In this document: positions 1 through 64,000 of the stretch, piece by piece
Numbering within the stretch: position 1 is the stretch's first letter
How the letters are laid out: each line of letters starts with the position of its first letter
NCBI GenBank assembly: GCA_002269645.1
Contig: NIVC01001060.1
Coordinates: forward strand, 1-64,000
DNA length: 64,000 bases
Source of the DNA: Macrostomum lignano
Taxonomy: Eukaryota
Direction: 5' to 3'
Translations under genes and position numbers: made by a program
Notes under the pieces: generated by a model
Seen by the model: only the letters and a program-made list of their open reading frames with translations
Databases searched by the model: none
What the model was told of the DNA's origin: nothing

Positions 1-201
1 AAAACCCTAAAGCAAAATTAACGCAACTTTAGGTAAATGCAGGAGTAACTATAACTGTCTTATTAAGCCAAAATTCCTCATCAGCTACTTAGTACTACCT
101 ACTTGGGTGTCTTTTTAGGTGGGCATTTTTGCAACTTCCTTGGTTGGCTGCCAAATCGGTCAGCCGGATTGGCCGACTCGGCCGACTGTTGCGCATGTAT
201 G
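1..201 (+). mobile_element. hAT-type MITE, 28S-fragment subfamily, truncated by window start
   Basis: Ends in TIR GTTGCGCATGTATG (188-201); near-identical to the reverse complement of ~4230-4430; 28S-like segment at ~31-93. Confidence 0.85.
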
Positions 202-2331
202 TTCTAAGTTATTATAATAAAAAAGAAATGCCTCTATTGATTAAATACCAATGTTGCTTTGCTTATTTGTTTTTTATTTTATAACAAATAAAATAGCTCT
301 AAATTCTTTGCAGAAGTAAGTTAGAGATCTATACTTTTTGATACATAAGTATTTATTAATGATATTCACTTTAAAGGTTTCAAACAAACATAGAATTATA
401 CTCAAACCTTAATTAATATATGATAGTATTGGCATAATACTTAATTGGTGAAAACTGATATTCCAATATCCTTTCTTTTTCTTTCATAGAATCCTTTCTT
501 TCTTTCTAAAGAAGAATAAATAAAGAATAAAAAAAGAATAAAGAAGAATAAAGAAGAATAAAGTTCTTTCTTTCTCCAAAATCCTTTTATCCTTTGGTTA
601 ACCAAAAAACTAGTTTGAGTCTAGTTTTTCACTTTTATATATGGTATGTCATAATCAATACAAACTATTTCTATGCAAATTTGTATCTATTCAACCATCA
701 TTTATCAATTATTAATCACGAATCACAATTTGTAGATGAAATATATATTATGAAAAGGAATAGAGCCTAATCTAATAATCATATTGATCAAATAAACAAA
801 GCAATATACAATAAATCTATTTTAATATCAAATTATCAACTGTACTACCTATTGCCATTAATAAATATGATTTTGCTATGTGGTTAGATAATAGATTTTG
901 ATTCAATATTTAAACTGACTGTCAACTAATAAGTCTGTGTTGTGTATACTAGGCCTATATATGTTATTGACAACTTCTCTAACTTGAAAGTAAATTTTCT
1001 ATTTTTTAATAAATACATTATAATATTATTTATATAGCCTTAAACAGTTAGTTTCTATTGATAATGAGACCATGAAATCAATTGAGAAAGCAAAGCATGT
1101 GTACTATTGCACTGATTTACTTTTTCTAGTTATTATTCCACTTTAGGTCTTATCCATTTGCATGGGAAAATAACTGCCAAACTTAACAAAATTTCTGGTT
1201 GAAAATGAATAGTAAATTGAATGTACCATTCATTTGGTGATAGACGAGTATACTAGAGAAAGAAGATATGATACAAACTCAATTTCAAGCATATTTTTAT
1301 GGAGCGAGCATGCTAAATGACCTTTTTTGAATGGTCTGGCAGCAAAAATCAGTAAACCAGTTTTGAAACCAGTTTTGGCCAAAACTGGGTTTTAAAACCA
1401 GTTAACTAGTTCCACAAAATTGACAGTTTTTGGCATCCCTAATCAGAATTGTGCCCAAGACTGATAAAATTAATATATGTCTCAGTCTATCTTGGCCCAA
1501 CTCAGCAACTATACTGACTATATCATTTATATGTAGCCTGTAGGTCTACTTAGGCTTTTATCCTAAGTCTGTCACCAAAATTTACCAGACGAAAAAGTGC
1601 CTTGTTACTTAATAAATATAAGTATGTAGACTAACATCAAAATATCAAATTAAAGCTAAAATGAAGCTAAGGGTTGTAATGATATGAATATAGGCTAGGC
1701 CTACCATCTTAAAATAGTTTTTAGGCAACAACATCCTTGTCATTTTAGAGCAGTTTCAAAAAGGGTGTGCCACTATTATTATACAACACGGCCAATGCTG
1801 AACGAAACGCATATTACTTGCATAAAAGAACCTTTGCCATGCCCATAAATTATAAATGAGTCAACACGACAACAGTGAAGAAGAAATTTTTTTATTCGTA
1901 AAATGAGTAAAAAAATATCATTAGAATGTAGGTATTGTTTTTTTGTAGCCAAGATTCGTCAGTTGGCCTTGCTTCGTGTTCGTGATGAATTGTTTTGAAT
2001 TATTATTCACAAAAAAAATGTTTACTGTGCGATATGTCGCGACGTTCAGCAAAAGATTTCTAAGAAAATGTTAACTTAAATTTAGTGTCTGGTTTTAGAA
2101 GAATAACAAATAGTAACTATTTAAATACAATTTACTGACTAAATGCATTCCGCAACCAAAAAACTTTTCATTACAAATAGTATTGACACATTATTAATAA
2201 AATTAACGAACGGTAGTTTAAGTTAATTAGATTTTAAGTTTTTTTTGCAGGAAAAAAAACGAATGTCTAATGACGAAATCTAATGTAATATTGTTGAGAA
2301 ATCTATGATCTAATGAGCTAGCAATATCTAG

Positions 2332-2710
2332 GGGTCTCACTAAAACACGCACCGCACCGCCCCGAACCGCTACACATTATAACATTTTTTGTCAATGCAG
2401 TATTTAATTGCAAGGAAAAATATTTGTTGTAAGAGTAATGGAATAAATATATTTAATTATTATTATACATATTATTATAATTTTTTATATTCTCGTTTTC
2501 ACTATTAAATTATTTAATTATTATTTTAATAATAATTGTTATTAATATCGCTAATTATTCACCAAATTTTATATTTCAAATAAAAAACTAAATTTAATAA
2601 AAATTTTGAAGCTTAACAGAAAACGCATTTTTTAGTGTCTTCAGTTATAGTCCAATTTGTTTTAATGTGTAGCGCTGCAGGGCGGTGCGGGGCGTGTTTT
2701 AGAGAGACCC
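2332..2710. mobile_element. MITE with ~47-bp TIRs and 8-bp TSD (superfamily uncertain)
   Basis: Left end GGGTCTCACTAAAACACGCACCGCACCGCC; right end reverse-complements to GGGTCTCTCTAAAACACGCCCCGCACCGCC; exact TSD ATATCTAG at 2324-2331 and 2711-2718; AT-rich interior. Confidence 0.9.
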
Positions 2711-3226
2711 ATATCTAGCGGCGTACCGTAAGCCGTAGCCCGTAGCCTCTAATAACTTAATAAGCTACTTTGGCGTTAAGTAGGTCTAACTAATTTTATG
2801 TAAGCTAAGGCATTGTCATTGACTCATTGTGTTTGTTTCTTAATCTTAGTTACAAAAAAATTACAATGCCCCAATGCCAATTGTCAATGTTTTACTTAAT
2901 GTAATTTTTTGTAATAAGTAAAATATTTTTAGGTCCGAAATCCTATTGGCCTAATTTCATTTATTTTTTAGTTCTAGGCTTATTTAGAGGGTTTTACTAT
3001 AGATAGAACTTCTATCATAGAACTATCATAGAAGTTGCTTAAGTTATATGCAGGTAGGGACTTTAGTCTCAATGAGTGAGTGTCAAGTGAGGGTCTTGTG
3101 ACTTGACAATATCATGGATGATGAATTTAATTTTAAAGAACAAATTCAAACAAAAAGTTGCTTAGTTGCCTAGGTCTAGCAAAGCAGATTGCAAGATATA
3201 CACATTTAGGGCTTAGGTGATTATAG

Positions 3227-3796
3227 TAGAGGTTGGATGGGATTGAAATCTTCGGGCAGGATCGGGATTGGGAATAATTTTTTTCTCAGGATTGGGATCA
3301 GGTCTTTTAGTGTATTGTAGCTTGTAGGTCCATATAAAGTTAAATAAAATTGAGCTAAAAATATCAAGATCAAAAAGTAAAATACAACAAAATTGATGGT
3401 TGATGCAAAGTTTTGTAACCAACAAATTAATAATGTAATGAGTACAAGGTAAAACAAAATACATTCAAGTAATCACTAATTCTATAAATTTTTAGTCAAA
3501 AGACCTGTTCCCGTTTCTCGTGTTTTTTAGGGTTAGGATTCTAGTCCTACAGGAATCCAATCATGCTTGGGCGCAACCTTGGGATTCACCCGGCCGTTTC
3601 TATTGGCAACACACGCATGTAAGTCGCTTTTGGCTGAGAGCAGTCACGTGACTACTGTTCTGTCCAATAGCGATTTACATGTGTGTGTTGCCAATAGAAA
3701 TGGCCGGGTGAATCCCAAAGTTGCGCATGTATGAATCCAATTTTCCTTGGGATCCCGAGATTTTAAGATCAGGATCGGGATCCCATCTAACCTCTA
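3227..3796. mobile_element. hAT-like non-autonomous element hosting a nested MITE
   Basis: 17-bp TIR TAGAGGTT(G/A)GATGGGAT at both ends; repeated subterminal GATCGGGAT/GATCCCGA motifs; TSD degenerate (5/8). Confidence 0.65.
3562..3733. mobile_element. Fold-back (near-palindromic) hAT-type MITE
   Basis: ~65-bp inverted arms; right TIR GTTGCGCATGTATG; exact 8-bp TSD AATCCAAT at 3554-3561 and 3734-3741. Confidence 0.9.
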
Positions 3797-4229
3797 CATT
3801 TTATAAGTTTTTTTATAGAATATCTTAAATAAAGATAAGTAAAAATCATTTTAAGGTTCCTAGGCCTACTAAGACTCAAACTTTTTATTTAGAGTTCTAA
3901 GTTCTGTAACTTATATAATATAGCTTAGGCAGTTATAGCCATAGTCCTGATCATGCTAGATGCAGTGCATACCTAAGCAAAAATTAAATAATTATATATG
4001 CACACCAAAAAATTGAGTGCATATCCATTCCCAAAACTGTATGCGACTATATGCAACAATAAATGACCTTTGTATATTTTGTAAATATAAATAAAACTTC
4101 CTTGGGCGATTGTGCAGTTTCCTGCTCTAAATTATTTTCACCCTTTTTTCGAACTTTTTAGATATTAAACAAGTGTAACAATGCAAGTTCAAAGCAAGTT
4201 CAAGTTCACGTCCGCACATTTGCACTACA

Positions 4230-4528
4230 CATACATGCGCAACAGTCGGCCGAGTCGGCCGATCCGGCCGACCGATCTGGCGGCCAACCAAGGAAGTCGC
4301 AAAAATGCCCACCTGAAAAAATAACCAAGTAGTAGTACTAAGTAGCTGACGAGGCATTTTGGCTTAATAAGACAGTCATAGTTACTCCTGCCGTTTACCC
4401 AAAGTTGCGTTAATTTTGCTTTAGGGTTTTTTTTACATGTAAGTCGCATTTTTGGCCAAAAACTACGTCGCATTTTTGTTGAAACTAAGTCGCATGGCCG
4501 ACCAAATTTCGGAGGTTGCTCATGTATG
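4230..4528 (-). mobile_element. hAT-type MITE carrying a 28S rRNA fragment
   Basis: 14-bp TIRs CATACATGCGCAAC / GTTGCTCATGTATG (1 mismatch); exact 8-bp TSD GCACTACA at 4222-4229 and 4529-4536. Confidence 0.9.
4337..4400 (-). other. 28S rRNA-derived fragment (R2/I-PpoI target region) inside MITE
   Basis: Minus strand GGGTAAACGGCAGGAGTAACTATGACTGTCTTATTAAGCCAAAATGCCTCGTCAGCTACTTAGT; 53/64 ungapped identity by hand to the conserved eukaryotic LSU motif GGGTAAACGGCGGGAGTAACTATGACTCTCTTAAGGTAGCCAAATGCCTCGTCATCTAATTAGT. Confidence 0.85.
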
Positions 4529-4555
4529 GCACTACACAGGGTAGTAGTGCATTAT

Positions 4556-4771
4556 CTAGTAGAGGATATTGCCAATAGGAATGTCGCACGCTTCACACAA
4601 CCTAGTATTAGCAAGCAGATAGTGCTGCGCCATCCACAGCATGGCTTCGTCCACATCTGGGACCAGCGCAACCAGTCCTTGATGGGTAACATCTAGGTTG
4701 CAGAGCACGATGCTGTTCATAACTTTGCCCACCGGAACAATGAACCGCAATGCTGGAGGTCAGCTAGCCAT
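4556..4771 (-). pseudogene. Merlin/ISXO2-like transposase N-terminal remnant
   Basis: ATG at 4771, in-frame TGA at codon 4, then ...DEAMLWMAQHYLLANTRLCEACDIP, resembling the AI.WL...GLL.....CxxC N-terminal Zn-ribbon motif; lies just inside a TIR. Confidence 0.5.
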
Positions 4772-5475
4772 ACTAGCAGTAGTTGAAAAGTTCAAAAAAA
4801 GGTGAAAATAATTTAGAGCGGGAAACTGCACGATCGCCGTTCTTTGAATTGCATAAATGAACCTTTTGGCAGATAATTTGATTGATTTTTATGCTTTTTT
4901 AGCAATACTATTTGTAGTCAAAATCATACATGCCCAACCTCAAAATTTCACCTGTCTAGTGCAACTTACTTTTGTCCAGATTTGTGACTTAGTTTCTCCC
5001 AATTGTGACTTAATTTTCACTTTTTTATATGACTTTTCTTGTCTTTTTCTCTTTCCTTTTTCTTTCTTCTCCCTCTTTTCTTTTCTTTTCTCTTCTTTTC
5101 CTTTCTTTTTTCTCCCAATTTTTTGTTTTTCACGTTTTTGATTTTGCAACTTACCTTGGCCAGTGGCCATCTCATCTGTCTAGTCTAGACAGGTTGGATA
5201 GGTGTTGGGCATGTATATAGAAAATTTATACTTTGCAAAGATTTATTTAAATGCCTTATTATAAGCTTAAAAAACCTGGAAAGCTTTAAATTTACACTTA
5301 AAAAAAAACTTTTTTCATGTTTTTTTACTTAACACTAACTTTTCCATGCAATTCAATAAAGTATATGCCAAGTTTGCATGCACATTATTTTCTTAGGCCT
5401 AGGAGTAATGCACACCAACTGTGTATGCCTAGGCCTACTTTTGGCATGCAAAGCTAATGCATGCCCAAATTTTTG

Positions 5476-6156
5476 GGATCCATGAGAATTGCCCACCAAG
5501 ATTTGCTTGCAAGAGATTTGCCTGTCAAGATTTGCTTGCTAAGCTTTTCCTTCCAAGATTTGCCTACAGTGCATTTTGCCTATGAGCAAATTGCCTGCCA
5601 AGATTTGCCTGCAGTGCATTTTGCCCACTAGTGAATTGCCCATGAATAAATTGCTTGCCAAGTTTTTTCCTACTAAGGTTTGCCTGCAATGCTTTTTTCT
5701 TGCAGCGCATTTGACAGCTAGATTCTGTCTGTAATGCCCCCTCCCAAAAATTATGCATTTGATATGCAGTTACTATCAAAACATTTGATTGGGATTATCT
5801 CTTTATTTAGACTTATAAAGCATTGGAGAGGCAATGCAGACAAAATCTGCCATGTGGCTATAAATTTGGTACAGGAAAAAATCTTTGCAGGCAAACCTTG
5901 GCAGGAAAAACTCGATGGGCAACTCGCTTGCAAGCCATTCACTTACGGGCAAAATGCTTTGCAGGCAGATCTTAGTAGGGAATTCTCAGTTGGGCAAATC
6001 TCCATGGGCAATTTGCTCATGGACAAAATGCACTGCAGGCAAATCTTGGCAGGACAAGCTCAGTAGGCAAATCCTCAGCAGGCAAAATTGCCCATAAAGA
6101 GATTATTAGGGCAAATCTCCTATGGGCAATTTGTCTGTGGGCATTTCTTGTGCTCC
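5476..6156. mobile_element. Decayed fold-back element with ~20-bp subterminal repeats
   Basis: Left arm repeats (AATTGCC/TTTGCCTGC) mirror right arm repeats (GCAGGCAAA/GGGCAA); imperfect termini GGATCCATGAGAATTGCCCAC vs reverse complement GGAGCACAAGAAATGCCCAC. Confidence 0.5.
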
Positions 6157-6295
6157 TGAATTTTGGGCATATACTCATACTACATGATCTAGAGTGTGGG
6201 GCTATAGGCTATAAACTTTTGTAGTAGATAAAATTCATATTGCAGCCAAGGTCTAAACTATGCTAGATGTCTTTCTTAAATTAGACCATACTAAT

Positions 6296-6577
6296 CATAC
6301 ATGTGCAACCCCCCCCCCCCTGATTTACACTAGTCATGCAACATACTTTTTGACCAAATATGCAACTTACCTATGTAAGAAACCCTAAACCAAATTAACC
6401 CAATTTTGGGTAAATGGCAGGAGTAACTATGACTGTCCTATTTAGGCTAAATGCCTCATCATCTAATTAGTACAATGTCTATATTCTTTTGGATGGGAAT
6501 TTTTGCAACTTAACCCTGGTCCACCACAATTTACAATGGCCAGATCAGCCAGGTCAGCTAGCAGTTGCACATGTATG
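6296..6577 (+). mobile_element. hAT-type MITE carrying a 28S rRNA fragment (diverged copy)
   Basis: Perfect 14-bp TIR CATACATGTGCAAC / GTTGCACATGTATG; exact 8-bp TSD ATACTAAT at 6288-6295 and 6578-6585. Confidence 0.9.
6408..6471 (+). other. 28S rRNA-derived fragment inside MITE
   Basis: GGGTAAATGGCAGGAGTAACTATGACTGTCCTATTTAGGCTAAATGCCTCATCATCTAATTAGT; 53/64 by hand to the same LSU motif. Confidence 0.85.
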
Positions 6578-8396
6578 ATACTAATACAAGTCCTCAAGAT
6601 CAAAGATTAGTAAGCATCTATCTTTATATTGGAATAAATTTTCAAAGTCTATAAAAGTGCATTAAGCGTCACACACTTTGTGTACAAAATATGACATCAA
6701 GGAAGCAAATAGGTAAATAGCAAGAGTAACTATGACTAAGTTGCCTTGTTAGCTAGGCCCTAATAATAAGTAGTCCTAGTTAATTTATATAAGCTATTTG
6801 TCTAGTTTTATTAACTAAACTATAAGAAACTTGCTTAAGCTGTCTACCTTATTATTTTATAAGTTTTATTAATTTAGCTAATAAGCTATTTACTATTTTT
6901 CATTTAGTAGAAATTTGTAAAAAAAGTAAAGCTTTGTATGCCTCTTTATCTTGACGTGCAGCTATTATTAAAGTATTTTCAAGCTAAAACTAACTAATTA
7001 GTAGCTTTTTAATATTGTGTAAATAATAAAAGCCTTAAAAAATCTGGCATAGCCAGAGGGATAGCACGAATGAACTATTCTTCAGCATATTATCACTTCT
7101 GCATGCTATCTTTTAAGTGTGTGTTATCCTTCTAGTGTGCTAGCCCTTTTGGCATGCTGCTTTCTCAGCCCTTCTAGCATGCTACCCATTAGCCTCTCTG
7201 ATGCATAAGTGTGCCAACACTTTTCAAAGCATGCTATATAGCTATCTATGAAGATTTCACTTTTTCTAATAGGGACTTCTATCTTTGTATGTATCCTGTT
7301 TTTTGTGCCCTTGCCCTCAGTGTTCCCACTTTGGTGCTACAAATTCGTGCCATGCCAGAAAATAAAGCAATATGGTGCAAATACCTAATTAATAAGATTT
7401 GGTACAAATCTGAAAATATGGAAAATTCACACCTAAATTGTAACCCTTTTTCTGTGTTTTTGGATGCTTTTTGTATGCTTTTCACATTAGGCCTTGTTTG
7501 TAACAAATAGACCACTTTTTATGTACCAATAGAATAACAAAGCCAACCTTGATGGTGTCGGAAAGAAACTATTATGTTTTATAATTGCAGTATTGATTTA
7601 GAGAAATTAATAGTCTGATGCCCATGCTGTTGTTGCCATTTTTTTGACCCATTTTTGCCAAGTTGTAGTGTTTTATCTTATCCAAAATTGAATGATTTAT
7701 GATTGAGATCCTTAGGTGTTAAGTATTAGAGTTTTTTTATATTTCAATGGGCATCACACTGCATTAAAGCCTTAGAGATAAAGAGTGATAATGGCACGAA
7801 AAAAAATCCATGGCACAAAAAAGAATGGCTTAGCATGAAAAAAATGAAGATTGCTGAGTAGGAATACTGCTTGCCCTATACCATTGCTATGTGCTATGCT
7901 ACCATCCTATGCATTGCACAATTGCTATACACAATGCCAACTACTGCACAAATGTGCCATTTTTAAGCGCATTACTTTACCTTATTTCCAATCTGCAATT
8001 AAAATTGTAATAATGTCTGTTGGCTATAATAGGAGATAAAATTACCAAATTGGTGAACAAAATGACTTTCCATTAATATTAGTAAAACAAAAAAGGCAAT
8101 AGAAAAAATGTAGTAAGCAACAAAATCATCAACCAACCTTGATCCCAGGCATATAGTTGATTAGTTGCATAGGGTCATAAGAATATATTTTCAATGTTTA
8201 GTTTATTTAGTTTATTTGGTATTTGAATGGTAAAGATGGAGCTAATGTGCACTTTGAATTTGACAATTTCTTATTTGAGGAATTTTAAACATGTCCAAGT
8301 ATATCCAAGTATGTGCATGCCAATTTATTTTGTTGTCTACCTAGGATGTGCATGCAATCCCCTTTTTTCTAATAAAACCATAAAAAGCCTTGCAAA

Positions 8397-8590
8397 GATG
8401 CTAAAGAATTGTGAAGAATTTGTGAAGAATTGCAAAGATGCTGAAGAACTTGTGAAGAATTGCAAAGATGCTAAAGAATTGTGAAGAATTTGTGAAGAAT
8501 TGCAAAGATGCTGAAGAATTTGTGAAGAATTGCAAAGATGCTAAAGAATTGTGAAGAATTTGTGAAGAATTGCAAAGATACTAAAGCTCA
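8397..8590. repeat. Short tandem repeat (AAGAATT(T)GTG / GCAAAGATGCT units)
   Basis: Visible compound periodicity. Confidence 0.8.
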
Positions 8591-9320
8591 TAGCCATGGT
8601 TATTAATTCTAGGGAATTTCTAAAAATTTTAGGCATATAAGTAAATTTTTGCTTAGTTTTTAAATTGATAACAAGGGGGACTTAGTGCAATCTTAAAGCT
8701 ATTAGGGAAATTAGTAAAATGCAATGGCTCTTGGAAAGAATTACAAGGATGTCAAGGCTTATTGGGTAATTTCTAAAATGCTTTGGCTTTTAAAAGAACC
8801 TGCTAATATGTCAATGCTTATTGTGGAATTGAGGCTCATTAGGGAGTTGCTAAAATGCTAAAGCTCAAGGCTAATACTGTAATAGCAAAATGAATCATTA
8901 AGATGCTACAACCTACTCATAGTGCTATATAAAATTAGGGTTAGGATTCAACAATATAAAAAATTTCCTTTGTCAACTATAAAGTGCTCATGGGATAATT
9001 ACTGAGATGCCAATGATTTACATAATAATTTTTTGAAATTTCAAGGCTTATTGGGGAAATTGCACAATATTAGGGCTTACAAGAAGATAGATATCAAAGC
9101 GCATAGAAGAGTTATTAAGATGTCAAGGCTCTTAGGTGTTGCTAAATTGCTAAATTACTTATTGAATCTGTCTCTATTAGAAAGTTTTCCAATATTGCTT
9201 TTATAATAGTTCTAGGTTAGGCTTAATTTTTGATATAATTCAGTTTCTAGATATAGCCTGATAAAAAAAATGATAAAGTTATTAACAAATTTTGTTATAA
9301 TGTATCCCTTGTAATGTTTT

Positions 9321-9323
9321 CAG
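9321..9323 (+). promoter_or_regulatory. Candidate trans-splice (or 5'UTR) acceptor of EIPR1
   Basis: TTTTCAG|TGTC 26 nt before the ATG; the same TTTTCAG|TGTC precedes VPS26C. Confidence 0.5.
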
Positions 9324-9349
9324 TGTCTATCATTAAATCAGAAATCAAG

Positions 9350-11812
9350 ATGGACATTGATGATCCACCAGTAATCTATGGCCTAGAGACCCAGGCCAGA
9401 GCCCTGTGCTCAGTGCCAGCCTTAGATGACAGCCAGCAGTTTATTATTGGCACTCAAGGCCTTCGAGTTGAGCACAATCAGCTGCATTTATTGACATTTG
9501 ATGCCGACTCCAATAGTGTTAGCAAAAGAATATTTGATCATGGCCGAGATGAGATCTGGTCTGTGTCTGTGGCGCCGCATAACCCCAATCTGTGTGCTAC
9601 TGTTTTTAACAGGTTAGTAGGGTTTTGTTTAATTTTGGTGCTGTTTCAATCTATTTAGCACTATTTGTATCTATTTGGCGCTATTTCCAACCATTTGGTT
9701 CCATTAGAGTCTATTTGGCGCCATTAGAATCCATTTGGCGCCAGTAGGGTCAATTTGGCGCCATTCGAATCCGTTTGGCGCCATTCGAATCCGTTTGGCG
9801 CCATTTGAATCCGTTTGGCGTCATTTAGATATATTTGGCGTCATTATATTTCATTTGGCGCCATTTTCGGATCCATTTGGCGCCATTCGAATCCATTTGG
9901 CGTCATTAGAGTCTATTTGGCGCCATTAGAATCTATTTGGCGCCATTCGAATCAATTTGGCGCCATTCGAATCCATTTGGCGCCATTTGAACTCACTCAA
10001 GTTATTAAATATGACGCAATTGAGATTTTCCTAGCGTCATTTAGACAATTAGATTTAATTGGCATCATTGCGTAGACTTATCAGGCGTCATTAAGTTTAA
10101 TTTTAGGCTCACAGAAAGGTGACTAATAATAAATTATTCAAATTTACCACTTCATTAATTTAGGGTAACCATGGACTCGGGCACGAATCCAAGCGTTGCT
10201 AAGCGCTGGTGCCTATGGAAACTGCCAGAAGAAGAAGACAACCAGACGCCTCGGCATCGAAATAGCTCAGAGGACGCTCTAACCTCGTCTTCATTGTCCT
10301 CAGTTGAATCTCTGCAATCGATTGGTTCTATTGAACTCGAGCAGCAGGGTGAGCCGCGCTGTTTAGCGTTTCATCCGGAAAGAGCGGAAGCCGTGCTGGT
10401 ATCTGACGGCGGGCTGTATCAGCTGGGCCTCGGCAGCGGTGCGGTCCGTCTGTTGGCTCACCTGCCAGCTAAAGACGGTCGATCTCAACTGCGGTACTGG
10501 CATGCGGCTTGGAACCCTCATCATTCTGCTCAGCAGGTGATCGCCGCCTGCGATTCTGGCGGATTAAGAGGCTTCGATGTTCGCTGCCCGCCTAGCGACG
10601 GCCCGGTTGTTGTCATTGACAACGCGCATAATGGACAGGTAAACAGATTGGCATTAGAAATGGCCTTTAAACCTACCCAAGAACCATCTTTGAAACTCAT
10701 GATAGGTCGTCTCAGAAACCTACCCTAAATCACCCCCTAGAAACCTACCCTAAATCACCCTCTAGAAACCTACCCTAAATCACCCCTTAGAAACCTACCC
10801 TAAATCACCCTCTAGAAACCTACCCTAAATCAACCCTAGAAACCTACCCTAAATCACTCCCTAGAAACCTACCCTAAATCACTCCCTAGAAACCTACCCT
10901 AAATCACTCCCTAGTAACCTACCCTAAATCACTCCCTAGTAACCTACCCTAAATCACTCCCTAGTAACCTACCCTAAATCACCCCTAGAAACCTACCCTA
11001 AATCACCCCTAGAAACCTACCCTAAATCACCCCTAGAAACCTAACCTAAATCACCCCTAGAAACCTACCCTAAATCACCCCTAGAAACCTAACCTAAATC
11101 ACTCCCTAAAACCTACCCTAAATCACCCCTAGAAACCTAACCTAAATCACTCCCTAAAACCTACCCTAAATCACCCCTAGAAACCTAACCTAAATCACTC
11201 CCTAAAACCTACCCTAAATCACCCCTAGAAACCTACCCTAAATCACCCCCTAGAAACCTAGCCTAAATCACTCCCTAAAATCTACCCTAAATCACTCCCT
11301 GAAACCCAGCTAAGTAAGCGCCTAAACCTACCCACCACAAGGCTCGGTGCGTGGACTACAACCCGAACAAGCAATACTATTTAGCCAGCTCCGGAGATGA
11401 TGGTGCAATCAGATTCTGGGACACCCGACAACCATCCAATCCTGTGAAGATGCTTCGCCTACACAAGCACTGGGCCTGTTGCGTCCAATTCAACCCCTAC
11501 CATGATCAATTGGTACTGTCTGGCGGTACTGACGCTAAAGTTTATCTAACTAATAATCGTAGCATCTCGTCCGAACCGGTACTGTCTCTAGACGACGATC
11601 TAGACGATGATGACGATGACGACGATAGACGACAGCAGCAGCCAGAGCTAGACGAGGATCGCACTGTGTCAGTTGTTGAAGAACACGAGGATAGCGTCTA
11701 TGCCGCTGTGTGGTGCGCAACGGATCCTTGGCTATTCGCGTCCTTGAGCTACGATGGTCGCCTAGTGATTAGTCACGTGCCTAAAAGCGAGAAGTATCGC
11801 ATTTTGTTGTGA
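9350..11812 (+). CDS. EIPR1: EARP/GARP-interacting WD40 protein (TSSC1/EIPR1), 3 exons, ~402 aa
   Basis: Exons 9350-9612, 10164-10638, 11342-11812 join in frame at GT/AG sites; motifs MDIDDPPVIYGLETQARAL, DYNPNKQYYLASSGDDG, EEHEDSVYAAVW, LSYDGRLVISHVPKSEKYRILL match the EIPR1 family. Confidence 0.95.
9665..9995. repeat. 20-bp minisatellite (GAATCCATTTGGCGCCATTC)n, EIPR1 intron 1
   Basis: Visible periodicity. Confidence 0.9.
10715..11300. repeat. 24-26-bp minisatellite (AGAAACCTACCCTAAATCACCCCT)n, EIPR1 intron 2
   Basis: Visible periodicity; fills most of the intron. Confidence 0.95.
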
Positions 11813-11899
11813 TTAATTTTGCTTTTGTTTTCATTTCTATTTGCAATTTTGGCGCTTCCCTGACACGTTTTGGTCCCATCTGACACCTTCCGTTTGACG

Positions 11900-12765
11900 C
11901 TAAACCTGACACCAATTAGATTGGCGCTCTATCTGACACCAATTAGATTGGCGCTCCATCTGACACCAATTAGATTGGCGCTAACCCTGACACCAATTAG
12001 ATTGGCGCTCCATTTGACACCAATTAGATTGGCGCTAACCCCTAACACCAATTAGATTGGCGCTCCATCTGAAACCAATTAGATTGGCGCCCTGACATCA
12101 ATTAGATTGGCGCTAACCCTGACATCAATTAGATTGGCGCTCCATCTGACACCAATTAGATTGGCGCCCTGACATCAATTAGATTGGCGCTAACCCTGAC
12201 ATCAATTAGATTGGCGCTAACCCTGACATCAATTAGATTGGCGCTCCATCTGACACCAATTAGATTGGCGCCCTGACACCAATTAGATTGGCGCTAATCC
12301 TGACACCAATTAGATTGGCGCTAACCCTGACACCAATTAGATTGGCGCTAACCCTGACACCAATTAGATTGGCGCTAACCCTGACACCAATTAGATTGGC
12401 GCTAACCCTGACACCAATTAGATTGGCGCTAACCCTGACACCAATTAGATTGGCGCTAACCCTGACACCAATTAGATTGGCGCTAACCCTGACACCAATT
12501 AGATTGGCGCTAACCCTGACACCAATTAGATTGGCGCTAACCCTGACACCAATTAGATTGGCGCTAACCCTGACACCAATTAGATTGGCGCTAACCCTGA
12601 CACCAATTAGATTGGCGCTAACCCTGACACCAATTAGATTGGCGCTAACCCTGACACCAATTAGATTGGCGCTAACCCTGACACCAATTAGATTGGCGCT
12701 AACACTAACACCAATTAGATTGGCGCTAACCCTGACACCAATTAGATTGGCGCTAACCCTGACGA
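11900..12765. repeat. 24-bp minisatellite (CTGACACCAATTAGATTGGCGCTAACC-type) after the EIPR1 stop
   Basis: Visible periodicity; unit contains the hairpin CCAAT-TAG-ATTGG. Confidence 0.95.
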
Positions 12766-13394
12766 GCGCCTTCCACCTGCTAGACTATTGAATCCAAACC
12801 TGTTTAAAATCTGTTTGAAATAAAGATTTTGTGGAATTAAATTCTGTATATTTTGTTAAAATTTTATTTCAGAAAAATTGTTTTATTGTATTTCATGTTA
12901 GATTAACTTAATAGTCAAACATATTAACTTGTTTCTTGCGTTGTTAATTTACTTTATGCTTAAGCATACAATTAGTCGTTGAAATATGTTTATGATTTGT
13001 TAATCTTTTGTGTTGTTAGAAGGCTTCTAAATGAATATATAGTAATTGTAAAATATATAGTGCCAATCTGGTTAAAATTATCTTCCTTTTTATGTTGTCT
13101 TGTCTCTTATACAAAAATAACCTTTTAATAAGTTCGTCTAAATATTATATCATTAATTATTATCAATAGAGATAGAGCCATATAGTATATTGTCATTTTT
13201 ATATTCTACTCGTAATCATATATCTGAGAGACTCACTGACTGAATTAAAGATTGTCTAAGAAAAAACCATTGGTATAAGTTAAGTAAGTTAAGTAGAACC
13301 GGTCCCGGTTAGTACTTTACTGATTGCCTCGGTAGAGTATTCAGTAAAGTACTCAATAAAATACTTAGTAGATTAGTGAGTAGATTAATCAATG

Positions 13395-13935
13395 GTATAC
13401 TCAGTAGAATACTCAGTAGAGTACTCAGTAGAATACTCAGTAGAGTACTCAGTAGAATACTCCGTAGAATACTCAGTAGAATACTCAGTAGAATACTCAG
13501 TAGAATACTCAGTAGAGTACTCAGTAGAATACTCAGTAGAGTACTCAGTAGAATACTCAGTAGAGTACTCAGTAGAATACTCAGTAGAGTACTCAGTAGA
13601 ATACTCAGTAGAGTACTCAGTAGAATACTCAGTAGAATACTCAGTAGAGTACTCAGTAGAATACTCAGTAGAGTACTCAGTAGAGTACTTAGTAGAATAC
13701 TCAGTAGAGTACTCAGTAGAATACTCAGTAGAGTACTCTGTAGAATACTCAGTAGAGTACTCTGTAGAATACTCAGTAGAGTACTCAGTAGAATACTCAG
13801 TAGAGTACTCAGTAGAGTACTTAGTAGAGTACTTAGTAGAATACTCAGTAGAGTACTCAGTAGAATACTCAGTAGAGTACTCAGTAGAATACTCAGTAGA
13901 GTACTCTGTAGAATACTCAGTAGAGTACTCAGTGG
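13395..13935. repeat. 12-bp minisatellite (AGTAGA(A/G)TACTC)n
   Basis: Visible periodicity; contains the palindrome GAGTACTC. Confidence 0.95.
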
Positions 13936-14056
13936 AATAATCGCAATAACTTACGTATCCTAAATAATTTGTGACCATAATTTCTATTCATGATTTTCAC
14001 AATAGAAACATTGACGTTTGAAAATCATAAATCTTGGAAGTATTGACACCGATCGG

Positions 14057-15280
14057 ATGTCTTCATCGTCTGACACTTCGCTGGCATCGGCCATGCGCGG
14101 TCGGTACACGCTGAAGATTGGCGACACGTTCGGTTCAACACCGGCCGCCAGGAATCGAGCAAGTTTCTCTACGTTTCGCTACGACTTCATGCCAGCCAGT
14201 GTGGACCAGTCTAAGCCGGGTCTGGTTGAGGTCGGCTCTACAGACGATGTCACGGTTTCGCTTGCTCACGGCTCCGCTAGCAGTCTGTCGCACACTATTT
14301 TCAAAGGTCACAAGCGTCCGTGTCACAAGGATGCCGTGTTAATTCTTGACCCGATCACTCGCGAGGCTCGTATTGAGCGAGTGAATTTGAACGTACAATT
14401 AAAGAAGGCTAGGATTGAAGTGTGCCAATTAGATTTGGTTGAAAAGAAGCTGGGCATGAAAGCGGCTGAAGCGGCATCGGCGGCTACAACTGTGCCGAAA
14501 AAGTCTTCTTCTTCTAGTGGCACTGTTTCTGGTTCGAATAGTCACAAGCAGCCGTCTGTGCAAGCTTCCCATAGAAAGATATCGTCTAGTGAGACTGGTA
14601 AAAGCAAGCCCGAGAAAGCTGCCTCACAGCAGCAGCAGCAGCAGCCACAGAAGAAAAAGAAAAAGAAACACGAGCACGGGACAGACACGGAAGCCGAAGC
14701 TGAGGCTAAACGCGAACGTGAACGCGAAAAAGAACGAGAGAAAGAGAGGGAAAGAGAACGGGAGAGAGAGCGAGAGCAGGAGAGAGAAAAGAAAAAAGCT
14801 CAAAAGAAAAAGGAACTGGAGCAGCAGCAGAAAAAGCAGAAAAAGCAGCCACAACCGCCGGTTGCTAAAAAGTCGAAATCTGAAAAAGTTGTGGCCGCCG
14901 CCACTCTTTCTGATGCTTCATCGGTGTCTTCAGTTTCATCTTCTTCGTTATCCTCATCAGACGATGACGATTCAGATGCTAAGAAGCCTACTCAAGCCCC
15001 GCAGAAGCCGAAATTAAAGAAACAACAACAAAAGTCTTCTCAACCGGCTAAGCCGGCAGTTTTAAATTCTAACGACGATGACGATTCTGTCTCGTCTGAT
15101 TCTTCCGCCTCTTCCGATGAAGAATTCGTCGAAGTCGTCAGTCAGCCTCCAGCGCAGCCTGCAACAACAGCTGCTGCTGTTACTGTTACCACCGCAACAT
15201 CTGCCGCTCCGACAAAAGTGCTCAGCGATTTGGAATTGTTGCAGAATGATCTACAGCTTAGCGATAGCGATACCGATTGA
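14057..15280 (+). CDS. EAF1: ELL-associated factor (EAF1/2 family), intronless, ~407 aa
   Basis: EAF domain (YTLKIGDTF..SFSTFRYDFMPASVD..TIFKGHKRPCHKDAVLI..VQLKKAR) and C-terminal LQNDLQLSDSDTD; candidate acceptor TTTTCACAATAG ending at 14005. Confidence 0.93.
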   Translation: MSSSSDTSLASAMRGRYTLKIGDTFGSTPAARNRASFSTFRYDFMPASVDQSKPGLVEVGSTDDVTVSLAHGSASSLSHTIFKGHKRPCHKDAVLILDPITREARIERVNLNVQLKKARIEVCQLDLVEKKLGMKAAEAASAATTVPKKSSSSSGTVSGSNSHKQPSVQASHRKISSSETGKSKPEKAASQQQQQQPQKKKKKKHEHGTDTEAEAEAKREREREKEREKEREREREREREQEREKKKAQKKKELEQQQKKQKKQPQPPVAKKSKSEKVVAAATLSDASSVSSVSSSSLSSSDDDDSDAKKPTQAPQKPKLKKQQQKSSQPAKPAVLNSNDDDDSVSSDSSASSDEEFVEVVSQPPAQPATTAAAVTVTTATSAAPTKVLSDLELLQNDLQLSDSDTD

Positions 15281-15519
15281 TGATGAAGTGAACACATTCA
15301 ATTTGATCGTGCTCGGGCTAGAATATTTACTATAAGAAATTTGATTTAAATCGTCAGTCTAACCACATCAGTAATAACAAACGTCAGCTTAGATTATGAT
15401 TTTATATAAAACTACACCTTGTATACACTGTGATTTGCTATAAAATGAGGCTAATGTTTATTGAAAAGTATCGATACACGAGTACAACGTCTGAACCTAT
15501 CTTAAACATTCGACTAAAC

Positions 15520-15717
15520 CAGGGGTCGGCACCCTTTTTACCTCAAGATAGAAGATAGAATAGGGAAAAGAGGTGGGATGAAGGAGAGGCGAGGAAATAA
15601 CAGAAGAGAGAAGAGAGCTCAGCGAACCCTTGGGCCGGTCGGTTTGCTATTGTAAGGTTTAATAGGACCCGAGGGCCGGATAGAGAGGCTTTGTGGGCCG
15701 AAGTTTTCCGCCTCCTG
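15520..15717. mobile_element. Decayed hAT (Charlie-like) MITE
   Basis: Left end CAGGGGTCGGCACCC, subterminal GGGCCGGA / GTGGGCCG, degenerate right end CCGCCTCCTG. Confidence 0.5.
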
Positions 15718-15964
15718 AAGTAAAAATTCTCTTCAAGACCTCAATCTGACTTGCGTAGTACGCCTTGGAGTGGAGTGGTACTCCTTGCACAAGATTGGTG
15801 GTTATTGTTTCTAGAGTGACGCTCCTTGTGTCCAGAGTGGCATGTTGTGGGATGATGAAAAAGATAAAGAGCGTTGCATTTAATTTAAAACAGAACAGAC
15901 AAATAAAAATTTAATTTAATTTTCAATCGCAATTGCGGGGTTGAAAGAAAAGCAAATTAAGAAA

Positions 15965-16150
15965 GAGCCTGTCAACTTAAGCTCATGAAGTGGAGCCCAA
16001 GTAACCTATTTGCCCGAATGATACGTCATTCTGCTCACAGTGACACTTGGAAGCTAAGTTTGGCAAAAAACAACAAAATTGGACTTGGGATAGAGAACTA
16101 GCAAGGGGATGATAAAAGACACCACTTTATGAACTTAAGTTGACAGGCCC
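15965..16150. mobile_element. MITE with ~23-bp TIRs (PIF/Harbinger-like terminus)
   Basis: GAGCCTGTCAACTTAAGCTCATG ... ATGAACTTAAGTTGACAGGCCC; no TSD recognised. Confidence 0.65.
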
Positions 16151-16514
16151 TTTGAATTTTCTTATGATTTATAATGCCTTGAACTCCGTTAGCCTGCAGA
16201 AGAATGTGAGAGGGGATTACACTTGTCATAATTATTGACCCCTTGTCTGAATTTGTTTTAATAAAATCTAACATAAGTTTTTGTCTGCTTTCCTAGTTAA
16301 ATGTGACATGTTCCATTGCATACTCTAAAATTGATTGCATTCAATAAATTATATAATCACGGTGATTGTTATCATTTTCATGTGCAGTTCGGCCTTTCAT
16401 AATTGTTAAAATATGTTAAAATTGTTTTAAAAAAATAAAAAAAGTATTTATTTAAATTTAGATATTATCTTAGCAAGTGACATAACAAGTTAAGCAGTCC
16501 CAGGTCTCAGGAAG

Positions 16515-16808
16515 TAGGCATGGGAGTACAGGAAGTAGACACGGGAGTACAGGAAGTGGACATAGGAGTACAGGAAGTAGACATGGTGGCACAGGAAGTA
16601 GACAAGGGACCACATGAAGTAGACATGGGGGCACAGGAAGTGGACATGGGAGTAAAGGAAGTGGACATGGGAGTACAGGAAGTAGACATGGGAGTACAGG
16701 AAGTAGACATGGGGGCACAGGAAGTAGACATGGGAGTACAGGAAGTAGACATGGGAGTACAGGAAGTAGACATGGGAGTACAGGAAGTAGACACAGGGGT
16801 ACAGGAAG
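16515..16808. repeat. 21-bp minisatellite (CATGGGAGTACAGGAAGTAGA)n
   Basis: Visible periodicity directly upstream of the SURF1 acceptor. Confidence 0.95.
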
Positions 16809-16854
16809 GTACAAGTTTGCGCGCTCGCAACTGTTAAATTTCTTTTTCTTGCAG

Positions 16855-19513
16855 TCCAGCTTTCATTGTCAACGAGCGGTGCTGCTCCTACAGCCACTTC
16901 GCTGCTTGAGAAATCCGCATTACCCTTTGCTAGAAGCAGCAAGCCAACATGCTTTCAAATACACGACAGTGCAACGCGGCTACTCCAACTCTTACAAAGG
17001 TCGCGATAGCGACGGTCCTCGTAACAAATGGTTTCTAGCATTTCCAGCAATCTGCTTCTGTTTAGGCACCTGGCAGGTTTATCGACGGCAATGGAAATTG
17101 GATTTGATTGAATCGTTGAATAGGAGAACTACTCAACCGCCTGTGATTGTTGATGGCGGCTCGGTGAAGGAGCTGATGGCTAAGTCTTTAGACGACATGG
17201 AGTTCAGACCTGTTAGAATTATAGGCGAATTCGATCACGATGGCGAGGTTCTGATTGGACCGCGGCATCTTATCGATCCGAAATCAAGTGCTGGTGCTGA
17301 CGGTCAGTTTTGATAATAATATATTTCATACTAATTAGTAGCTAGTGAGAGATATAAAGCCAGTATTTTATAGAGTTCTAATTGATTTTTAAAAAGTTTT
17401 ACTGTTTTAGCTAATAGATAAAACACTTATAAGGACAAGATTTGGTGGTTATTGTTCTAGAGTGACGCTCCTTGTGTCAAGAGTTTTAACAAAGTACAAT
17501 AGGTAACACTACATGTATCTGATACGGTAAAAGTTAATATACTAACTAGGATAATTGGTAATACGCTAATTAGAGAATTATGTGTAATGTACTAATAAGG
17601 GTAATAGGTATAATGCACTAATAAGGGTAATAGGTAATACACTAATTAGGGTAATAGATAATTAGAGTAATTAGATAATTAAATAATTAGGTAATTAGGG
17701 TAATAGTTAATACACTAATTAGGGTAATAGATAAACACTAATTAGGGTAGTAGGTAATACACTAATTAGGATAATTAGTAATACACTAATTCGGGTAATA
17801 GGTACTACCACTAATTAGGGTAATAGGAAATATACTATCTGATACAGTAATAGGTAATACACTATCTGATACGGTAATAGGTAATACACTATCTGATACG
17901 GTAATAGGTAATACACTAATTAGGGTAATAGATAATACACTAATCAGGGCCATAGGTAATACACTAATACGGTAATAGATATTTAAAAACACTAATAAAA
18001 CTCTATCATAACACAAACACCTGTGCAGGCGGCAACAGTCTATTCTCTAGCGGAGCCGGGGTTGGCTATCACGTGATCACTCCGTTCCGATTGGCTGATA
18101 GCGGCGAGCGTGTCCTGGTGAATCGCGGCTGGGTACCGGCTAAGCTGGCCGATCCAGCTACCAGGCCGCAATGGCAGCAGAGAGGCCGAGTGGAATTGAT
18201 CGGTTTGGTGAGGCTGACTGAACCGGCTGGATTGGTTGGAGGCTATCTTGTCGGTGAGGAGCTGCTGATGCTGCTGGTCCATGCTTGAATAAATTTAAGA
18301 TACATGTTGGGTGAAGAAGGTGAAGGGAGCATGGAGACAAGGGTCAGAGATGAAGGCAGCATGTTGGGAAGGGTCAGAGATGAAGGCAGCATGTTGGGAA
18401 GGGTCAGCAATGAAGGCAGCATGTTGGTAAGGGCTAGAGATGAAGGGAGCATGTTAAGAAGGGTCAGAGATGAAGGCAGCATGTTGGGAAGGGTCAGAGA
18501 TGAAGGCAGCGTGTTGGGAAGGGTCAGAGATGAAGGCAGCATGTTGGGAAGGGTCAGAGATAAAGGGAGCATGTTGGGAAGGGTCAGAGATGAAGGCAGC
18601 GTGTTGGGAAGGGTCAGAGATGAAGGCAGCGTGTTGGGAAGGGTCAGAGATGAAGGCAGCATGTTGGGAAGGGTCAGAGATAAAGGGAGCATGTTGGGAA
18701 GGGTCAGAGATAAAGGGAGCATGTTGGGAAGGGTCAGAGATGAAGGCAGCGTGTTGGGAAGGGTCAGAGATGAAGGCAGCATGTTGGGAAGGGTCAGAGA
18801 TAAAGGGAGCATGTTGGGAAGGGTCAGAGATGAAGGCAGCGTGTTGGGAAGGGTCAGAGATGAAGGCAGCGTGTTGGGAAGGGTCAGAGATGAAGGCAGC
18901 GTGTTGGGAAGGGTCAGAGATGAAGGCAGCATGTTGGGAAGGGTCAGAGATAAAGGGAGCATGTTGGGAAGGGTCAGAGATGAAGGCAGCATGTTGGGAA
19001 GGGTCAGAGATAAAGGGAGCATGTTGGGAAGGGTCAGAGATAAAGGCAGCGTGTTGGGAAGGGTCAGAGATGAAGGCAGCGTGTTGGGAAGGGTCAGAGA
19101 TGAAGCCAGCATATTGGGAAGGGTCAGAGATGAAGGGAGCATATTGGGAAGGGTCAGAGATGAAGGCAGAATGTTGGGAAGGGTCAGAGATGAAGGGAGC
19201 ATGCCTTGAATCGCCCGCAGACGCCCGCAGCCCGGCCAACAGCGGCGCTGTCGGGCCTCAGTCTCGGAGCGCTCGCCGCGGCGTCACCTGCCGCATACGC
19301 CGCGATGTCGAGGCTCTGAGCGGCGAGCTCAACACCCTGCCATTCTTTGTTGACGCCTGCGCTTCTGGCGTGGATTCTAGCGAATCTGCTGGCACTTTTC
19401 CTATTGGCGGGCAGACTAGACTGAGCTTGCGTAACGAGCACCTGTCCTATATTGTTACCTGGTATTCTCTGGGCGCGCTGCTGCTGGTGTTCTGGGCTAT
19501 GCGAATTCGATGA
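16855..19513 (+). CDS. SURF1: SURF1 cytochrome c oxidase assembly factor, 3 exons; no genomic start ATG found
   Basis: Exons 16855-17302, 18029-18253, 19221-19513 join in frame; motifs FCLGTWQVYRRQWK, EFRPVRIIGEFDH, LVNRGWVP, PIGGQTRLSLRNEHLSYIVTWYSL. Confidence 0.95.
17560..17995. repeat. ~20-bp minisatellite (CTAATTAGGGTAATAGGTAATACA-type), SURF1 intron 1
   Basis: Visible periodicity. Confidence 0.85.
18335..19203. repeat. 30-bp minisatellite (ATGTTGGGAAGGGTCAGAGATGAAGGCAGC)n, SURF1 intron 2
   Basis: Exact 30-bp phase, ~29 units. Confidence 0.97.
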
Positions 19514-19689
19514 TGGAAGATACATCATAATCTGTGTACTATACATATGCTCTCAGAATTATTTTAGTACTTTATTGACCTATTAAATATTTCATGAAAA
19601 TTATTGTGCTTTTTTAAATAGGCTTCTTACATGGTTTTTCGTTCTTGACTATTTATTTTTCTTTGTTTTAGACATGCTGGGCCCATGCT

Positions 19690-20400
19690 AGAGTTGCTGG
19701 GCCCGCCTCCCAGATCCCCAGTTGCTGAGCCAGCCTCCTAGATCCTCCGTTGCCGGGCCAGCAGCTCCCCAGAGTGTCAGTTGCTGGGCCAGCCTCCCAG
19801 ATCCTCAGTTGCTGGGCCAGCCTCCCAGATTGTCAGTTGCTAGGCCAGCCTCCTAGATTGTCAGTTGCTAGGCCAGCCTCCCAGATCCTCAGTTGCTGGG
19901 CCAGCCTCCCAGATTGTCAGTTACTGGGCCAGCCTCCTAGATTGTCAGTTGCTAGGCCAGCCTCCCAGATCCTCAGTTGCTGGGCCAGCCTCCCAGATAG
20001 TCAGTTACTGGGCCAGCCTCCTAGATCCTCAGTTGCTGGGCCAGCCTCTCAGATCCTCAGTTGCTGGGCCCGCCTCCCAGATCCCCAGTTGCTGAGCCAG
20101 CAGCTTCCCAGAGTGTCAGTTGCTGGGCCAGCCTCCCAGATTGTCAGTTGCTGGGCCAGCCTCCTAGATTGTCAGTTGCTAGGCCAGCCTCCCAGATCCT
20201 CAGTTGCTGGGCCAGCCTCCCAGATTGTCAGTTACTGGGCCAGCCTCCTAAAGTGTCAGTTGCTGGGCCAGCCTCCCAGATCCTCAGTTGCTCGGCCAGC
20301 CTCCCAGATTGTCAGTTGCTGGGCCAGCCTCCTAGATTGTCAGTTGCTAGGCCAGCCTCCCAGATCCTCAGTTGCTGGGCCAGCCTCCCAGATCCCCAGT
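19690..20400. repeat. ~28-30-bp minisatellite (CAGTTGCTGGGCCAGCCTCCCAGAT(TGT/CCT))n in the SURF1-GTF2H2 spacer
   Basis: Visible periodicity. Confidence 0.93.
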
Positions 20401-20474
20401 GAATCATATTGCCAGTCAGTCAAGCAGGCACAGCCCCATGCTTATGCATGCCAAGAGTTTGAACAGCAAACAGC

Positions 20475-22711
20475 ATGGCAAACTACGGATTCGCAAAGCC
20501 GTCTGCGCGACCCACAGCGGGCACCAGCGGCTACCGGCTTCAGGACGAGGATGCGGCCGCGCTCTCTGGCGGCGGCTTTCGCTGGGAGTCGCAGTTCGAG
20601 CGCTCCTGGGAGGCCCTGGCTGAGGATGAGGAGGGTCGCCTGGCTGGGGCTGTTGGGCGTCTGGAGCAGGTGGGTGAATTGTTATTGGGCTCATTGGACT
20701 TATTTAGTTAGCTAGTCAGTCAGTCAGTCAGTCAGACAGTCAGTCAGTCAGTCAGTCAGTCAGTCAGTCAGACAGTCAGTCAGTCAGACAGTCAGTCAGT
20801 CAGTCAGTCAGTCAGTCAGTCAATCAGTCAGTCAATCAGTCAGTCAGTCAGTCAGTCAGTCAGTCAGTCAGTCAGTATCGAACCCCAAACCCCGCAGGCC
20901 CGCAAGCGCCGGCACCGTCTCGCAGCGGCAGCCCTGCTACCCGGCGGCGGTGGCCGGGCCAGCAAGCTGGGCATGATGCGGCACCTGCTGCTGTGCCTGG
21001 ACTGCTCAGAGACCATGGGCTTGGCCGATCTCAAACCCTGCCGTTTAGCCGCCTGCCTATCCGCAATGCGCAACTTCGTGTCCGGATTCTTCGATCAGAA
21101 TCCCATCGGACAGCTGGGCGTACTGCTGACCAGACGGAAGCTGGCCGAGAGAGTGACCGAGCTCACTGGCAATCCCAGGCGACATTTGGACGCGCTAAAA
21201 GATTTGGCTCAGGCCGGCTCGGGCAAAACCGCCCGTCCCGAAGGGGAGGCGTCATTTCAGAACCTGCTGGAGATGGCCTACGACACGCTGGGCCCCCTGC
21301 CAGGCCACGCCTGCAAAGAGGTTCTCGTGCTGGTGTCAGCCTTGAGCACCTGCGATCCGGGAGATATCGGTGCGACCATTAGCAAACTGGCCAAGGCTAG
21401 GATCAGGTGTTCGGTGAGTGAATCATTTCTGTCTGCCTTTTTTTCTTTTATTGTTACTGTTTTTCAAGTCCTAGATCTGTACCCTTCCTACCCTCCTTTC
21501 CCTCTACCCGCTTTCCTCTAATTACCCTCCTTCCCCTCTACCCGCTTTCCCCTCTCTACCCGCCTTGCCCTCTCTACCTGCTTTCCCCTCTACCCGCTTT
21601 CCCCTCTACCCGCTTTCCCCTCTACCCGCTTTCCTCTCTCTACCCGCCTTCCCCTGTCTACCCACCTTCCCCTCTCCACCCGCTTTCCGCTCTACCTGAT
21701 TTCCGCTCTCTCTCGCGTCTCCGCTTCCCTTTCTCTCATTTTACCCTCCCCCCCTTAGATCTCTCCCCTCTATCCTCACTCTCGTCTATCCTTTCTCTAC
21801 CCTCTTTACCCTCTTTCTAATTACTTTCTACCTGATTTCCTCTCTCTCTCTCTCGCGTCCCCGCTTCCCTTTCTCTCATTTTACCCTCCCCCCCCTTAGA
21901 TCTCTCCCCTCTATCCTCACTCTCGTCTATCCTTTGTCTACCCTCTTTACCCTCTTTCTACTTTCTCCCAACGCTTTCCTTCCTAGCCTCTCTCCATCTC
22001 TCTGTCTCTGTTCCGCCATGATGCGTCAAGGGCAAAGTGCAAGCTCTAGGGAACATTGTTTTACCTTCTAAACCTTGCCAATTGGCGTCCCTTTCCCATA
22101 AATTGCCCAATTTACAGGTAATATCTCTGTCAGCGGATATTCGCGTATTGCGCAAACTCGCCCAGGCCACTGGTGGCACCTACTCTGTGCCGCTAGACGC
22201 TGTCCATCTGTCCGACATCATGTCCAGCTTCCTGCCGCCGCCGGCCAGCGCTCCCGATCCCGCTCTGATCAAAATGGGCTTCCCCTACTCGGCTGGGCAG
22301 GATGGCCAGGAGCAGCCGAGATCCAAGCAGGATGTCATCCGCATTTGCGCCTGTCACGGCACCGTACTATCAGCCGGGGCCACCGCTCACGCCTGCCCCC
22401 AGTGCGCCTGTCTTTACTGCGAGCTGCCGGTTGATTGTCGGATTTGCGGATTAAGTTTGGCCAGCGCCGCTCACCTGGCCAGATCCTATCAGCACCTGTT
22501 CCCGTTGAAGGCATTCGCCGAGGTCACCTTGGCGGCCAGTACGGGCTGTTGCGGATGTGGCGATAGACTAGGCGCTAACACGGAAGCCTACCAGTGCAGC
22601 GACTGTCGGTCTCATTATTGTATCGATTGCGATCGGCTGTTGCACGACTCTTTGCACTCTTGCCCAGTTTGTTTGCAGACTTTATCGGTTAAAACTACTA
22701 TCGCTACTTAG
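20475..22711 (+). CDS. GTF2H2: TFIIH p44 subunit (SSL1/GTF2H2), 3 exons
   Basis: Exons 20475 (or 20544)-20669, 20898-21413, 22118-22711 join in frame; RWESQFERSWEAL, LGMMRHL, FFDQNPIGQLG, HLARSYQHLFPL, C-terminal Cys-rich finger. Confidence 0.96.
20712..20875. repeat. (TCAG)n microsatellite, GTF2H2 intron 1
   Basis: Visible. Confidence 0.95.
21480..22010. repeat. C/T-rich minisatellite (CTCTACCCGCTTTCCC-type) plus a ~125-bp duplication, GTF2H2 intron 2
   Basis: Visible. Confidence 0.85.
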
Positions 22712-23236
22712 TAGTATAAAAGAATAATATTTGTGCGCTAACAAAACTTTTGTACCTGAGCCAGTAAGTAACTTGCTTGATAAAGATTGAGAACACCGGG
22801 AGTAAAGTAGATAAGTAGTCTTTATCTTTATTCAACACATTGGTTCACAGTGAGAGGTCCAGTGGTACATGCATTAGTCACACGTCAAGCATTTAAAACT
22901 TTGTTTGCTCTAATAATACACAATACAATAACTGCCTAATCGATGCAAAAGTATTTCGTACGTTGTGACAGGTGTTTTTTTACTTTATTAACTCTCTTCT
23001 GTGCCTTATATTTGTTTATTTTCATAAGTAGCATTCAAAGGAATACTTTCGGCTTTTTATATTGTCTAATACAATTAGGTCTACCGCTGTAGTCTCAGTT
23101 ATTCTGTTAAAACGCTTAATATTTAGTATATAGGACTATCAGCTTTGCCCCCCTCGGGGGTAACTTACGCTGACAACATTAGAACTGAAATTTGTCATTT
23201 TTGTCATCTAAAATCATTAAGATCAACCGCTACTAC

Positions 23237-23455
23237 GGCGGTTGTAGCCTAGTGGTTATTAAAGCGTCGGATTCATGACTAGGTCCCGGGGGTTCGATTC
23301 TCGACCCACTCACAACAATTTGTGTCCTTGAGCAAGACACATTGACTCTGCATTGCTTCAGTTGCTTCAATTGCTTCAGCTTTAAAATGGGTGCCCCCCA
23401 GTCCTTGGAGTGGAGCAATAACTACGGCTGAGCTGTCGGTTGTACATCTGGCTAT
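23237..23455 (+). mobile_element. tRNA-derived SINE with a CORE-like central domain
   Basis: A box TAGCCTAGTGGTTA, B box GGTTCGATTCTC, then GTGTCCTTGAGCAAGACAC and TAAAATGGGTGCC; homologous to copies at 34577-34841 and 35172-35290. Confidence 0.85.
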
Positions 23456-23536
23456 TAGGTCAGGTGTAATTAATTACCATGTGTTTCTAATATATTTCAA
23501 CTCCATCTATTTTTCAGTGTCAACTCTACAACCGCA

Positions 23537-24436
23537 ATGGCAGCCACTTTAGACATTCGTTTGAAGCGTATTAACAAAACCTACACCGATGGCGACACAA
23601 TCTCCGGCTATGCCGTGATTCGTTGCAAACAAGACTGCGGTCACAATGGTCTCACATTGAATCTGACTGGCACAGTGAGCATGCAGCTTAGCTCAAAAAA
23701 TGTCGGAGTATTCGAAGCATTCTATAACAGTATCAAGCCGATTCAACTGACCGGAGCCACACTAGAACTAGCTAAGCCTGGCAAATTCACCACCGGATTA
23801 ACAGAAATCCCATTTGAAATACCGTTCAAATCCAAGGGTAACAAAACACTGTATGAGACATACCACGGAGTGTTCATTAACATTCAGTACGTGCTTCAGT
23901 TGGACTTGAAACGCTCTCTATTGAACAAAGATCTCAGCAAAACTTGCGAATTCTTAGTCGAATACAATCCAAAGAATTCTGGCCAACCGAGCTCGCAGAC
24001 GCCAGTAACTTTCGCCATCAGCCCGGACAGTGTAGTCAATGTTCAGAACAAGGCCAGTCTACCGAAATTTCGCGTCACCGGCCAACTCACATCGAGTCAC
24101 ATTAGTATTTCTGAGCCACTGAGTGGCGAGCTAGTCATTGAGCAGTGCGCTACTCGGATTAAAAGTGTAGAACTGCAGCTGGTACGCGTAGAGACCTGCG
24201 GCTGTCTGGAAGGCTACGCTAAAGAGACTACTGAGATACAGAATATCCAAGTGGCTGATGGAGACGCTCCCAGAGGGATTAAAATCCCTCTGCACATGGT
24301 GCTGCCGCGTCTGTTCACCTGTCCGAGCGTTTCGGCTACCAATTTCCGAATCGAATTCGAAGTCAACATTGTTGTCGTGTTTCAAGACGACTATTTGGTG
24401 TCTGAAAATATTCATATTCGTGTTAGTAGATTCTGA
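23537..24436 (+). CDS. VPS26C: Retriever subunit VPS26C (DSCR3), intronless, 299 aa
   Basis: TLDIRLKRINKTY, YETYHGVFINIQY, SVELQLVRVETCGCLEGYAKETTEIQNIQVADGD, LPRLFTCP; TTTTCAG acceptor ending at 23517. Confidence 0.96.
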   Translation: MAATLDIRLKRINKTYTDGDTISGYAVIRCKQDCGHNGLTLNLTGTVSMQLSSKNVGVFEAFYNSIKPIQLTGATLELAKPGKFTTGLTEIPFEIPFKSKGNKTLYETYHGVFINIQYVLQLDLKRSLLNKDLSKTCEFLVEYNPKNSGQPSSQTPVTFAISPDSVVNVQNKASLPKFRVTGQLTSSHISISEPLSGELVIEQCATRIKSVELQLVRVETCGCLEGYAKETTEIQNIQVADGDAPRGIKIPLHMVLPRLFTCPSVSATNFRIEFEVNIVVVFQDDYLVSENIHIRVSRF

Positions 24437-24574
24437 TCTGTTGAAGTTGATGATTTAAAACAATTCCTAATTTAAAAGCGATGGTTCTGTAAACGTCTAT
24501 GTAAAAAGGCTGGCTATTGAATTAGATAACGAAGTAGACGGTGTCCGTTGAATGCCATTTTTGTCTAATTAACA

Positions 24575-24699
24575 GACACTTAGACAGGCAGACAGAAAGG
24601 CGGGCAGACAGACTGTCAGACTGACAAACATACTGACAGACAGACACGCAGACAGACAGGCAGGCAGGCAGACAGACAGGCAGACAGGCAGACAAAGGC

Positions 24700-24736
<37 letters not shown>

Positions 24737-24849
24737 GGCAGACAAAGGCAGGCAGACAGACAGACAGACAGACAGACAGACAGGCAGACAAAGGCAGGCA
24801 GATAGGCAGGCAGACAGACAGGCAGACAGAAAGGCAGACAAAGGCAGGC

Positions 24850-24886
<37 letters not shown>

Positions 24887-24903
24887 GGCAGACAAAGGCA
24901 GGC

Positions 24904-24936
<33 letters not shown>

Positions 24937-25103
24937 GGCAGACAAAGGCAGGCAGATAGGCAGGCAGACAGACAGGCAGACAGAAAGGCAGACAAAGGCA
25001 GGCAGACAGATAGGCAGACAGACAGACAGGCAGACAGACAGGCTGACAGAAAGGCAGGCAGATAGATAGGCAGGCAGACAGACAGGCAGACAGAAAGGCA
25101 GGC

Positions 25104-25136
<33 letters not shown>

Positions 25137-25264
25137 CTAAGACAGACTGTCAGACTGACAAACATACTGACAGACAGGCAGACAGACAGACAGGCTGACA
25201 GAAAGGCAGGCAGATAGATAGGCAGGCAGACAGACAGGCAGACAGAAAGGCAGGCAGACAGACC

Positions 25265-25300
<36 letters not shown>

Positions 25301-25495
25301 CTAAGACAGACTGTCAGACTGACAAACATACTGACAGACAGACAGGCAGAAAGGCAGGCAGACAGACAGATAGACAGGCAGGCAGGCAGACAGAAATGCA
25401 GGCAGACAGAAAGGCAGCCAGACAGACCGACAGATAGATGGACTGACTGACTGACTGACACTCAGATAGACGGATACACAGACAGACAGACAGCC
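24575..25495. repeat. (GACA/GGCA)n compound microsatellite with internal block duplications
   Basis: Visible. Confidence 0.95.
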
Positions 25496-26204
25496 TCTAA
25501 CATTCAGCATTCACAGGACAATTTCATTCGTGTTAACTACAATCAACGCACCTTCCTAAAATGCTTCCTAATTTTCATAGAACTTGGAAACATAAAAACA
25601 CGCAGAAAACGTTATATTGCCATTCGCAGTTATTTTGCGACAACACGTTAAGATTTGTTGGTTTCTGCCATAGACAGTAGCGCTCAACAAAACAAATGTG
25701 ATTAAAGTATATGTGCTAATTTATAGGAAAGCTCGTTAAGTCCTATCTTAAGCAAATTTAATCCTGATTAATTCAATCCTAGTACTGTGAGAAAAAACTA
25801 TCAAATTTTGTTGTTTAATAGCACCAGAGTATTAAAAATTGCTTAGCTTTTATCACATATATCTACAGATTGATGGACACTAAAAAATTGCTAATCATCC
25901 TGTATACTTACAGTAGTCAGTCGCTAATTTGCATAATTTTACAGTAGGACTGTGCTAAAAATATTTTACTAAAGTACTCGTAATCCCGAGTCCTAATTCA
26001 ATAAATCATTATGTAATAGTGTTCATCATCTATAGCAGTACATGTATCTTTGATTATTGATTTTTTTACATTTATACGCTCGTAAAAGTTGGATTTTCTA
26101 TTTTTACATTTACCTTTGTGCTAGGATTTAGATTGATTGTCATCAACTGATATCATATATTAGAGATGTTGTTAAGTTCATGTATTTGCAACTGTTTTAT
26201 GGAA

Positions 26205-26480
26205 GACAGACAGGCTGACAGACAGACAGAAAGACAGGCTGACAGACAGACAGGCTGACAGACAGACAGGCGGAAAGACGACACTAAGACAGGCAGACAG
26301 ACAGACACTAAGACAGACAGACAGACAGACACACTAAGACACTAAGACAGACAGACAGACAGACACACTAAGACACTAAGACAGACACACTAAGGCACTA
26401 AGACAGACAGACAGACATACTAAGACACTAAGACAGACAGACAGACAGACACTAAGACAGACAGACAAACAGACAGAAAG
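26205..26480. repeat. (GACA)n / ACACTAAG compound repeat
   Basis: Visible. Confidence 0.9.
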
Positions 26481-26556
26481 CGTGATACTAATACTGATAT
26501 TTTCAATCACATACTACTAATATACATCCATAATTCCGCCGCTGCCGTCAGCAGAG

Positions 26557-26571
26557 ATGAATCGCCAGTAG
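26557..26571 (+). promoter_or_regulatory. uORF1 (M-N-R-Q-stop) of the ATF4-like leader
   Basis: ATG AAT CGC CAG TAG. Confidence 0.65.
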
Positions 26572-26646
26572 CCCCAGCTACACCGCTGCGCCCCGAAAGG
26601 CCAGACAGTCAAAGAAACGCAACGAAAACCCAACACAGACGCCAAC

Positions 26647-26823
26647 ATGGCCACCTTTACCTGCCAGTCAACTCAGTGCTCAAAGTACAACAAGACTACT
26701 GCTACTAATACTACTACTACTACCAAGCATAATCACTTCTGCAAGCATGACTGCCAACATGGCTTCAATGGTGACTCCGCCAATGACGGATGCCAGTGGT
26801 GGAGATTTCTCTTCATATCTTAA
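26647..26823 (+). promoter_or_regulatory. uORF2 (58 aa), overlapping the main ORF out of frame by 77 nt
   Basis: GCCAACATGG context; open to TAA at 26821-26823; spans main-frame ATGs at 26747, 26759, 26768 and 26783. Confidence 0.7.
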
Positions 26824-27947
26824 TCTCTGTCAGGATGCTCGTCACGCTGAGCAAGGCGTTGAGCTGCTCCTGTCATCCGCATCAGTTTGGCTAACTGATT
26901 CGCTGTTGCCAAAGTCCGGCCCAGCCTCCCATCGTACGGACGATGATGATGAAGTGTCATCGGTGCTTGACGGCTTCCCTAGCAACAGTGCCGTTGCTGA
27001 TGACGCCGAGATGGATAGTATTTTCCCATTTCTAACGCCAGAATCGGCAGATACTGCTGGTGCTTCGGCTGTTCGCGACTGTCTTCTCGACTTGGACGGT
27101 GTCGACTTTGATGTCGATGAGTTGATGCCGCCGGATCGACCGGTTTTCGACGATGGTGATGATGACGACGCAGATGAAGATTTGGTGATGTCATCGTCAT
27201 TGACGTCGTCTGTCGATCAGACGCCACCGCCGCAGGTGCTGCCTCGCAGAGGCAGAGGCAAAGGCGGCGGTTTCGGCAGGAAGTCGAAATCTTCTAATAT
27301 GAGGACTAAAGGCGAGGCTAATCGAGAGGCTGCCTATCGGTTAGTTGCTAACTGATGCCCACTCTGTGTATTGCTGACTCCCCCTCTCGGACCCCCTCTG
27401 ACCTCTCGGGCCTCCCCCTCCCTGATCGCTCCCTCCCGGACCTCCCCCTCTCTGACATCCCCCTCGCCGACCTCTCCCTCTCGGACCTCCCCCTCTCTGA
27501 CCTACCCCTCTCTGATTACCCCTTCTCCGACCTCCCCCTCACTGACGTTCCCCTCTCTGACTCCCCCTCTTTAGCCTCCCCCTGATCTCTTCCTCTGTGA
27601 ACTCCCCTCTCTGATATTTCCTTTATCAAGTCTACACGCCCCAACAGTCGCACACACAACGCCAAGCCCTGCCCCCCGCCCTCAGATACAGAGCAAAGCA
27701 ACGCCAATCCAACTCGCTGGCCAAGTCCCGACACTCGCAACTGGTTGCCGACAATCAACGTCTGGAAGCTGAAGTGGCATCGGCCGAGAGCCAACTGCAG
27801 TTCCTGCTGCACCTGTGCCGCAGGAGGCCAACGCCAGCTAAGAAGCGACTGCAGCTAAGAATTTTAGAGGCCGATGAAGATTGCGATCCACCGCAGCTGG
27901 GTTCGAAACCCAAACTTATCACCATGGTTTTTAAACACCGGGTTTGA
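26747..27947 (+). CDS. ATF4: ATF4/ATF5-like bZIP transcription factor, 2 exons, ~284 aa
   Basis: Exons 26747-27339 and 27686-27947 join to give KGEANREAAYRYRAKQR..QLVADNQRLEAEVASAESQLQFLLHL (compare ATF4 EQNKTAATRYRQKKR..IQYLKDL); acidic N-terminal region. Confidence 0.75.
27365..27620. repeat. 15-bp C-rich minisatellite (CCTCCCCCTCTCTGA-type), bZIP intron
   Basis: Visible. Confidence 0.85.
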
Positions 27948-28254
27948 ACTGGTGCGAAATCGGTGGTCTAGTTTTTGTGCTTCTGTTCGTCCTTTAATGT
28001 TCCCTCGCCGACAGACATTGATCAAGGGATTCTGTTTCTTTTTTTAAATGATAAACTAACCTATCATTATAGTTTTATTAGTTTCCTGTTTGATAACTTT
28101 TGTCGATCTTTTCGTATATATGCTTCTAAATCTTTGTTGTGTGAGCTATTGATAAAAAAGTGTACTTTCCTTTCTATCCACTTTATTAAATCGTTTTTTT
28201 AATAGTTCTTAGAATCGCCCCTAAATCAATCCTGAGAAAGCAATTAAATCGTTA

Positions 28255-29390
28255 TGAGAATCGCACCAATCTACCCGGAGAATCACGCCAATCTACCCCG
28301 AGAATCACCCCAATCTACCCTGAGAATCACCCCAATCTACCCTGAGAATCACCCCAATCTACTCTGAGAATCACCTCAATTTACCCTGAGAATCAACCCC
28401 AATCTACCCTGAGAATCACCCCCAATCTACCCTGAGAATCGCCCCAATCTACCCTGAGAATCACCCCAATCTACTCTGAGAATCGCCTCAATTTACCCTG
28501 AGAATCAACCCCAATCTACCCTGAGAATCAACCCCAATCTACCCTGAGAATCACCCCAATCTACTCTGAGAATCACCCCAATCTACCCTGAGAATCACCC
28601 CAATCTACCCTGAGAATCACTCCAATCTACCCTGAGAATCACCCCCAATCTACCCTGAGAATCGCCCCAATCTACCCTGAGAATCAACCCCAATCTACCC
28701 TGAGAATCGCCTCAATCTACCCTGAGAATCAACCCAAATCTACCCTGAGAATCACCCCAATCTACCCTGAGAATCACCCCCAATCTACCCTGAGAATCAC
28801 CCCAATCTACTCTGAGAATCACCCCAATCTACCCTGAGAATCGCCCCAATCTACCATGAGAATCGCTCATTTGTCTACCTGAGAATCACCTGAATCTACC
28901 GGGAGAATCGCCCTAATCGACCCGGAGAATCGCTCATTTGTCTACCTGAGAATCGCTCATTTGTCTACCTGAGAATCGCTCATTTGTCTACCCTGAGAAT
29001 CGCCCCAATCTACCCTGAGAATCGCCCCAATCTACCCTGAGAATCGCTCATTTGTCTACCTGAGAATCGCCCCAATCTACCCTGAGAATCGCTAATTTGT
29101 CTACCTGAGAATCGCCCCAATCTACCCTGAGAATCGCTCATTTGTCTACCTGAGAATCGCTCCAATCTACCCTGAGAATCGCCCCAATCTACCCGGAGAA
29201 TCGCTCATTTGTCTACCTGAGAATCACCTGAATCTACCGGGAGAATCGCCCTAATCGACCCGGAGAATCGCCCCAATCTACCCTGAGAATCGCTTATTTG
29301 TCTACCTGAGAATCGCCCCAATCTACCCGGAGAATCGCTCATTTGTCAACCTGAGAATCACCCCAATCTACTCTGAGAATCGCCCCAATC
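28255..29390. repeat. 22-23-bp minisatellite (CCCTGAGAATCACCCCAATCTA)n
   Basis: Visible periodicity. Confidence 0.95.
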
Positions 29391-29834
29391 TCTTAAGGTA
29401 GCTCTCTTTTGAGCTATCTTTTTAGGTAGCTCATTAGCCTACCTAAAAACCGATTTTAAATCAATCCTGAGAATTGCTCCGAAACCGTTCTTAACATCGC
29501 TTATCAATTCATAATCGAGAATAGTTTTGTTATAACTGCATCTGATGTACGTCACGATCTATTTGCACTGTTTTCTTCGCAACGTATGCTTATTTATTAA
29601 CAAGGTCTTTTGAGTAATAACCACATTTTGGTTATTGTCAACATCTAATTGATTAGACAAATATATATATATCTCCCTCTTCATACAAAATCGGTTACGA
29701 GTATTGTTTATAAGTGGTGCAATTGATTTACCAGCTCTGGGCTCCACCTGACCCGAACTAAATGTAAATGACATGTTGTTTATCCACTGGTAGTGCTGCT
29801 TTTTCAGTTACTATTCATTGTGACCGTGTCAGTC

Positions 29835-31922
29835 GGGGTGCCAAATGGAGTGTCATATGGAGTGTCAAACGGGGTGCCAAATGGAGTGCCAAATGAAGTG
29901 CCAAATGGAATGTCAAACGGGGTATCAAATGGAGTGTCAAATGGAATGTCAAACGGGGTGTCAAATGGAGTGCCAAATAGAGTGCCAAATTGGGTGTCAA
30001 ATGGAGTGCCAAATAGAATTTCAAACGGGGTGTCAAATGGAGTGCCAAATGGAATGTCAAACTGGGTGTCAAATGGAGTGCCAAATGCGGTGTCAAATGG
30101 AGTGTCAAATGGAGTGCCAAATGGAATGTCAAACTGTGTGTCAAATGGAGTGCCAAATGAAGTGCCAAATAGAGTGCCAAATGGAATGTCAAACTGTGTG
30201 TCAAATGGAGTGCCAAATGGGGTGTCAAATGGAGTGTCAAATGGAGTGCCAAATGGAGTGCCAAATAGAGTGCCAAATAGAGTGCTAAATGGAATGTCAA
30301 ACTGGGTGTCAAATGGAGTGCCAAATGGGGTGTCAAATGGAGTGCCAAATGGAGTGCCAAACGGGGTGCCAAATAGAGTGCCAAATGGAATGTCAAATGG
30401 AGTGCCAAACGGAGTGCCAAATGGAGTGCCAAATGAAGTGCCAAATAGAGTGCCAAATGGAATGTCAAACTGGGTGTCAAATGGAGTGCCAAATGGAATG
30501 TCAAACTGGGTGTCAAATGGCGTGCCAAATGGAATGTCAAATGGAGTGCCAAATAGAATGTCAAACGGGGTGCCAAATGGAGTGCCAAATGGATTGCCAA
30601 ATGGGGTGTCAAATGGAATGTCAAATGGAGTGCCAAATGGAGTGCCAAATGGGGTGTCAAATGGAATGTCAAATGGAGTGCCAAATGGAATGTCAAACGG
30701 GGTGCCAAATGCAGTGCCAAATGGATTGCCAAATGGGGTGTCAAATGGAATGTCAAATGGGGTGTCAAATGGAGTGTCAAATGGATTGCCAAATGGAGTG
30801 CCAAATGGGGTGTCAAATGGAATGTCAAATGGAGTGCCAAATGGAATGCCAAACGGGGTGCCAAATGGAGTGCCAAATGGATTGCCAAATGGGGTGTCAA
30901 ATGGAATGTCAAATGGGGTGTCAAATGGAGTGTCAAATGGAGTGCCAAATGGAGTGCCAAATAGAGTGCCAAATGGAATGTCAAACTGGGTGTCAAATGG
31001 AGTGCCAAATGGGGTGTCAAATGGAGTGCCAAATGGAGTGCCAAACGGGGTGCCAAATAGATTGCCAAATGTAATGTCAAACTGGGTGTCAAATGGAGTG
31101 CCAAATGGGGTGTCAAATGGAGTGCCAAATGGAGTGCCAAACGGAGTGCCAAATGGAGTGCCAAATGAAGTGCCAAATAGAGTGCCAAATGGAATGTCAA
31201 ACTGGGTGTCAAATGGAGTGCCAAATGGAATGTCAAACTGGGTGTCAAATGGCGTGCCAAATGGAATGTCAAATGGAGTGCCAAATGGAATGTCAAATGG
31301 AGTGCCAAACGGAGTGCCAAATGGAGTGCCAAATGAAGTGCCAAATAGAGTGCCAAATGGAATGTCAAACTGGGTGTCAAATGGAGTGCCAAATGGAATG
31401 TCAAACTGGGTGTCAAATGGCGTGCCAAATGGAATGTCAAATGGAGTGCCAAATGGAATGTCAAATGGAGTGCCAAACGGAGTGCCAAATGGAGTGCCAA
31501 ATGAAGTGCCAAATAGAGTGCCAAATGGAATGTCAAACTGGGTGTCAAATGGAGTGCCAAATGGAATGTCAAACTGGGTGTCAAATGGCGTGCCAAATGG
31601 AGTGCCAAATGGAGTGCCAAATGGGGTGTCAAATGGAGTGCCAAATGGATTGCCAAATGGGGTGTCAAATGGAATGTCAAACGGGGTGTCAAATGGAGTG
31701 CCAAATGGAGTGCCAAATGGGGTGTCAAATGGAGTGCCAAATAGATTGCCAAATGGGGTGTCAAATGGAATGTCAAATGGGGTGTCAAATGGAGTGTCAA
31801 ACGGAGTGTTAAATGAAGTGCCAAATGGAGTGCCAAATGGGGTGTCAAATGGAGTGTCAAACGGAGTGTCAAATGAAGTGCCAAATGGAGTGCCAAATTG
31901 GGTGTCAAATGGAGTGTCAAAC
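29835..31922. repeat. 12-bp minisatellite (GTG(C/T)CAAATGGA)n, ~2.1 kb
   Basis: Uninterrupted 12-bp phase with higher-order blocks. Confidence 0.97.
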
Positions 31923-32139
31923 AGTATGCGCGCTGCTGTCATTTGATGCCAATTGACACCATGCATATCAGGCGGGCATGTAGGTTGCAGCTGAGAAGCT
32001 AAAAGCATACTTCTGCCAACTCTATCAATTCCCACCTATGCTTCTAGGCACATTCTCAAGACAAAAATTGTCAGTCAGCAGCCTCAGAAAATGAATCGCT
32101 TCTAAAGCGAAATAAGCAATATTTATGATCTGAGCTGCT

Positions 32140-32290
32140 TTAGAAATGCTTGAGCCAGTCTGTCAAAGCCACCTGCAAGTTTTCCTAGCAGAGTTCAAGG
32201 CGCTGTCAACTTCATCATGGATGTTCCCAGCATCCTTGGAACAGGGAATTTAAGCATAGAGCCATGCCAGTCAAACATTCTGAAAACCTT
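32140..32290 (-). mobile_element. Possible decayed RTE-clade LINE fragment
   Basis: Frameshifted minus-strand peptides GSML / DAGNIHDEVDSAL / AGGFDRL recall the post-RT LGS..DG.ID.EV..R..KA..AFGRL region. Confidence 0.35.
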
Positions 32291-32483
32291 TTTTTGCAGA
32301 CGGGGTAAGGCCTGAAGCGTAAAGCCTCTCAGTCCTTCTTGCTGTATTTTAACCAATCGGAGGTAAGACGCAACTGTAAACCTTTATAATGTATAAAATG
32401 GATTGCTGTGGTCTCAAACTTGTTAACTTCAATCCTTGACCTGCAACGCCTATAGAAAGCTGAAGAAAGTTTGTCAATATATC

Positions 32484-33233
32484 ATGTCGACATTTAAACT
32501 AATGTTGTTGCTTCTTCAAAGCGTTCTTAACAGCCTGTCGCTGCCAGCCCTGGCCCAGCTGTGCCCCTCGCCGTTCAGCCTTGAGGCCGGGAAGTGCATT
32601 TTCGTGAACAAGGTGAGAAGCTTCAGCTGGTGCGAGGCCAACCGGCAGTGCGCCATGATCGGAGGCGAGCTGCTCAACTCGTACAGCTCTCTGCAGCTGC
32701 TCAGCAGCATGCCGAGTTTCGCCTGCAGCTGCTACATTTGGTTTGGAGTGACCGACTTGGCTGATGAGAGATTCTCCAGCAGATCGGGCTGGCAATTGGT
32801 CAAGGGTAACGGCATCATGCCGCTGAATGACTCGCTATGGGCCACTTTATCCGAGCCAAACGAGAACACCTTTGAGAACTGCATCTTCCATGCATCCCAT
32901 GGCAAAATCCACAACAATCCATGCGCAGCTGAGCGCGGGTTCGCTTGCGAGTGGACTCCGAGTGCCGCTCAGCCGCTGCCAACTGCTGCCTCGTGGAAGC
33001 TGGCTCCGTTCAAGCGGACCAGCTACCACGCCAGCACTGAGTACTGCTACTCTGACCTGACCAATGTTCACTCCGAGCTGGCTTGTGTCATGTCAGCTTT
33101 CAATTCTGGCAACTGCAGACACGTGCTGTACAACAGCAAGCTGAGAGCCTGCCGCCTGCTGCTGTTCACCGACGCTCAGGTGGAGGCGGAGATCGAGACG
33201 AGCGCCGACTGGGTCAAGTTCAGCGTGTATTGA
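32484..33233 (+). CDS. Secreted C-type lectin with a C-terminal PAN/apple-like domain, intronless, 249 aa
   Basis: Signal peptide; SWCEANRQC, YIWFGVTD, EPN motif, ENC..NNPC..FACE; C-terminal C..SELAC..C.HVLYN...C pattern. Confidence 0.85.
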   Translation: MSTFKLMLLLLQSVLNSLSLPALAQLCPSPFSLEAGKCIFVNKVRSFSWCEANRQCAMIGGELLNSYSSLQLLSSMPSFACSCYIWFGVTDLADERFSSRSGWQLVKGNGIMPLNDSLWATLSEPNENTFENCIFHASHGKIHNNPCAAERGFACEWTPSAAQPLPTAASWKLAPFKRTSYHASTEYCYSDLTNVHSELACVMSAFNSGNCRHVLYNSKLRACRLLLFTDAQVEAEIETSADWVKFSVY

Positions 33234-33689
33234 ACAATATTGAAGCATTGAAGACGTGAGCAAATACTGAGCTTGAACTCTAATTATACAAACACTGATT
33301 TTTATCCAGAGGCGTCGCCACCGGGGGCAGGGGGGACATGTGACCCTCTTCAATAGAGTGCCTGCGGCGCTAAAATGACTCCAAAAATAATATGGGAATT
33401 TTTTCTTTACTTTCCTGGTTTTTGTTCCTGGTTTTTTCCTGGTTTTGTTCCCACACCATAAGAACCATATCATGGCGGCACTTCATGTTTTTGCAAGACG
33501 ATTTTTTTCTCTTAAAGCCAGTTATAATTATTTTTAGTTTGAAATCTAGCTTCTTGTATTTTTTTCTATTGTCTAAGCTGTCTGCACAAGGCCTATTCTA
33601 ACTGTTATACTGCATAGCACACTTCTACATGTACGAGCTACTTTGAGTTATTTTCATTTTCGAAGACAAATTATATCCATATCTCAACA

Positions 33690-33930
33690 GCAGTCACATT
33701 AATTTGGGGCTAAATTGGAATCTCGGCTTGGCTCTGCTCGTGCAATCAGCGCCCAGCTTGAGAGCCAACCCCCAAGGCACAGTGACGTGTACATGCCTAA
33801 CGATAAATAAAATTAGGGTCGCTGTACACTCACGCGTGTGTGAGTGTGTGCCTGCTCAGGGGAGTCGGCGGAATGGGCAGCAGTAATGCCTCTCGCCGGT
33901 TGTGTGACAATGTCGCTTAAAGTGCGCCAG
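33690..33930 (+). repeat. Dispersed repeat, copy A (inverted partner at 36768-37042)
   Basis: High identity to the reverse complement of 36768-37042. Confidence 0.85.
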
Positions 33931-34119
33931 TAAGCTGGTTTTGCGATATGCGGTTGGTCGCGCGCAGAACAAAAGAAATCAAGATACAATAAACGACTCA
34001 ACAGAATCAGCTGCTGCACGTACTACGAGGCTATAGCTATAATCGAATAAGCTATTTTCTGCTATTTTCATTTTCAGCAGCTGAAGACCCATTTGAGGGA
34101 TGAGTTTCAGCCAGCAGGG

Positions 34120-34290
34120 TTCATTGAGTAGTCTCTACCATGGTATTTAAAGCCCATTGCTAGAAAAGTAAAATTGATAGATGGTTTGATGCCAGGATTA
34201 GCTAATGCTTGCAGGAAGAGCATTCCATAATTTATTGATTTCAGTTTAACACTATTGAGGGTTTGGGTGGTTTTTCAAGCATAAAGATTG
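34120..34290 (-). mobile_element. Possible 3' fragment of a CR1/L2-type LINE
   Basis: Minus strand encodes KLWNALPASI, resembling the LWNxLP motif at the end of ORF2. Confidence 0.35.
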
Positions 34291-34576
34291 AATGGAATTA
34301 ATTACCTAATTTTGCGATATTGAATTTACTAGAAAGAAGAAACCTGCCGCTTTAAATTGACCCAAAAATTACGCGTCCGTTTTCGCTCTGGGATTAAAAG
34401 TGTCTGAACTTCCCGGACACATGAAAGACACCTGGACGTCCTACTCGAAGCGTGTTCAATGCAAGACTCTCCATCAAATCTGATTATGACTTATGGGGAA
34501 ATTGCTGAAATTCTGTGACTTACAAATTAGAACTCTGTTTCTTAATAATAATTAAATACACCTGCCCCAATTTGGC

Positions 34577-34841
34577 AGATGTGCAACCGACAGCTCAGCC
34601 GCAGCCATTGCGCGGCGCATCTGAAGGCTGCGTACGGCTGTTCAGTCCAAGGACTGGGGGGTCGCCACACAGCCTTAATTACCCCAGCTAATGCTGGCAC
34701 CCATTTTACAGCTGGGTGAACTGAAGCAATGCAGAGTTAAGTGCCTTGCTCAAGGACACAAATTGTTCTGAGTGGGTCGAGAATCGAACCCGCGACCTTC
34801 AAGTCGTGAGTCAGACGCTCTGACCACTAGGCTAGAACACC
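34577..34841 (-). mobile_element. tRNA-derived SINE, most complete copy
   Basis: Minus strand GGTGTTCTAGCCTAGTGGTCAGAGCG..GGTTCGATTCTCGACCCACTC..GTGTCCTTGAGCAAGGCAC..CAGTTCACCCAGCTGTAAAATGGGTGCC; tail shared with the 23237 copy. Confidence 0.88.
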
Positions 34842-35171
34842 TTAGTCTTTCTCCTACTATTTCTTAAGATATGAAAACTAACAGTTGTGACAGTACTGTC
34901 GAAATCGAAAGTCGAAATCTACAAGTAGTTGTTACATCTGATTTTTCCCGACAATGTGATCTGCTTGAGCACGTTAGTAAAATCCTATTTTACTCTGCTT
35001 TCCGTGTTTAAGTATATTTGAAAACTTATTTTTTATTCAAACTGAATTGATTTATCGCAGGTGTGGTAATTCTAATAAAGTTTTGTTAGCTAAGAGAAAC
35101 AATCAGGGTTTAAAAATTAGCGAAAAAATTTGAGGTAAATCATGTTGCGCAAAGATAAGGTTAAAAATTAA

Positions 35172-35290
35172 AACCCCAGCTAATGCTGGCACCCATTTTA
35201 CAGCTAGGTGAACTGAAACAATGCAGAGTTGAGTGTGTCTTGCTCAAAGAGTGAGTCGAGAATCGAACCCGCGACCTTTCAATCGTGAGT
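35172..35290 (-). mobile_element. Partial copy of the same SINE
   Basis: B box and CORE-like segment match the 34577 copy. Confidence 0.8.
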
Positions 35291-35439
35291 TTCGATGACC
35301 CAATAAAAGCACTTGATATCTTAGTTATTCTGTTGGTCCACCATTAAATCCAGCGAAAGAACCTGCATGTAACTTTTCCGGTGTTAAAAATATTCACAAC
35401 TAATTCACTGACACCCTTCTGAAACGAAAGTTCCAGAAA

Positions 35440-38400
35440 TTACTCGGTGAAGGTAACAGCAGTTGGTGCCTTATAATCTTTATTATAATCCGCATCAAAT
35501 TCGTCCTCGCCATCCCGATAAGCCGCCGTTCCTACGGCGACAATTCCGCCAACCGTGCCTCGCCGCTTTCGCCGTCTCCTCGCCGAGCTGTTGCCGTCGG
35601 CGGCGGCGGCGGCAGCTCCGGCAGCTCCGGCGGTTGTCGACGCTCTGGACGACGACTTGCCAGTGGCTCCTCCGGCGCTGATTGGCGGCAGGCTGATCGG
35701 TCGAGAAGCCGCCCTTGAAGTGTCCCTAGTTGAAGGATCTTGCTGATGCTGCTGCCGGCTGTCGCTGGAGAAGTAGTAGGCAGCCACCGAGCCGCCGCTC
35801 AGTGGCGACGGCGAACGGAACATCCGCTCCGTGATGCCCAGCGGAGTTGGCGCGAACCCGCTGCGCATGCTGTTGTCCAGGGCTCGGGCCGCGATGCTGC
35901 GCCGGCGTTTCGCCGCGGCGACCGCCTCCTGCGACGCGGGGTCGAGGCTCAACTCACCGACCTGGTCGAGCAGTCGCTTTTGGTCGGCCTGTTCGCGTCG
36001 CTCCTGGGCGGCTCGCTTCTTCTCATCGTCGCGTAGCTGCACCCGGAGACTGCGCAGGCCTTTGGCCAGCATTCTGGATGAGGAAATTTGAATGTTGTTG
36101 TTATTCTGGGGGGAATACGTTGGACAATCCTAAGCGAAAAAAGTTCAGGAATCTCGTGGGATTTCCATCAATAAAGAGTCATGGAGTCGCAGGGGAATCC
36201 CGTAATTAAATAATCAGAGAATCCCAAGGGATTTCCATAATATAATGGGGGATTCCCAAGGGACTCCCGTAATTCAATAATGGGGGAATCCCAAGGGACT
36301 TCCGTACATATAATTCAATAATGTGGGAATCCCGAGGGACTCCCGTACATGTAATTCAATAATGGGGGAATCCCAAGGGACTCTCGTACATGTAATTCAA
36401 TAATGGGGGAATCCCGACGGACTCCCGTAATTCAATAATGGGGGAATCCCAAGGGACTTCCGTACATATAATTCAATAATGTGGGAATCCCGAGGGACTC
36501 CCGTACATGTAATTCAATAATGGGGGAATCCTAAGGGACTCTCGTACATGTAATTCAATAATGGGGGAATCCCGAGGGACTCCCGTAATTCAATAATGGG
36601 GGAATCCCAAGGGACTTCCGTACATATAATTCAATAATTTGGGAATCCCGAGGGACTCCCGTACATGTAATTCAATAATGGGGGAATCCCAAGGGACTCC
36701 CGAAATTCAATATTGGGGGAATCCCAAGGGAGTCCTTTTCAAACTAGAGGCAGGGGCTGTGTGCACCCTGGCGCACTTAAAGCGACATTGTCACACAACC
36801 GGCGAGAGGCATTGCTGCCCATTCCGCCGACTCCCCTGAGCAGGCACACAAGCGCGCGGATACGTACGCAGTCACGCGCACAGGCACACACTCACACAGG
36901 AGTGTACAGCGGCCCTAACTTTATTTATCGTTAGGCATGTACACTTCACTGTGCCTTGGGGGGTTGGCCCTCAAGCTGGGCGTTAATTGCACGAGCAGAG
37001 CCAAGCCGAGATTCCAATTTAGCTCCAAATTAATGTGACTGCACTGGGAATCGAGCTTGGGCCGCTGGCAGATCAGATGAACTCAAAAAAAATGTAAAAA
37101 TCCTACTGTGATCTCAGGGGATCCCTGTTTAAGCATTTAGAGAATCTCAGGTAAATCCCATTAGAAAAGAGAAGGGACTCGAGGGGGAAACCAACTGAAA
37201 AAGAAAAGTTCATGGCTAAAGCGAATCCTGAGTCAAATCCCACAGCCAGACTATAAATTGTTTATTAAACTTACTGATAGCTAATTTTTCCAGTCTTCTT
37301 AGGATCGATGCGTTGAGTCACTCTGAGCAGTTCCATCTCCGTCAGAGGCACCTTCATCCGCTGCATGTGCACAGTAGTCGTGTTGAATAAGTAATATTTG
37401 TATGTATGTATATGAGCTTACATAAATAGAATCAACTCTATCGGGGTGGAAAATTATTGCGGAAATTGCGAATCCGTAATCCGTAATATTTTGCTGTTTA
37501 CTGACCACTGACCTCGATATGTGATCCCCATTCTCTCTCGCACCCCTGCTCTACCTCTCTCCATTCTCTCTCGCATCCCTGCTCTACCTCTCTCCATTCT
37601 CTCTCGCATCCCTGCTCTACCTCTCTCCATTCTCTCTCACATCCCTGCTCTACCTCTCTCCATTCTCTCTCACATCCCTGCTCTACCTCTCTCCATTCTC
37701 TCTCACATCCCTGCTCTACCTCTCTCCATTCTCTCTCGCATCCCTGCTCCACCTCTCTCCATTCTCTCTCGCATCCCTGCTCCACCTCTCTCCATTCTCT
37801 CTCGCATCCCTGCTCCACCTCTCTCCATTCTCTCTCGCATCCCTGCTCCACCTCTCTCCATTCTCTCACTAGCTTCCTCTCATTATCTCCCTCTGCCTCT
37901 CTTTCTACCTCTCCCCCTCTTTCTCACTTTCTCCCTTTCACCCACTCTCCCACTTTCCTCTCCTTCTCTCCTCTTCTCTCTCCCTCCTTCTCTTTCCTAT
38001 CCAGCTCATTAACTCGTTACTCTATTAATTAAAAGTTCAATATTCAGCGATTCAGGATTGCACGAGTATTTAAAACGATATGAATCGATAATACACCTCA
38101 CAGCTTAGTAACCAATGACGCCTCTCGCTCACCTTCAGACTCCTGATGAATTTGGACCTACTGCAGAACTGCTTATTGTCCTTGTCAATCATTCGGTACA
38201 GATCCACAATTCGAATCGCTCTACTACTTAAAAAATCGAATAACAACTTGAGCGGGTCTTCTTTGGCCTCTGGAAAAGTGTAATTTAATTTGAGAAAGTC
38301 AGGGCTGCTGTACACCCAGAAAAGTACCCATTCAATCTGAAAATACACCTTCAATTCATAAAATACTATTTTAACCGGAAAATACCTCTTTCAATCGAAA

Positions 38401-41400
38401 AATACCCCTTTCAACCGAAAAATACCCCTTTAAACCGAAAAATACTATTTCAACCGAAAAATACCTCTTTCAACCGAAAAATACCCCTTTAAACCGAAAA
38501 ATACCCTTTCAACCGAAAAATACCCTTTCGACTGAAAAATACCCCTTCAACCGAAAATACCCACCCAATCTGTATAAAGCACCTTTTTAATCCAGAATAT
38601 ACCTCTTATACAGACAAAAAACCTTGCAAGCTGAAAGTACCGCTTCAACCGAAAAGTACCCCTTTAATCCGAAAAATACCCCTTCAGAACGAAAAATACT
38701 CTTTCAATCTAAATATACCCATTTGAATTCGAAAATAACCCATTAATTTAAAAAAATACCACTTTAACCGAATAATACTCCTTCATTCAGAAAAATACCC
38801 CTCCAATCTAGAAAAATACCCTCACCAATTCTCGTTCCCAGAACGTCCTCGGAATCAATGACAGCCTCGTGTCGGCACGTGAACGGCCTCCGCCGACCGA
38901 TGGTCTCAATTTTAAACAAAATTTTCGACGAAATAATCTGACCTTCAAAGTCGACGTGTCGCACAGACGAAGAGTCGGTGTCCACCGCCCTGAGGATGTC
39001 CATCACCCCGGTCATGGTTAAAGTGTTGAGTCCGATTTTCAACACAGTCAAAACTGCATTCTTCTTCAGTCCTTTAGCAATGAGCTGAGCGCCCTCCCAG
39101 TTGATGCGGTTGGCTGTGATGTCCAGCTCTTGAAGGTAGCGATTGAAGCTGATCGCCTCCTGCAGCGCGATGCAGCCTTCGTAACCGAGGCCGTTCCAGG
39201 ACAGGTCGAGCGACACCAAGCCTATGTTGACCTTCAACGACCTGGCCAACGCAATGCCGCCTTTGCCGCGAATATGGTTCCAGCTGAGGTCCAGCTCTTC
39301 CAGGGTGTCATTCTCGATTAACATCCTGGCTAACTGCTTGCTGCCGTCAACTTCGATGTTGTTGCGGCCGAGTCGGAGTCGAACGAGCTGATAGTTCTTC
39401 TGTGTTGATTGGGGACTGCGGTTCCTGACACTAATCTGCAGTTCCTGACACTAATCTGCGGTTCCTGATACTAATCTGCGCTTCCTGATACTAATCTGCA
39501 GTTCCTGACACTAATCTGCAGTTCCTGACACTAATCTGCAGTTCCTGACACTAGTCTGCGATTCCTGACACTAATCTGCAGTTCCTGACACTAGTCTGCG
39601 ATTCCTGACACTAATCTGTGGTTCCTGACACTAATCTTCGGTTCCTGACTCTAATCTGTGGTCTGTGACACAAAAAAAGAGAATACTGCTACTAATCTGC
39701 GGTTTCTGAACAATTATGTGATTTCTGACCTGACCCTGTTGTTCCTGACACTGATCTGTACTTGGTGATTTCTTGACATCAATCGTAACTCCTAGCATTA
39801 ATATGTATCTTCGGGCACTAATCTGTGGTTCTGATGCAGTCAATCGACAATTCCACTTACGCACAAACCGTTGGCCAACGCTTTGGCATCCGCATCTCCG
39901 AGGTTGTTGTCTGACAGGTCCAGCTCTACCAGGCCAGAGTTGTTAGCCAGAGTCTCGCCAAAGTTGATGCAGCCAACACCAGAGACTGAGTTGCCTGACA
40001 GATTCTGCAGGCGTTAACGAATTTTGGTGTTATAAAATCGAAAACTCTTTAATTAACCTGTGTCGACACCTGCAGATTCTCAAGACCATAGACTCTACTG
40101 CGTATATTTGTAACGAAATGAGAAGAGATAAGAGGAGAAGTGGGGGAAGAGAGGAGAGGAGAGGAGATGAGGGGAGAGGAAAGGAGAACAGAGGAGAGGA
40201 GATGAGGGGAGAGGAGAGGAGAGCAGAGGAGATGAGAGGAGAGGAGATGAGAGGAGAGCAGAGGAGAGGAGATGAGAGGAGAGGAGAGGAGAGGAGAGCA
40301 GAGGAGAGGAAAGGAGAGCAGAGGAGAGGAGATGAGAGGAGAGGAGAGGAGAGGAGATCAGAGGAGAGGAGAGGAGAAGAGAGGAGAGGAGAGGAGAGCA
40401 GAGGAGAGGAGATGAAAGGAGAGGAGAGGAGAGGAGAGGAGAGGAGAGCAGAGGAGAGGAGAGGAGAGCAGAGGAGAGGAGATGAAAGGAGAGGAGAGGA
40501 GAGGAGAGGAGAGGAGAGGAGAGCAGAGGAGAGGAGAGGAGAGCAGATGAGAGGAGAGGAGAGGAGACGAGAGGAGAGGAGAGGAGAGGAGAGGAGAGGA
40601 GAGCAGAGGAGAGGAGATGAAAGGAGAGGAGAAGAGAGGAGAGAGAGAGGAGAGTAGAGAGAAAAGGAGAGAGGAGTATAATGAGGATTAGATAAAAGAG
40701 CAAACCTACGCAGAAATCTATCGAACTCACTGACAGCTGATGTTTCCCCTCTTGTCCTGAACCTTTAAGTTCTCTAATCGATCACCCAGCACTACAGTAA
40801 TTATTAGCCACAGCAGCAGCAGGCTGCACTAAGCTGCATACTCAGCCTGAAATAGTTTAAAATTAGCCCGCCACCTTTAGCGAACTCGAAATCAGAGGTA
40901 AGCGGCGGCTCCCAGTTCTCCGACTCTCCTGACTCTCCTCAGCCGAGCGGCTGAAGCTAAAAACAAATTACCATTTTTGAGCGATGCTGTAGAGGGTTTT
41001 AAAGAGATATTTAATTTCACTTGCTATTTATTTTTAGCTGCTAGCTAACCTTAAACCATTCTGTCTCTTTTAGGCTTTTTCAAAGCTTAAAATCTTCCTT
41101 TGTGTCTTGCCCCGTGTATGCCTGCTGTTGGAATTTGGTGAGCTAGGAGGTAGAATTAGCCTATGGTTTTGAGAATCATACAAATATAAAATACAGTCTA
41201 TGGTCTTAAAGATTGTTCAAAGTACTGTCTATGGTCTTGAAGATTGTTCATAGTACTGTCTATGGTCTTAAAGATTGTTCAAAGTACTGTCTATGGTCTT
41301 GAAGATTGTTCATAGTACTGTCTATGGTCTTAAAGATTGTTCAAAGTACTGTCTATGGTCTTGAAGATTGTTCATAGTACTGTCTATGGTCTTAAAGATT

Positions 41401-44400
41401 GTTCAAAGTACTGTCTATGGTCTTGAAGATTGTTCATAGTACTGTCTATGGTCTTAAGAGTTATACAAATATTACTGTCTATGGTCTTGAGAATTATACA
41501 AATTGTACAGTCTATGGTCTTGAGAGTTATACAAATTGTACAGTCTATGGTCTTAAGAGTTATACAAATTGTACAGTCTATGGTCTTGAGAGTTATACAA
41601 ATTGTACAGTCTATGGTCTTGAGAATTATACAAATTGTACAGTCTATGGTCTTGAGAGTTATACAAATTGTACAGTCTATGGTCTTGAGAATTATACAAA
41701 TTGTACAGTCTATGGTCTTGAGAGTTATACAAATTGTACAGTCTATGGTCTTGAGAATTATAAAAATTTTACATTCTAAATGGTCTTGAGAATCATACAA
41801 ATCGTACAGTCTATGGTCTTGAGAACTATATAAATAATGCAGTTTATGGTCTCGAGAATTGTACAAATTGTACAGTCTATGATCTTGAGAGCTATACAAA
41901 TAGTACTGTCTATTGTCTTCAGAATTATATAAATAATGCAGTTTATGGTCTTGAGAATCATCATTATCTTCAACACAAGGATTAAAACAAACAACTCACA
42001 ATGATCTGTATGCAGGGATTATTCCTAACCAGATCGGCAATATTAGCGGCGGTGGCCGAGTCAATTCCGTTGCTACGCAAATCAATGCTCTCAACGGTGG
42101 CATTCTGTTTTAGGGCTTCGCAGATGACTTGCACGTGTCTCGGGCCCAGGTTCATGAATTGCAGATCCAGGCTGAGTGTGTTCAGCTGAGCAACAACTCG
42201 GCGGAGCGGTGCCAGAGGAATCGGGGGGCGCTGGCACCTGTCCAGGTACAACTGCACATTCTGCTGCAGCCCCGTTGCCGGGGGCGACGGCGGAGAGTCT
42301 GAGAGATTTAATGACGATTGGTAAATATCGAATATTCTAATGGTATATATACCGATTCTAATGAATATCTACCGATTCTAATGAATATCTACCGATTCTA
42401 ATGATTATCTACCGATTCTAATTGAATATCTACAGATTCTAATGAATATCTACAGATTCTAATGAATATCTACAAATTCTAATTGAATATATACCGATTC
42501 TAATTGAATATCTACCGATTCTAATTGAATATCTACAGATTCTAATGAATATCTACCGATTCTGATTGAATATATACCGATTCTAATTGAATATCTACCG
42601 ATTCTAATGATTATCTACCGATTCTAATTGAATATCTACAGATTCTAATGAATATCTACCGATTCTGATTGAATATCTACCGATTCTAATTGAATATTTA
42701 CCGATTCTAATTGAATATCTACCGATTGTAATGAATATCTACAAATTCTAATTGAATATCTGCCGATTCGAATTGATATCTACAGATTGTAACGGAATCT
42801 ACCGATATAAACTGAATAACTGCCTGTCCCTTTTTAAAGTCAGTCAAAGCCTTACATTTATCGCTGCTCACACTTTAGTTTGGTCGCACCCGCCCTCTGC
42901 CGGCCCTGTCATGAACGCCAGGCCAGGCCCCTAAACCCTGGGTAAATAGCAAAGCGGAAGTCCCATCGCCCACAGTCTTGGATGCTCCGGAGATGGGAAA
43001 TTCTCCCATGCATTCTAAACAGTTGCGAGGTCGGGGGCAGGAACCAGGAAAGGCGGATGCTGAGACGGATTTGTAGCGAGTCTGTGTTGGGTACAAGACA
43101 CGCCATCAGATTTCCTTCATATGCGCTGTCAACCATATCTATAAGCGACGACTGGAAAAGTGGCTTGCAACATTGAAAAAAAAACACAAGAGCGAATTCT
43201 TTTACCAAATAAGACAGCACTGCACTCTGTACTCTACTCTTTACACTCTACTACATGGATTAACTTAAACTCTACCATACTATACCACACTATACCACAC
43301 TATACCACACTAAACCACACTATACCACACTATACCACACACTGCAACACTAAACAACACTATACCACACACTGCCACACTATACCACACTATACCACAC
43401 TATACCACACTATACCACACTATACCACACTATACCACACTATACCACACTATACCACACTATACCACACTATACCACACACTGCCACACTATACCACAC
43501 TATACCACACTATACCACACACTGCCACACTATACCACACACTGCCACACTATACCACACTATACCACACACTACCACACTATATCACACTATATCACAC
43601 ACTACCACACTATACCACACACTGCCACACTATACCACACTATACCACACTATACCACACTATACCACACACTGCCACACTAAACCACACTATACCACAC
43701 ACTGCCACACTATACCACACTATACCACACACTGCCACACTATACCACACACTGCCACACTATACCACACTATACCACACACTGCCACACTATACCACAC
43801 ACTGCCACACTATACCACACTATACCACACACTGCCACACTATACCGCACACTGCCACACTATACCACACTATACCACACACTGCCACACTATACCACAC
43901 ACTGCCACACTATACCACACTATACCACACACTGCCACACTATACCACACTATACCACACACTGCCACACTATACCACACTATACCACACACTGCCACAC
44001 TATACCACACTATACCACACACTGCCACACTATACCACACTATACCACACACTGCCACACTATACCACACTATACCACACACTGCCACACTATACCACAC
44101 ACTGCCACACTATACCACACTATACCACACACTGCCACACTATACCACACTATACCACACTATACCACACACTGCCACACTATACCACACTATACCACAC
44201 ACTATACCACACACTGCCACACTATACCACACTATGCCACACTATACCACACACTGCCACACTATACCACACTATGCCACACTATACCACACACTGTCAC
44301 ACTATACCACACTATACCACACACTGCCACACTATACCACACTATGCCACACTATGCCACACTATACCACACACTGTCACACTATACCACACTATACCAC

Positions 44401-44934
44401 ACACTACCACACTATACCACACACTGCCACACTATACCACACTATACCACACTATACCACACTATACCACACACTGCCACACTAAACCACACTATACCAC
44501 ACACTGCCACACTATACCACACTATACCACACACTGCCACACTATACCACACACTGCCACACTATACCACACTATACCACACACTGCCACACTATACCAC
44601 ACACTGCCACACTATACCACACTATACCACACACTGCCACACTATACCACACACTGCCACACTATACCACACTATACCACACTATACCACACACTGCCAC
44701 ACTATACCACACTATACCACACACTGCCACACACTGCCACACTATGCCACACTATACCACACTACCACACTCAGACACGAACTCACCCCGTATCTCCAAT
44801 CTTGTAGTCGCAGCCGAATTGACCGCCGAAGCGCCTCTCGAGGTCGGTGCTTCGCGCCCCCTACCAGCCGAAGATCTAACGCTCTGTCGCTTGCGCAATC
44901 TAGACTGAACAGCTTCCTGATTAACTGTCTCCAT
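35440..44934 (-). CDS. LRRC74A: LRRC74-like leucine-rich-repeat protein with a C-terminal EF-hand-like region, 7 exons, ~673 aa
   Basis: Exons 44934-44787, 42298-42000, 40004-39861, 39399-38826, 38269-38133, 37360-37275, 36073-35440 all have GT/AG ends and join in frame; RI-type LRRs (LEELDLSWNHIRGKGG, LDLSWNGLGYEGC), DPLKLL..IVDLY..IDKD. Confidence 0.88.
36180..36730. repeat. ~36-43-bp minisatellite (GTAATTCAATAATGGGGGAATCCCAAGGGACTCCC)n, LRR intron 6
   Basis: Visible. Confidence 0.9.
36768..37042 (-). repeat. Dispersed repeat, copy B
   Basis: Inverted relative to 33690-33930; has an extra internal segment flanked by CAGGCACACA. Confidence 0.85.
37527..37868. repeat. 33-bp minisatellite (CCATTCTCTCTCGCATCCCTGCTCTACCTCTCT)n, LRR intron 5
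   Basis: Visible. Confidence 0.93.
38360..38820. repeat. ~20-bp minisatellite (CCGAAAAATACCCCTTTCAA)n, LRR intron 4
   Basis: Visible. Confidence 0.88.
39415..39700. repeat. 20-bp minisatellite (GTTCCTGACACTAATCTGCA)n, LRR intron 3
   Basis: Visible. Confidence 0.92.
40120..40680. repeat. (GAGGA)n purine tract, LRR intron 2
   Basis: Visible. Confidence 0.92.
41190..41965. repeat. 31-33-bp minisatellite (TACTGTCTATGGTCTT..), LRR intron 2
   Basis: Visible; two unit types in succession. Confidence 0.92.
42345..42810. repeat. 20-21-bp minisatellite (ATATCTACCGATTCTAAT(T)GA)n, LRR intron 1
   Basis: Visible. Confidence 0.92.
43280..44770. repeat. 10-bp satellite (TATACCACAC/ACTGCCACAC)n, LRR intron 1
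   Basis: Visible. Confidence 0.96.
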
Positions 44935-45364
44935 GGCAACCGGTGTGTGCCAGGCTATAAGCTCAAAATCCCTGCGAGTCTTGATTCCCTTTCACAGTTG
45001 GATTTTATGCTAACTGGCCGGCTGGGGCCTTCATTAATTCTGCATGCGTCGACCGTGTGAGCAGTTTTACGGGTCTGAATAGCATAAAATCGTATCAGCT
45101 GCAGGGGGCCGCTTGAGTTTACCTGCTATTGAAACATTCACATCCCGGGGCCCAAGGCCGTCCATTCTACCTGGATTAAGGCGTCTTATCAGTCTGAGTG
45201 CGTGTTGCTTTTCGGTTAATTTTCCAACAGCACTCCTTGGCCCGTCTCCATCAGCACCGCTCTCCGCCCTCATCAACCGCAGCTCAACTTTTCTGCCCCG
45301 ATCTCTTGGCGCTTAGGAAAATTCCATCTACAATTTTAAACAGGAAATACTTTGAGGTACTAAT

Positions 45365-46655
<1,291 letters not shown>

Positions 46656-47309
46656 TGTTTTACTGTAGCTTACCTCAACTTCTAAATTTGCCATACAATA
46701 TTAAGAAGAAAAATTAAAGAAAATTTAAGTAGCCAAAGTCAGCAAAAATCATTTATGGACGCAATTATTGATTATTGAATGTTTGAAGATAATAATAAGC
46801 TCATCAAGAATTACCCATTACAGGTGAGTGGCGTGTAGCTGGGTAAAGAGTTCTGGGGACAAACACTCGCTGTGACAAAAATTATTAGGATTAATTTTTC
46901 GAGCATTGAAGGCCTTCAAAATAATAAAACTAAAAACAAGTTGCTTACCAGGCTATCAAATATCTATTTAAAACGTATCGATAAAACATGTAAGTAAAAG
47001 GCTTGACGAACGAACACGAAAGAAAATCTTTATATTAGGAGTAATAATATTAATTATTTGTGAGTGCAATAAGTACATCAACATAATTTTAATTTGAAGG
47101 AGTGGTACAGAGACAGATTACCTTTTAGTATACCTTTTTCGGTATACTACGAGCGTAATTACGTCAGAAAAAAGTTTTGAACGAACACGAAAGACCGGAA
47201 AGGGAAAGACGAATATGACTGATTGATAAACGGAAAAGCTTTGAGGAGACGAAGGAAAAGATTCTGTAGGATAGTAAAATGACATGTCAAGCGGCTGGGA
47301 CAGGAAGGC

Positions 47310-47575
<266 letters not shown>

Positions 47576-47865
47576 CTAAGAAAGACAGAGACAGTGGATA
47601 GACAGAAATAGTAGATAGACAGAGACTGTAGATAGACGGCTTGAGACACTTATTCAGACAGAGAACCAATAAGCTGATACGAAAAGCTGATACGATCACA
47701 AAAATCAATATTGGAGTGGAAAAGCAGCCCAGGCAGTAACAGACAGGATGCTATAAGAATATTATTTGTTAAAGCTGATATTTGCCGGACAAATAAGGTT
47801 AAAATAGACTAGAGAAGCATTACCTATGATTTGCAGGCAGGACACTGATCAGTTGTTCCCCAGCT

Positions 47866-48597
47866 TCACGATCCACTCTTCGCATTTTCGTCGAGACCGT
47901 CGGGTCTGCCGTTCAGAGCGCTGCCGCTGGTGAATCGACGAAAATTCGAATTGTCTCCTTCCGGTTGCGGTGCTTCCGGTTCAACTTGTGCAGCTTCAGC
48001 CGGTTGCTTCTGCTGCTGTAGCGGCGGCGGCTGCTTCAGAATGGACGGGCATCTTGGCGGAGGCACCGGGCTGGCTCTCTCCGACCGGCTCTGTGCCTTG
48101 TCTCCGTCAGCTGCTGCCACCAACAGCTGCTGTCGCTGCTGTCGCTGCTCCCACTGTCGCTGCAGCAGGAACAGGCTCGGACAGGACTCTGATCGGCGGC
48201 TCCAAAGAAGCGAGGAGTCTGTCGGACTGTCAGCGTCGGGTTCCGACGGCGCGTGAACATCCAAGCTGCCTGCCGACGACGCGGCACCGCCGCCGCCGCC
48301 GCCTCCGCCTCCCAAGGAGCCGACGCTGCTGACTGAACCACCGAAGCTCAAGCCCGATGCCAGCTGCTTGAACGGCACCTCAAGGTGACCAACTCCGCCG
48401 CCGCCGCCTCCGCCCACTTCGCTGACAACGGCGCCGCCACCGTGTAGAAATCTTGGAACACTTCGACACTTGCTGATGCAGCCCATAGCGCCTCTGCTGC
48501 CGCCGCCGCTGCCGCCGGCATCCGCGTCGACCAGACGACTCCTGTCGACGCGAATTCGAATTTGTTGCTGCGGTTTCGGCTTGTGATCTGACGACAT
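47866..48597 (-). CDS. Unassigned low-complexity ORF (243 aa), possibly a terminal exon or single-exon gene
   Basis: GC-rich, coding-like ORF with G/Q/A runs; in-frame acceptor CTGTCTCCGTAG before 48612; no family recognised. Confidence 0.4.
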   Translation of the reverse strand: MSSDHKPKPQQQIRIRVDRSRLVDADAGGSGGGSRGAMGCISKCRSVPRFLHGGGAVVSEVGGGGGGGVGHLEVPFKQLASGLSFGGSVSSVGSLGGGGGGGGGAASSAGSLDVHAPSEPDADSPTDSSLLWSRRSESCPSLFLLQRQWEQRQQRQQLLVAAADGDKAQSRSERASPVPPPRCPSILKQPPPLQQQKQPAEAAQVEPEAPQPEGDNSNFRRFTSGSALNGRPDGLDENAKSGS

Positions 48598-49304
48598 GAT
48601 CAGCTCGATCTTCTACGGAGACAGCCGGAGAGTGTGGGCCTGCCTGTGCACTGTGGGTGCTCTCCGGTTCTTTGAGTGAGGGAACTTAAAACTGCAGGGA
48701 GAAAATTTGTGGCCACAGCCGCTGCTGCTGTCGCCCTACTTGAGACAGAGAGCTTGGGAGCTGACTGGGGAGAGAGGAAGAGAGTGGAAGTGAAGGGAAG
48801 GGAGAGGGGTTGCAGCGTACAGCCTGACCAAGCCTTGTCCCTATCCGTCACCTCCACCCTCAGCAAAGCTCATTGAGCTGCTCCCCCCGAGTGAAGGAGG
48901 GAGACGGGGAGCTCAGCTTTCCTGTGTCCCCCCCCCTGATCTGCATGTAAGCTCAGAAACGTTCCTCAAATCCTTGCGCCCATCAGCAGTTCAAATTTTA
49001 TTCTTTGGTCGCGTACGGTAGAGCGAGTAGAGTGTGTTTAGCGGACCTCCTTTCCCTCCCTGCGCTTCACTTCCGTCTTCTTTATAATTATCTCTCATTC
49101 TCTCTGACCAGTTCGGATGGGAATGGGAGATAAGTGTACATGTGCGCACTGGAGCATATCTGCTTAGACTACCCCATAGGTATTTAGGTAGAAGATTATT
49201 GGAGGTTGGGAAATACGAGGGTAGACAAAAAGAGATTGTCCATTCAATCATATCCCACTCTTCCCTTTGCAGACAGATCCTATGTTTTAATGGCAGAATA
49301 GAGA

Positions 49305-49715
49305 GAAGAGAGGAAGAGAGAGAGAGGAGAGAGGAGAGAGGAGAGAGGAGAGAGGAGAGAGGAGAGAGGAGAGAGGAGAGAGGAGAGAGGAGAGAGGAGA
49401 GAGGAGAGAGGAAAGAGGAGAGAGGAGAGAGGAAAGAGGAGAGAGGAGAGAGGAAAGATGAGAGAAGAAAGAGAGAGAAAGAGGAGAAAGGAGAGGAGAG
49501 AGGAGAGAGGAAAGAGGAGAGAGGAGAGAGGAAAGAGGAGAGAGGAGAGAGGAGAGAGGAGAGAAGAAAGAGAGAGAAAGAGGAGAAAGGAGAGGAGAGA
49601 GGAGAGAGGAGAGAGGAGAGAGGAGAGAGGAGAGAGGAGAGAGGGAGAGGAGAGAGTGGAGAGGAGAGAGGAGAGAGGAGAGAGGAGAGAGGAGAGAGGA
49701 GAAAGGAGATAGGAG
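49305..49715. repeat. (GAGAGAG/AGGAG)n purine tract
   Basis: Visible. Confidence 0.92.
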
Positions 49716-50398
49716 CTAGATAGTGGAATGATAATAAGCCGAATGCAATACCGCAGACACTTTGCCAAACAAAAATCCCAAAAGCCGACCCACCTGGCTA
49801 AAATCCTCTCGCGCACTCCCAAAGCTGGCCGCCAACCAAGCAAGGCAGGATCCGGGCCTTCCAGTGCAAGGTGAAACACGAACGCCCCGGATCTTAGTAG
49901 CTAAGATGAATTTTTTCTATGAGGGCTGGTCGCATAAAAGTAAAATATCCACCCCGTAGGCTTTACAGAAAGCTCTTGCGCCCAATAGAATCCTCGTCCC
50001 CAATTCTGCAGTGAATAGTTCGCCAAAATCCCCTAGGCACCACCTTACGGCCCATCATCTGGCAGCCAAACATGGCCTCTCCAAGTTTCTAGGGAATAGC
50101 CAGACCCTCACTCCGGATCGTTAGGCGTAAATAGCGTTTAAAACGGTGTTTTTTTTCCCTCCTGCCCTGTCTACCAAAGACTCCCCGCTGCTAACTGGCG
50201 GCTGGCCAGTAGAAGGTAAGAAATGGTCCAAGCTAGCTGCTTTAAACAGAATTTGATTGGCCGACAAGTACACGGTCGAATGTGTTTCACCTCACCTAAC
50301 CACCTAATCCATTTATGACTGCCAGGGTATCTGCAAGGCCAGCCTAACTAGGAGCTTTCCTTCTTCGAGTTTGTCTTTTTGGAGAATAAGCCGAAGCA

Positions 50399-50636
50399 AT
50401 GATGCGGAAGCAATCTCCGCAATTTCTGTTCCTACTGCAGTTGCTGCTGCCCATATCTGCTTCCGGGTGGAGCAGCTCGTCTGGAGCCAGCCTAGCCATT
50501 GTATTTGACACCACAGGTTCCATGAAAGACGATCTTGTTGGAGTGAAACGCGGTGTGACCAGGATTTTGCAGGAGCCGGACTCGAGAAGAGGAACTGCGG
50601 TTTCTAATTACATCTTGGTACGGGTTAATGAGCCAG
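50399..50636 (+). CDS. HMCN1: Hemicentin-like protein, exon 1 (signal peptide plus start of the VWA domain)
   Basis: SLAIVFDTTGSMKDDLVGVKRGVTRIL..NYILVRVNEP matches hemicentin TLAFVFDVTGSMYDDLVQV..NFALVPFHDP; GTAAGG donor at 50637; rest of the gene is outside the window. Confidence 0.8.
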
Positions 50637-50649
50637 GTAAGGAGTCTAC

Positions 50650-53600
50650 TCACTGTCACTCACTGTAACTCACTGTAACTCACTGTAACTCACTGTAACT
50701 CACTGTAACTCACTGTAACTCACTGTAACTCATTGTAACTCATCATTGTAACTCACTGTAGCTCACTGTAACTCACTGTAACTCACTGTCACTCACTGTA
50801 ACTCACTGTCACTCACTGTAACTCACTGTAACTCACTGTAACTCACTGTAACTCACTGTAACTCACTGTAACTCACTGTAACTCATCACTGTAACTCACT
50901 GTAACTCACTGTAGCTCACTGTAACTCACTGTAGCTCATCACTGTAACTCACTGTAGCTCACTGTAACTCACTGTAACTCACTGTAACTCACTGTAACTC
51001 ACTGTAACTCACTGTAACTCACTGTAACTCACTGTAACTCACTGTAACTCACTGTAACTCACTGTAACTCACTGTAACTCACTGTAACTCACTGTAACTC
51101 ACTGTAACTCACTGTAACTCACTGTAGCTCACCGTAACTCACAGTAACTCACTGTAACTCACTGTAACTCACTGTAACTCACTGTAACTCACTGTAACTC
51201 ACTGTAGCTCACTGTAACTCACTGTAACTCACTGTAACTCACTGTAGCTCACTGTAGCTCACTGTAACTCACTGTAGCTCACTGTAACTCACTGAAACTC
51301 ACTGTAACTCATCATTGTAACTCACTGTAACTCACTGTAACTCACTGTAGCTCACTGTAGCTCACTGTAACTCGCTGAAACTCACTGTAGCTCACCGTAA
51401 CTCACTGTAACTCATCATTGTAACTCACTGTAACTCACTGTAACTCACTGTAGCTCACTGTAACTCACTGTAACTCATCATTGTAACTCACTGTAACTCA
51501 CTGTAACTCACTGTAGCTCACCGTAACTCACTGTAACTCACTGTAGCTCACTGTAACTCACTGTAGCTCACCGTAACTCACTGTAGCTCACCGTAACTCA
51601 CTGTAACTCACTGTAACTCACTGTAGCTCACTGTAACTCACTGTAACTCATTTTAACTCACTGTAGCTCACTGTAACTCACTGTAGCTCACCGTAACTCA
51701 CTGTAGCTCACTGTAGCTCACTGTCACTCACTGTAACTCACTGTAACTCACTGTAACTCACTGTAACTCACTGTAGCTCACCGTAACTCACTGTAACTCA
51801 CTGTAACTCACTGTAGCTCACTGTAAATCACTGTAACTCACTGTAACTCACTGTAGCTCACTGTAGCTCACTGTAACTCACTGTAACTCACTGTAACTCA
51901 CTGTAACTCACTGTAGCTCACCGTAACTCACTGTAGCTCACTGTAACTCACTGTAACTCACTGTAGCTCACCGTAACTCACTGTAACTCACTGTAACTCA
52001 CTGTAACTCACTGTAGCTCACTGTAACTCACTGTAACTCACTGTAACTCATTTTAACTCACTGTAGCTCACTGTAACTCACTGTAGCTCACTGTAACTCA
52101 CTGTAGCTCACTGTAACTCTCTGTAGCTCACCGTAACTCACTGTAACTCATCACTGTAACTCACTGTAACTCACTGTAGCTCACTGTAACTCACTGTGGC
52201 TCATCACTGTAACTCACTGTAGCTCACTGTAACTCACTGTAACTCACTGTAACTCACTGTAACTCACTGTAACTCACTGTAACTCACTGTAACTCACTGT
52301 AACTCACTGTAACTCACTGTAACTCACTGTAACTCACTGTAACTCACTGTAACTCACTGTAACTCACTGTAACTCACTGTAACTCACTGTAGCTCACCGT
52401 AACTCACTGTAACTCACTGTAACTCACTGTAACTCACTGTAACTCACTGTAACTCACTGTAACTCACTGTAGCTCACTGTAACTCACTGTAACTCACTGT
52501 AACTCACTGTAGCTCACTGTAGCTCACTGTAACTCACTGTAGCTCACTGTAACTCACTGAAACTCACTGTAACTCATCATTGTAACTCACTGTAACTCAC
52601 TGTAACTCACTGTAGCTCACTGTAGCTCACTGTAACTCGCTGAAACTCACTGTAGCTCACCGTAACTCACTGTAACTCATCATTGTAACTCACTGTAACT
52701 CACTGTAACTCACTGTAGCTCACTGTAACTCACTGTAACTCACTGTAACTCACTGTAACTCACTGTAACTCACTGTAGCTCACCGTAACTCACAGTAACT
52801 CACTGTAACTCACTGTAACTCACTGTAACTCACTGTAACTCACTGTAACTCACTGTAGCTCACTGTAACTCACTGTAACTCACTGTAACTCACTGTAGCT
52901 CACTGTAGCTCACTGTAACTCACTGTAGCTCACTGTAACTCACTGAAACTCACTGTAACTCATCATTGTAACTCACTGTAACTCACTGTAACTCACTGTA
53001 GCTCACTGTAGCTCACTGTAACTCGCTGAAACTCACTGTAGCTCACCGTAACTCACTGTAACTCATCATTGTAACTCACTGTAACTCACTGTAACTCACT
53101 GTAGCTCACTGTAACTCACTGTAACTCATCATTGTAACTCACTGTAACTCACTGTAACTCACTGTAGCTCACCGTAACTCACTGTAACTCACTGTAGCTC
53201 ACTGTAACTCACTGTAGCTCACCGTAACTCACTGTAGCTCACCGTAACTCACTGTAACTCACTGTAACTCACTGTAGCTCACTGTAACTCACTGTAACTC
53301 ATTTTAACTCACTGTAGCTCACTGTAACTCACTGTAGCTCACCGTAACTCACTGTAGCTCACTGTAGCTCACTGTCACTCACTGTAACTCACTGTAACTC
53401 ACTGTAACTCACTGTAACTCACTGTAGCTCACCGTAACTCACTGTAACTCACTGTAACTCACTGTAGCTCACTGTAAATCACTGTAACTCACTGTAACTC
53501 ACTGTAGCTCACTGTAGCTCACTGTAACTCACTGTAACTCACTGTAACTCACTGTAACTCACTGTAGCTCACCGTAACTCACTGTAGCTCACTGTAACTC

Positions 53601-56600
53601 ACTGTAACTCACTGTAGCTCACCGTAACTCACTGTAACTCACTGTAACTCACTGTAACTCACTGTAGCTCACTGTAACTCACTGTAACTCACTGTAACTC
53701 ATTTTAACTCACTGTAGCTCACTGTAACTCACTGTAGCTCACTGTAACTCACTGTAGCTCACTGTAACTCTCTGTAGCTCACCGTAACTCACTGTAACTC
53801 ATCACTGTAACTCACTGTAACTCACTGTAGCTCACTGTAACTCACTGTGGCTCATCACTGTAACTCACTGTAGCTCACTGTAACTCACTGTAACTCACTG
53901 TAACTCACTGTAACTCACTGTAACTCACTGTAACTCACTGTAACTCACTGTAACTCACTGTAACTCACTGTAACTCACTGTAACTCACTGTAACTCACTG
54001 TAACTCACTGTAACTCACTGTAACTCACTGTAACTCACTGTAGCTCACCGTAACTCACTGTAACTCACTGTAACTCACTGTAACTCACTGTAACTCACTG
54101 TAACTCACTGTAACTCACTGTAGCTCACTGTAACTCACTGTAACTCACTGTAACTCACTGTAGCTCACTGTAGCTCACTGTAACTCACTGTAGCTCACTG
54201 TAACTCACTGAAACTCACTGTAACTCACTGTAACTCACTGTAACTCACTGTAACTCACTGTAGCTCACTGTAGCTCACTGTAACTCGCTGAAACTCACTG
54301 TAGCTCACCGTAACTCACTGTAACTCATCATTGTAACTCACTGTAACTCACTGTAACTCACTGTAGCTCACTGTAACTCACTGTAACTCATCATTGTAAC
54401 TCACTGTAACTCACTGTAACTCACTGTAGCTCACCGTAACTCACTGTAACTCACTGTAGCTCACTGTAACTCACTGTAGCTCACCGTAACTCACTGTAGC
54501 TCACCGTAACTCACTGTAACTCACTGTAACTCACTGTAGCTCACTGTAACTCACTGTAACTCATTTTAACTCACTGTAGCTCACTGTAACTCACTGTAGC
54601 TCACCGTAACTCACTGTAGCTCACTGTAGCTCACTGTACTCACTGTAACTCACTGTAACTCACTGTAACTCACTGTAACTCACTGTAGCTCACCGTAACT
54701 CACTGTAACTCACTGTAACTCACTGTAGCTCACTGTAACTCACTGTAACTCACTGTAACTCACTGTAGCTCACTGTAGCTCACTGTAACTCACTGTAACT
54801 CACTGTAACTCACTGTAACTCACTGTAGCTCACCGTAACTCACTGTAGCTCACTGTAACTCACTGTAACTCACTGTAGCTCACCGTAACTCACTGTAACT
54901 CACTGTAACTCACTGTAACTCACTGTAGCTCACTGTAACTCACTGTAACTCACTGTAACTCATTTCACTGTAACTCACTGTAGCTCACTGTAACTCACTG
55001 TAGCTCACTGTAACTCACTGTAACTCACTGTAACTCACTGTAACTCACTGTAACTCACTGTAGCTCACTGTAACTCACTGTAACTCACTGTAACTCACTG
55101 TAACTCACTGTAACTCACTGTAGCTCACTGTAACTCACTGTAACTCACTGTAACTCACTGTAACTCACTGTAACTCACTGTAACTCACTGTAACTCACTG
55201 TAACTCACTGTAACTCACTGTAACTCACTGTAACTCACTGTAGCTCACTGTAACTCACTGTAACTCACTGTAACTCACTGTAACTCACTGTAACTCACTG
55301 TAACTCACTGTAGCTCACTGTAACTCACTGTAGCTCACCGTAACTCACTGTAACTCACTGTAACTCACTGTAACTCACTGTAGCTCACTGTAACTCACTG
55401 TAGCTCACTGTAACTCACTGTAACTCACTGTAACTCACTGTAACTCACTGTAACTCACTGTAACTCACTGTAACTCACTGTAACTCACTGTAACTCACTG
55501 TAACTCACTGTAACTCACTGTAACTCACTGTAACTCACTGTAACTCACTGTAACTCACTGTAACTCACTGTAACTCACTGTAACTCACTGTAACTCACTG
55601 TAACTCACTGTAACTCACTGTAACTCACTGTAACTCACTGTAACTCACTGTAACTCACTGTAACTCACTGTAACTCACTGTAACTCATCTGTAACTCACT
55701 GTAACTCACTGTAACTCACTGTAACTCACTGTAACTCACTGTAACTCACTGTAACTCACTGTAACTCACTGTAACTCACTGTAACTCACTGTAACTCACT
55801 GTAACTCACTGTAACTCACTGTAACTCACTGTAACTCACTGTAACTCACTGTAACTCACTGTAACTCACTGTAACTCACTGTAACTCACTGTAACTCACT
55901 GTAACTCACTGTAACTCACTGTAACTCACTGTAACTCACTGTAACTCACTGTAACTCACTGTAACTCACTGTAACTCACTGTAACTCACTGTAACTCACT
56001 GTAACTCACTGTAACTCACTGTAACTCACTGTAACTCACTGTAACTCACTGTAACTCACTGTAGCTCACTGTAACTCACTGTAACTCACTGTAACTCACT
56101 GTAGCTCACTGTAGCTCACTGTAACTCACTGTAGCTCACTGTAACTCACTGTAACTCACTGTAACTCACTGTAACTCACTGTAACTCACTGTAACTCACT
56201 GTAACTCACTGTAACTCACTGTAACTCACTGTAACTCACTGTAGCTCACCGTAACTCACTGTAACTCACTGTAACTCACTGCTCACCGTAACTCACTGTA
56301 GCTCACTGTAACTCACTGTAACTCACTGTAGCTCACCGTAACTCACTGTAACTCACTGTAACTCACTGTAACTCACTGTAGCTCACTGTAACTCACTGTA
56401 ACTCACTGTAACTCACTGTAACTCACTGTAGCTCACTGTAACTCACTGTAACTCACTGTAACTCACTGTAGCTCACTGTAACTCACTGTAACTCACTGTA
56501 ACTCACTGTAACTCACTGTAGCTCACCGTAACTCACTGTAACTCACTGTAACTCACTGTAACTCACTGTAGCTCACTGTAACTCACTGTAACTCACTGTA

Positions 56601-59600
56601 ACTCACTGTAACTCACTGTAGCTCACTGTAACTCACTGTAACTCACTGTAACTCACTGTAACTCACTGTAGCTCACTGTAACTCACTGTAACTCACTGTA
56701 ACTCACTGTAACTCACTGTAACTCACTGTAACTCACTGTAACTCACTGTAACTCACTGTAACTCACTGTAACTCACTGTAACTCACTGTAACTCACTGTA
56801 ACTCACTGTAACTCACTGTAACTCACTGTAACTCACTGTAACTCACTGTAACTCACTGTAACTCACTGTAACTCACTGTAACTCACTGTAACTCACTGTA
56901 ACTCACTGTAACTCACTGTAACTCACTGTAACTCACTGTAACTCACTGTAACTCACTGTAACTCACTGTAACTCACTGTAACTCACTGTAACTCACTGTA
57001 ACTCACTGTAACTCACTGTAACTCACTGTAACTCACTGTAACTCACTGTAACTCACTGTAACTCACTGTAACTCACTGTAGCTCACTGTAACTCACTGTA
57101 ACTCACTGTAACTCACTGTAACTCACTGTAGCTCACTGTAACTCACTGTAACTCACTGTAACTCACTGTAGCTCACTGTAGCTCACTGTAACTCACTGTA
57201 ACTCACTGTAACTCACTGTACTCACTGTAGCTCACTGTAACTCACTGTAACTCACTGTAGCTCACCGTAACTCACTGTAGCTCACTGTAACTCACTGTAA
57301 CTCACTGTAACTCACCGTAACTCACTGTAACTCACTGTAGCTCACCGTAACTCACTGTAACTCACTGTAACTCACTGTAACTCACTGTAACTCACTGTAG
57401 CTCACCGTAACTCACTGTAACTCACTGTAACTCACTGTAACTCACTGTAACTCACTGTAGCTCACCGTAACTCACTGTAGCTCACTGTAACTCACTGTAA
57501 CTCACTGTAGCTCACCGTAACTCACTGTAGCTCACTGTAGCTCACTGTCACTCACTGTAACTCACTGTAACTCATTGTAACTCACTGTAACTCACTGTAA
57601 CTCACTGTAGCTCACTGTAGCTCACTGTAACTCACTGTAACTCACTGTAACTCACTGTAACTCACTGTAACTCACTGTAACTCACTGTAACTCACTGTAA
57701 CTCACTGTAGCTCACTGTAACTCACTGTAACTCATTTTAACTCACTGTAACTCACTGCAGCTCATCACTGTAACTCACTGTAGCTCACTGTAACTCACTG
57801 TAGCTCACTGTAACTCACTGTAACTCACTGTAACTCATTTTAACTCACTGTAACTCACTGTAGCTCATCACTGTAACTCACTGTAGCTCACTGTAACTCA
57901 CTGTAGCTCACTGTAACTCACTGTAACTCACTGTAACTCACTGTAACTCACTGTAACTCACTGTAACTCACTGTAACTCACTGTAACTCACTGTAACTCA
58001 CTGTAACTCACTGTAACTCACTGTAACTCACTGTAGCTCACTGTAACTCACTGTAACTCACTGTAACTCACTGTAACTCACTGTAACTCACTGTAACTCA
58101 CTGTAACTCACTGTAACTCACTGTAACTCACTGTAACTCACTGTAACTCACTGTAGCTCACTGTAACTCACTGTAACTCACTGTAACTCACTGTAACTCA
58201 CTGTAACTCATCATTGTAACTCACTGTAACTCACTGTAGCTCACTGTAACTCACTGTAGCTCACTGTAACTCACTGTAACTCACTGTAACTCACTGTAAC
58301 TCACTGTAACTCACTGTAACTCACTGTAACTCACTGTAGCTCATCACTGTAACTCACTGTAGCTCACTGTAACTCACTGTAACTCACTGTAACTCACTGT
58401 AACTCACTGTAACTCACTGTAACTCACTGTAGCTCACTGTAACTCACTGTAACTCACTGTAACTCACTGTAACTCACTGTAACTCACTGTAGCTCACTGT
58501 AACTCACTGTAACTCACTGTAACTCACTGTAACTCACTGTAACTCACTGTAACTCACTGTAACTCACTGTAACTCACTGTAACTCACATGTAACTCACTG
58601 TAACTCACTGTAGCTCACCGTAACTCACTGTAACTCACTGTAATTCACTGTAACTCACTGTAACTCACTGTAACTCATCTGTAACTCACTGTAACTCACT
58701 GTAACTCACTGTAACTCACTGTAGCTCACTGTAACTCACTGTAACTCACTGTAGCTCACCGTAACTCACTGTAACTCACTGTAACTCACTGTAACTCACT
58801 GTAACTCACTGTAACTCACTGTAGCTCACTGTAGCTCACCGTAACTCACTGTAACTCACTGTAACTCACTGTAACTCACTGTAACTCACTGTAACTCACT
58901 GTAACTCACTGTAACTCACTGTAACTCACTGTAACTCACTGTAACTCACTGTAACTCATCATTGTAACTCACTGTAACTCACTGTAACTCACTGTAACTC
59001 ACTGTAACTCACTGTAACTCACTGTAACTCACTGTAGCTCATCACTGTAACTCACTGTAGCTCACTGTAGCTCACTGTAACTCACTGTAACTCACTGTAA
59101 CTCACTGTAACTCACTGTAACTCACTGTAACTCACTGTAACTCACTGTAACTCACTGTAACTCACTGTAACTCATCATTGTAACTCACTGTAACTCACTG
59201 TAGCTCACTGTAACTCACTGTAACTCACTGTAACTCACTGTAACTCATCATTGTAACTCACTGTAACTCACTGTAACTCACTGTAGCTCACTGTAACTCA
59301 CTGTAGCTCACTGTAACTCACTGTAACTCACTGTAACTCATTTTAACTCACTGTAGCTCACTGTAACTCACTGTAGCTCACTGTAACTCACTGTAGCTCA
59401 CTGTAACTCACTGTAGCTCACCGTTACTCACTGTAGCTCACTGTAACTCACTGTAACTCACTGTAGCTCACCGTAACTCACTGTAGCTCACTGTAACTCA
59501 CTGTAACTCATCATTGTAACTCACTAACTCACTGTAACTCACTGTAGCTCACCGTAACTCACTGTAACTCACTGTAACTCACTGTAACTCATCATTGTAA

Positions 59601-62600
59601 CTCACTGTAACTCACTGTAACTCACTGTAGCTCACCGTAACTCACTGTAACTCACTGTAACTCACTGTAACTCATCATTGTAACTCACTGTAACTCACTG
59701 TAACTCACTGTAGCTCACCGTAACTCACTGTAACTCACTGTAGCTCACTGTAACTCACTGTAGCTCACTGTAACTCACTGTAGCTCACCGTAACTCACTG
59801 TAACTCACTGTAACTCACTGTAGCTCACCGTAACTCACTGTAGCTCACTGTAACTCACTGTAACTCACTGTAGCTCACCGTAACTCACTGTAACTCACTG
59901 TAACTCACTGTAGCTCACTGTAGCTCACTGTAACTCACTGTAACTCACTGTAACTCACTGTAACTCACTGTAGCTCACCGTAACTCACTGTAACTCACTG
60001 TAACTCACTGTAGCTCACTGTAAATCACTGTAACTCACTGTAACTCACTGTAACTCACTGTAACTCACTGTAACTCACTGTAACTCACTGTAACTCACTG
60101 TAGCTCACCGTAACTCACTGTAACTCACTGTAACTCACTGTAGCTCACTGTAAATCACTGTAACTCACTGTAACTCACTGTAGCTCACTGTAGCTCACTG
60201 TAACTCACTGTAACTCACTGTAACTCACTGTAACTCACTGTAGCTCACTGTAACTCACTGTAGCTCACTGTAACTCACTGTAACTCACTGTAGCTCACTG
60301 TAACTCACTGTAACTCACTGTAACTCACTGTAACTCACTGTAGCTCACTGTAACTCACTGTAACTCACTGTAACTCATTTTACTCACTGTAGCTCACTGT
60401 AACTCACTGTAGCTCACTGTAACTCACTGTAGCTCACTGTAACTCTCTGTAGCTCACCGTAACTCACTGTAGCTCACTGTAACTCACTGTAACTCACTGT
60501 AGCTCACTGTAACTCACTGTAACTCACTGTAGCTCACTGTAACTCACTGTAACTCACTGTAACTCATTAACTCACTGTAACTCACTGTAGCTCACTGTAA
60601 CTCACTGTAACTCACTGTAACTCACTGTAACTCACTGTAGCTCACTGTAACTCACTGTAACTCACTGTAACTCATTTAACTCACTGTAACTCACTGTAAC
60701 TCACTGTAGCTCACTGTAACTCACTGTAGCTCACCGTAACTCACTGTAACTCACTGTAACTCACTGTAACTCACTGTAGCTCACTGTAACTCACTGTAGC
60801 TCACTGTAACTCACTGTAGCTCACTGTAACTCACTGTAACTCACTGTAGCTCACTGTAACTCACTGTAACTCACTGTAACTCATTTTAACTCACTGTAAC
60901 TCACTGTAACTCACTGTAACTCATTAACTCACTGTAACTCACTGTAACTCACTGTAACTCACTGTAACTCACTGTAGCTCACTGTAACTCACTGTAACTC
61001 ACTGTAACTCACTGTAACTCATCGTTGTAACTCACTGTAACTCACTGTAACTCACTGTAACTCACTGTAACTCATCATTGTAACTCACTGTAACTCACTG
61101 TAACTCACTGTAACTCACTGTAACTCACTGTAACTCACTGTAACTCATCACTGTAACTCACTGTAACTCACTGTAGCTCACTGTAACTCACTGTAACTCA
61201 CTGTAACTTACTGTAACTCACTGTAACTCACTGTAACTCACTGTAACTCATCATTGTAACTCACTGTAACTCACTGTAACTCACTGTAACTCACTGTAAC
61301 TCACTGTAACTCACTGTAACTCACTGTAACTCACTGTAGCTCACTGTAACTCACTGTAACTCACTGTAACTCACTGTAACTCACTGTAACTCACTGTAGC
61401 TCACTGTAACTCACTGTAACTCACTGTAACTCACTGTAACTCATCATTGTAACTCACTGTAACTCACTGTAACTCACTGTAACTCACTGTAGCTCACTGT
61501 AACTCACTGTAACTCACTGTAACTCACTGTAGCTCACTGTAGCTCACTGTAACTCACTGTAGCTCACTGTAACTCACTGAACTCACTGTAACTCATCATT
61601 GTAACTCACTGTAACTCACTGTAACTCACTGTAGCTCACTGTAGCTCACTGTAACTCGCTGAAACTCACTGTAGCTCACCGTAACTCACTGTAACTCACT
61701 GTAACTCACTGTAACTCATCATTGTAACTCACTGTAACTCACTGTAACTCACTGTAGCTCACCGTAACTCACTGTAACTCACTGAAACTCACTGTAGCTC
61801 ACCGTAACTCACTGTAACTCACTGTAACTCACTGTAACTCATCATTGTAACTCACTGTAACTCACTGTAACTCACTGTAGCTCACCGTAACTCACTGTAA
61901 CTCACTGTAGCTCACTGTAACTCACTGTAGCTCACCGTAACTCACTGTAGCTCACCGTAACTCACTGTAACTCACTGTAACTCACTGTAGCTCACCGTAA
62001 CTCACTGTAGCTCACTGTAACTCACTGTAACTCACTGTAGCTCACCGTAACTCACTGTAGCTCACTGTAGCTCACTGTCACTCACTGTAACTCACTGTAA
62101 CTCATTGTAACTCACTGTAACTCACTGTAACTCACTGTAACTCACTGTAACTCACTGTAACTCATTGTAACTCATCATTGTAACTCACTGTAGCTCACTG
62201 TAACTCACTGTAACTCACTGTAACTCACTGTAACTCACTGTAACTCATTTAACTCACTGTAACTCACTGTAGCTCATCACTGTAACTCACTGTAGCTCAC
62301 TGTAACTCACTGTAGCTCACTGTAACTCACTGTAACTCACTGTAACTCACTGTAACTCACTGTAGCTCACTGTAACTCACTGTAACTCACTGTAACTCAC
62401 TGTAACTCACTGTAACTCATCATTGTAACTCACTGTAACTCACTGTAGCTCACCGTAACTCACTGTAACTCACTGTAACTCACTGTAACTCATCATTGTA
62501 ACTCACTGTAACTCACTGTAGCTCACTGTAACTCACTGTAACTCACTGTAACTCACTGTAACTCACTGTAACTCACTGTAACTCACTGTAACTCACTGTA

Positions 62601-64000
62601 ACTCACTGTAACTCACTGTAACTCACTGTAACTCATCATTGTAACTCACTGTAACTCACTGTAGCTCACTGTAACTCACTGTAGCTCACTGTAACTCACT
62701 GTAACTCATCATTGTAACTCACTGTAACTCACTGTAACTCACTGTAACTCACTGTAACTCACTGTAGCTCATCACTGTAACTCACTGTAGCTCACTGTAA
62801 CTCACTGTAACTCACTGTAACTCACTGTAACTCACTGTAACTCACTGTAACTCACTGTAGCTCACTGTAACTGTAACTCACTGTAACTCACTGTAACTCA
62901 TCATTGTAACTCACTGTAACTCACTGTAGCTCACCGTAACTCACTGTAACTCACTGTAACTCACTGTAGCTCACCGTAACTCACTGTAGCTCACTGTAAC
63001 TCACTGTAACTCACTGTAGCTCACCGTAACTCACTGTAACTCACTGTAACTCACTGTAACTCACTGTAGCTCACTGTAACTCACTGTAACTCACTGTAAC
63101 TCATTTTAACTCACTGTAGCTCACTGTAACTCACTGTAGCTCACTGTAACTCACTGTAGCTCACTGTAACTCACTGTAGCTCACCGTTACTCACTGTAGC
63201 TCACTGTAACTCACTGTAACTCACTGTAGCTCACTGTAACTCACTGTAACTCACTGTAGCTCACTGTAACTCACTGTAACTCACTGTAACTCATTTTAAC
63301 TTACTGTAACTCACTGTAGCTCACTGTAACTCACTGTAACTCACTGTAACTCACTGTAACTCACTGTAGCTCACTGTAACTCACTGTATCTCACTGTAAC
63401 TCATTTTAACTCACTGTAACTCACTGTAACTCACTGTAGCTCACTGTAACTCACTGTAGCTCACCGTAACTCACTGTAACTCACTGTAACTCACTGTAAC
63501 TCACTGTAGCTCACTGTAACTCACTGTAGCTCACCGTAACTCACTGTAGCTCACTGTAACTCACTGTAACTCACTGTAGCTCACTGTAACTCACTGTAAC
63601 TCACTGTAACTTACTGTAACTCACTGTAACTCACTGTAACTCACTGTAACTCATTTTAACTCACTGTAACTCACTGTAACTCACTGTAACTCACTGTAGC
63701 TCACCGTAGCTCACTGTAACTCACTGTAACTCATTTTAACTCACTGTAGCTCACCGTAACTCACTGTAGCTCACTGTAACTCACTGTAACTCACTGTAGC
63801 TCACTGTAACTCACTGTAACTCACTGTAACTCACTGTAGCTCACTGTAACTCACTGTAACTCACTGTAGCTCACCGTAACTCACTGTAACTCACTGTAAC
63901 TCACTGTAACTCACTGTAACTCATTTTAACTCACTGTAACTCACTGTAACTCACTGTAACTCATTTTAACTCACTGTAACTCACTGTAACTCACTGTAAC
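50650..64000. repeat. 10-bp intronic satellite (ACTCACTGTA)n, >13.3 kb, runs off the window end
   Basis: Continuous array with GCTC, CCGT and ATCATT variants. Confidence 0.99.

What the first reader, a model, noticed from the sequence alone, without database searches (positions are those of the whole stretch)
9317..27947. Candidate trans-spliced operon of up to six conserved genes
EIPR1, EAF, SURF1, GTF2H2, VPS26C and an ATF4-like gene lie head-to-tail on + with gaps of about 2.2, 1.6, 1.0, 0.8 and 2.3 kb, filled mostly by tandem repeats or small TEs. Each has a candidate AG acceptor shortly before the coding start with no evident upstream exon (9323, 14005, 16854, 20543, 23517, 26551/26554); TTTTCAG|TGTC is identical for EIPR1 and VPS26C. 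SL trans-splicing and polycistronic units are established in flatworms. The cluster pairs two endosomal recycling factors (EIPR1, VPS26C) and three Pol II factors.
Basis: partly seen in the sequence, partly recalled or inferred. Interest (0 to 1): 0.75.

Follow-up and report, generated by a model that had tools for sequence, protein, structure and literature searches.

The report
Six-gene trans-spliced cluster in Macrostomum
Six conserved housekeeping genes lie head to tail in the flatworm Macrostomum lignano, and most show signs of receiving the spliced leader, so this is probably one more of the repeat-swollen operons already catalogued in this genome; co-transcription itself could not be tested here.

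Summary
The window is contig NIVC01001060.1 of the Macrostomum lignano Mlig_3_7 assembly. All six genes are real and lie head to tail on the + strand: EIPR1, EAF, SURF1, GTF2H2/Ssl1, VPS26C and an ATF4-like bZIP.

- **SURF1:** it has no genomic start codon, and the ATG that ends the SL falls in frame.
- **GTF2H2 and VPS26C:** the assembly was polished with RNA-seq, which overwrote bases just 5' of the junctions with the SL's 3' end (TGCATG) in some of the three near-identical copies. Another copy keeps the true TTCCAG or TTTTCAG acceptor.
- **EIPR1 and VPS26C:** the deposited 5'-partial coding sequences start at the first in-frame codon after the AG.
- **EAF and bZIP:** evidence is weak.

It lies inside the ORF, and the real junction is 20450|20451.

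Stop-to-acceptor distances minus tandem repeats are 711, 1270, 234, 806 and 922 nt. This roughly fits the published M. lignano operon criterion of less than 1 kb after repeat subtraction.

Polycistronic transcription itself was not testable. Independent promoters remain a serious rival. The phenomenon is already described genome-wide, so interest is low to moderate.

The parts
9317..9323 (+). EIPR1 trans-splice acceptor TTTTCAG|TGTC
   Evidence: It matches [T/C]TNCAG. The deposited 5'-partial CDS (PAA72797.1, 410 aa) starts at 9326, the first in-frame codon after 9323|9324. The site is identical in copy B.
9324..11812 (+). EIPR1 gene: exons 9324-9612 (ATG 9350), 10164-10638 and 11342-11812
   Evidence: The model was built (402 aa). 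It is 100% identical to the M. lignano protein P0123 and 42% identical to echinoderm EIPR1. Pfam finds Beta-prop_EIPR1.
11813..14005 (+). Spacer 1 (2193 nt), with a 27-mer array at 11894-12763 and a 24-mer array at 13328-13939
   Evidence: TRF results: 68% tandem repeat, 711 nt non-repeat.
13979..14005 (+). EAF 5' boundary, unresolved: AG at 14004-14005 (AATAG|AAAC), or junction 13992|13993 after TTCATG
   Evidence: The AG is present in all three copies. Copy C reads TGCATG|ATTTTCAC at the position equivalent to 13992, which is the SL's last 6 nt, but a fuzzy scan does not make this significant. Deposited CDS starts disagree among the copies: 14024, three nt later, and the ATG.
14057..15280 (+). 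EAF coding sequence, single exon
   Evidence: Pfam EAF, 64.6 bits. ORF.
15281..16851 (+). Spacer 2 (1571 nt), with a MITE-like inverted repeat at 15962-16153 and a 21-mer array at 16508-16808
   Evidence: 19% tandem repeat, 1270 nt non-repeat.
16846..16854 (+). SURF1 trans-splice acceptor(s): TTGCAG|TCC (16854). Three nt upstream, copy C reads AG| where the window reads TG| (16851).
   Evidence: Both junctions put the SL's terminal ATG in frame with the SURF1 ORF. Copy C's deposited CDS starts directly after its AG.
16852..19513 (+). SURF1 gene: exons 16852/16855-17302, 18029-18253 and 19221-19513. There is no genomic in-frame ATG before the conserved first transmembrane helix.
   Evidence: Model. 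Pfam SURF1, 152 bits. The ORF opens without an ATG, and the first in-frame ATG is in KELMAKS, after WFLAFPAICFCLGTWQVYRRQWK.
19514..20450 (+). Spacer 3 (937 nt), with ATTAAA at 19582 and a 28-mer array at 19692-20394
   Evidence: 75% tandem repeat, only 234 nt non-repeat.
20442..20450 (+). GTF2H2 trans-splice junction 20450|20451. In this assembly the true acceptor is overwritten with the SL 3' end (TTATGCATG|CCAAGAG).
   Evidence: The window and copy B read TGCATG, while copy C reads TTCCAG| at the same place. It is the only + strand hit to the SL 3' 10-mer (up to 2 edits) in 9-28 kb. The assembly was polished with RNA-seq.
20475..22711 (+). GTF2H2/Ssl1 coding sequence: exons 20475-20669, 20898-21413 and 22118-22711
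   Evidence: Model (434 aa, the same length as the deposited product). Pfam Ssl1 and C1_4.
22712..23517 (+). Spacer 4 (806 nt, no tandem repeat), containing a tRNA-like SINE-type fragment at about 23238-23310
   Evidence: ARAGORN finds no tRNA.
23511..23517 (+). VPS26C trans-splice acceptor TTTTCAG|TGTCAAC
   Evidence: Copies B and C read TTTGCATG|TGTCAAC at the same place. This is the only 4-in-4 substitution cluster in 35 kb of window-versus-copy-B alignment. The deposited CDS starts at 23519.
23537..24436 (+). VPS26C coding sequence, single exon
   Evidence: Pfam Vps26, 160 bits. It is 57-62% identical to its closest animal VPS26C hits.
24437..26544 (+). Spacer 5 (2108 nt), with AGAC-type arrays at 24582-25493 and 26204-26477
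   Evidence: 56% tandem repeat, 922 nt non-repeat.
   Evidence: The three copies read CGCTG|, GGATG| and CCATG| before an invariant CCGTCAGCAG. This is the second tight substitution cluster in the 35-kb comparison.
26557..26823 (+). ATF4-type upstream ORFs: uORF1 26557-26571 (MNRQ*) and uORF2 26647-26823 (58 aa), which overlaps the main ATG out of frame
   Evidence: Both are invariant in the three copies.
26747..27947 (+). ATF4-like bZIP coding sequence: exons 26747-27339 and 27686-27947
   Evidence: This is the unique model giving the deposited 284 aa. bZIP_2 is above its cut-off. The basic region is NREAAYRYRAKQR, and the best PDB hit is ATF-4.

Best explanation
This is a head-to-tail cluster of six conserved housekeeping genes in Macrostomum lignano. 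Their mRNAs are capped by trans-splicing of the single 35-nt spliced leader (SL), CGGTCTCTTACTGCGAAGACTCAATTTATTGCATG.

The most likely arrangement is one operon, or two to three adjoining ones, of the repeat-inflated type already catalogued for this genome.
- Pol II starts in the gene-free, AT-rich region upstream of EIPR1.
- It reads through spacers that minisatellites and small transposable elements have swollen to 0.8-2.2 kb.
- Each downstream cistron is released by 3' cleavage and polyadenylation of the gene in front, together with SL addition at a [T/C]TNCAG acceptor 20-30 nt before its start codon.

For SURF1, the ATG that ends the SL serves as the start codon. For the bZIP gene, the SL ATG would extend the first of two ATF4-type upstream ORFs.

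Shown here: the gene identities, order and strand; acceptors beyond chance; and indirect records of SL-exon junction reads. Inferred: co-transcription and a single promoter.
For: **Identity of the locus**
- The window is NIVC01001060.1 of Mlig_3_7.

**Evidence for SL trans-splicing**
- The assembly was polished with Pilon using RNA-seq, so SL-bearing reads can overwrite genomic bases just 5' of an acceptor.
- GTF2H2: the window and copy B read TGCATG|CCAAGAG, while copy C reads TTCCAG|.
- VPS26C: the window reads TTTTCAG|TGTCAAC, while copies B and C read TTGCATG|.
- In 35 kb of window-versus-copy-B alignment, tight substitution clusters (3 or more mismatches within 5 bp) occur at only two sites. 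Both lie immediately 5' of predicted junctions.
- SURF1 has no genomic start codon before its conserved transmembrane helix. The SL ATG is in frame at 16851| or 16854|. Use of the SL ATG as initiator in flatworms is established (Cheng et al. 2006, cited in PMC12582326).
- The deposited 5'-partial CDSs start at the first in-frame codon after the AG for EIPR1 (9326) and VPS26C (23519).
- The [T/C]TNCAG motif is enriched at the gene starts (P about 3e-5).

**Evidence for an operon**
- The same gene order is seen in the three near-identical copies: all six genes in copy B, EAF to bZIP in copy C, whose EIPR1 region could not be fetched.
- Five of the cluster's genes carry consecutive accessions in copy B, PAA94265-94269.
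- No CDS is annotated in the 9.3 kb upstream of EIPR1, or in 10 kb upstream of it in copy B.
- Stop-to-acceptor distances minus tandem repeats are 711, 1270, 234, 806 and 922 nt. The published criterion is less than 1 kb after repeat subtraction, and repeats are reported to inflate operon spacers in this species (PMC8629364).
- The SURF1-to-GTF2H2 spacer leaves only 234 nt for a 3'UTR, a spacer and any promoter.
Against: - No direct RNA evidence spans any spacer.
- About 60% of SL trans-spliced genes in M. lignano are not in operons.
[quoted passage not shown] The spacers are therefore long enough for internal promoters.
- Locus-tag prefixes differ between EIPR1 and VPS26C on the same contig, so the published RNA-seq assembly did not join them into one transcriptional unit.
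- SL evidence for EAF and bZIP is weak.
- The EAF-to-SURF1 non-repeat distance (1270 nt, including the 3'UTR and a MITE-like element) is above 1 kb as measured here.
- Six-gene operons are rare in the published catalogue: 75% have two genes, 18% have three, and the maximum is nine.
Confidence: 0.55

Rival explanations
1. The six genes are independently transcribed and merely lie in the same orientation. Each has its own promoter in the spacer upstream and an outron that is removed by SL trans-splicing. No polycistronic RNA is made.
For: - Most SL trans-spliced genes in this species are monocistronic.
- The spacers hold 234-1270 nt of non-repeat DNA.
- In the reporter constructs of PMC5730564, upstream regions of up to 2 kb were sufficient.
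- The deposited annotation gives different transcriptional-unit prefixes to cluster members.
- Five consecutive same-strand junctions arise by chance in about 3% of cases.
Against: - The SURF1-to-GTF2H2 spacer has only 234 nt of non-repeat DNA, and that includes the SURF1 3'UTR.
- Repeat-adjusted distances fall in the range that the published bimodal distribution assigns to operons.
- The authors note that RNA-seq transcriptional units tend to break in repeat-rich operon spacers, so separate units do not count against an operon.
Confidence: 0.3
2. The cluster is a hybrid. One or two short operons, most likely SURF1-GTF2H2 and perhaps also VPS26C, are embedded in a run of independently promoted, trans-spliced neighbours.
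For: - The shortest repeat-adjusted spacers are SURF1-to-GTF2H2 (234 nt) and GTF2H2-to-VPS26C (806 nt, including a SINE-like fragment).
- The strongest SL evidence is for exactly these three genes.
- 93% of predicted operons in this species have two or three genes.
Against: Nothing here separates this from the full six-gene model. The remaining spacers also fall to about 1 kb or less once the unknown 3'UTRs are subtracted.
Confidence: 0.15

Closest known systems
Macrostomum lignano repeat-inflated SL operons (Ustyantsev & Berezikov 2021, PMC8629364; transcriptional units of Wudarski et al. 2017, PMC5730564)
   Same: Same genome assembly and the same single 35-nt SL. The genes are adjacent on one strand, conserved and housekeeping. 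The acceptor motif is [T/C]TNCAG. The spacers are dominated by tandem repeats and shrink to roughly 1 kb or less once these are removed.
   Different: Six genes is well above the usual two or three. I could not confirm that this cluster is in their list, or that all members are annotated as trans-spliced. One spacer measures 1270 nt by my cruder method (stop codon to acceptor, TRF only).
Caenorhabditis elegans operons (SL2-type)
   Same: Polycistronic Pol II units are resolved by coupling 3' end formation to SL trans-splicing. They are enriched for housekeeping genes with no necessary functional link.
   Different: C. elegans uses a dedicated SL2 and spacers of about 100 nt. M. lignano has one SL, so SL identity cannot mark downstream cistrons. 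The raw spacers here are 0.8-2.2 kb.
Parasitic flatworm operons (Schistosoma, Echinococcus; PMC12582326)
   Same: A flatworm SL ending in AUG, which can donate the start codon (Cheng et al. 2006). Candidate operons are defined by strand, proximity and SL acceptors.
   Different: Those studies use thresholds of 300 bp or less, and the S. mansoni median spacer is 99 bp. A text search of that paper's supplementary files for these gene names found nothing.
Vertebrate ATF4/ATF5 uORF-controlled bZIP genes
   Same: A basic region with the RYR signature. A very short uORF1 and a roughly 58-codon uORF2 that overlaps the main start codon out of frame.
   Different: Only weak sequence similarity outside the bZIP domain (ATF-4 E=0.08). 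The leader is supplied in part by a spliced leader. Regulation is untested.

Membership tests
M. lignano SL operon (criteria of PMC8629364) | Immediately adjacent genes on the same strand, not interrupted by an opposite-strand transcript | tested here: met
   The deposited CDSs are consecutive on the + strand in the window and in copies B and C. Accessions PAA94265-94269 are consecutive in copy B. Non-coding transcripts could not be checked.
M. lignano SL operon (criteria of PMC8629364) | The downstream gene of each pair is SL trans-spliced | tested here: inconclusive
   Indirect proxies support SURF1 (SL-donated ATG), GTF2H2 and VPS26C (SL 3'-end footprints left by RNA-seq polishing). Evidence for EAF and bZIP is weak. 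No SL reads were available.
M. lignano SL operon (criteria of PMC8629364) | Intergenic distance below 1 kb after subtracting tandem repeats and transposable elements | tested here: inconclusive
   Stop-to-acceptor distances minus TRF are 711, 1270, 234, 806 and 922 nt. Four of five are under 1 kb. The fifth still includes the EAF 3'UTR and a MITE-like element. Poly(A) sites and RepeatMasker tracks were not available.
Operon in the strict sense (any SL-operon system) | A single primary transcript spans the cistrons from one promoter | not testable with these tools
   No RNA contigs for these genes are in the searchable collections. No TSS or chromatin data were available.
C. elegans-type operon | Spacers of about 100 nt and a specialised downstream SL (SL2) | tested here: not met
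   Raw spacers are 806-2193 nt. M. lignano has a single SL.
ATF4-like bZIP | A bZIP domain with an ATF4-type basic region, and a two-uORF leader in which uORF2 overlaps the main start codon | tested here: met
   PF07716 scores 25.6 bits against a cut-off of 22.3. The best PDB hit is ATF-4, though weak at E=0.08. uORF1 is at 26557-26571 and uORF2 at 26647-26823, overlapping ATG 26747 out of frame. Orthology was not tested by phylogeny.
SL-donated initiator AUG (Cheng et al. 2006) | The ORF lacks its own AUG upstream of essential conserved sequence, and the SL 3' AUG is in frame at the acceptor | tested here: met
   SURF1 has no in-frame ATG between the upstream stop and KELMAKS, which lies after the first transmembrane helix. 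Junctions 16851| and 16854| are both in frame. The deposited CDS is 5'-partial in all three copies. An upstream cis-spliced exon is not formally excluded.

The most novel reading that the evidence does not exclude
All six genes are made from one primary transcript of about 18.6 kb or more. Its intercistronic spacers reach 2.2 kb and are up to 75% minisatellite, and repeat arrays at the locus differ up to about ten-fold in length between near-identical genomic copies (for example the 24685-25454 array in spacer 5: 770 versus 74 nt). This would be one of the largest flatworm operons. It would also show that coupling of 3' end formation to SL trans-splicing tolerates kilobases of variable satellite DNA between cistrons.

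A second, methodological reading: RNA-seq polishing has overwritten true trans-splice acceptors with SL sequence throughout the Mlig_3_7 reference. That would bias published acceptor-motif statistics, in which the motif was found at only 9551 of 21754 sites.
Probability: 0.3. Interest if true: 0.45.

Novelty: new member of a known kind. Interest (0 to 1): 0.27.

Why it matters
If all six genes are co-transcribed, this would be an unusually large flatworm operon. It would be a convenient test case for how SL trans-splicing and polyadenylation stay coupled across long, repeat-filled and length-variable spacers.

Two practical points are useful now, whatever the outcome.
- **The Mlig_3_7 reference carries RNA-derived SL sequence in place of some real acceptor sites.** One example is GTF2H2 in this window. 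This can mislead splice-site prediction, motif statistics and the design of guides or promoter constructs.
- **SURF1 in this species appears to depend on the spliced leader for its start codon.** Any transgene or knock-in design for it must take that into account.

Tried and rejected
- **SL or SL RNA gene in the window:** none found, down to the SL's last 12 nt on either strand.
- **RNA-level evidence from public assemblies:** the protein clusters hold only genome-derived entries, and an exact-product look-up of VPS26C found no transcript contigs.
- **Look-up of the EAF protein:** it was not in the collection.
- **Supplementary tables of three papers:** searches for locus tags or gene names found nothing.
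- **SL footprint at EAF:** the site reads TTCATG, or TGCATG in copy C. A fuzzy scan with the SL 3' end does not lift it above background, so it is left as a lead only.
- **Other footprint sites in the window:** scans with the SL 3' 10-mer and 7-mer gave nothing convincing beyond GTF2H2.
- **Rfam and ARAGORN on 1-36 kb:** no hits.
- **Cross-species synteny:** not attempted with the last protein search. Flatworm orthologues did not reach the top 120 hits in the two earlier searches, so neighbours could not have been retrieved.
rejected, because it lies inside the ORF.

Full report
**Where the window comes from**

The VPS26C ORF retrieved its own database entry on GenBank contig NIVC01001060.1 of assembly GCA_002269645.1. 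Window coordinates equal record coordinates. [quoted passage not shown] Cluster members carry M. lignano names: PAA72797.1, PAA94265.1, PAA94269.1 and PAA68453.1.

**Checking the observation**

All six genes are real.
- Pfam gives EIPR1 beta-propeller, EAF, SURF1, Ssl1 plus TFIIH C1, and Vps26.
- The sixth gene carries a bZIP_2 domain above the curated cut-off. Its closest solved structure is ATF-4, weakly.

I built exon models that reproduce the deposited product lengths for SURF1, GTF2H2 and bZIP; my EIPR1 model runs from its ATG.

| Gene | Coordinates |
|---|---|
| EIPR1 | 9324-9612, 10164-10638, 11342-11812 |
| EAF | 14057-15280 |
| SURF1 | 16852-17302, 18029-18253, 19221-19513 |
| GTF2H2 | 20475-20669, 20898-21413, 22118-22711 |
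| VPS26C | 23537-24436 |
| bZIP | 26747-27339, 27686-27947 |

The statement that the gaps are mostly tandem repeats or small TEs holds for three of the five spacers. The tandem-repeat fractions are 68%, 19%, 75%, 0% and 56%. Tandem repeats make up 49% of the whole window and 52-91% of the introns of these genes. They are a property of the genome, not of the spacers.

**The acceptors**

Ustyantsev & Berezikov (PMC8629364) report [T/C]TNCAG as the motif at M. lignano trans-splice sites.
- On the + strand of 9-28 kb this motif occurs only 25 times.
- It sits at 9323 (27 nt before the EIPR1 ATG), at 16854 (at the opening of the SURF1 ORF) and at 23517 (20 nt before the VPS26C ATG).
- With the GTF2H2 site found in a sister copy, that makes four of six genes. 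The binomial P is about 3e-5. This is more than chance.

It lies inside the GTF2H2 ORF, whose N-terminus (GGFRWESQFERSWEALAEDEEG) begins from ATG 20475, and no in-frame ATG follows 20543. The AG at 14005 is real but a poor motif match.

**An unexpected source of evidence: SL footprints in the assembly**

M. lignano DV1 carries duplicated chromosome material. The same gene order occurs on NIVC01000012.1 (copy B; all six genes) and, from EAF to the bZIP, on NIVC01001395.1 (copy C; its EIPR1 region could not be fetched).

At the VPS26C junction the window reads ctaTTTTTCAG|TGTCAAC, but copies B and C read ctaTTTGCATG|TGTCAAC. Four consecutive substitutions remove the AG. They create TTGCATG, the last seven bases of the SL CGGTCTCTTACTGCGAAGACTCAATTTATTGCATG, exactly abutting the exon.

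At GTF2H2 the situation is reversed.
- Copy C reads gcttaTTCCAG|CCAAGAG, a perfect acceptor 24 nt before the ATG.
- The window and copy B read gcttaTGCATG|CCAAGAG.

The Methods of Wudarski et al. explain this. The Canu assembly was polished with Pilon using Illumina DNA and RNA-seq mapped by STAR. Reads that begin within the last few SL bases would align with terminal mismatches. Where RNA depth is high, they would flip the genomic bases.

These footprints are thus a record that SL-exon junction reads exist at 20450|20451 and 23517|23518. In an anchored alignment of 35 kb of the window against copy B, tight substitution clusters (three or more mismatches within 5 bp) occur at only two sites.
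- One is the VPS26C junction.
- The other is 26538-26542, just 5' of an invariant CCGTCAGCAG in the bZIP leader. There the three copies read CGCTG|, GGATG| and CCATG|.

I read the bZIP cluster as a messier footprint. It places the bZIP junction at 26544|26545 rather than at 26551/26554, with moderate confidence only.

**SURF1**

The SURF1 reading frame is open from the acceptor region. It contains no ATG until KELMAKS, which lies downstream of the conserved first transmembrane helix WFLAFPAICFCLGTWQVYRRQWK.
- The deposited CDS is 5'-partial in all three copies.
- The SL ends in ATG, and both candidate junctions put that ATG in frame. The first is TTGCAG|TCC at 16854. The second is 3 nt upstream, where copy C has ctAG|CAG and the window has ctTG|CAG.
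- The A-to-T difference at the second site again matches the SL base at that position.
- Copy C's deposited CDS starts directly after its AG.

Use of the flatworm SL AUG as the initiator is established (Cheng et al. 2006, cited in PMC12582326). This is independent and fairly strong support for trans-splicing of SURF1.

One point is unexplained. The deposited CDS in the window and copy B starts at 16867, after ctttcaT|TGTCAAC. That site has no AG, although it resembles the VPS26C acceptor TTTCAG|TGTCAAC.

**EIPR1 and EAF**

For EIPR1 there is no footprint. The deposited partial CDS starts at 9326, the first in-frame codon after 9323|9324. That is what a TransDecoder ORF on a transcript cut at a trans-splice peak would give.

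For EAF the evidence is weak and inconsistent.
- The deposited starts are 14024 in the window, three bases later in copy B, and the ATG in copy C.
- This hints at a junction at 13992|13993, but a fuzzy scan does not lift it above background.

**Is it an operon?**

The published operon definition for this genome has three parts: adjacent genes on the same strand, a trans-spliced downstream gene, and an intergenic distance below 1 kb after subtracting tandem repeats and TEs. Repeats visibly inflate operon spacers in this species, and the corrected distances peak near 100 bp.

My cruder measure runs from stop codon to acceptor and subtracts TRF hits only. It gives 711, 1270, 234, 806 and 922 nt. 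These figures still include the unknown 3'UTRs, a MITE-like inverted repeat and a tRNA-like SINE fragment. The SURF1-to-GTF2H2 spacer leaves almost no room for a promoter.

Other points bear on the question.
- No CDS is annotated in the 9.3 kb upstream of EIPR1, or in 10 kb upstream of it in copy B. This fits EIPR1 being the first cistron.
- Against a single unit, about 60% of trans-spliced genes in this species are monocistronic.
- In the published reporter constructs, up to 2 kb of upstream sequence was enough to reproduce expression patterns.
- The locus tags of EIPR1 and VPS26C on one contig have different prefixes. The authors themselves warn, however, that RNA-seq units break in repeat-rich spacers.

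No RNA contigs, TSS data or cross-species gene order could be reached with the tools.

I put about 0.55 on the cluster being at least partly operonic and of the published kind. I put about 0.3 on all six genes sharing one transcript, and about 0.3 on fully independent transcription.

**Comparison with known systems, and novelty**

The cluster works like the M. lignano operons already described genome-wide. That catalogue has 10,458 genes in operons, mostly in pairs and triplets, with a maximum of nine.

It differs from C. elegans operons in having a single SL and kilobase-scale raw spacers. It differs from the candidate operons of parasitic flatworms in spacer length.

It is best filed as a new, unusually long candidate member of a known kind. 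Membership in the strict sense, meaning one primary transcript, is untested.

The by-products are of modest practical interest: SL footprints that corrupt real acceptor sites in the reference, an SL-donated start codon for SURF1, and an ATF4-type two-uORF leader.

Noticed in passing
window 20445-20450; L002 9992-9997 and L003 9993-9999 (VPS26C junction); window 26538-26544: The Mlig_3_7 reference carries the 3' end of the spliced leader (TGCATG) in place of genuine trans-splice acceptors in some copies. The likely cause is that Pilon polishing used RNA-seq reads. The true AG of GTF2H2 is missing from this window. If this is widespread, it could bias published acceptor-motif counts, in which the motif was found at 9551 of 21754 sites.
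   Followed up: partly
window 16852-17302: SURF1 has no genomic start codon before its conserved first transmembrane helix. The ATG that ends the spliced leader is in frame and is the probable initiator.
   Followed up: yes
window 26557-26823: The bZIP gene has an ATF4-like leader, invariant in all three genomic copies. It has a 4-codon uORF1 (MNRQ*) and a 58-codon uORF2 that overlaps the main ATG (26747) out of frame. With a junction at 26544|26545, the SL ATG would extend uORF1 to 9 codons.
   Followed up: partly
window 16860-16873 versus 23511-23524: SURF1 reads CTTTCAT|TGTCAAC and VPS26C reads TTTTCAG|TGTCAAC, a 13-mer with one mismatch. The deposited SURF1 CDS in the window and copy B starts exactly at this TGT (16867), although no AG precedes it. 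This is unexplained.
   Followed up: partly
window 23238-23310: A tRNA-like fragment with A- and B-box-like motifs (TAGCCTAGTGG ... GGTTCGATTCTCG) lies in the GTF2H2-VPS26C spacer. ARAGORN does not call it a tRNA and it does not fold better than shuffles, so it is probably the head of a tRNA-derived SINE.
   Followed up: partly
L004 7285-9572 (copy B), insertion point equivalent to window ~8903-8913: Copy B carries a 2288-bp insertion about 410 bp upstream of the EIPR1 acceptor. It has terminal inverted repeats (ACATGCGCAAC...), an apparent 11-bp target duplication (ATGCTACAACC) and internal tandem repeats. It looks like a non-autonomous DNA transposon and is absent from the window.
   Followed up: partly
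window 15962-16153: A MITE-like element in the EAF-SURF1 spacer: 32-nt inverted arms, 91% complementary, 128 nt apart.
   Followed up: no
window 18311-19086, 24685-25454, 29841-31923: Minisatellite arrays differ greatly in length between the window and copy B (776 vs 147, 770 vs 74 and 2083 vs 163 nt), while the unique sequence is about 98-99% identical. Array length appears unconstrained in both introns and spacers.
   Followed up: partly
window 32436-33233 (+): An open 265-aa ORF with a cysteine pattern that looks like a C-type lectin lies about 4.5 kb downstream of the bZIP gene on the same strand. No CDS is called there in the record for this copy. It was not scanned against Pfam.
   Followed up: no
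L003 18165-20598 (-): Copy C has three long minus-strand ORFs (216, 149 and 427 aa) downstream of the cluster. They look like genes of a mobile element or virus-like element. They were not analysed.
   Followed up: no
window 52000-64000: GC skew is strongly and uniformly negative (about -0.44) over the last 12 kb. This suggests one very long tandem array.
   Followed up: no

What the first reader, a model, noticed from the sequence alone, without database searches (positions are those of the whole stretch)
16809..16900. SURF1 has no genomic start codon: the initiator AUG is probably supplied by the spliced leader
The strong acceptor TTTCTTTTTCTTGCAG (ending at 16854) is followed in phase 0 by S-S-F-H-C-Q-R-A-V-L-L-L-Q-P-L-R-C-L-R, a plausible mitochondrial presequence. 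The first in-frame Met comes only after the conserved N-terminal TM segment. The ATGs of the upstream 21-bp repeat are out of frame if spliced from the GT at 16809, and the one ATG in the right phase (16614) stops after two codons. Flatworm SL exons characteristically end in AUG, which is known to act as an initiator; joining it here gives a full ~322-aa SURF1.
Basis: partly seen in the sequence, partly recalled or inferred. Interest (0 to 1): 0.75.

Follow-up and report, generated by a model that had tools for sequence, protein, structure and literature searches.

The report
SURF1 start codon from spliced leader
The flatworm Macrostomum lignano's SURF1 gene (a cytochrome oxidase assembly factor) has no usable start codon in the genome and most likely takes its AUG from the trans-spliced leader RNA, a mechanism already known in flatworms, so this is a tidy new example and an annotation fix rather than a new phenomenon.

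Summary
The window is the first 64 kb of M. lignano scaffold NIVC01001060.1. SURF1 has three exons: 16855-17302, 18029-18253 and 19221-19513. Exon 1 starts directly after TTTCTTTTTCTTGCAG. The reading frame has no genomic ATG until residue 109 (17176), which lies beyond the presequence, the first transmembrane helix and 11 residues invariant across orthologues. All three GenBank paralogue models are marked 5'-partial. The WormBase/UniRef models start at Met109 and so lose the first helix.

The published M. lignano spliced leader ends in ...TTGCATG, and the acceptor fits the species' trans-splice motif [T/C]TNCAG. Joining the leader here is in frame and gives a 322-aa protein whose N-terminal length is normal for the family. 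In a diverged paralogue an in-frame TAG closes the frame just upstream, and that model begins right after the AG, still in frame with the leader's ATG.

No leader-containing read or cDNA could be inspected, so the trans-splice itself is inferred. One rival remains possible: a 14-codon cis-spliced micro-exon (ATG 16164, donor 16206). It is no more than chance would produce and is absent from every transcript-based model.

Initiation from the leader's AUG was shown in schistosomes in 2006 and has been noted for Macrostomum. Verdict: interpretation supported (about 0.8); a new member of a known kind; modest interest.

The parts
16508..16808 (+). 21-bp minisatellite (CAGGAAGTAGACATGGGAGTA, 14.3 copies) in the presumed outron. 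Its ATGs are not usable for SURF1.
   Evidence: TRF; phase-0 donors inside it are only GGA|GTACAG or GAA|GTAGAC types; those donors score -2.9 to -6.2 bits, against +2.3 and +3.5 for the gene's real donors; about 52 copies with frame-shifting 20-bp variants in paralogue L003.
16615..16617 (+). Nearest upstream stop (TGA) in the SURF1 frame. There is no in-frame ATG between it and 16855.
16809..16810 (+). It is in phase 1 relative to the repeat ATGs, so out of frame, and it is a weak donor.
   Evidence: (-0.1 bits). In L003 the -1 G is A.
16839..16854 (+). Polypyrimidine tract plus acceptor TTTCTTTTTCTTGCAG. This is the proposed spliced-leader trans-splice acceptor.
   Evidence: It matches the M. 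lignano trans-splice motif [T/C]TNCAG (PMC8629364). It is conserved in L002. L003 has TTTCTTCTTCTAGCAG.
16855..17302 (+). SURF1 exon 1 (codons 2-150 plus 1 nt). It has no initiator codon of its own. Donor is ACG|GTCAGT.
16855..16986 (+). Presequence-like N-terminus (residues 2-45). Residues 1-27 carry +3 charge and no acidic residue. There is an R-3 type motif RGY|S at residues 42-45.
   Evidence: These are composition and motif checks only; no dedicated predictor was available.
17029..17079 (+). First transmembrane helix (WFLAFPAICFCLGTWQV, residues 60-76), upstream of the first genomic Met.
   Evidence: hydropathy. (invariant P65, L71, G72, W74, Q75, R78, R79, W81, K82, L83, L85). (Pfam match starts at residue 64).
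17176..17178 (+). First in-frame genomic ATG (Met109). It is the start of the truncated 214-aa WormBase/UniRef models.
18029..18253 (+). SURF1 exon 2 (acceptor gtgcag|G, donor TCG|GTGAGG).
19221..19513 (+). SURF1 exon 3 with second transmembrane helix (residues 303-319) and stop TGA at 19511-13. ATTAAA at 19582.
16164..16211 (+). Rival candidate: 14-codon micro-exon ATG...AAT|GTGAGA (MIYNALNSVSLQKN), in phase 0 with 16855.
   Evidence: the only GTRAG candidate in 1.6 kb; present in L002 and L003. (+3.2 bits). (46 % of simulated sequences give at least one such candidate).
14057..15280 (+). Upstream same-strand gene, an EAF homologue. AATAAA signals at 15902, 16260, 16343 and 16434 lie between it and the SURF1 acceptor.

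Best explanation
The SURF1 pre-mRNA of Macrostomum lignano (gene Mlig021063.g2) is trans-spliced at the acceptor ending at 16854. The 35-nt spliced leader, which ends in ...UUGCAUG, is joined directly to UCC AGC UUU CAU. The leader's 3'-terminal AUG becomes codon 1 of a 322-aa SURF1: M-SSFHCQRAVLLLQPLRCLR..., with a mitochondrial presequence, then the first helix, the intermembrane-space domain and the second helix. The upstream sequence, including the 21-bp minisatellite, is outron and is discarded.

Shown here:
- The genome has no usable in-frame ATG.
- The acceptor fits the trans-splice motif and the junction is in phase.
- The N-terminal length is normal for the family.
- All transcript-based models are 5'-partial.

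Taken from the literature:
- The species' leader ends in AUG.
- Flatworm leader AUGs can initiate translation.

Inferred:
- That this particular mRNA is trans-spliced at this site.
- That ribosomes start at the leader's AUG.
For: 1. Species and leader. Searches identify M. lignano. PMC8629364 gives the leader sequence ending in ATG and the acceptor motif [T/C]TNCAG. The window has TTGCAG.
2. Frame. The acceptor is in phase 0, and there are 107 open codons with no ATG before Met109.
3. Residues 60-108 must be translated. They contain the first helix and 11 residues invariant in 10 animal orthologues. The Pfam SURF1 match starts at residue 64.
4. N-terminal length. With the leader's Met, GxWQ is at residue 72, against 50 orthologues with median 62, IQR 46-69 and maximum 83. 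The composition is presequence-like.
5. Annotation. Three GenBank paralogue models built from RNA-seq are all '5' partial'. The annotation pipeline trimmed the whole leader and cut transcripts at trans-splice peaks (PMC5730564). Neighbouring WD40 and Vps26 models start 2 and 1 nt after a TTTTCAG acceptor, which shows that behaviour directly.
6. Paralogue L003. A T-to-A change creates an in-frame TAG immediately before CAG-TCC, so no upstream read-through is possible. That model starts exactly after the AG (QSSFH...), 3 nt upstream and still in frame with the leader's ATG.
7. Operon distance. After subtracting the repeat, about 120-650 nt separate the upstream polyA signals from the acceptor. 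This is within the published limit of under 1 kb for M. lignano operons.
8. Precedent. PMC9851317 cites Cheng et al. 2006: more than 40 S. mansoni cDNAs need the leader's AUG. PMC3510090 reports E. granulosus mitochondrial genes. The S. mansoni leader ends in the same TTGCATG. PMC10468722 calls the Macrostomum leader's ATG a start codon.
Against: - No leader-containing read, EST or cDNA for this gene could be examined. No M. lignano transcript-derived protein starting MSSFH exists in the protein collection.
- The g2 and g4 models start at 16865-16867, which is 10-12 nt downstream of the acceptor rather than exactly at it. This fits a 5'-truncated assembly but is not proof of a trans-splice peak.
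- A cis-spliced micro-exon (16164-16205) with a donor as good as the gene's real donors would also give an in-frame ATG.
- The context of the leader's AUG (U at -3) is poor by vertebrate rules.
- Differences between paralogues in exon 1 are 4 nonsynonymous and 0 synonymous, and the first 53 codons are identical. There is therefore no selection signal on the presequence.
Confidence: 0.8

Rival explanations
1. A short cis-spliced first exon supplies the ATG. Transcription starts around 16110-16160. The exon runs from ATG 16164 through 14 codons (MIYNALNSVSLQKN) to donor AAT|GTGAGA at 16206. A 649-nt intron containing the minisatellite is removed, joining in phase 0 to 16855.
For:: this is the only ATG...|GTRAG phase-0 candidate in the 1.6 kb upstream. 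It is present in L002 and L003, where the one difference (AAT to AAC) is synonymous; the donor scores +3.2 bits, comparable with the real SURF1 donors at +2.3 and +3.5; the surrounding 16100-16507 is 98 % identical between paralogues and almost free of indels. PMC12582326: flatworm acceptors are often shared between cis- and trans-splicing.
Against:: 46 % of composition-matched random sequences contain at least one such candidate (mean 0.61), so its presence carries no weight. None of three RNA-seq/StringTie-based GenBank models, nor the WormBase models, contains it; all are 5'-partial or start at Met109. It would put GxWQ at residue 86, beyond the maximum of 83 in 50 orthologues. The ATG has T at -3. 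AATAAA signals at 16260, 16343 and 16434 follow it, so it may lie in the 3'UTR of the upstream EAF gene. The substitution rate in 16100-16507 (1.7 %) is no lower than in introns or 3'UTR (1.2-1.8 %).
Confidence: 0.08
2. An ATG inside the 21-bp minisatellite is used, spliced from one of the phase-0 GTs within the repeat (for example ATG GGA|GTACAG or ...GAA|GTAGAC) to the 16854 acceptor.
The ATG frame is open through the array (105-codon ORF 16520-16837).
Against:: every such donor scores -2.9 to -6.2 bits, and none matches the species' GT[G/A]AG motif. The array is hypervariable, with 14 copies here and about 52 in L003, including 20-bp units that shift the frame. The last repeats before the acceptor in L003 have ATA instead of ATG. 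No annotated transcript includes it.
Confidence: 0.02
3. Translation starts inside exon 1 from the genome alone. It begins either at Met109 (17176), giving the 214-aa protein of the WormBase/UniRef models, or at a near-cognate non-AUG codon upstream of the first helix.
For:: UniRef A0A1I8HSX4 and A0A1I8H5Y1 are modelled from Met109. Non-AUG initiation exists in eukaryotes (PMC9851317).
Against: A Met109 start deletes the presequence, the first helix and 11 invariant residues, and removes the first 43 residues of the Pfam domain match. The 107 upstream codons are open and conserved with orthologues, which is unexpected for a 5'UTR. If the mRNA carries the leader, its AUG is the first AUG a scanning ribosome meets.
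Confidence: 0.05
4. The locus is a decaying or mis-assembled copy. The missing ATG reflects a pseudogene or an assembly gap, with the true first exon elsewhere.
For: M. lignano is a hidden polyploid with many duplicated genes. The L003 model is C-terminally frameshifted to 254 aa.
Against: There are no Ns in 15000-20000. All three exons are intact, with both helices and all family-invariant residues present. The same ATG-less structure occurs in three separate scaffolds. The L003 truncation comes from the choice of an alternative acceptor in the model, not from a DNA lesion.
Confidence: 0.03

Closest known systems
Flatworm mRNAs that use the spliced leader's 3'-terminal AUG as initiator methionine (Cheng, Cohen, Ndegwa & Davis 2006, J Biol Chem 281:733; Schistosoma, Echinococcus)
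   Same: The leader ends in ...TTGCATG, identical in its last 7 nt to the S. mansoni leader. The acceptor is in phase 0 with a conserved ORF that has no genomic AUG able to give the orthologous N-terminus. Nuclear-encoded mitochondrial proteins are among the known examples (COX6B and an NADH-ubiquinone oxidoreductase subunit in E. granulosus).
   Different: The species is a free-living, early-branching macrostomorph rather than a parasitic neodermatan. The trans-spliced junction and initiation were not observed here. SURF1 was not found named as such a case in the papers read. Other flatworm SURF1 models (Heterobilharzia, Fasciola, Dibothriocephalus, Schistocephalus) begin with their own Met, so the dependence may be lineage-specific.
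SURF1/Shy1 family (Pfam PF02104), cytochrome c oxidase assembly factor of the inner mitochondrial membrane
   Same: Full-length domain match, N- and C-terminal transmembrane helices, the invariant GxWQxxRRxWKL and VNRGW motifs, and 39-45 % identity to animal orthologues.
   Different: The initiator codon is not encoded at the locus. The protein also has a short Gly/Ser/Arg-rich insertion (about residues 220-250) absent from the aligned orthologues.
slORFs: ORFs created by start codons within spliced leaders (slORFfinder, PMC9851317)
   Same: The start codon is contributed by the leader, and the ORF is invisible to genome-only gene finders.
   Different: Here the leader's AUG does not create a novel ORF. 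It completes a conserved housekeeping ORF.

Membership tests
SURF1/Shy1 family (PF02104) | Significant match to the SURF1 profile over its full length | tested here: met
   E = 2.9e-44, 152 bits (cut-off 23.4), residues 64-311, profile positions 2-205 of 205.
SURF1/Shy1 family (PF02104) | Two transmembrane helices, one near each end, flanking a large loop | tested here: met
   the two top hydropathy peaks are at residues 60-76 and 303-319.
SURF1/Shy1 family (PF02104) | Conserved N-terminal GxWQxxRxxWK motif and central NRGW motif | tested here: met
   G72, W74, Q75, R78, R79, W81, K82, N182, R183 and G184 are invariant with 9 orthologues.
SURF1/Shy1 family (PF02104) | Mitochondrial targeting presequence in eukaryotic members | tested here: inconclusive
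   +3 charge and no acidic residue in the first 27 aa; RGY|S R-3 motif at residues 42-45. No dedicated predictor (TargetP, MitoFates) was available.
Flatworm mRNAs initiated at the spliced leader's AUG (Cheng et al. 2006 class) | The species has a spliced leader whose last three nucleotides are AUG | tested here: met
   From the literature: PMC8629364 gives the 35-nt leader ending GCATG. PMC10468722 confirms conservation in the genus. The leader RNA gene itself is not in the window.
Flatworm mRNAs initiated at the spliced leader's AUG (Cheng et al. 2006 class) | The mRNA is trans-spliced at the acceptor in question | not testable with these tools
   Indirect evidence only. The acceptor fits [T/C]TNCAG. 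The 5'-partial transcript models start at or near it, and the L003 model starts exactly after the AG. No reads or cDNAs were reachable.
Flatworm mRNAs initiated at the spliced leader's AUG (Cheng et al. 2006 class) | The leader's AUG is in frame with the main ORF with no intervening stop | tested here: met
   ATG|TCC AGC ... gives 321 open codons to TGA at 19511. L003: ATG|CAG TCC ... is also in frame.
Flatworm mRNAs initiated at the spliced leader's AUG (Cheng et al. 2006 class) | No genomic AUG can give the phylogenetically conserved N-terminus, so the leader's AUG is required | tested here: met
   the first genomic AUG is residue 109, after the first helix. Caveat: one chance-level cis micro-exon candidate remains.
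Flatworm mRNAs initiated at the spliced leader's AUG (Cheng et al. 2006 class) | Translation demonstrably starts at the leader's AUG | not testable with these tools
   This needs ribosome profiling, a reporter or protein data.

The most novel reading that the evidence does not exclude
In M. lignano, SURF1 depends entirely on spliced-leader trans-splicing for its initiator codon, and so cytochrome c oxidase assembly does too. This dependence has been kept through gene duplication, including a paralogue whose acceptor moved by exactly one codon (TAG|CAG) and stayed in frame. It would be one visible member of a large class of leader-AUG-dependent genes that the current GenBank and WormBase annotations systematically record as '5' partial' or N-terminally truncated, because the leader's ATG was trimmed. 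If other flatworm SURF1 genes really keep a genomic ATG, this would also be a datable case of a housekeeping gene losing its own start codon to the leader.
Probability: 0.5. Interest if true: 0.4.

Novelty: new member of a known kind. Interest (0 to 1): 0.3.

Why it matters
The practical value is in annotation. The GenBank entries PAA72799.1, PAA94267.1 and PAA68451.1 are flagged partial. The UniRef/WormBase models are cut to 214 aa and lack the targeting sequence and first membrane helix. The correct product is probably a 322-aa protein whose first codon is not in the genome.

The case also shows that genome-only or leader-trimmed pipelines in Macrostomum will mis-model every gene of this type. 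Two neighbouring genes in this window are also annotated 5'-partial for the same technical reason.

Biologically it extends leader-AUG initiation, which was demonstrated in parasitic flatworms, to an early-branching free-living model that has working transgenesis. In that species the requirement could be tested directly. It does not reveal a new mechanism.

Tried and rejected
- **Rfam scan of the window.** No hits, so there is no leader RNA gene or other known RNA here.
- **Leader 3' 13-mer search.** One 1-mismatch hit on the minus strand at 16338-16350, with no donor after it. 14 of 100 shuffles do as well, so this is chance.
- **Direct transcript evidence.** The protein collection holds only five members of this 90 % cluster, all genome-derived, and none starts MSSFH. 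The best Logan hit (P0002/L004) comes from an unrelated organism. Its 5' end is what I recognise as a SMART template-switch oligo, not a spliced leader.
- **Gene-specific published evidence.** No paper mentions Mlig021063, and PMC8629364 has no supplementary tables held. Cheng et al. 2006 is not held, so it is cited through three papers that summarise it.
- **Selection test on the presequence.** Comparing paralogues was uninformative: 4 nonsynonymous and 0 synonymous differences, with the first 53 codons identical.
- **Apparent extra conservation of 16100-16507.** It is 98 % identical, against about 95 % just upstream. On calibration it was unremarkable: substitution rates in introns and 3'UTR are similar (1.2-1.8 %) and only indels differ.
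- **Donors within the repeat.** Rejected on score.
- **Acceptor at 16858-59 (TCCAG|C).** Rejected because the leader's ATG would then be out of frame and would terminate after about 50 codons (read from the sequence).
- **Whether SURF1's leader-AUG dependence is shared across flatworms.** Most neodermatan models begin with their own Met, so there is no support for that.
Full report
**What is at the coordinates**

- A 16-nt tract, TTTCTTTTTCTTGCAG, ends at 16854. From 16855 the frame reads SSFHCQRAVLLLQPLRCLR....
- The frame continues without a stop to a donor, ACG|GTCAGT, at 17303.
- A protein search with exons 1 and 2 gave a 100 % match to 'hypothetical protein BOX15_Mlig021063g4, partial [Macrostomum lignano]', followed by SURF1 proteins of many animals at 39-48 % identity.
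- The window is base-for-base the first 64 kb of scaffold NIVC01001060.1 of assembly GCA_002269645.1 (Mlig_3_7). Window and record coordinates coincide.

**Gene model**

Mapping the GenBank protein onto the window gives three exons.
- The exons are 16855-17302, 18029-18253 and 19221-19513, with TGA at 19511-13.
- The spliced genomic CDS is 963 nt plus the stop codon, which is 321 codons, and it translates exactly to the expected protein.
- Pfam SURF1 (PF02104) matches residues 64-311 over the whole profile, with E = 2.9e-44.
- The two strongest hydrophobic segments are residues 60-76 and 303-319, the usual two-helix SURF1 topology.

**The missing start codon**

- The first in-frame genomic ATG is at 17176, residue 109.
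- Residues 60-108 contain the first helix and 11 positions that are invariant in an alignment with nine animal orthologues: P65, L71, G72, W74, Q75, R78, R79, W81, K82, L83 and L85. This stretch must therefore be translated.
- Upstream of 16855 the same frame stays open through a 21-bp minisatellite (16508-16808) back to TGA at 16615-17, with no ATG.
The repeat ATGs reach the GT at 16809 in phase 1. The ATG at 16614 is in phase with that GT but reads ATG AAG TAG.

**How existing annotations treat the gene**

- Three GenBank models from three scaffolds (PAA72799.1, PAA94267.1, PAA68451.1) are all labelled 'partial'. They begin CQRAV..., CQRAV... and QSSFHCQRAV....
- The two UniRef/WormBase models begin at Met109 (MAKSLDD..., 214 aa) and so lack the presequence and the first helix.
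- No annotation has found a start codon.

**Why the spliced leader is the likely source of the start codon**

1. *The leader and the acceptor motif.* M. lignano uses a single 35-nt leader, CGGTCTCTTACTGCGAAGACTCAATTTATTGCATG. About 30 % of its genes are trans-spliced, and the enriched motif at trans-splice acceptors is [T/C]TNCAG (PMC8629364). The window has TTGCAG.
2. *Frame and length.* Joining ...GCATG to TCCAGC puts the leader's ATG in frame and gives 322 aa. The GxWQ motif then falls at residue 72. In 50 eukaryote-type orthologues that start with Met, the same motif has a median position of 62, an IQR of 46-69 and a maximum of 83. The new N-terminus has three Arg and no acidic residue in its first 27 positions, and an RGY|S motif at residues 42-45. 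This fits a matrix-targeting presequence, but it was not tested with a dedicated predictor.
3. *How the annotation was built.* The Mlig_3_7 annotation trimmed the leader from reads and transcripts, then cut transcripts at trans-splice peaks before calling ORFs (PMC5730564). A gene that starts at the leader's AUG must therefore appear as a 5'-partial CDS. Two neighbours in this window show the pipeline doing exactly that. The WD40/EIPR1-like CDS (9326) begins 2 nt after a TTTTCAG acceptor, and the Vps26 CDS (23519) begins 1 nt after one. For those two genes the leader's ATG is out of frame and a genomic ATG follows a few codons later.
4. *The diverged paralogue L003 (Mlig032346.g2).* Its acceptor region reads TTTCTTCTTCTAGCAG|TCC. 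The T-to-A change creates an in-frame TAG two codons before TCC, so read-through from upstream is impossible in that copy. Its annotated CDS starts at the CAG immediately after that AG. Trans-splicing there would give M-Q-S-S-F-H, which is still in frame.
5. *Gene neighbourhood.* The neighbouring genes all lie on the + strand: WD40, EAF homologue, SURF1, Ssl1/GTF2H2, Vps26 and bZIP. AATAAA signals follow the EAF homologue at 15902, 16260, 16343 and 16434. After subtracting the 301-nt repeat, about 120-650 nt remain before the acceptor. This is within the repeat-adjusted limit of under 1 kb used to call M. lignano operons.

**Rivals**

A full enumeration shows that the repeat ATGs are in phase 0 with other GTs inside the repeat (GGA|GTACAG, GAA|GTAGAC and variants). 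With a generic metazoan donor matrix taken from my own knowledge, not species-specific, these score -2.9 to -6.2 bits. The two real SURF1 donors score +2.3 and +3.5. None matches the species' GT[G/A]AG motif. The array is also hypervariable. It has 14 copies here and about 52 in L003, with 20-bp units that shift the frame and ATA in place of ATG in the last repeats. I consider this rival very unlikely.

An ATG at 16164 is followed by 14 codons (MIYNALNSVSLQKN) and the donor AAT|GTGAGA at 16206. It is in phase 0 with 16855, is present in all three paralogues, and scores +3.2 bits. Four points count against it.
- Simulation shows that 46 % of composition-matched sequences of this length contain at least one equally good candidate.
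- No transcript-based model includes it.
- It would make the N-terminus longer than in any of the 50 orthologues examined.
- The apparent conservation around it is not unusual once calibrated against introns and 3'UTRs.

It cannot be excluded without reads. I give it about 0.08.

*Start within exon 1.* A start at Met109 or at a non-AUG codon is disfavoured by the conservation of residues 60-108.

*Pseudogene or misassembly.* This is disfavoured by the intact three-exon ORF, the absence of Ns, and the same structure on three scaffolds.

**Comparison with what is known**

- All reported flatworm spliced leaders end in AUG, and that AUG can serve as initiator (Cheng et al. 2006, summarised in PMC12582326, and PMC9851317).
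- In E. granulosus, 143 of 187 leader-bearing clusters were full length using the leader's ATG. These include mitochondrial proteins such as COX6B. Use of the leader's AUG was conserved among neodermatans (PMC3510090).
- The S. mansoni leader ends in the same TTGCATG (PMC5832876).

The mechanism is therefore known, and is expected in this species. What is new is only the specific gene and the correction to its models.

Other flatworm SURF1 models begin with their own Met and a presequence-like N-terminus (Heterobilharzia, Fasciola, Dibothriocephalus, Schistocephalus). The dependence may therefore be specific to the Macrostomum lineage. Those models were not checked at the DNA level.

**Limits**

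- The trans-spliced junction itself was not seen.
- The g2 and g4 models start 10-12 nt downstream of the acceptor (16865-16867), not at it. I attribute this to 5'-truncated transcript assembly. RNA-seq was mapped end to end, so leader-bearing reads cannot align over the junction, and the two copies are identical, so reads map to both. That attribution is an inference.
- Comparing paralogues gave no selection signal for the presequence.

**Verdict**

The finding is a new member of a known kind. Interest is modest (0.3), and lies mainly in correcting the annotation and in offering a convenient test case in a transgenic-capable flatworm.

Noticed in passing
window 16508-16808 (and L003 8861-9960): The 21-bp minisatellite unit contains ACAGGAAGT, which I recall as an ETS-type core. 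It occurs 11 times here, all in this array, against 0.74 expected in the whole window. The array sits directly upstream of the SURF1 acceptor and has expanded from 14 to about 52 copies in the paralogue. From memory, the mammalian Surf1/Surf2 promoter and many respiratory-chain genes are ETS/GABP-regulated. This could be coincidence in a minisatellite-rich genome.
   Followed up: partly
window 9324-9350 and 23518-23540: The GenBank CDSs of the WD40/EIPR1-like gene and of Vps26 are also 5'-partial. They begin 2 and 1 nt after a TTTTCAG acceptor. The leader's ATG would be out of frame there, and genomic ATGs follow 8 and 6 codons later. So the 'partial' flags are by-products of trimming the leader, and the leader's AUG would open a short overlapping upstream frame.
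   Followed up: partly
window 20470-20477 and 26742-26749: The start codons of Ssl1/GTF2H2 (ATG 20475) and of the bZIP gene (ATG 26747) both sit in AG|C-ATG. The five bases GCATG are identical to the 3' end of the spliced leader and come right after a possible acceptor AG.
   Followed up: no
window 19218-19230; L003 12536 region: Two CAG acceptors lie 10 nt apart at the start of SURF1 exon 3. The L003 GenBank model uses the downstream one. This shifts the frame and ends the protein at 254 aa without the second transmembrane helix, although the DNA there is identical to the window. It is either alternative splicing or a model error.
   Followed up: partly
window 14057-15280: The upstream same-strand gene is an EAF (ELL-associated factor) homologue (PF09816, E = 1.1e-17) with a long acidic/lysine-rich, low-complexity tail. 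Its GenBank CDS is also 5'-partial, starting 11 codons before the ATG at a position not preceded by AG.
   Followed up: partly
window 50648-64000: A 13.3-kb array of a 10-bp satellite, ACTCACTGTA (about 1324 copies, 91 % matches), fills the end of the window and explains the constant GC skew of -0.44. Many other minisatellites occupy introns and intergenic DNA, for example (CTGT)n at 45367-46658 and a 36-bp unit at 29839-31921.
   Followed up: no
window 16338-16350 (- strand): AATTTATTGAATG matches the last 13 nt of the spliced leader with one mismatch. No splice donor follows it, and 14 of 100 shuffles give such a hit, so it is probably chance.
   Followed up: yes
SURF1 residues ~220-250 (window 19221-19310): M. 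lignano SURF1 carries a Gly/Ser/Arg/Pro-rich insertion (DARSPANSGAVGPQSRSARRGVTC) at the exon 2/3 junction that is absent from the nine aligned orthologues.
   Followed up: no

What the first reader, a model, noticed from the sequence alone, without database searches (positions are those of the whole stretch)
26557..26823. Vertebrate-style two-uORF delayed-reinitiation leader on an ATF4-like gene
A 4-codon uORF1 is followed 75 nt later by a 58-aa uORF2 in strong context (GCCAACATGG). uORF2 overlaps the main ORF out of frame by 77 nt and covers all four early in-frame ATGs. This is the established architecture that makes ATF4 translation inducible by eIF2-alpha phosphorylation. It supports the orthology call and predicts an integrated stress response switch here. 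uORF2 fell below the ORF-track cutoff.
Basis: partly seen in the sequence, partly recalled or inferred. Interest (0 to 1): 0.7.

Follow-up and report, generated by a model that had tools for sequence, protein, structure and literature searches.

The report
Flatworm ATF4-like gene's two-uORF leader
A stress-type transcription factor gene of the flatworm Macrostomum lignano is preceded by the same pair of small upstream reading frames that makes ATF4 translation stress-inducible in mammals, flies and nematodes; the pattern is real and conserved in related flatworm genes, but it is a new example of a well-known switch, not a new kind.

Summary
The window is Macrostomum lignano contig NIVC01001060.1. 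uORF1 (MNRQ*) lies at 26557-26571. A 75-nt spacer follows. uORF2 (58 aa, context GCCAACATGG) lies at 26647-26823. It overlaps the 284-aa bZIP ORF (ATG 26747) by 77 nt in the -1 frame and covers four in-frame ATGs.

Taken alone, this layout is not beyond chance: 10-29% of shuffled leaders show it. Comparison is what makes it credible. A diverged M. lignano paralog (Mlig020208) has the same design. So do two assembled RNA contigs of related worms that begin with the Macrostomum spliced leader. Each has a 2-codon uORF1 right after the spliced-leader junction, a 111-119-nt spacer, and a 60-69-codon uORF2 in context GCCAAGATGG overlapping the CDS in the -1 frame.

A profile of the family's bZIP region hits human ATF4 best among solved structures (E 2e-5). 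The basic region carries ATF4's AAxRYR signature. No homology outside the bZIP was found.

Two things remain untested: whether both uORFs sit in this gene's own mature mRNA, and whether eIF2-alpha phosphorylation induces translation. The same design is already proven in Drosophila crc and reported for C. elegans atf-4, so "vertebrate-style" is a misnomer. Verdict: new member of a known kind, with modest interest.

The parts
26536..26551 (+). Putative 3' splice (spliced-leader trans-splice) acceptor: pyrimidine-rich tract TCCGCCGCTGCCGTC followed by AG at 26550-26551. The exon would start at 26552, 5 nt before the uORF1 ATG.
   Evidence: It is the first of eight pyrimidine-rich AG candidates in the leader (73% pyrimidines, CAG); 26666-26667 scores higher. 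It does not match the published YTNCAG motif exactly (PMC8629364). In related mRNAs the SL junction lies 2 nt before uORF1. This is an inference and is not shown for this gene.
26557..26571 (+). uORF1: ATG AAT CGC CAG TAG (MNRQ*), context GCAGAGATGA.
   Evidence: It is identical in the homeolog L002. The counterparts in the paralog group are 2-codon uORFs (MD*, ME*).
26572..26646 (+). Spacer of 75 nt between uORF1 and uORF2, free of ATG.
   Evidence: It is 74 nt in the homeolog and 111-119 nt in the paralog group. No significant RNA structure was found.
26647..26823 (+). uORF2: 58 codons plus stop, strong context GCCAACATGG, -1 frame relative to the main ORF, overlapping it by 77 nt.
   Evidence: In the homeolog the two substitutions before the CDS are synonymous in the uORF2 frame, and the stop changes TAA to TAG at the same position. 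Equivalent uORFs of 60-69 codons in context GCCAAGATGG occur in L003, L006 and L007.
26747..27339 (+). Main CDS exon 1. It has four in-frame ATGs at 26747, 26759, 26768 and 26783. It encodes an acidic N-terminal region and the first part of the bZIP basic region (from 27314).
   Evidence: The translation equals PAA72802.1.
27340..27685 (+). Intron of 346 nt (GTTAGT...CCTCAG), made largely of a C/T-rich tandem repeat. It splits the basic region between AAYR and YR.
   Evidence: It is 11% diverged from the homeolog with many gaps.
27686..27947 (+). Main CDS exon 2: the rest of the basic region, the leucine zipper (Pfam bZIP_2 match ends about 27788), the C-terminal tail and the TGA stop.
   Evidence: bZIP_2, E 1.3e-5, 25.6 bits against a cut-off of 22.3.

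Best explanation
This is the 5' leader of one of two paralogous ATF4-like bZIP genes of Macrostomum lignano. It most likely works as an ATF4/GCN4-type delayed-reinitiation switch.

Proposed mechanism:
1. [quoted passage not shown] That end is probably created by spliced-leader trans-splicing at 26551|26552.
2. After uORF1 the 40S subunit stays on the mRNA and resumes scanning.
3. When eIF2 ternary complex is plentiful, the subunit is recharged within the 75-nt spacer. It then initiates at the strong uORF2 AUG.
4. uORF2 runs out of frame past all four candidate start codons of the bZIP ORF, so the factor is not made.
5. When eIF2-alpha is phosphorylated, recharging is slower. Subunits pass the uORF2 AUG and initiate 100-136 nt further on, at the main AUGs.

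Shown: the sequence architecture, its conservation across homeologs, a paralog and other species, the presence of both uORFs in mature SL-mRNAs of the related genes, and the ATF4-type bZIP.

Inferred: the 5' end of this gene's own mRNA, translation of the uORFs, and the stress response itself.
For: 1. The architecture is exact. It closely matches human ATF4, which has a 4-codon uORF1, a 60-codon uORF2 in the -1 frame, and several in-frame AUGs inside the overlap (PMC11058473).
2. The M. lignano paralog Mlig020208 is only 40% identical, and only within the bZIP. It has uORF1 ATGGAATAG, a 118-nt spacer, and a 69-codon uORF2 in context GCCAAGATGG overlapping the CDS by 86 nt in the -1 frame.
3. 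Logan RNA contigs encoding relatives P0004 and P0006 begin with the last 16-24 nt of the published Macrostomum SL (..TGCGAAGACTCAATTTATTGCATG, PMC8629364). They continue CCATGGATTAA or CCATGGAGTAG, then a uORF2 of 60-64 codons overlapping the CDS. So in that lineage both uORFs are in mature mRNA.
4. The probability that the uORF2 frame stays open up to the main ATG is 0.08-0.20 per leader in shuffles. Across four diverged lineages the product is about 3e-4.
5. Between the two M. lignano homeologs the leader differs at 4 of 194 positions (2.1%), like the CDS (2.3%). The intron differs at 11.4% (Fisher p 5e-5) and the 3' flank at about 5%. uORF1 is identical, and the uORF2 peptide and stop position are preserved.
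6. A profile of the family's bZIP hits ATF4 (1ci6) at E 2.3e-5. The next hits are NFIL3 at 0.024, GCN4 at 0.057 and C/EBP at 0.3. hhalign against human ATF4 gives 93% probability over the bZIP.
7. The same design is functionally validated in Drosophila, where uORF1 and uORF2 start-codon mutants have opposite effects (PMC4433282). C. elegans atf-4 also has two uORFs, whose deletion raises reporter translation (PMC8857226).
Against: - There is no transcript evidence for this gene's 5' end.
- The proposed acceptor (CGTCAG) does not match the published trans-splice motif YTNCAG.
- A more pyrimidine-rich acceptor (CCTTTACCTGCCAG|) lies at 26666-26667, inside uORF2.
- The architecture alone arises in 10-29% of shuffled leaders.
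- The homeolog comparison is weak. Neutral divergence is only about 4-5%, the leader is not significantly more conserved than the 3' flank (p 0.13), and the intron is a repeat that aligns poorly.
- With the single sequence, C/EBP-beta scores slightly better than ATF4 (E 0.015 against 0.14).
- No homology to ATF4 was found outside the bZIP, and no canonical ATF4 was reached by an exhaustive phmmer search.
- No ortholog of this particular paralog was found in other species.
Confidence: 0.62

Rival explanations
1. The mature mRNA starts downstream of uORF1 or of the uORF2 AUG. For example, SL trans-splicing could use the acceptor at 26666-26667, or an internal transcription start could be used. 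The leader would then not be a two-uORF switch. At most, one overlapping uORF would act as a constitutive damper overcome by leaky scanning. That uORF would be uORF2 itself, or a truncated uORF2 started by the SL's own AUG, which would be in frame at that junction.
For: The AG at 26666-26667 follows the most pyrimidine-rich tract in the leader (80%). Joining there puts the SL's terminal ATG in the uORF2 frame (26668-26647 = 21). About 30-39% of M. lignano genes are trans-spliced (PMC8629364, PMC5730564). No transcript data could be obtained for this gene.
Against: In the two related mRNAs the SL junction is 2 nt upstream of uORF1, so both uORFs are retained. The sequence from 26552 to 26646 is as conserved between the homeologs as the CDS, whereas the 44 nt just upstream are 6.8% diverged. 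uORF1 is identical in both copies.
Confidence: 0.2
2. The arrangement is a chance by-product of an ATG-poor, repeat-flanked leader and has no regulatory role. The gene is a lineage-specific bZIP, not an ATF4 counterpart.
For: Shuffles give the architecture in 10-29% of cases. Part of uORF2 is a low-complexity (ACT)n run that encodes poly-Thr. An exhaustive search found no canonical ATF4 at E <= 1e-3. The N-terminus shows no ATF4 homology.
Against: The same design, frame relation and start contexts recur in a paralog and in two other species, whose proteins are only 30-47% identical overall or 40% within the bZIP. The joint open-frame probability is about 3e-4. ATF4 is the top solved-structure match for the family profile.
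Confidence: 0.1
3. uORF2 encodes a functional 58-aa micropeptide, or acts through a peptide-dependent ribosome stall, and is more than a sequence-independent barrier.
For: All three substitutions in uORF2 between the homeologs preserve the peptide and the stop. The N-terminus MA(T/S)FT..QS is shared with the paralog's uORF2.
Against: Three substitutions is too few to judge. Beyond about 10 residues the four uORF2 peptides are unrelated and differ in length, 58-69 aa. There is no Pfam match. The shared N-terminus can be explained by conservation of the nucleotide context of the start codon.
Confidence: 0.05

Closest known systems
Human/mouse ATF4 5' leader (delayed reinitiation; Vattem & Wek 2004 model, revisited in PMC11058473)
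   Same: Both have a short 5'-proximal uORF: human 4 codons including the stop, here 5. Both have a long last uORF: human 60 codons including the stop, here 59. In both, the long uORF lies in the -1 frame, overlaps the CDS start and covers several in-frame AUGs. In both, the downstream gene is a bZIP with an AAxRYR basic region.
   Different: Here the 5' end is probably made by spliced-leader trans-splicing, and the SL itself ends in AUG. No start-stop uORF0 and no significant stem-loop in the overlap were found. There is no protein similarity outside the bZIP. Function is untested.
Drosophila melanogaster crc (ATF4) leader (PMC4433282)
   Same: It is an invertebrate ATF4 with two uORFs. uORF2 overlaps the CDS out of frame by 125 nt. 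The two uORFs were shown by AUG-to-AUA mutants to have opposite effects.
   Different: The overlap length and spacing differ. The Drosophila mRNA is not trans-spliced. The Drosophila case is experimentally proven and this one is not.
Caenorhabditis elegans atf-4 (formerly atf-5) leader (PMC8857226)
   Same: It has two uORFs in the 5' UTR that confer preferential translation when translation is suppressed. The organism also uses SL trans-splicing.
   Different: From general knowledge, not checked here: nematode SLs carry no AUG. The details of the overlap were not compared here.
Saccharomyces cerevisiae GCN4 leader
   Same: It uses reinitiation after a short permissive uORF, with bypass of inhibitory downstream uORFs when ternary complex is low. 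The GCN4 bZIP is the third-best solved-structure match to the family profile.
   Different: From general knowledge, not checked here: GCN4 has four short uORFs, none overlapping the CDS.
M. lignano paralog BOX15_Mlig020208 and its relatives P0004 and P0006 (unnamed Logan transcripts)
   Same: They share the identical basic region NREAAYRYR.KQR. They share the same leader design, the same -1 frame, and nearly the same uORF2 start context (GCCAAGATGG against GCCAACATGG).
   Different: Their uORF1 is 2 codons, not 4. Their spacer is 111-119 nt, not 75. The Mlig020208 gene is intronless. The proteins are alignable with confidence only in the bZIP.

Membership tests
ATF4/ATF5 subfamily of bZIP transcription factors | A bZIP domain (basic region plus leucine zipper) | tested here: met
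   Pfam bZIP_2 (PF07716) at E 1.3e-5, 25.6 bits against a cut-off of 22.3, covering aa 190-232.
ATF4/ATF5 subfamily of bZIP transcription factors | Basic-region signature N-x2-A-A-x-R-Y-R, with Tyr where most bZIPs have Cys or Ser. That this is diagnostic rests on my own knowledge. | tested here: met
   NREAAYRYRAKQR here against NKTAATRYRQKKR in ATF4 chain 1ci6_A. The motif is invariant in all five family members.
ATF4/ATF5 subfamily of bZIP transcription factors | Closer to ATF4 than to other characterised bZIP families | tested here: inconclusive
   With the family profile, ATF4 scores E 2.3e-5, against NFIL3 at 0.024, GCN4 at 0.057 and C/EBP at 0.3. With the single sequence, C/EBP-beta scores 0.015 against ATF4 at 0.14. 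No phylogeny with a full metazoan bZIP panel could be built. An exhaustive phmmer search reached no canonical ATF4 at E <= 1e-3.
ATF4/ATF5 subfamily of bZIP transcription factors | Homology to ATF4 outside the bZIP (N-terminal motifs, degron) | tested here: not met
   hhalign of the family alignment against human ATF4 aligned only the bZIP (61 columns, probability 93%). N-terminal regions of ATF4 are poorly conserved between phyla, so this weakens the orthology claim without excluding it.
ATF4-type delayed-reinitiation leader | A short, 5'-proximal uORF (2-4 sense codons) | tested here: met
   uORF1 at 26557-26571, MNRQ*.
ATF4-type delayed-reinitiation leader | A last uORF in good initiation context that overlaps the main CDS out of frame | tested here: met
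   uORF2 at 26647-26823, context GCCAACATGG, 77-nt overlap, -1 frame.
ATF4-type delayed-reinitiation leader | Both uORFs are present in the mature mRNA | not testable with these tools
   No transcript of this gene could be retrieved. The feature is met for the related genes P0004 and P0006, whose contigs begin with the SL.
ATF4-type delayed-reinitiation leader | Evolutionary conservation of the arrangement | tested here: met
   It is conserved in the homeolog, in the paralog Mlig020208 and in two other species' mRNAs. The joint open-frame probability is about 3e-4. Orthologs of this particular paralog in congeners were not available.
ATF4-type delayed-reinitiation leader | Translation induced by eIF2-alpha phosphorylation, with uORF1 acting positively and the last uORF negatively | not testable with these tools
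   This needs reporters or ribosome profiling.
SL trans-spliced mRNAs of Macrostomum | [quoted passage not shown] | tested here: not met
   There is no exact YTNCAG in 26397-26556. The best candidate is CGTCAG at 26546-26551, after a 73% pyrimidine tract. In PMC8629364 the motif was found at only 9551 of 21754 sites, so its absence is not decisive.

The most novel reading that the evidence does not exclude
In Macrostomum the spliced leader may itself be part of the stress switch. uORF1 sits 2-5 nt behind the SL junction, so the whole sequence 5' of uORF1 is the generic SL. The SL ends in its own weak-context AUG. In this gene that AUG would open a 3-codon ORF, AUG CAG AGA UGA, whose stop overlaps the uORF1 AUG. 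The SL would then supply both an extra 'uORF0' and the 5' context that lets ribosomes resume scanning after uORF1. Two paralogous ATF4-like genes would have kept this SL-dependent three-uORF design.
Probability: 0.15. Interest if true: 0.55.

Novelty: new member of a known kind. Interest (0 to 1): 0.35.

Why it matters
The finding extends the ATF4 two-uORF design to a flatworm, a member of the Lophotrochozoa. I found no description of it in the searched literature: no paper holds both 'Macrostomum' and 'ATF4', and none of the listed top hits of a flatworm/ATF4/uORF search contains 'ATF4' or 'uORF'. It shows that two diverged paralogs both keep the design, which argues for an ancient and strongly selected mechanism. 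M. lignano has working transgenesis (PMC5730564), so the leader could serve as an in-vivo reporter of the integrated stress response in a regenerating, stem-cell-rich animal. It would also allow a test of how SL trans-splicing, and an SL that ends in AUG, interacts with reinitiation control. None of this overturns current understanding.

Tried and rejected
- Transcript evidence for this gene. The exact-protein look-up returned only the genome contig. The third copy, P0002, is not on record as DNA. Supplement searches of four M. lignano papers for Mlig009232, Mlig009092, Mlig020208 and ATF4 found nothing: two papers had no supplement text held, and two had no hits.
- A third large-database search with the bZIP profile returned one irrelevant hit, so no named invertebrate ATF4 set could be gathered. 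For that reason no phylogeny was built.
- RNA structure in the leader. Z-scores ranged from -1.6 to +0.7, which is not significant. There were no Rfam hits in 23000-29000.
- The idea that the intronless paralog Mlig020208 is a retrocopy carrying an SL remnant (ATTGATG or ATTGCTG directly before CCATGG). Local alignment to the SL is no better than shuffles, p about 0.24, so I rejected it.
- Nucleotide alignment of this leader with the paralog leaders. They are too diverged to align reliably, apart from the uORF start contexts and an AATCGCC motif. I used it only qualitatively.
- An SL RNA gene in the window: none with up to 3 mismatches.
- N-terminal homology to human ATF4: none detected.

Full report
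**Source and gene model.** The spliced protein encoded at 26747-27339 plus 27686-27947 is 100% identical to NCBI PAA72802.1. [quoted passage not shown] It lies on contig NIVC01001060.1 of assembly GCA_002269645.1, and window coordinates equal contig coordinates. The window is very rich in tandem repeats, with 30 rows of score 400 or more. The gene is flanked by (GACA)n-type arrays on its 5' side and a 22-mer array on its 3' side. It is the last of four same-strand genes: EAF at 14018-15280, Ssl1/TFIIH-p44 at 20973-22711, Vps26 at 23537-24436, and the bZIP gene.

**The observation.**
- uORF1 is at 26557-26571 (MNRQ*).
- The spacer is 75 nt.
- uORF2 is at 26647-26823, 58 aa, in context GCCAACATGG.
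- The main ATG is at 26747, the overlap is 77 nt, and uORF2 is in the -1 frame.
- In-frame ATGs at 26747, 26759, 26768 and 26783 all lie inside uORF2. The second has the same GCCAACATGG context as uORF2.
- No other ATG lies between 26401 and 26557. By eye, the ATG-free stretch reaches back to about 26205.

**Chance.** In dinucleotide-preserving shuffles of the leader, with the CDS kept fixed, a short uORF followed by an overlapping out-of-frame uORF arises in 10-29% of cases. The figure depends on the assumed leader length. Exactly such a pair alone arises in 3-6%. The layout in this one sequence is therefore not statistically remarkable. Its weight must come from what the gene is and from conservation.

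**What the protein is.**
- Pfam finds bZIP_2 just above its threshold.
- The single bZIP sequence matches solved C/EBP-beta (E 0.015) and ATF4 (E 0.14) about equally weakly.
- An exhaustive phmmer search of 1.84 billion representatives found only four proteins at E <= 1e-3. One is a third M. lignano copy (P0002). Two are unnamed proteins (P0004, P0006). The fourth (P0005) is a low-complexity repeat protein and looks spurious.
- A profile search added a second M. lignano gene, BOX15_Mlig020208 (P0007).
- All true members share an invariant basic region, E(A/S)NREAAYRYRxKQR.
- A profile of the five bZIPs hits human ATF4 (1ci6) at E 2.3e-5. That is about 1000-fold better than NFIL3, GCN4, ATF2 or C/EBP.

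I therefore call it 'ATF4-like by its bZIP'. Orthology is plausible but is not demonstrated by a phylogeny.

**Conservation of the leader.** This is the main new evidence.

(a) Homeolog. P0003 (Mlig009092) sits on NIVC01000012.1 and is also preceded by Vps26.
- Its leader has an identical uORF1 and a 74-nt spacer.
- The uORF2 peptide is identical, because both substitutions before the CDS are synonymous in the uORF2 frame.
- The uORF2 stop changes from TAA to TAG at the same position.
- Divergence is 2.1% in the leader and 2.3% in the CDS. It is 6.8% in the 44 nt upstream of the putative acceptor, about 5% in the 3' flank and 11.4% in the intron.
- The copies are too close for this to be strong evidence.

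(b) Paralog. In the Mlig020208 loci (L007, L008) the genomic sequence upstream of the intronless CDS shows the same design.
- uORF1 is ATGGAATAG.
- The spacer is 118 nt in L007. By coordinates it is 114 nt in L008.
- uORF2 has 69 codons in context GCCAAGATGG.
- It overlaps the CDS by 86 nt in the -1 frame.

(c) Other species. The Logan contigs encoding P0004 (three runs) and P0006 (one run) are about 1.1 kb and look like mRNAs. They begin with the last 16-24 nt of the published M. lignano spliced leader, CGGTCTCTTACTGCGAAGACTCAATTTATTGCATG (PMC8629364). The SL is reported to be highly conserved among Macrostomum species (PMC10468722). Directly after the SL these contigs read CCATGGATTAA or CCATGGAGTAG, a 2-codon uORF1. 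After 119 or 111 nt comes a uORF2 in context GCCAAGATGG, of 64 or 60 codons. It overlaps the CDS start by 86 or 77 nt in the -1 frame.

In that lineage, then, both uORFs are in mature trans-spliced mRNA. P0004 and P0007 are only 47% identical. Beyond about 10 residues the uORF2 peptides are unrelated, yet the frame stays open in every case. In shuffles the probability of that is 0.08-0.20 per leader, and the product over four lineages is about 3e-4.

**The 5' end of this gene's mRNA.** This is the weak point.
- About 30-39% of M. lignano genes are SL trans-spliced (PMC8629364, PMC5730564).
- The pyrimidine-rich tract plus CAG at 26536-26551 would place the junction 5 nt before uORF1. That parallels the 2 nt seen in the relatives.
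- It is not an exact YTNCAG site.
- An even more pyrimidine-rich acceptor lies at 26666-26667, inside uORF2. Use of that site would delete both uORF start codons, although the SL's own AUG would then be in the uORF2 frame.
- I could not obtain transcript data.
- If the first site is used, the SL's terminal AUG would open AUG CAG AGA UGA. Its stop overlaps the uORF1 AUG. This would be a possible third, weak-context uORF.

**Mechanism.** By analogy with the mammalian model (PMC11058473) and the tested Drosophila case (PMC4433282), the expected sequence is as follows.
- uORF1 permits reinitiation.
- With abundant ternary complex, ribosomes reinitiate at uORF2 and terminate 77 nt into the CDS, past all candidate starts.
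- With phosphorylated eIF2-alpha they bypass uORF2 and start at 26747 or 26759.
- All functional steps are inferred.

**Comparison and novelty.** The design is well known. It is experimentally validated in mammals and in Drosophila crc, where uORF2 overlaps the CDS by 125 nt. Two regulatory uORFs are also reported for C. elegans atf-4 (PMC8857226). 'Vertebrate-style' is therefore inaccurate, because this is the general metazoan ATF4 design. What is new is modest:
- a flatworm example;
- its retention in two diverged paralogs;
- its placement immediately behind an SL that ends in AUG.

No paper in the library holds both 'Macrostomum' and 'ATF4'. None of the listed top hits of a flatworm/ATF4/uORF search contains 'ATF4' or 'uORF'.

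**Verdict.** The feature is a new member of a known kind, with interest 0.35.

Noticed in passing
L007:3748-4090 and L008:3752-4090 (M. lignano NIVC01000138.1 and NIVC01003015.1): A second M. lignano ATF4-like gene, BOX15_Mlig020208 (268 aa, intronless), carries the same two-uORF leader: uORF1 ME*, then a uORF2 of 69 codons with an 86-nt overlap. No AG directly precedes its CCATGG, although related mRNAs of other species have the SL joined exactly there. The bases before it (ATTGATG or ATTGCTG) resemble the SL's 3' end (ATTGCATG).
   Followed up: partly
L003:59-72, L006:66-79, L007:3787-3800 (approximate): The spacer between uORF1 and uORF2 of the paralog group holds a conserved CGCAC-YYCG-GTGC element, a possible 4-bp hairpin with a tetraloop whose loop bases vary. 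The minimum-free-energy fold shows it only in L007. No equivalent is obvious in the window's gene.
   Followed up: partly
L003:14-79, L006:22-108; predicted at window 26552-26560: The terminal AUG of the spliced leader opens an additional ORF in the mature mRNAs of the relatives. It is 21 or 28 codons long and overlaps uORF1. In the window's gene it would give AUG CAG AGA UGA, with its stop overlapping the uORF1 AUG. Its context is weak (U at -3).
   Followed up: no
window 14018-27947, + strand: Four same-strand genes lie in a row, separated mostly by tandem repeats: EAF, Ssl1/TFIIH p44, Vps26 and the bZIP gene. Vps26 has a perfect TTTTTCAG acceptor 19 nt before its ATG. The Ssl1-Vps26-bZIP order is repeated at the homeologous locus L002. 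This could be a polycistronic, SL-resolved unit.
   Followed up: partly
window 50648-64000: A 13.3-kb tandem array of a 10-mer (ACTCACTGTA, about 1324 copies, 91% matches) runs to the end of the window. It explains the constant GC skew of -0.44 there.
   Followed up: no
window 29793-32035, both strands: 'ORFs' of 700-743 aa open on both strands are translations of a 36/96/168-nt tandem repeat (TGCCAAATGGAGTGTCAAATGGAG...). They are not genes.
   Followed up: partly
window 27340-27685: The single intron of the bZIP gene interrupts the basic region between AAYR and YR. It consists largely of a CCCCTCTC(T/G)GAC-like repeat. The UniProt model of a third M. lignano copy (P0002, A0A1I8H250) lacks the two residues at this junction (its sequence reads AAYRAKQR), probably because of a mis-set splice site.
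   Followed up: no
window 32436-33233 (+) and 38764-39324 (-): These ORFs have a weak C-type lectin match (E 6e-4, below the Pfam cut-off) and leucine-rich repeat matches (LRR_6, E 2e-19). They are probably exons of further genes.
   Followed up: no
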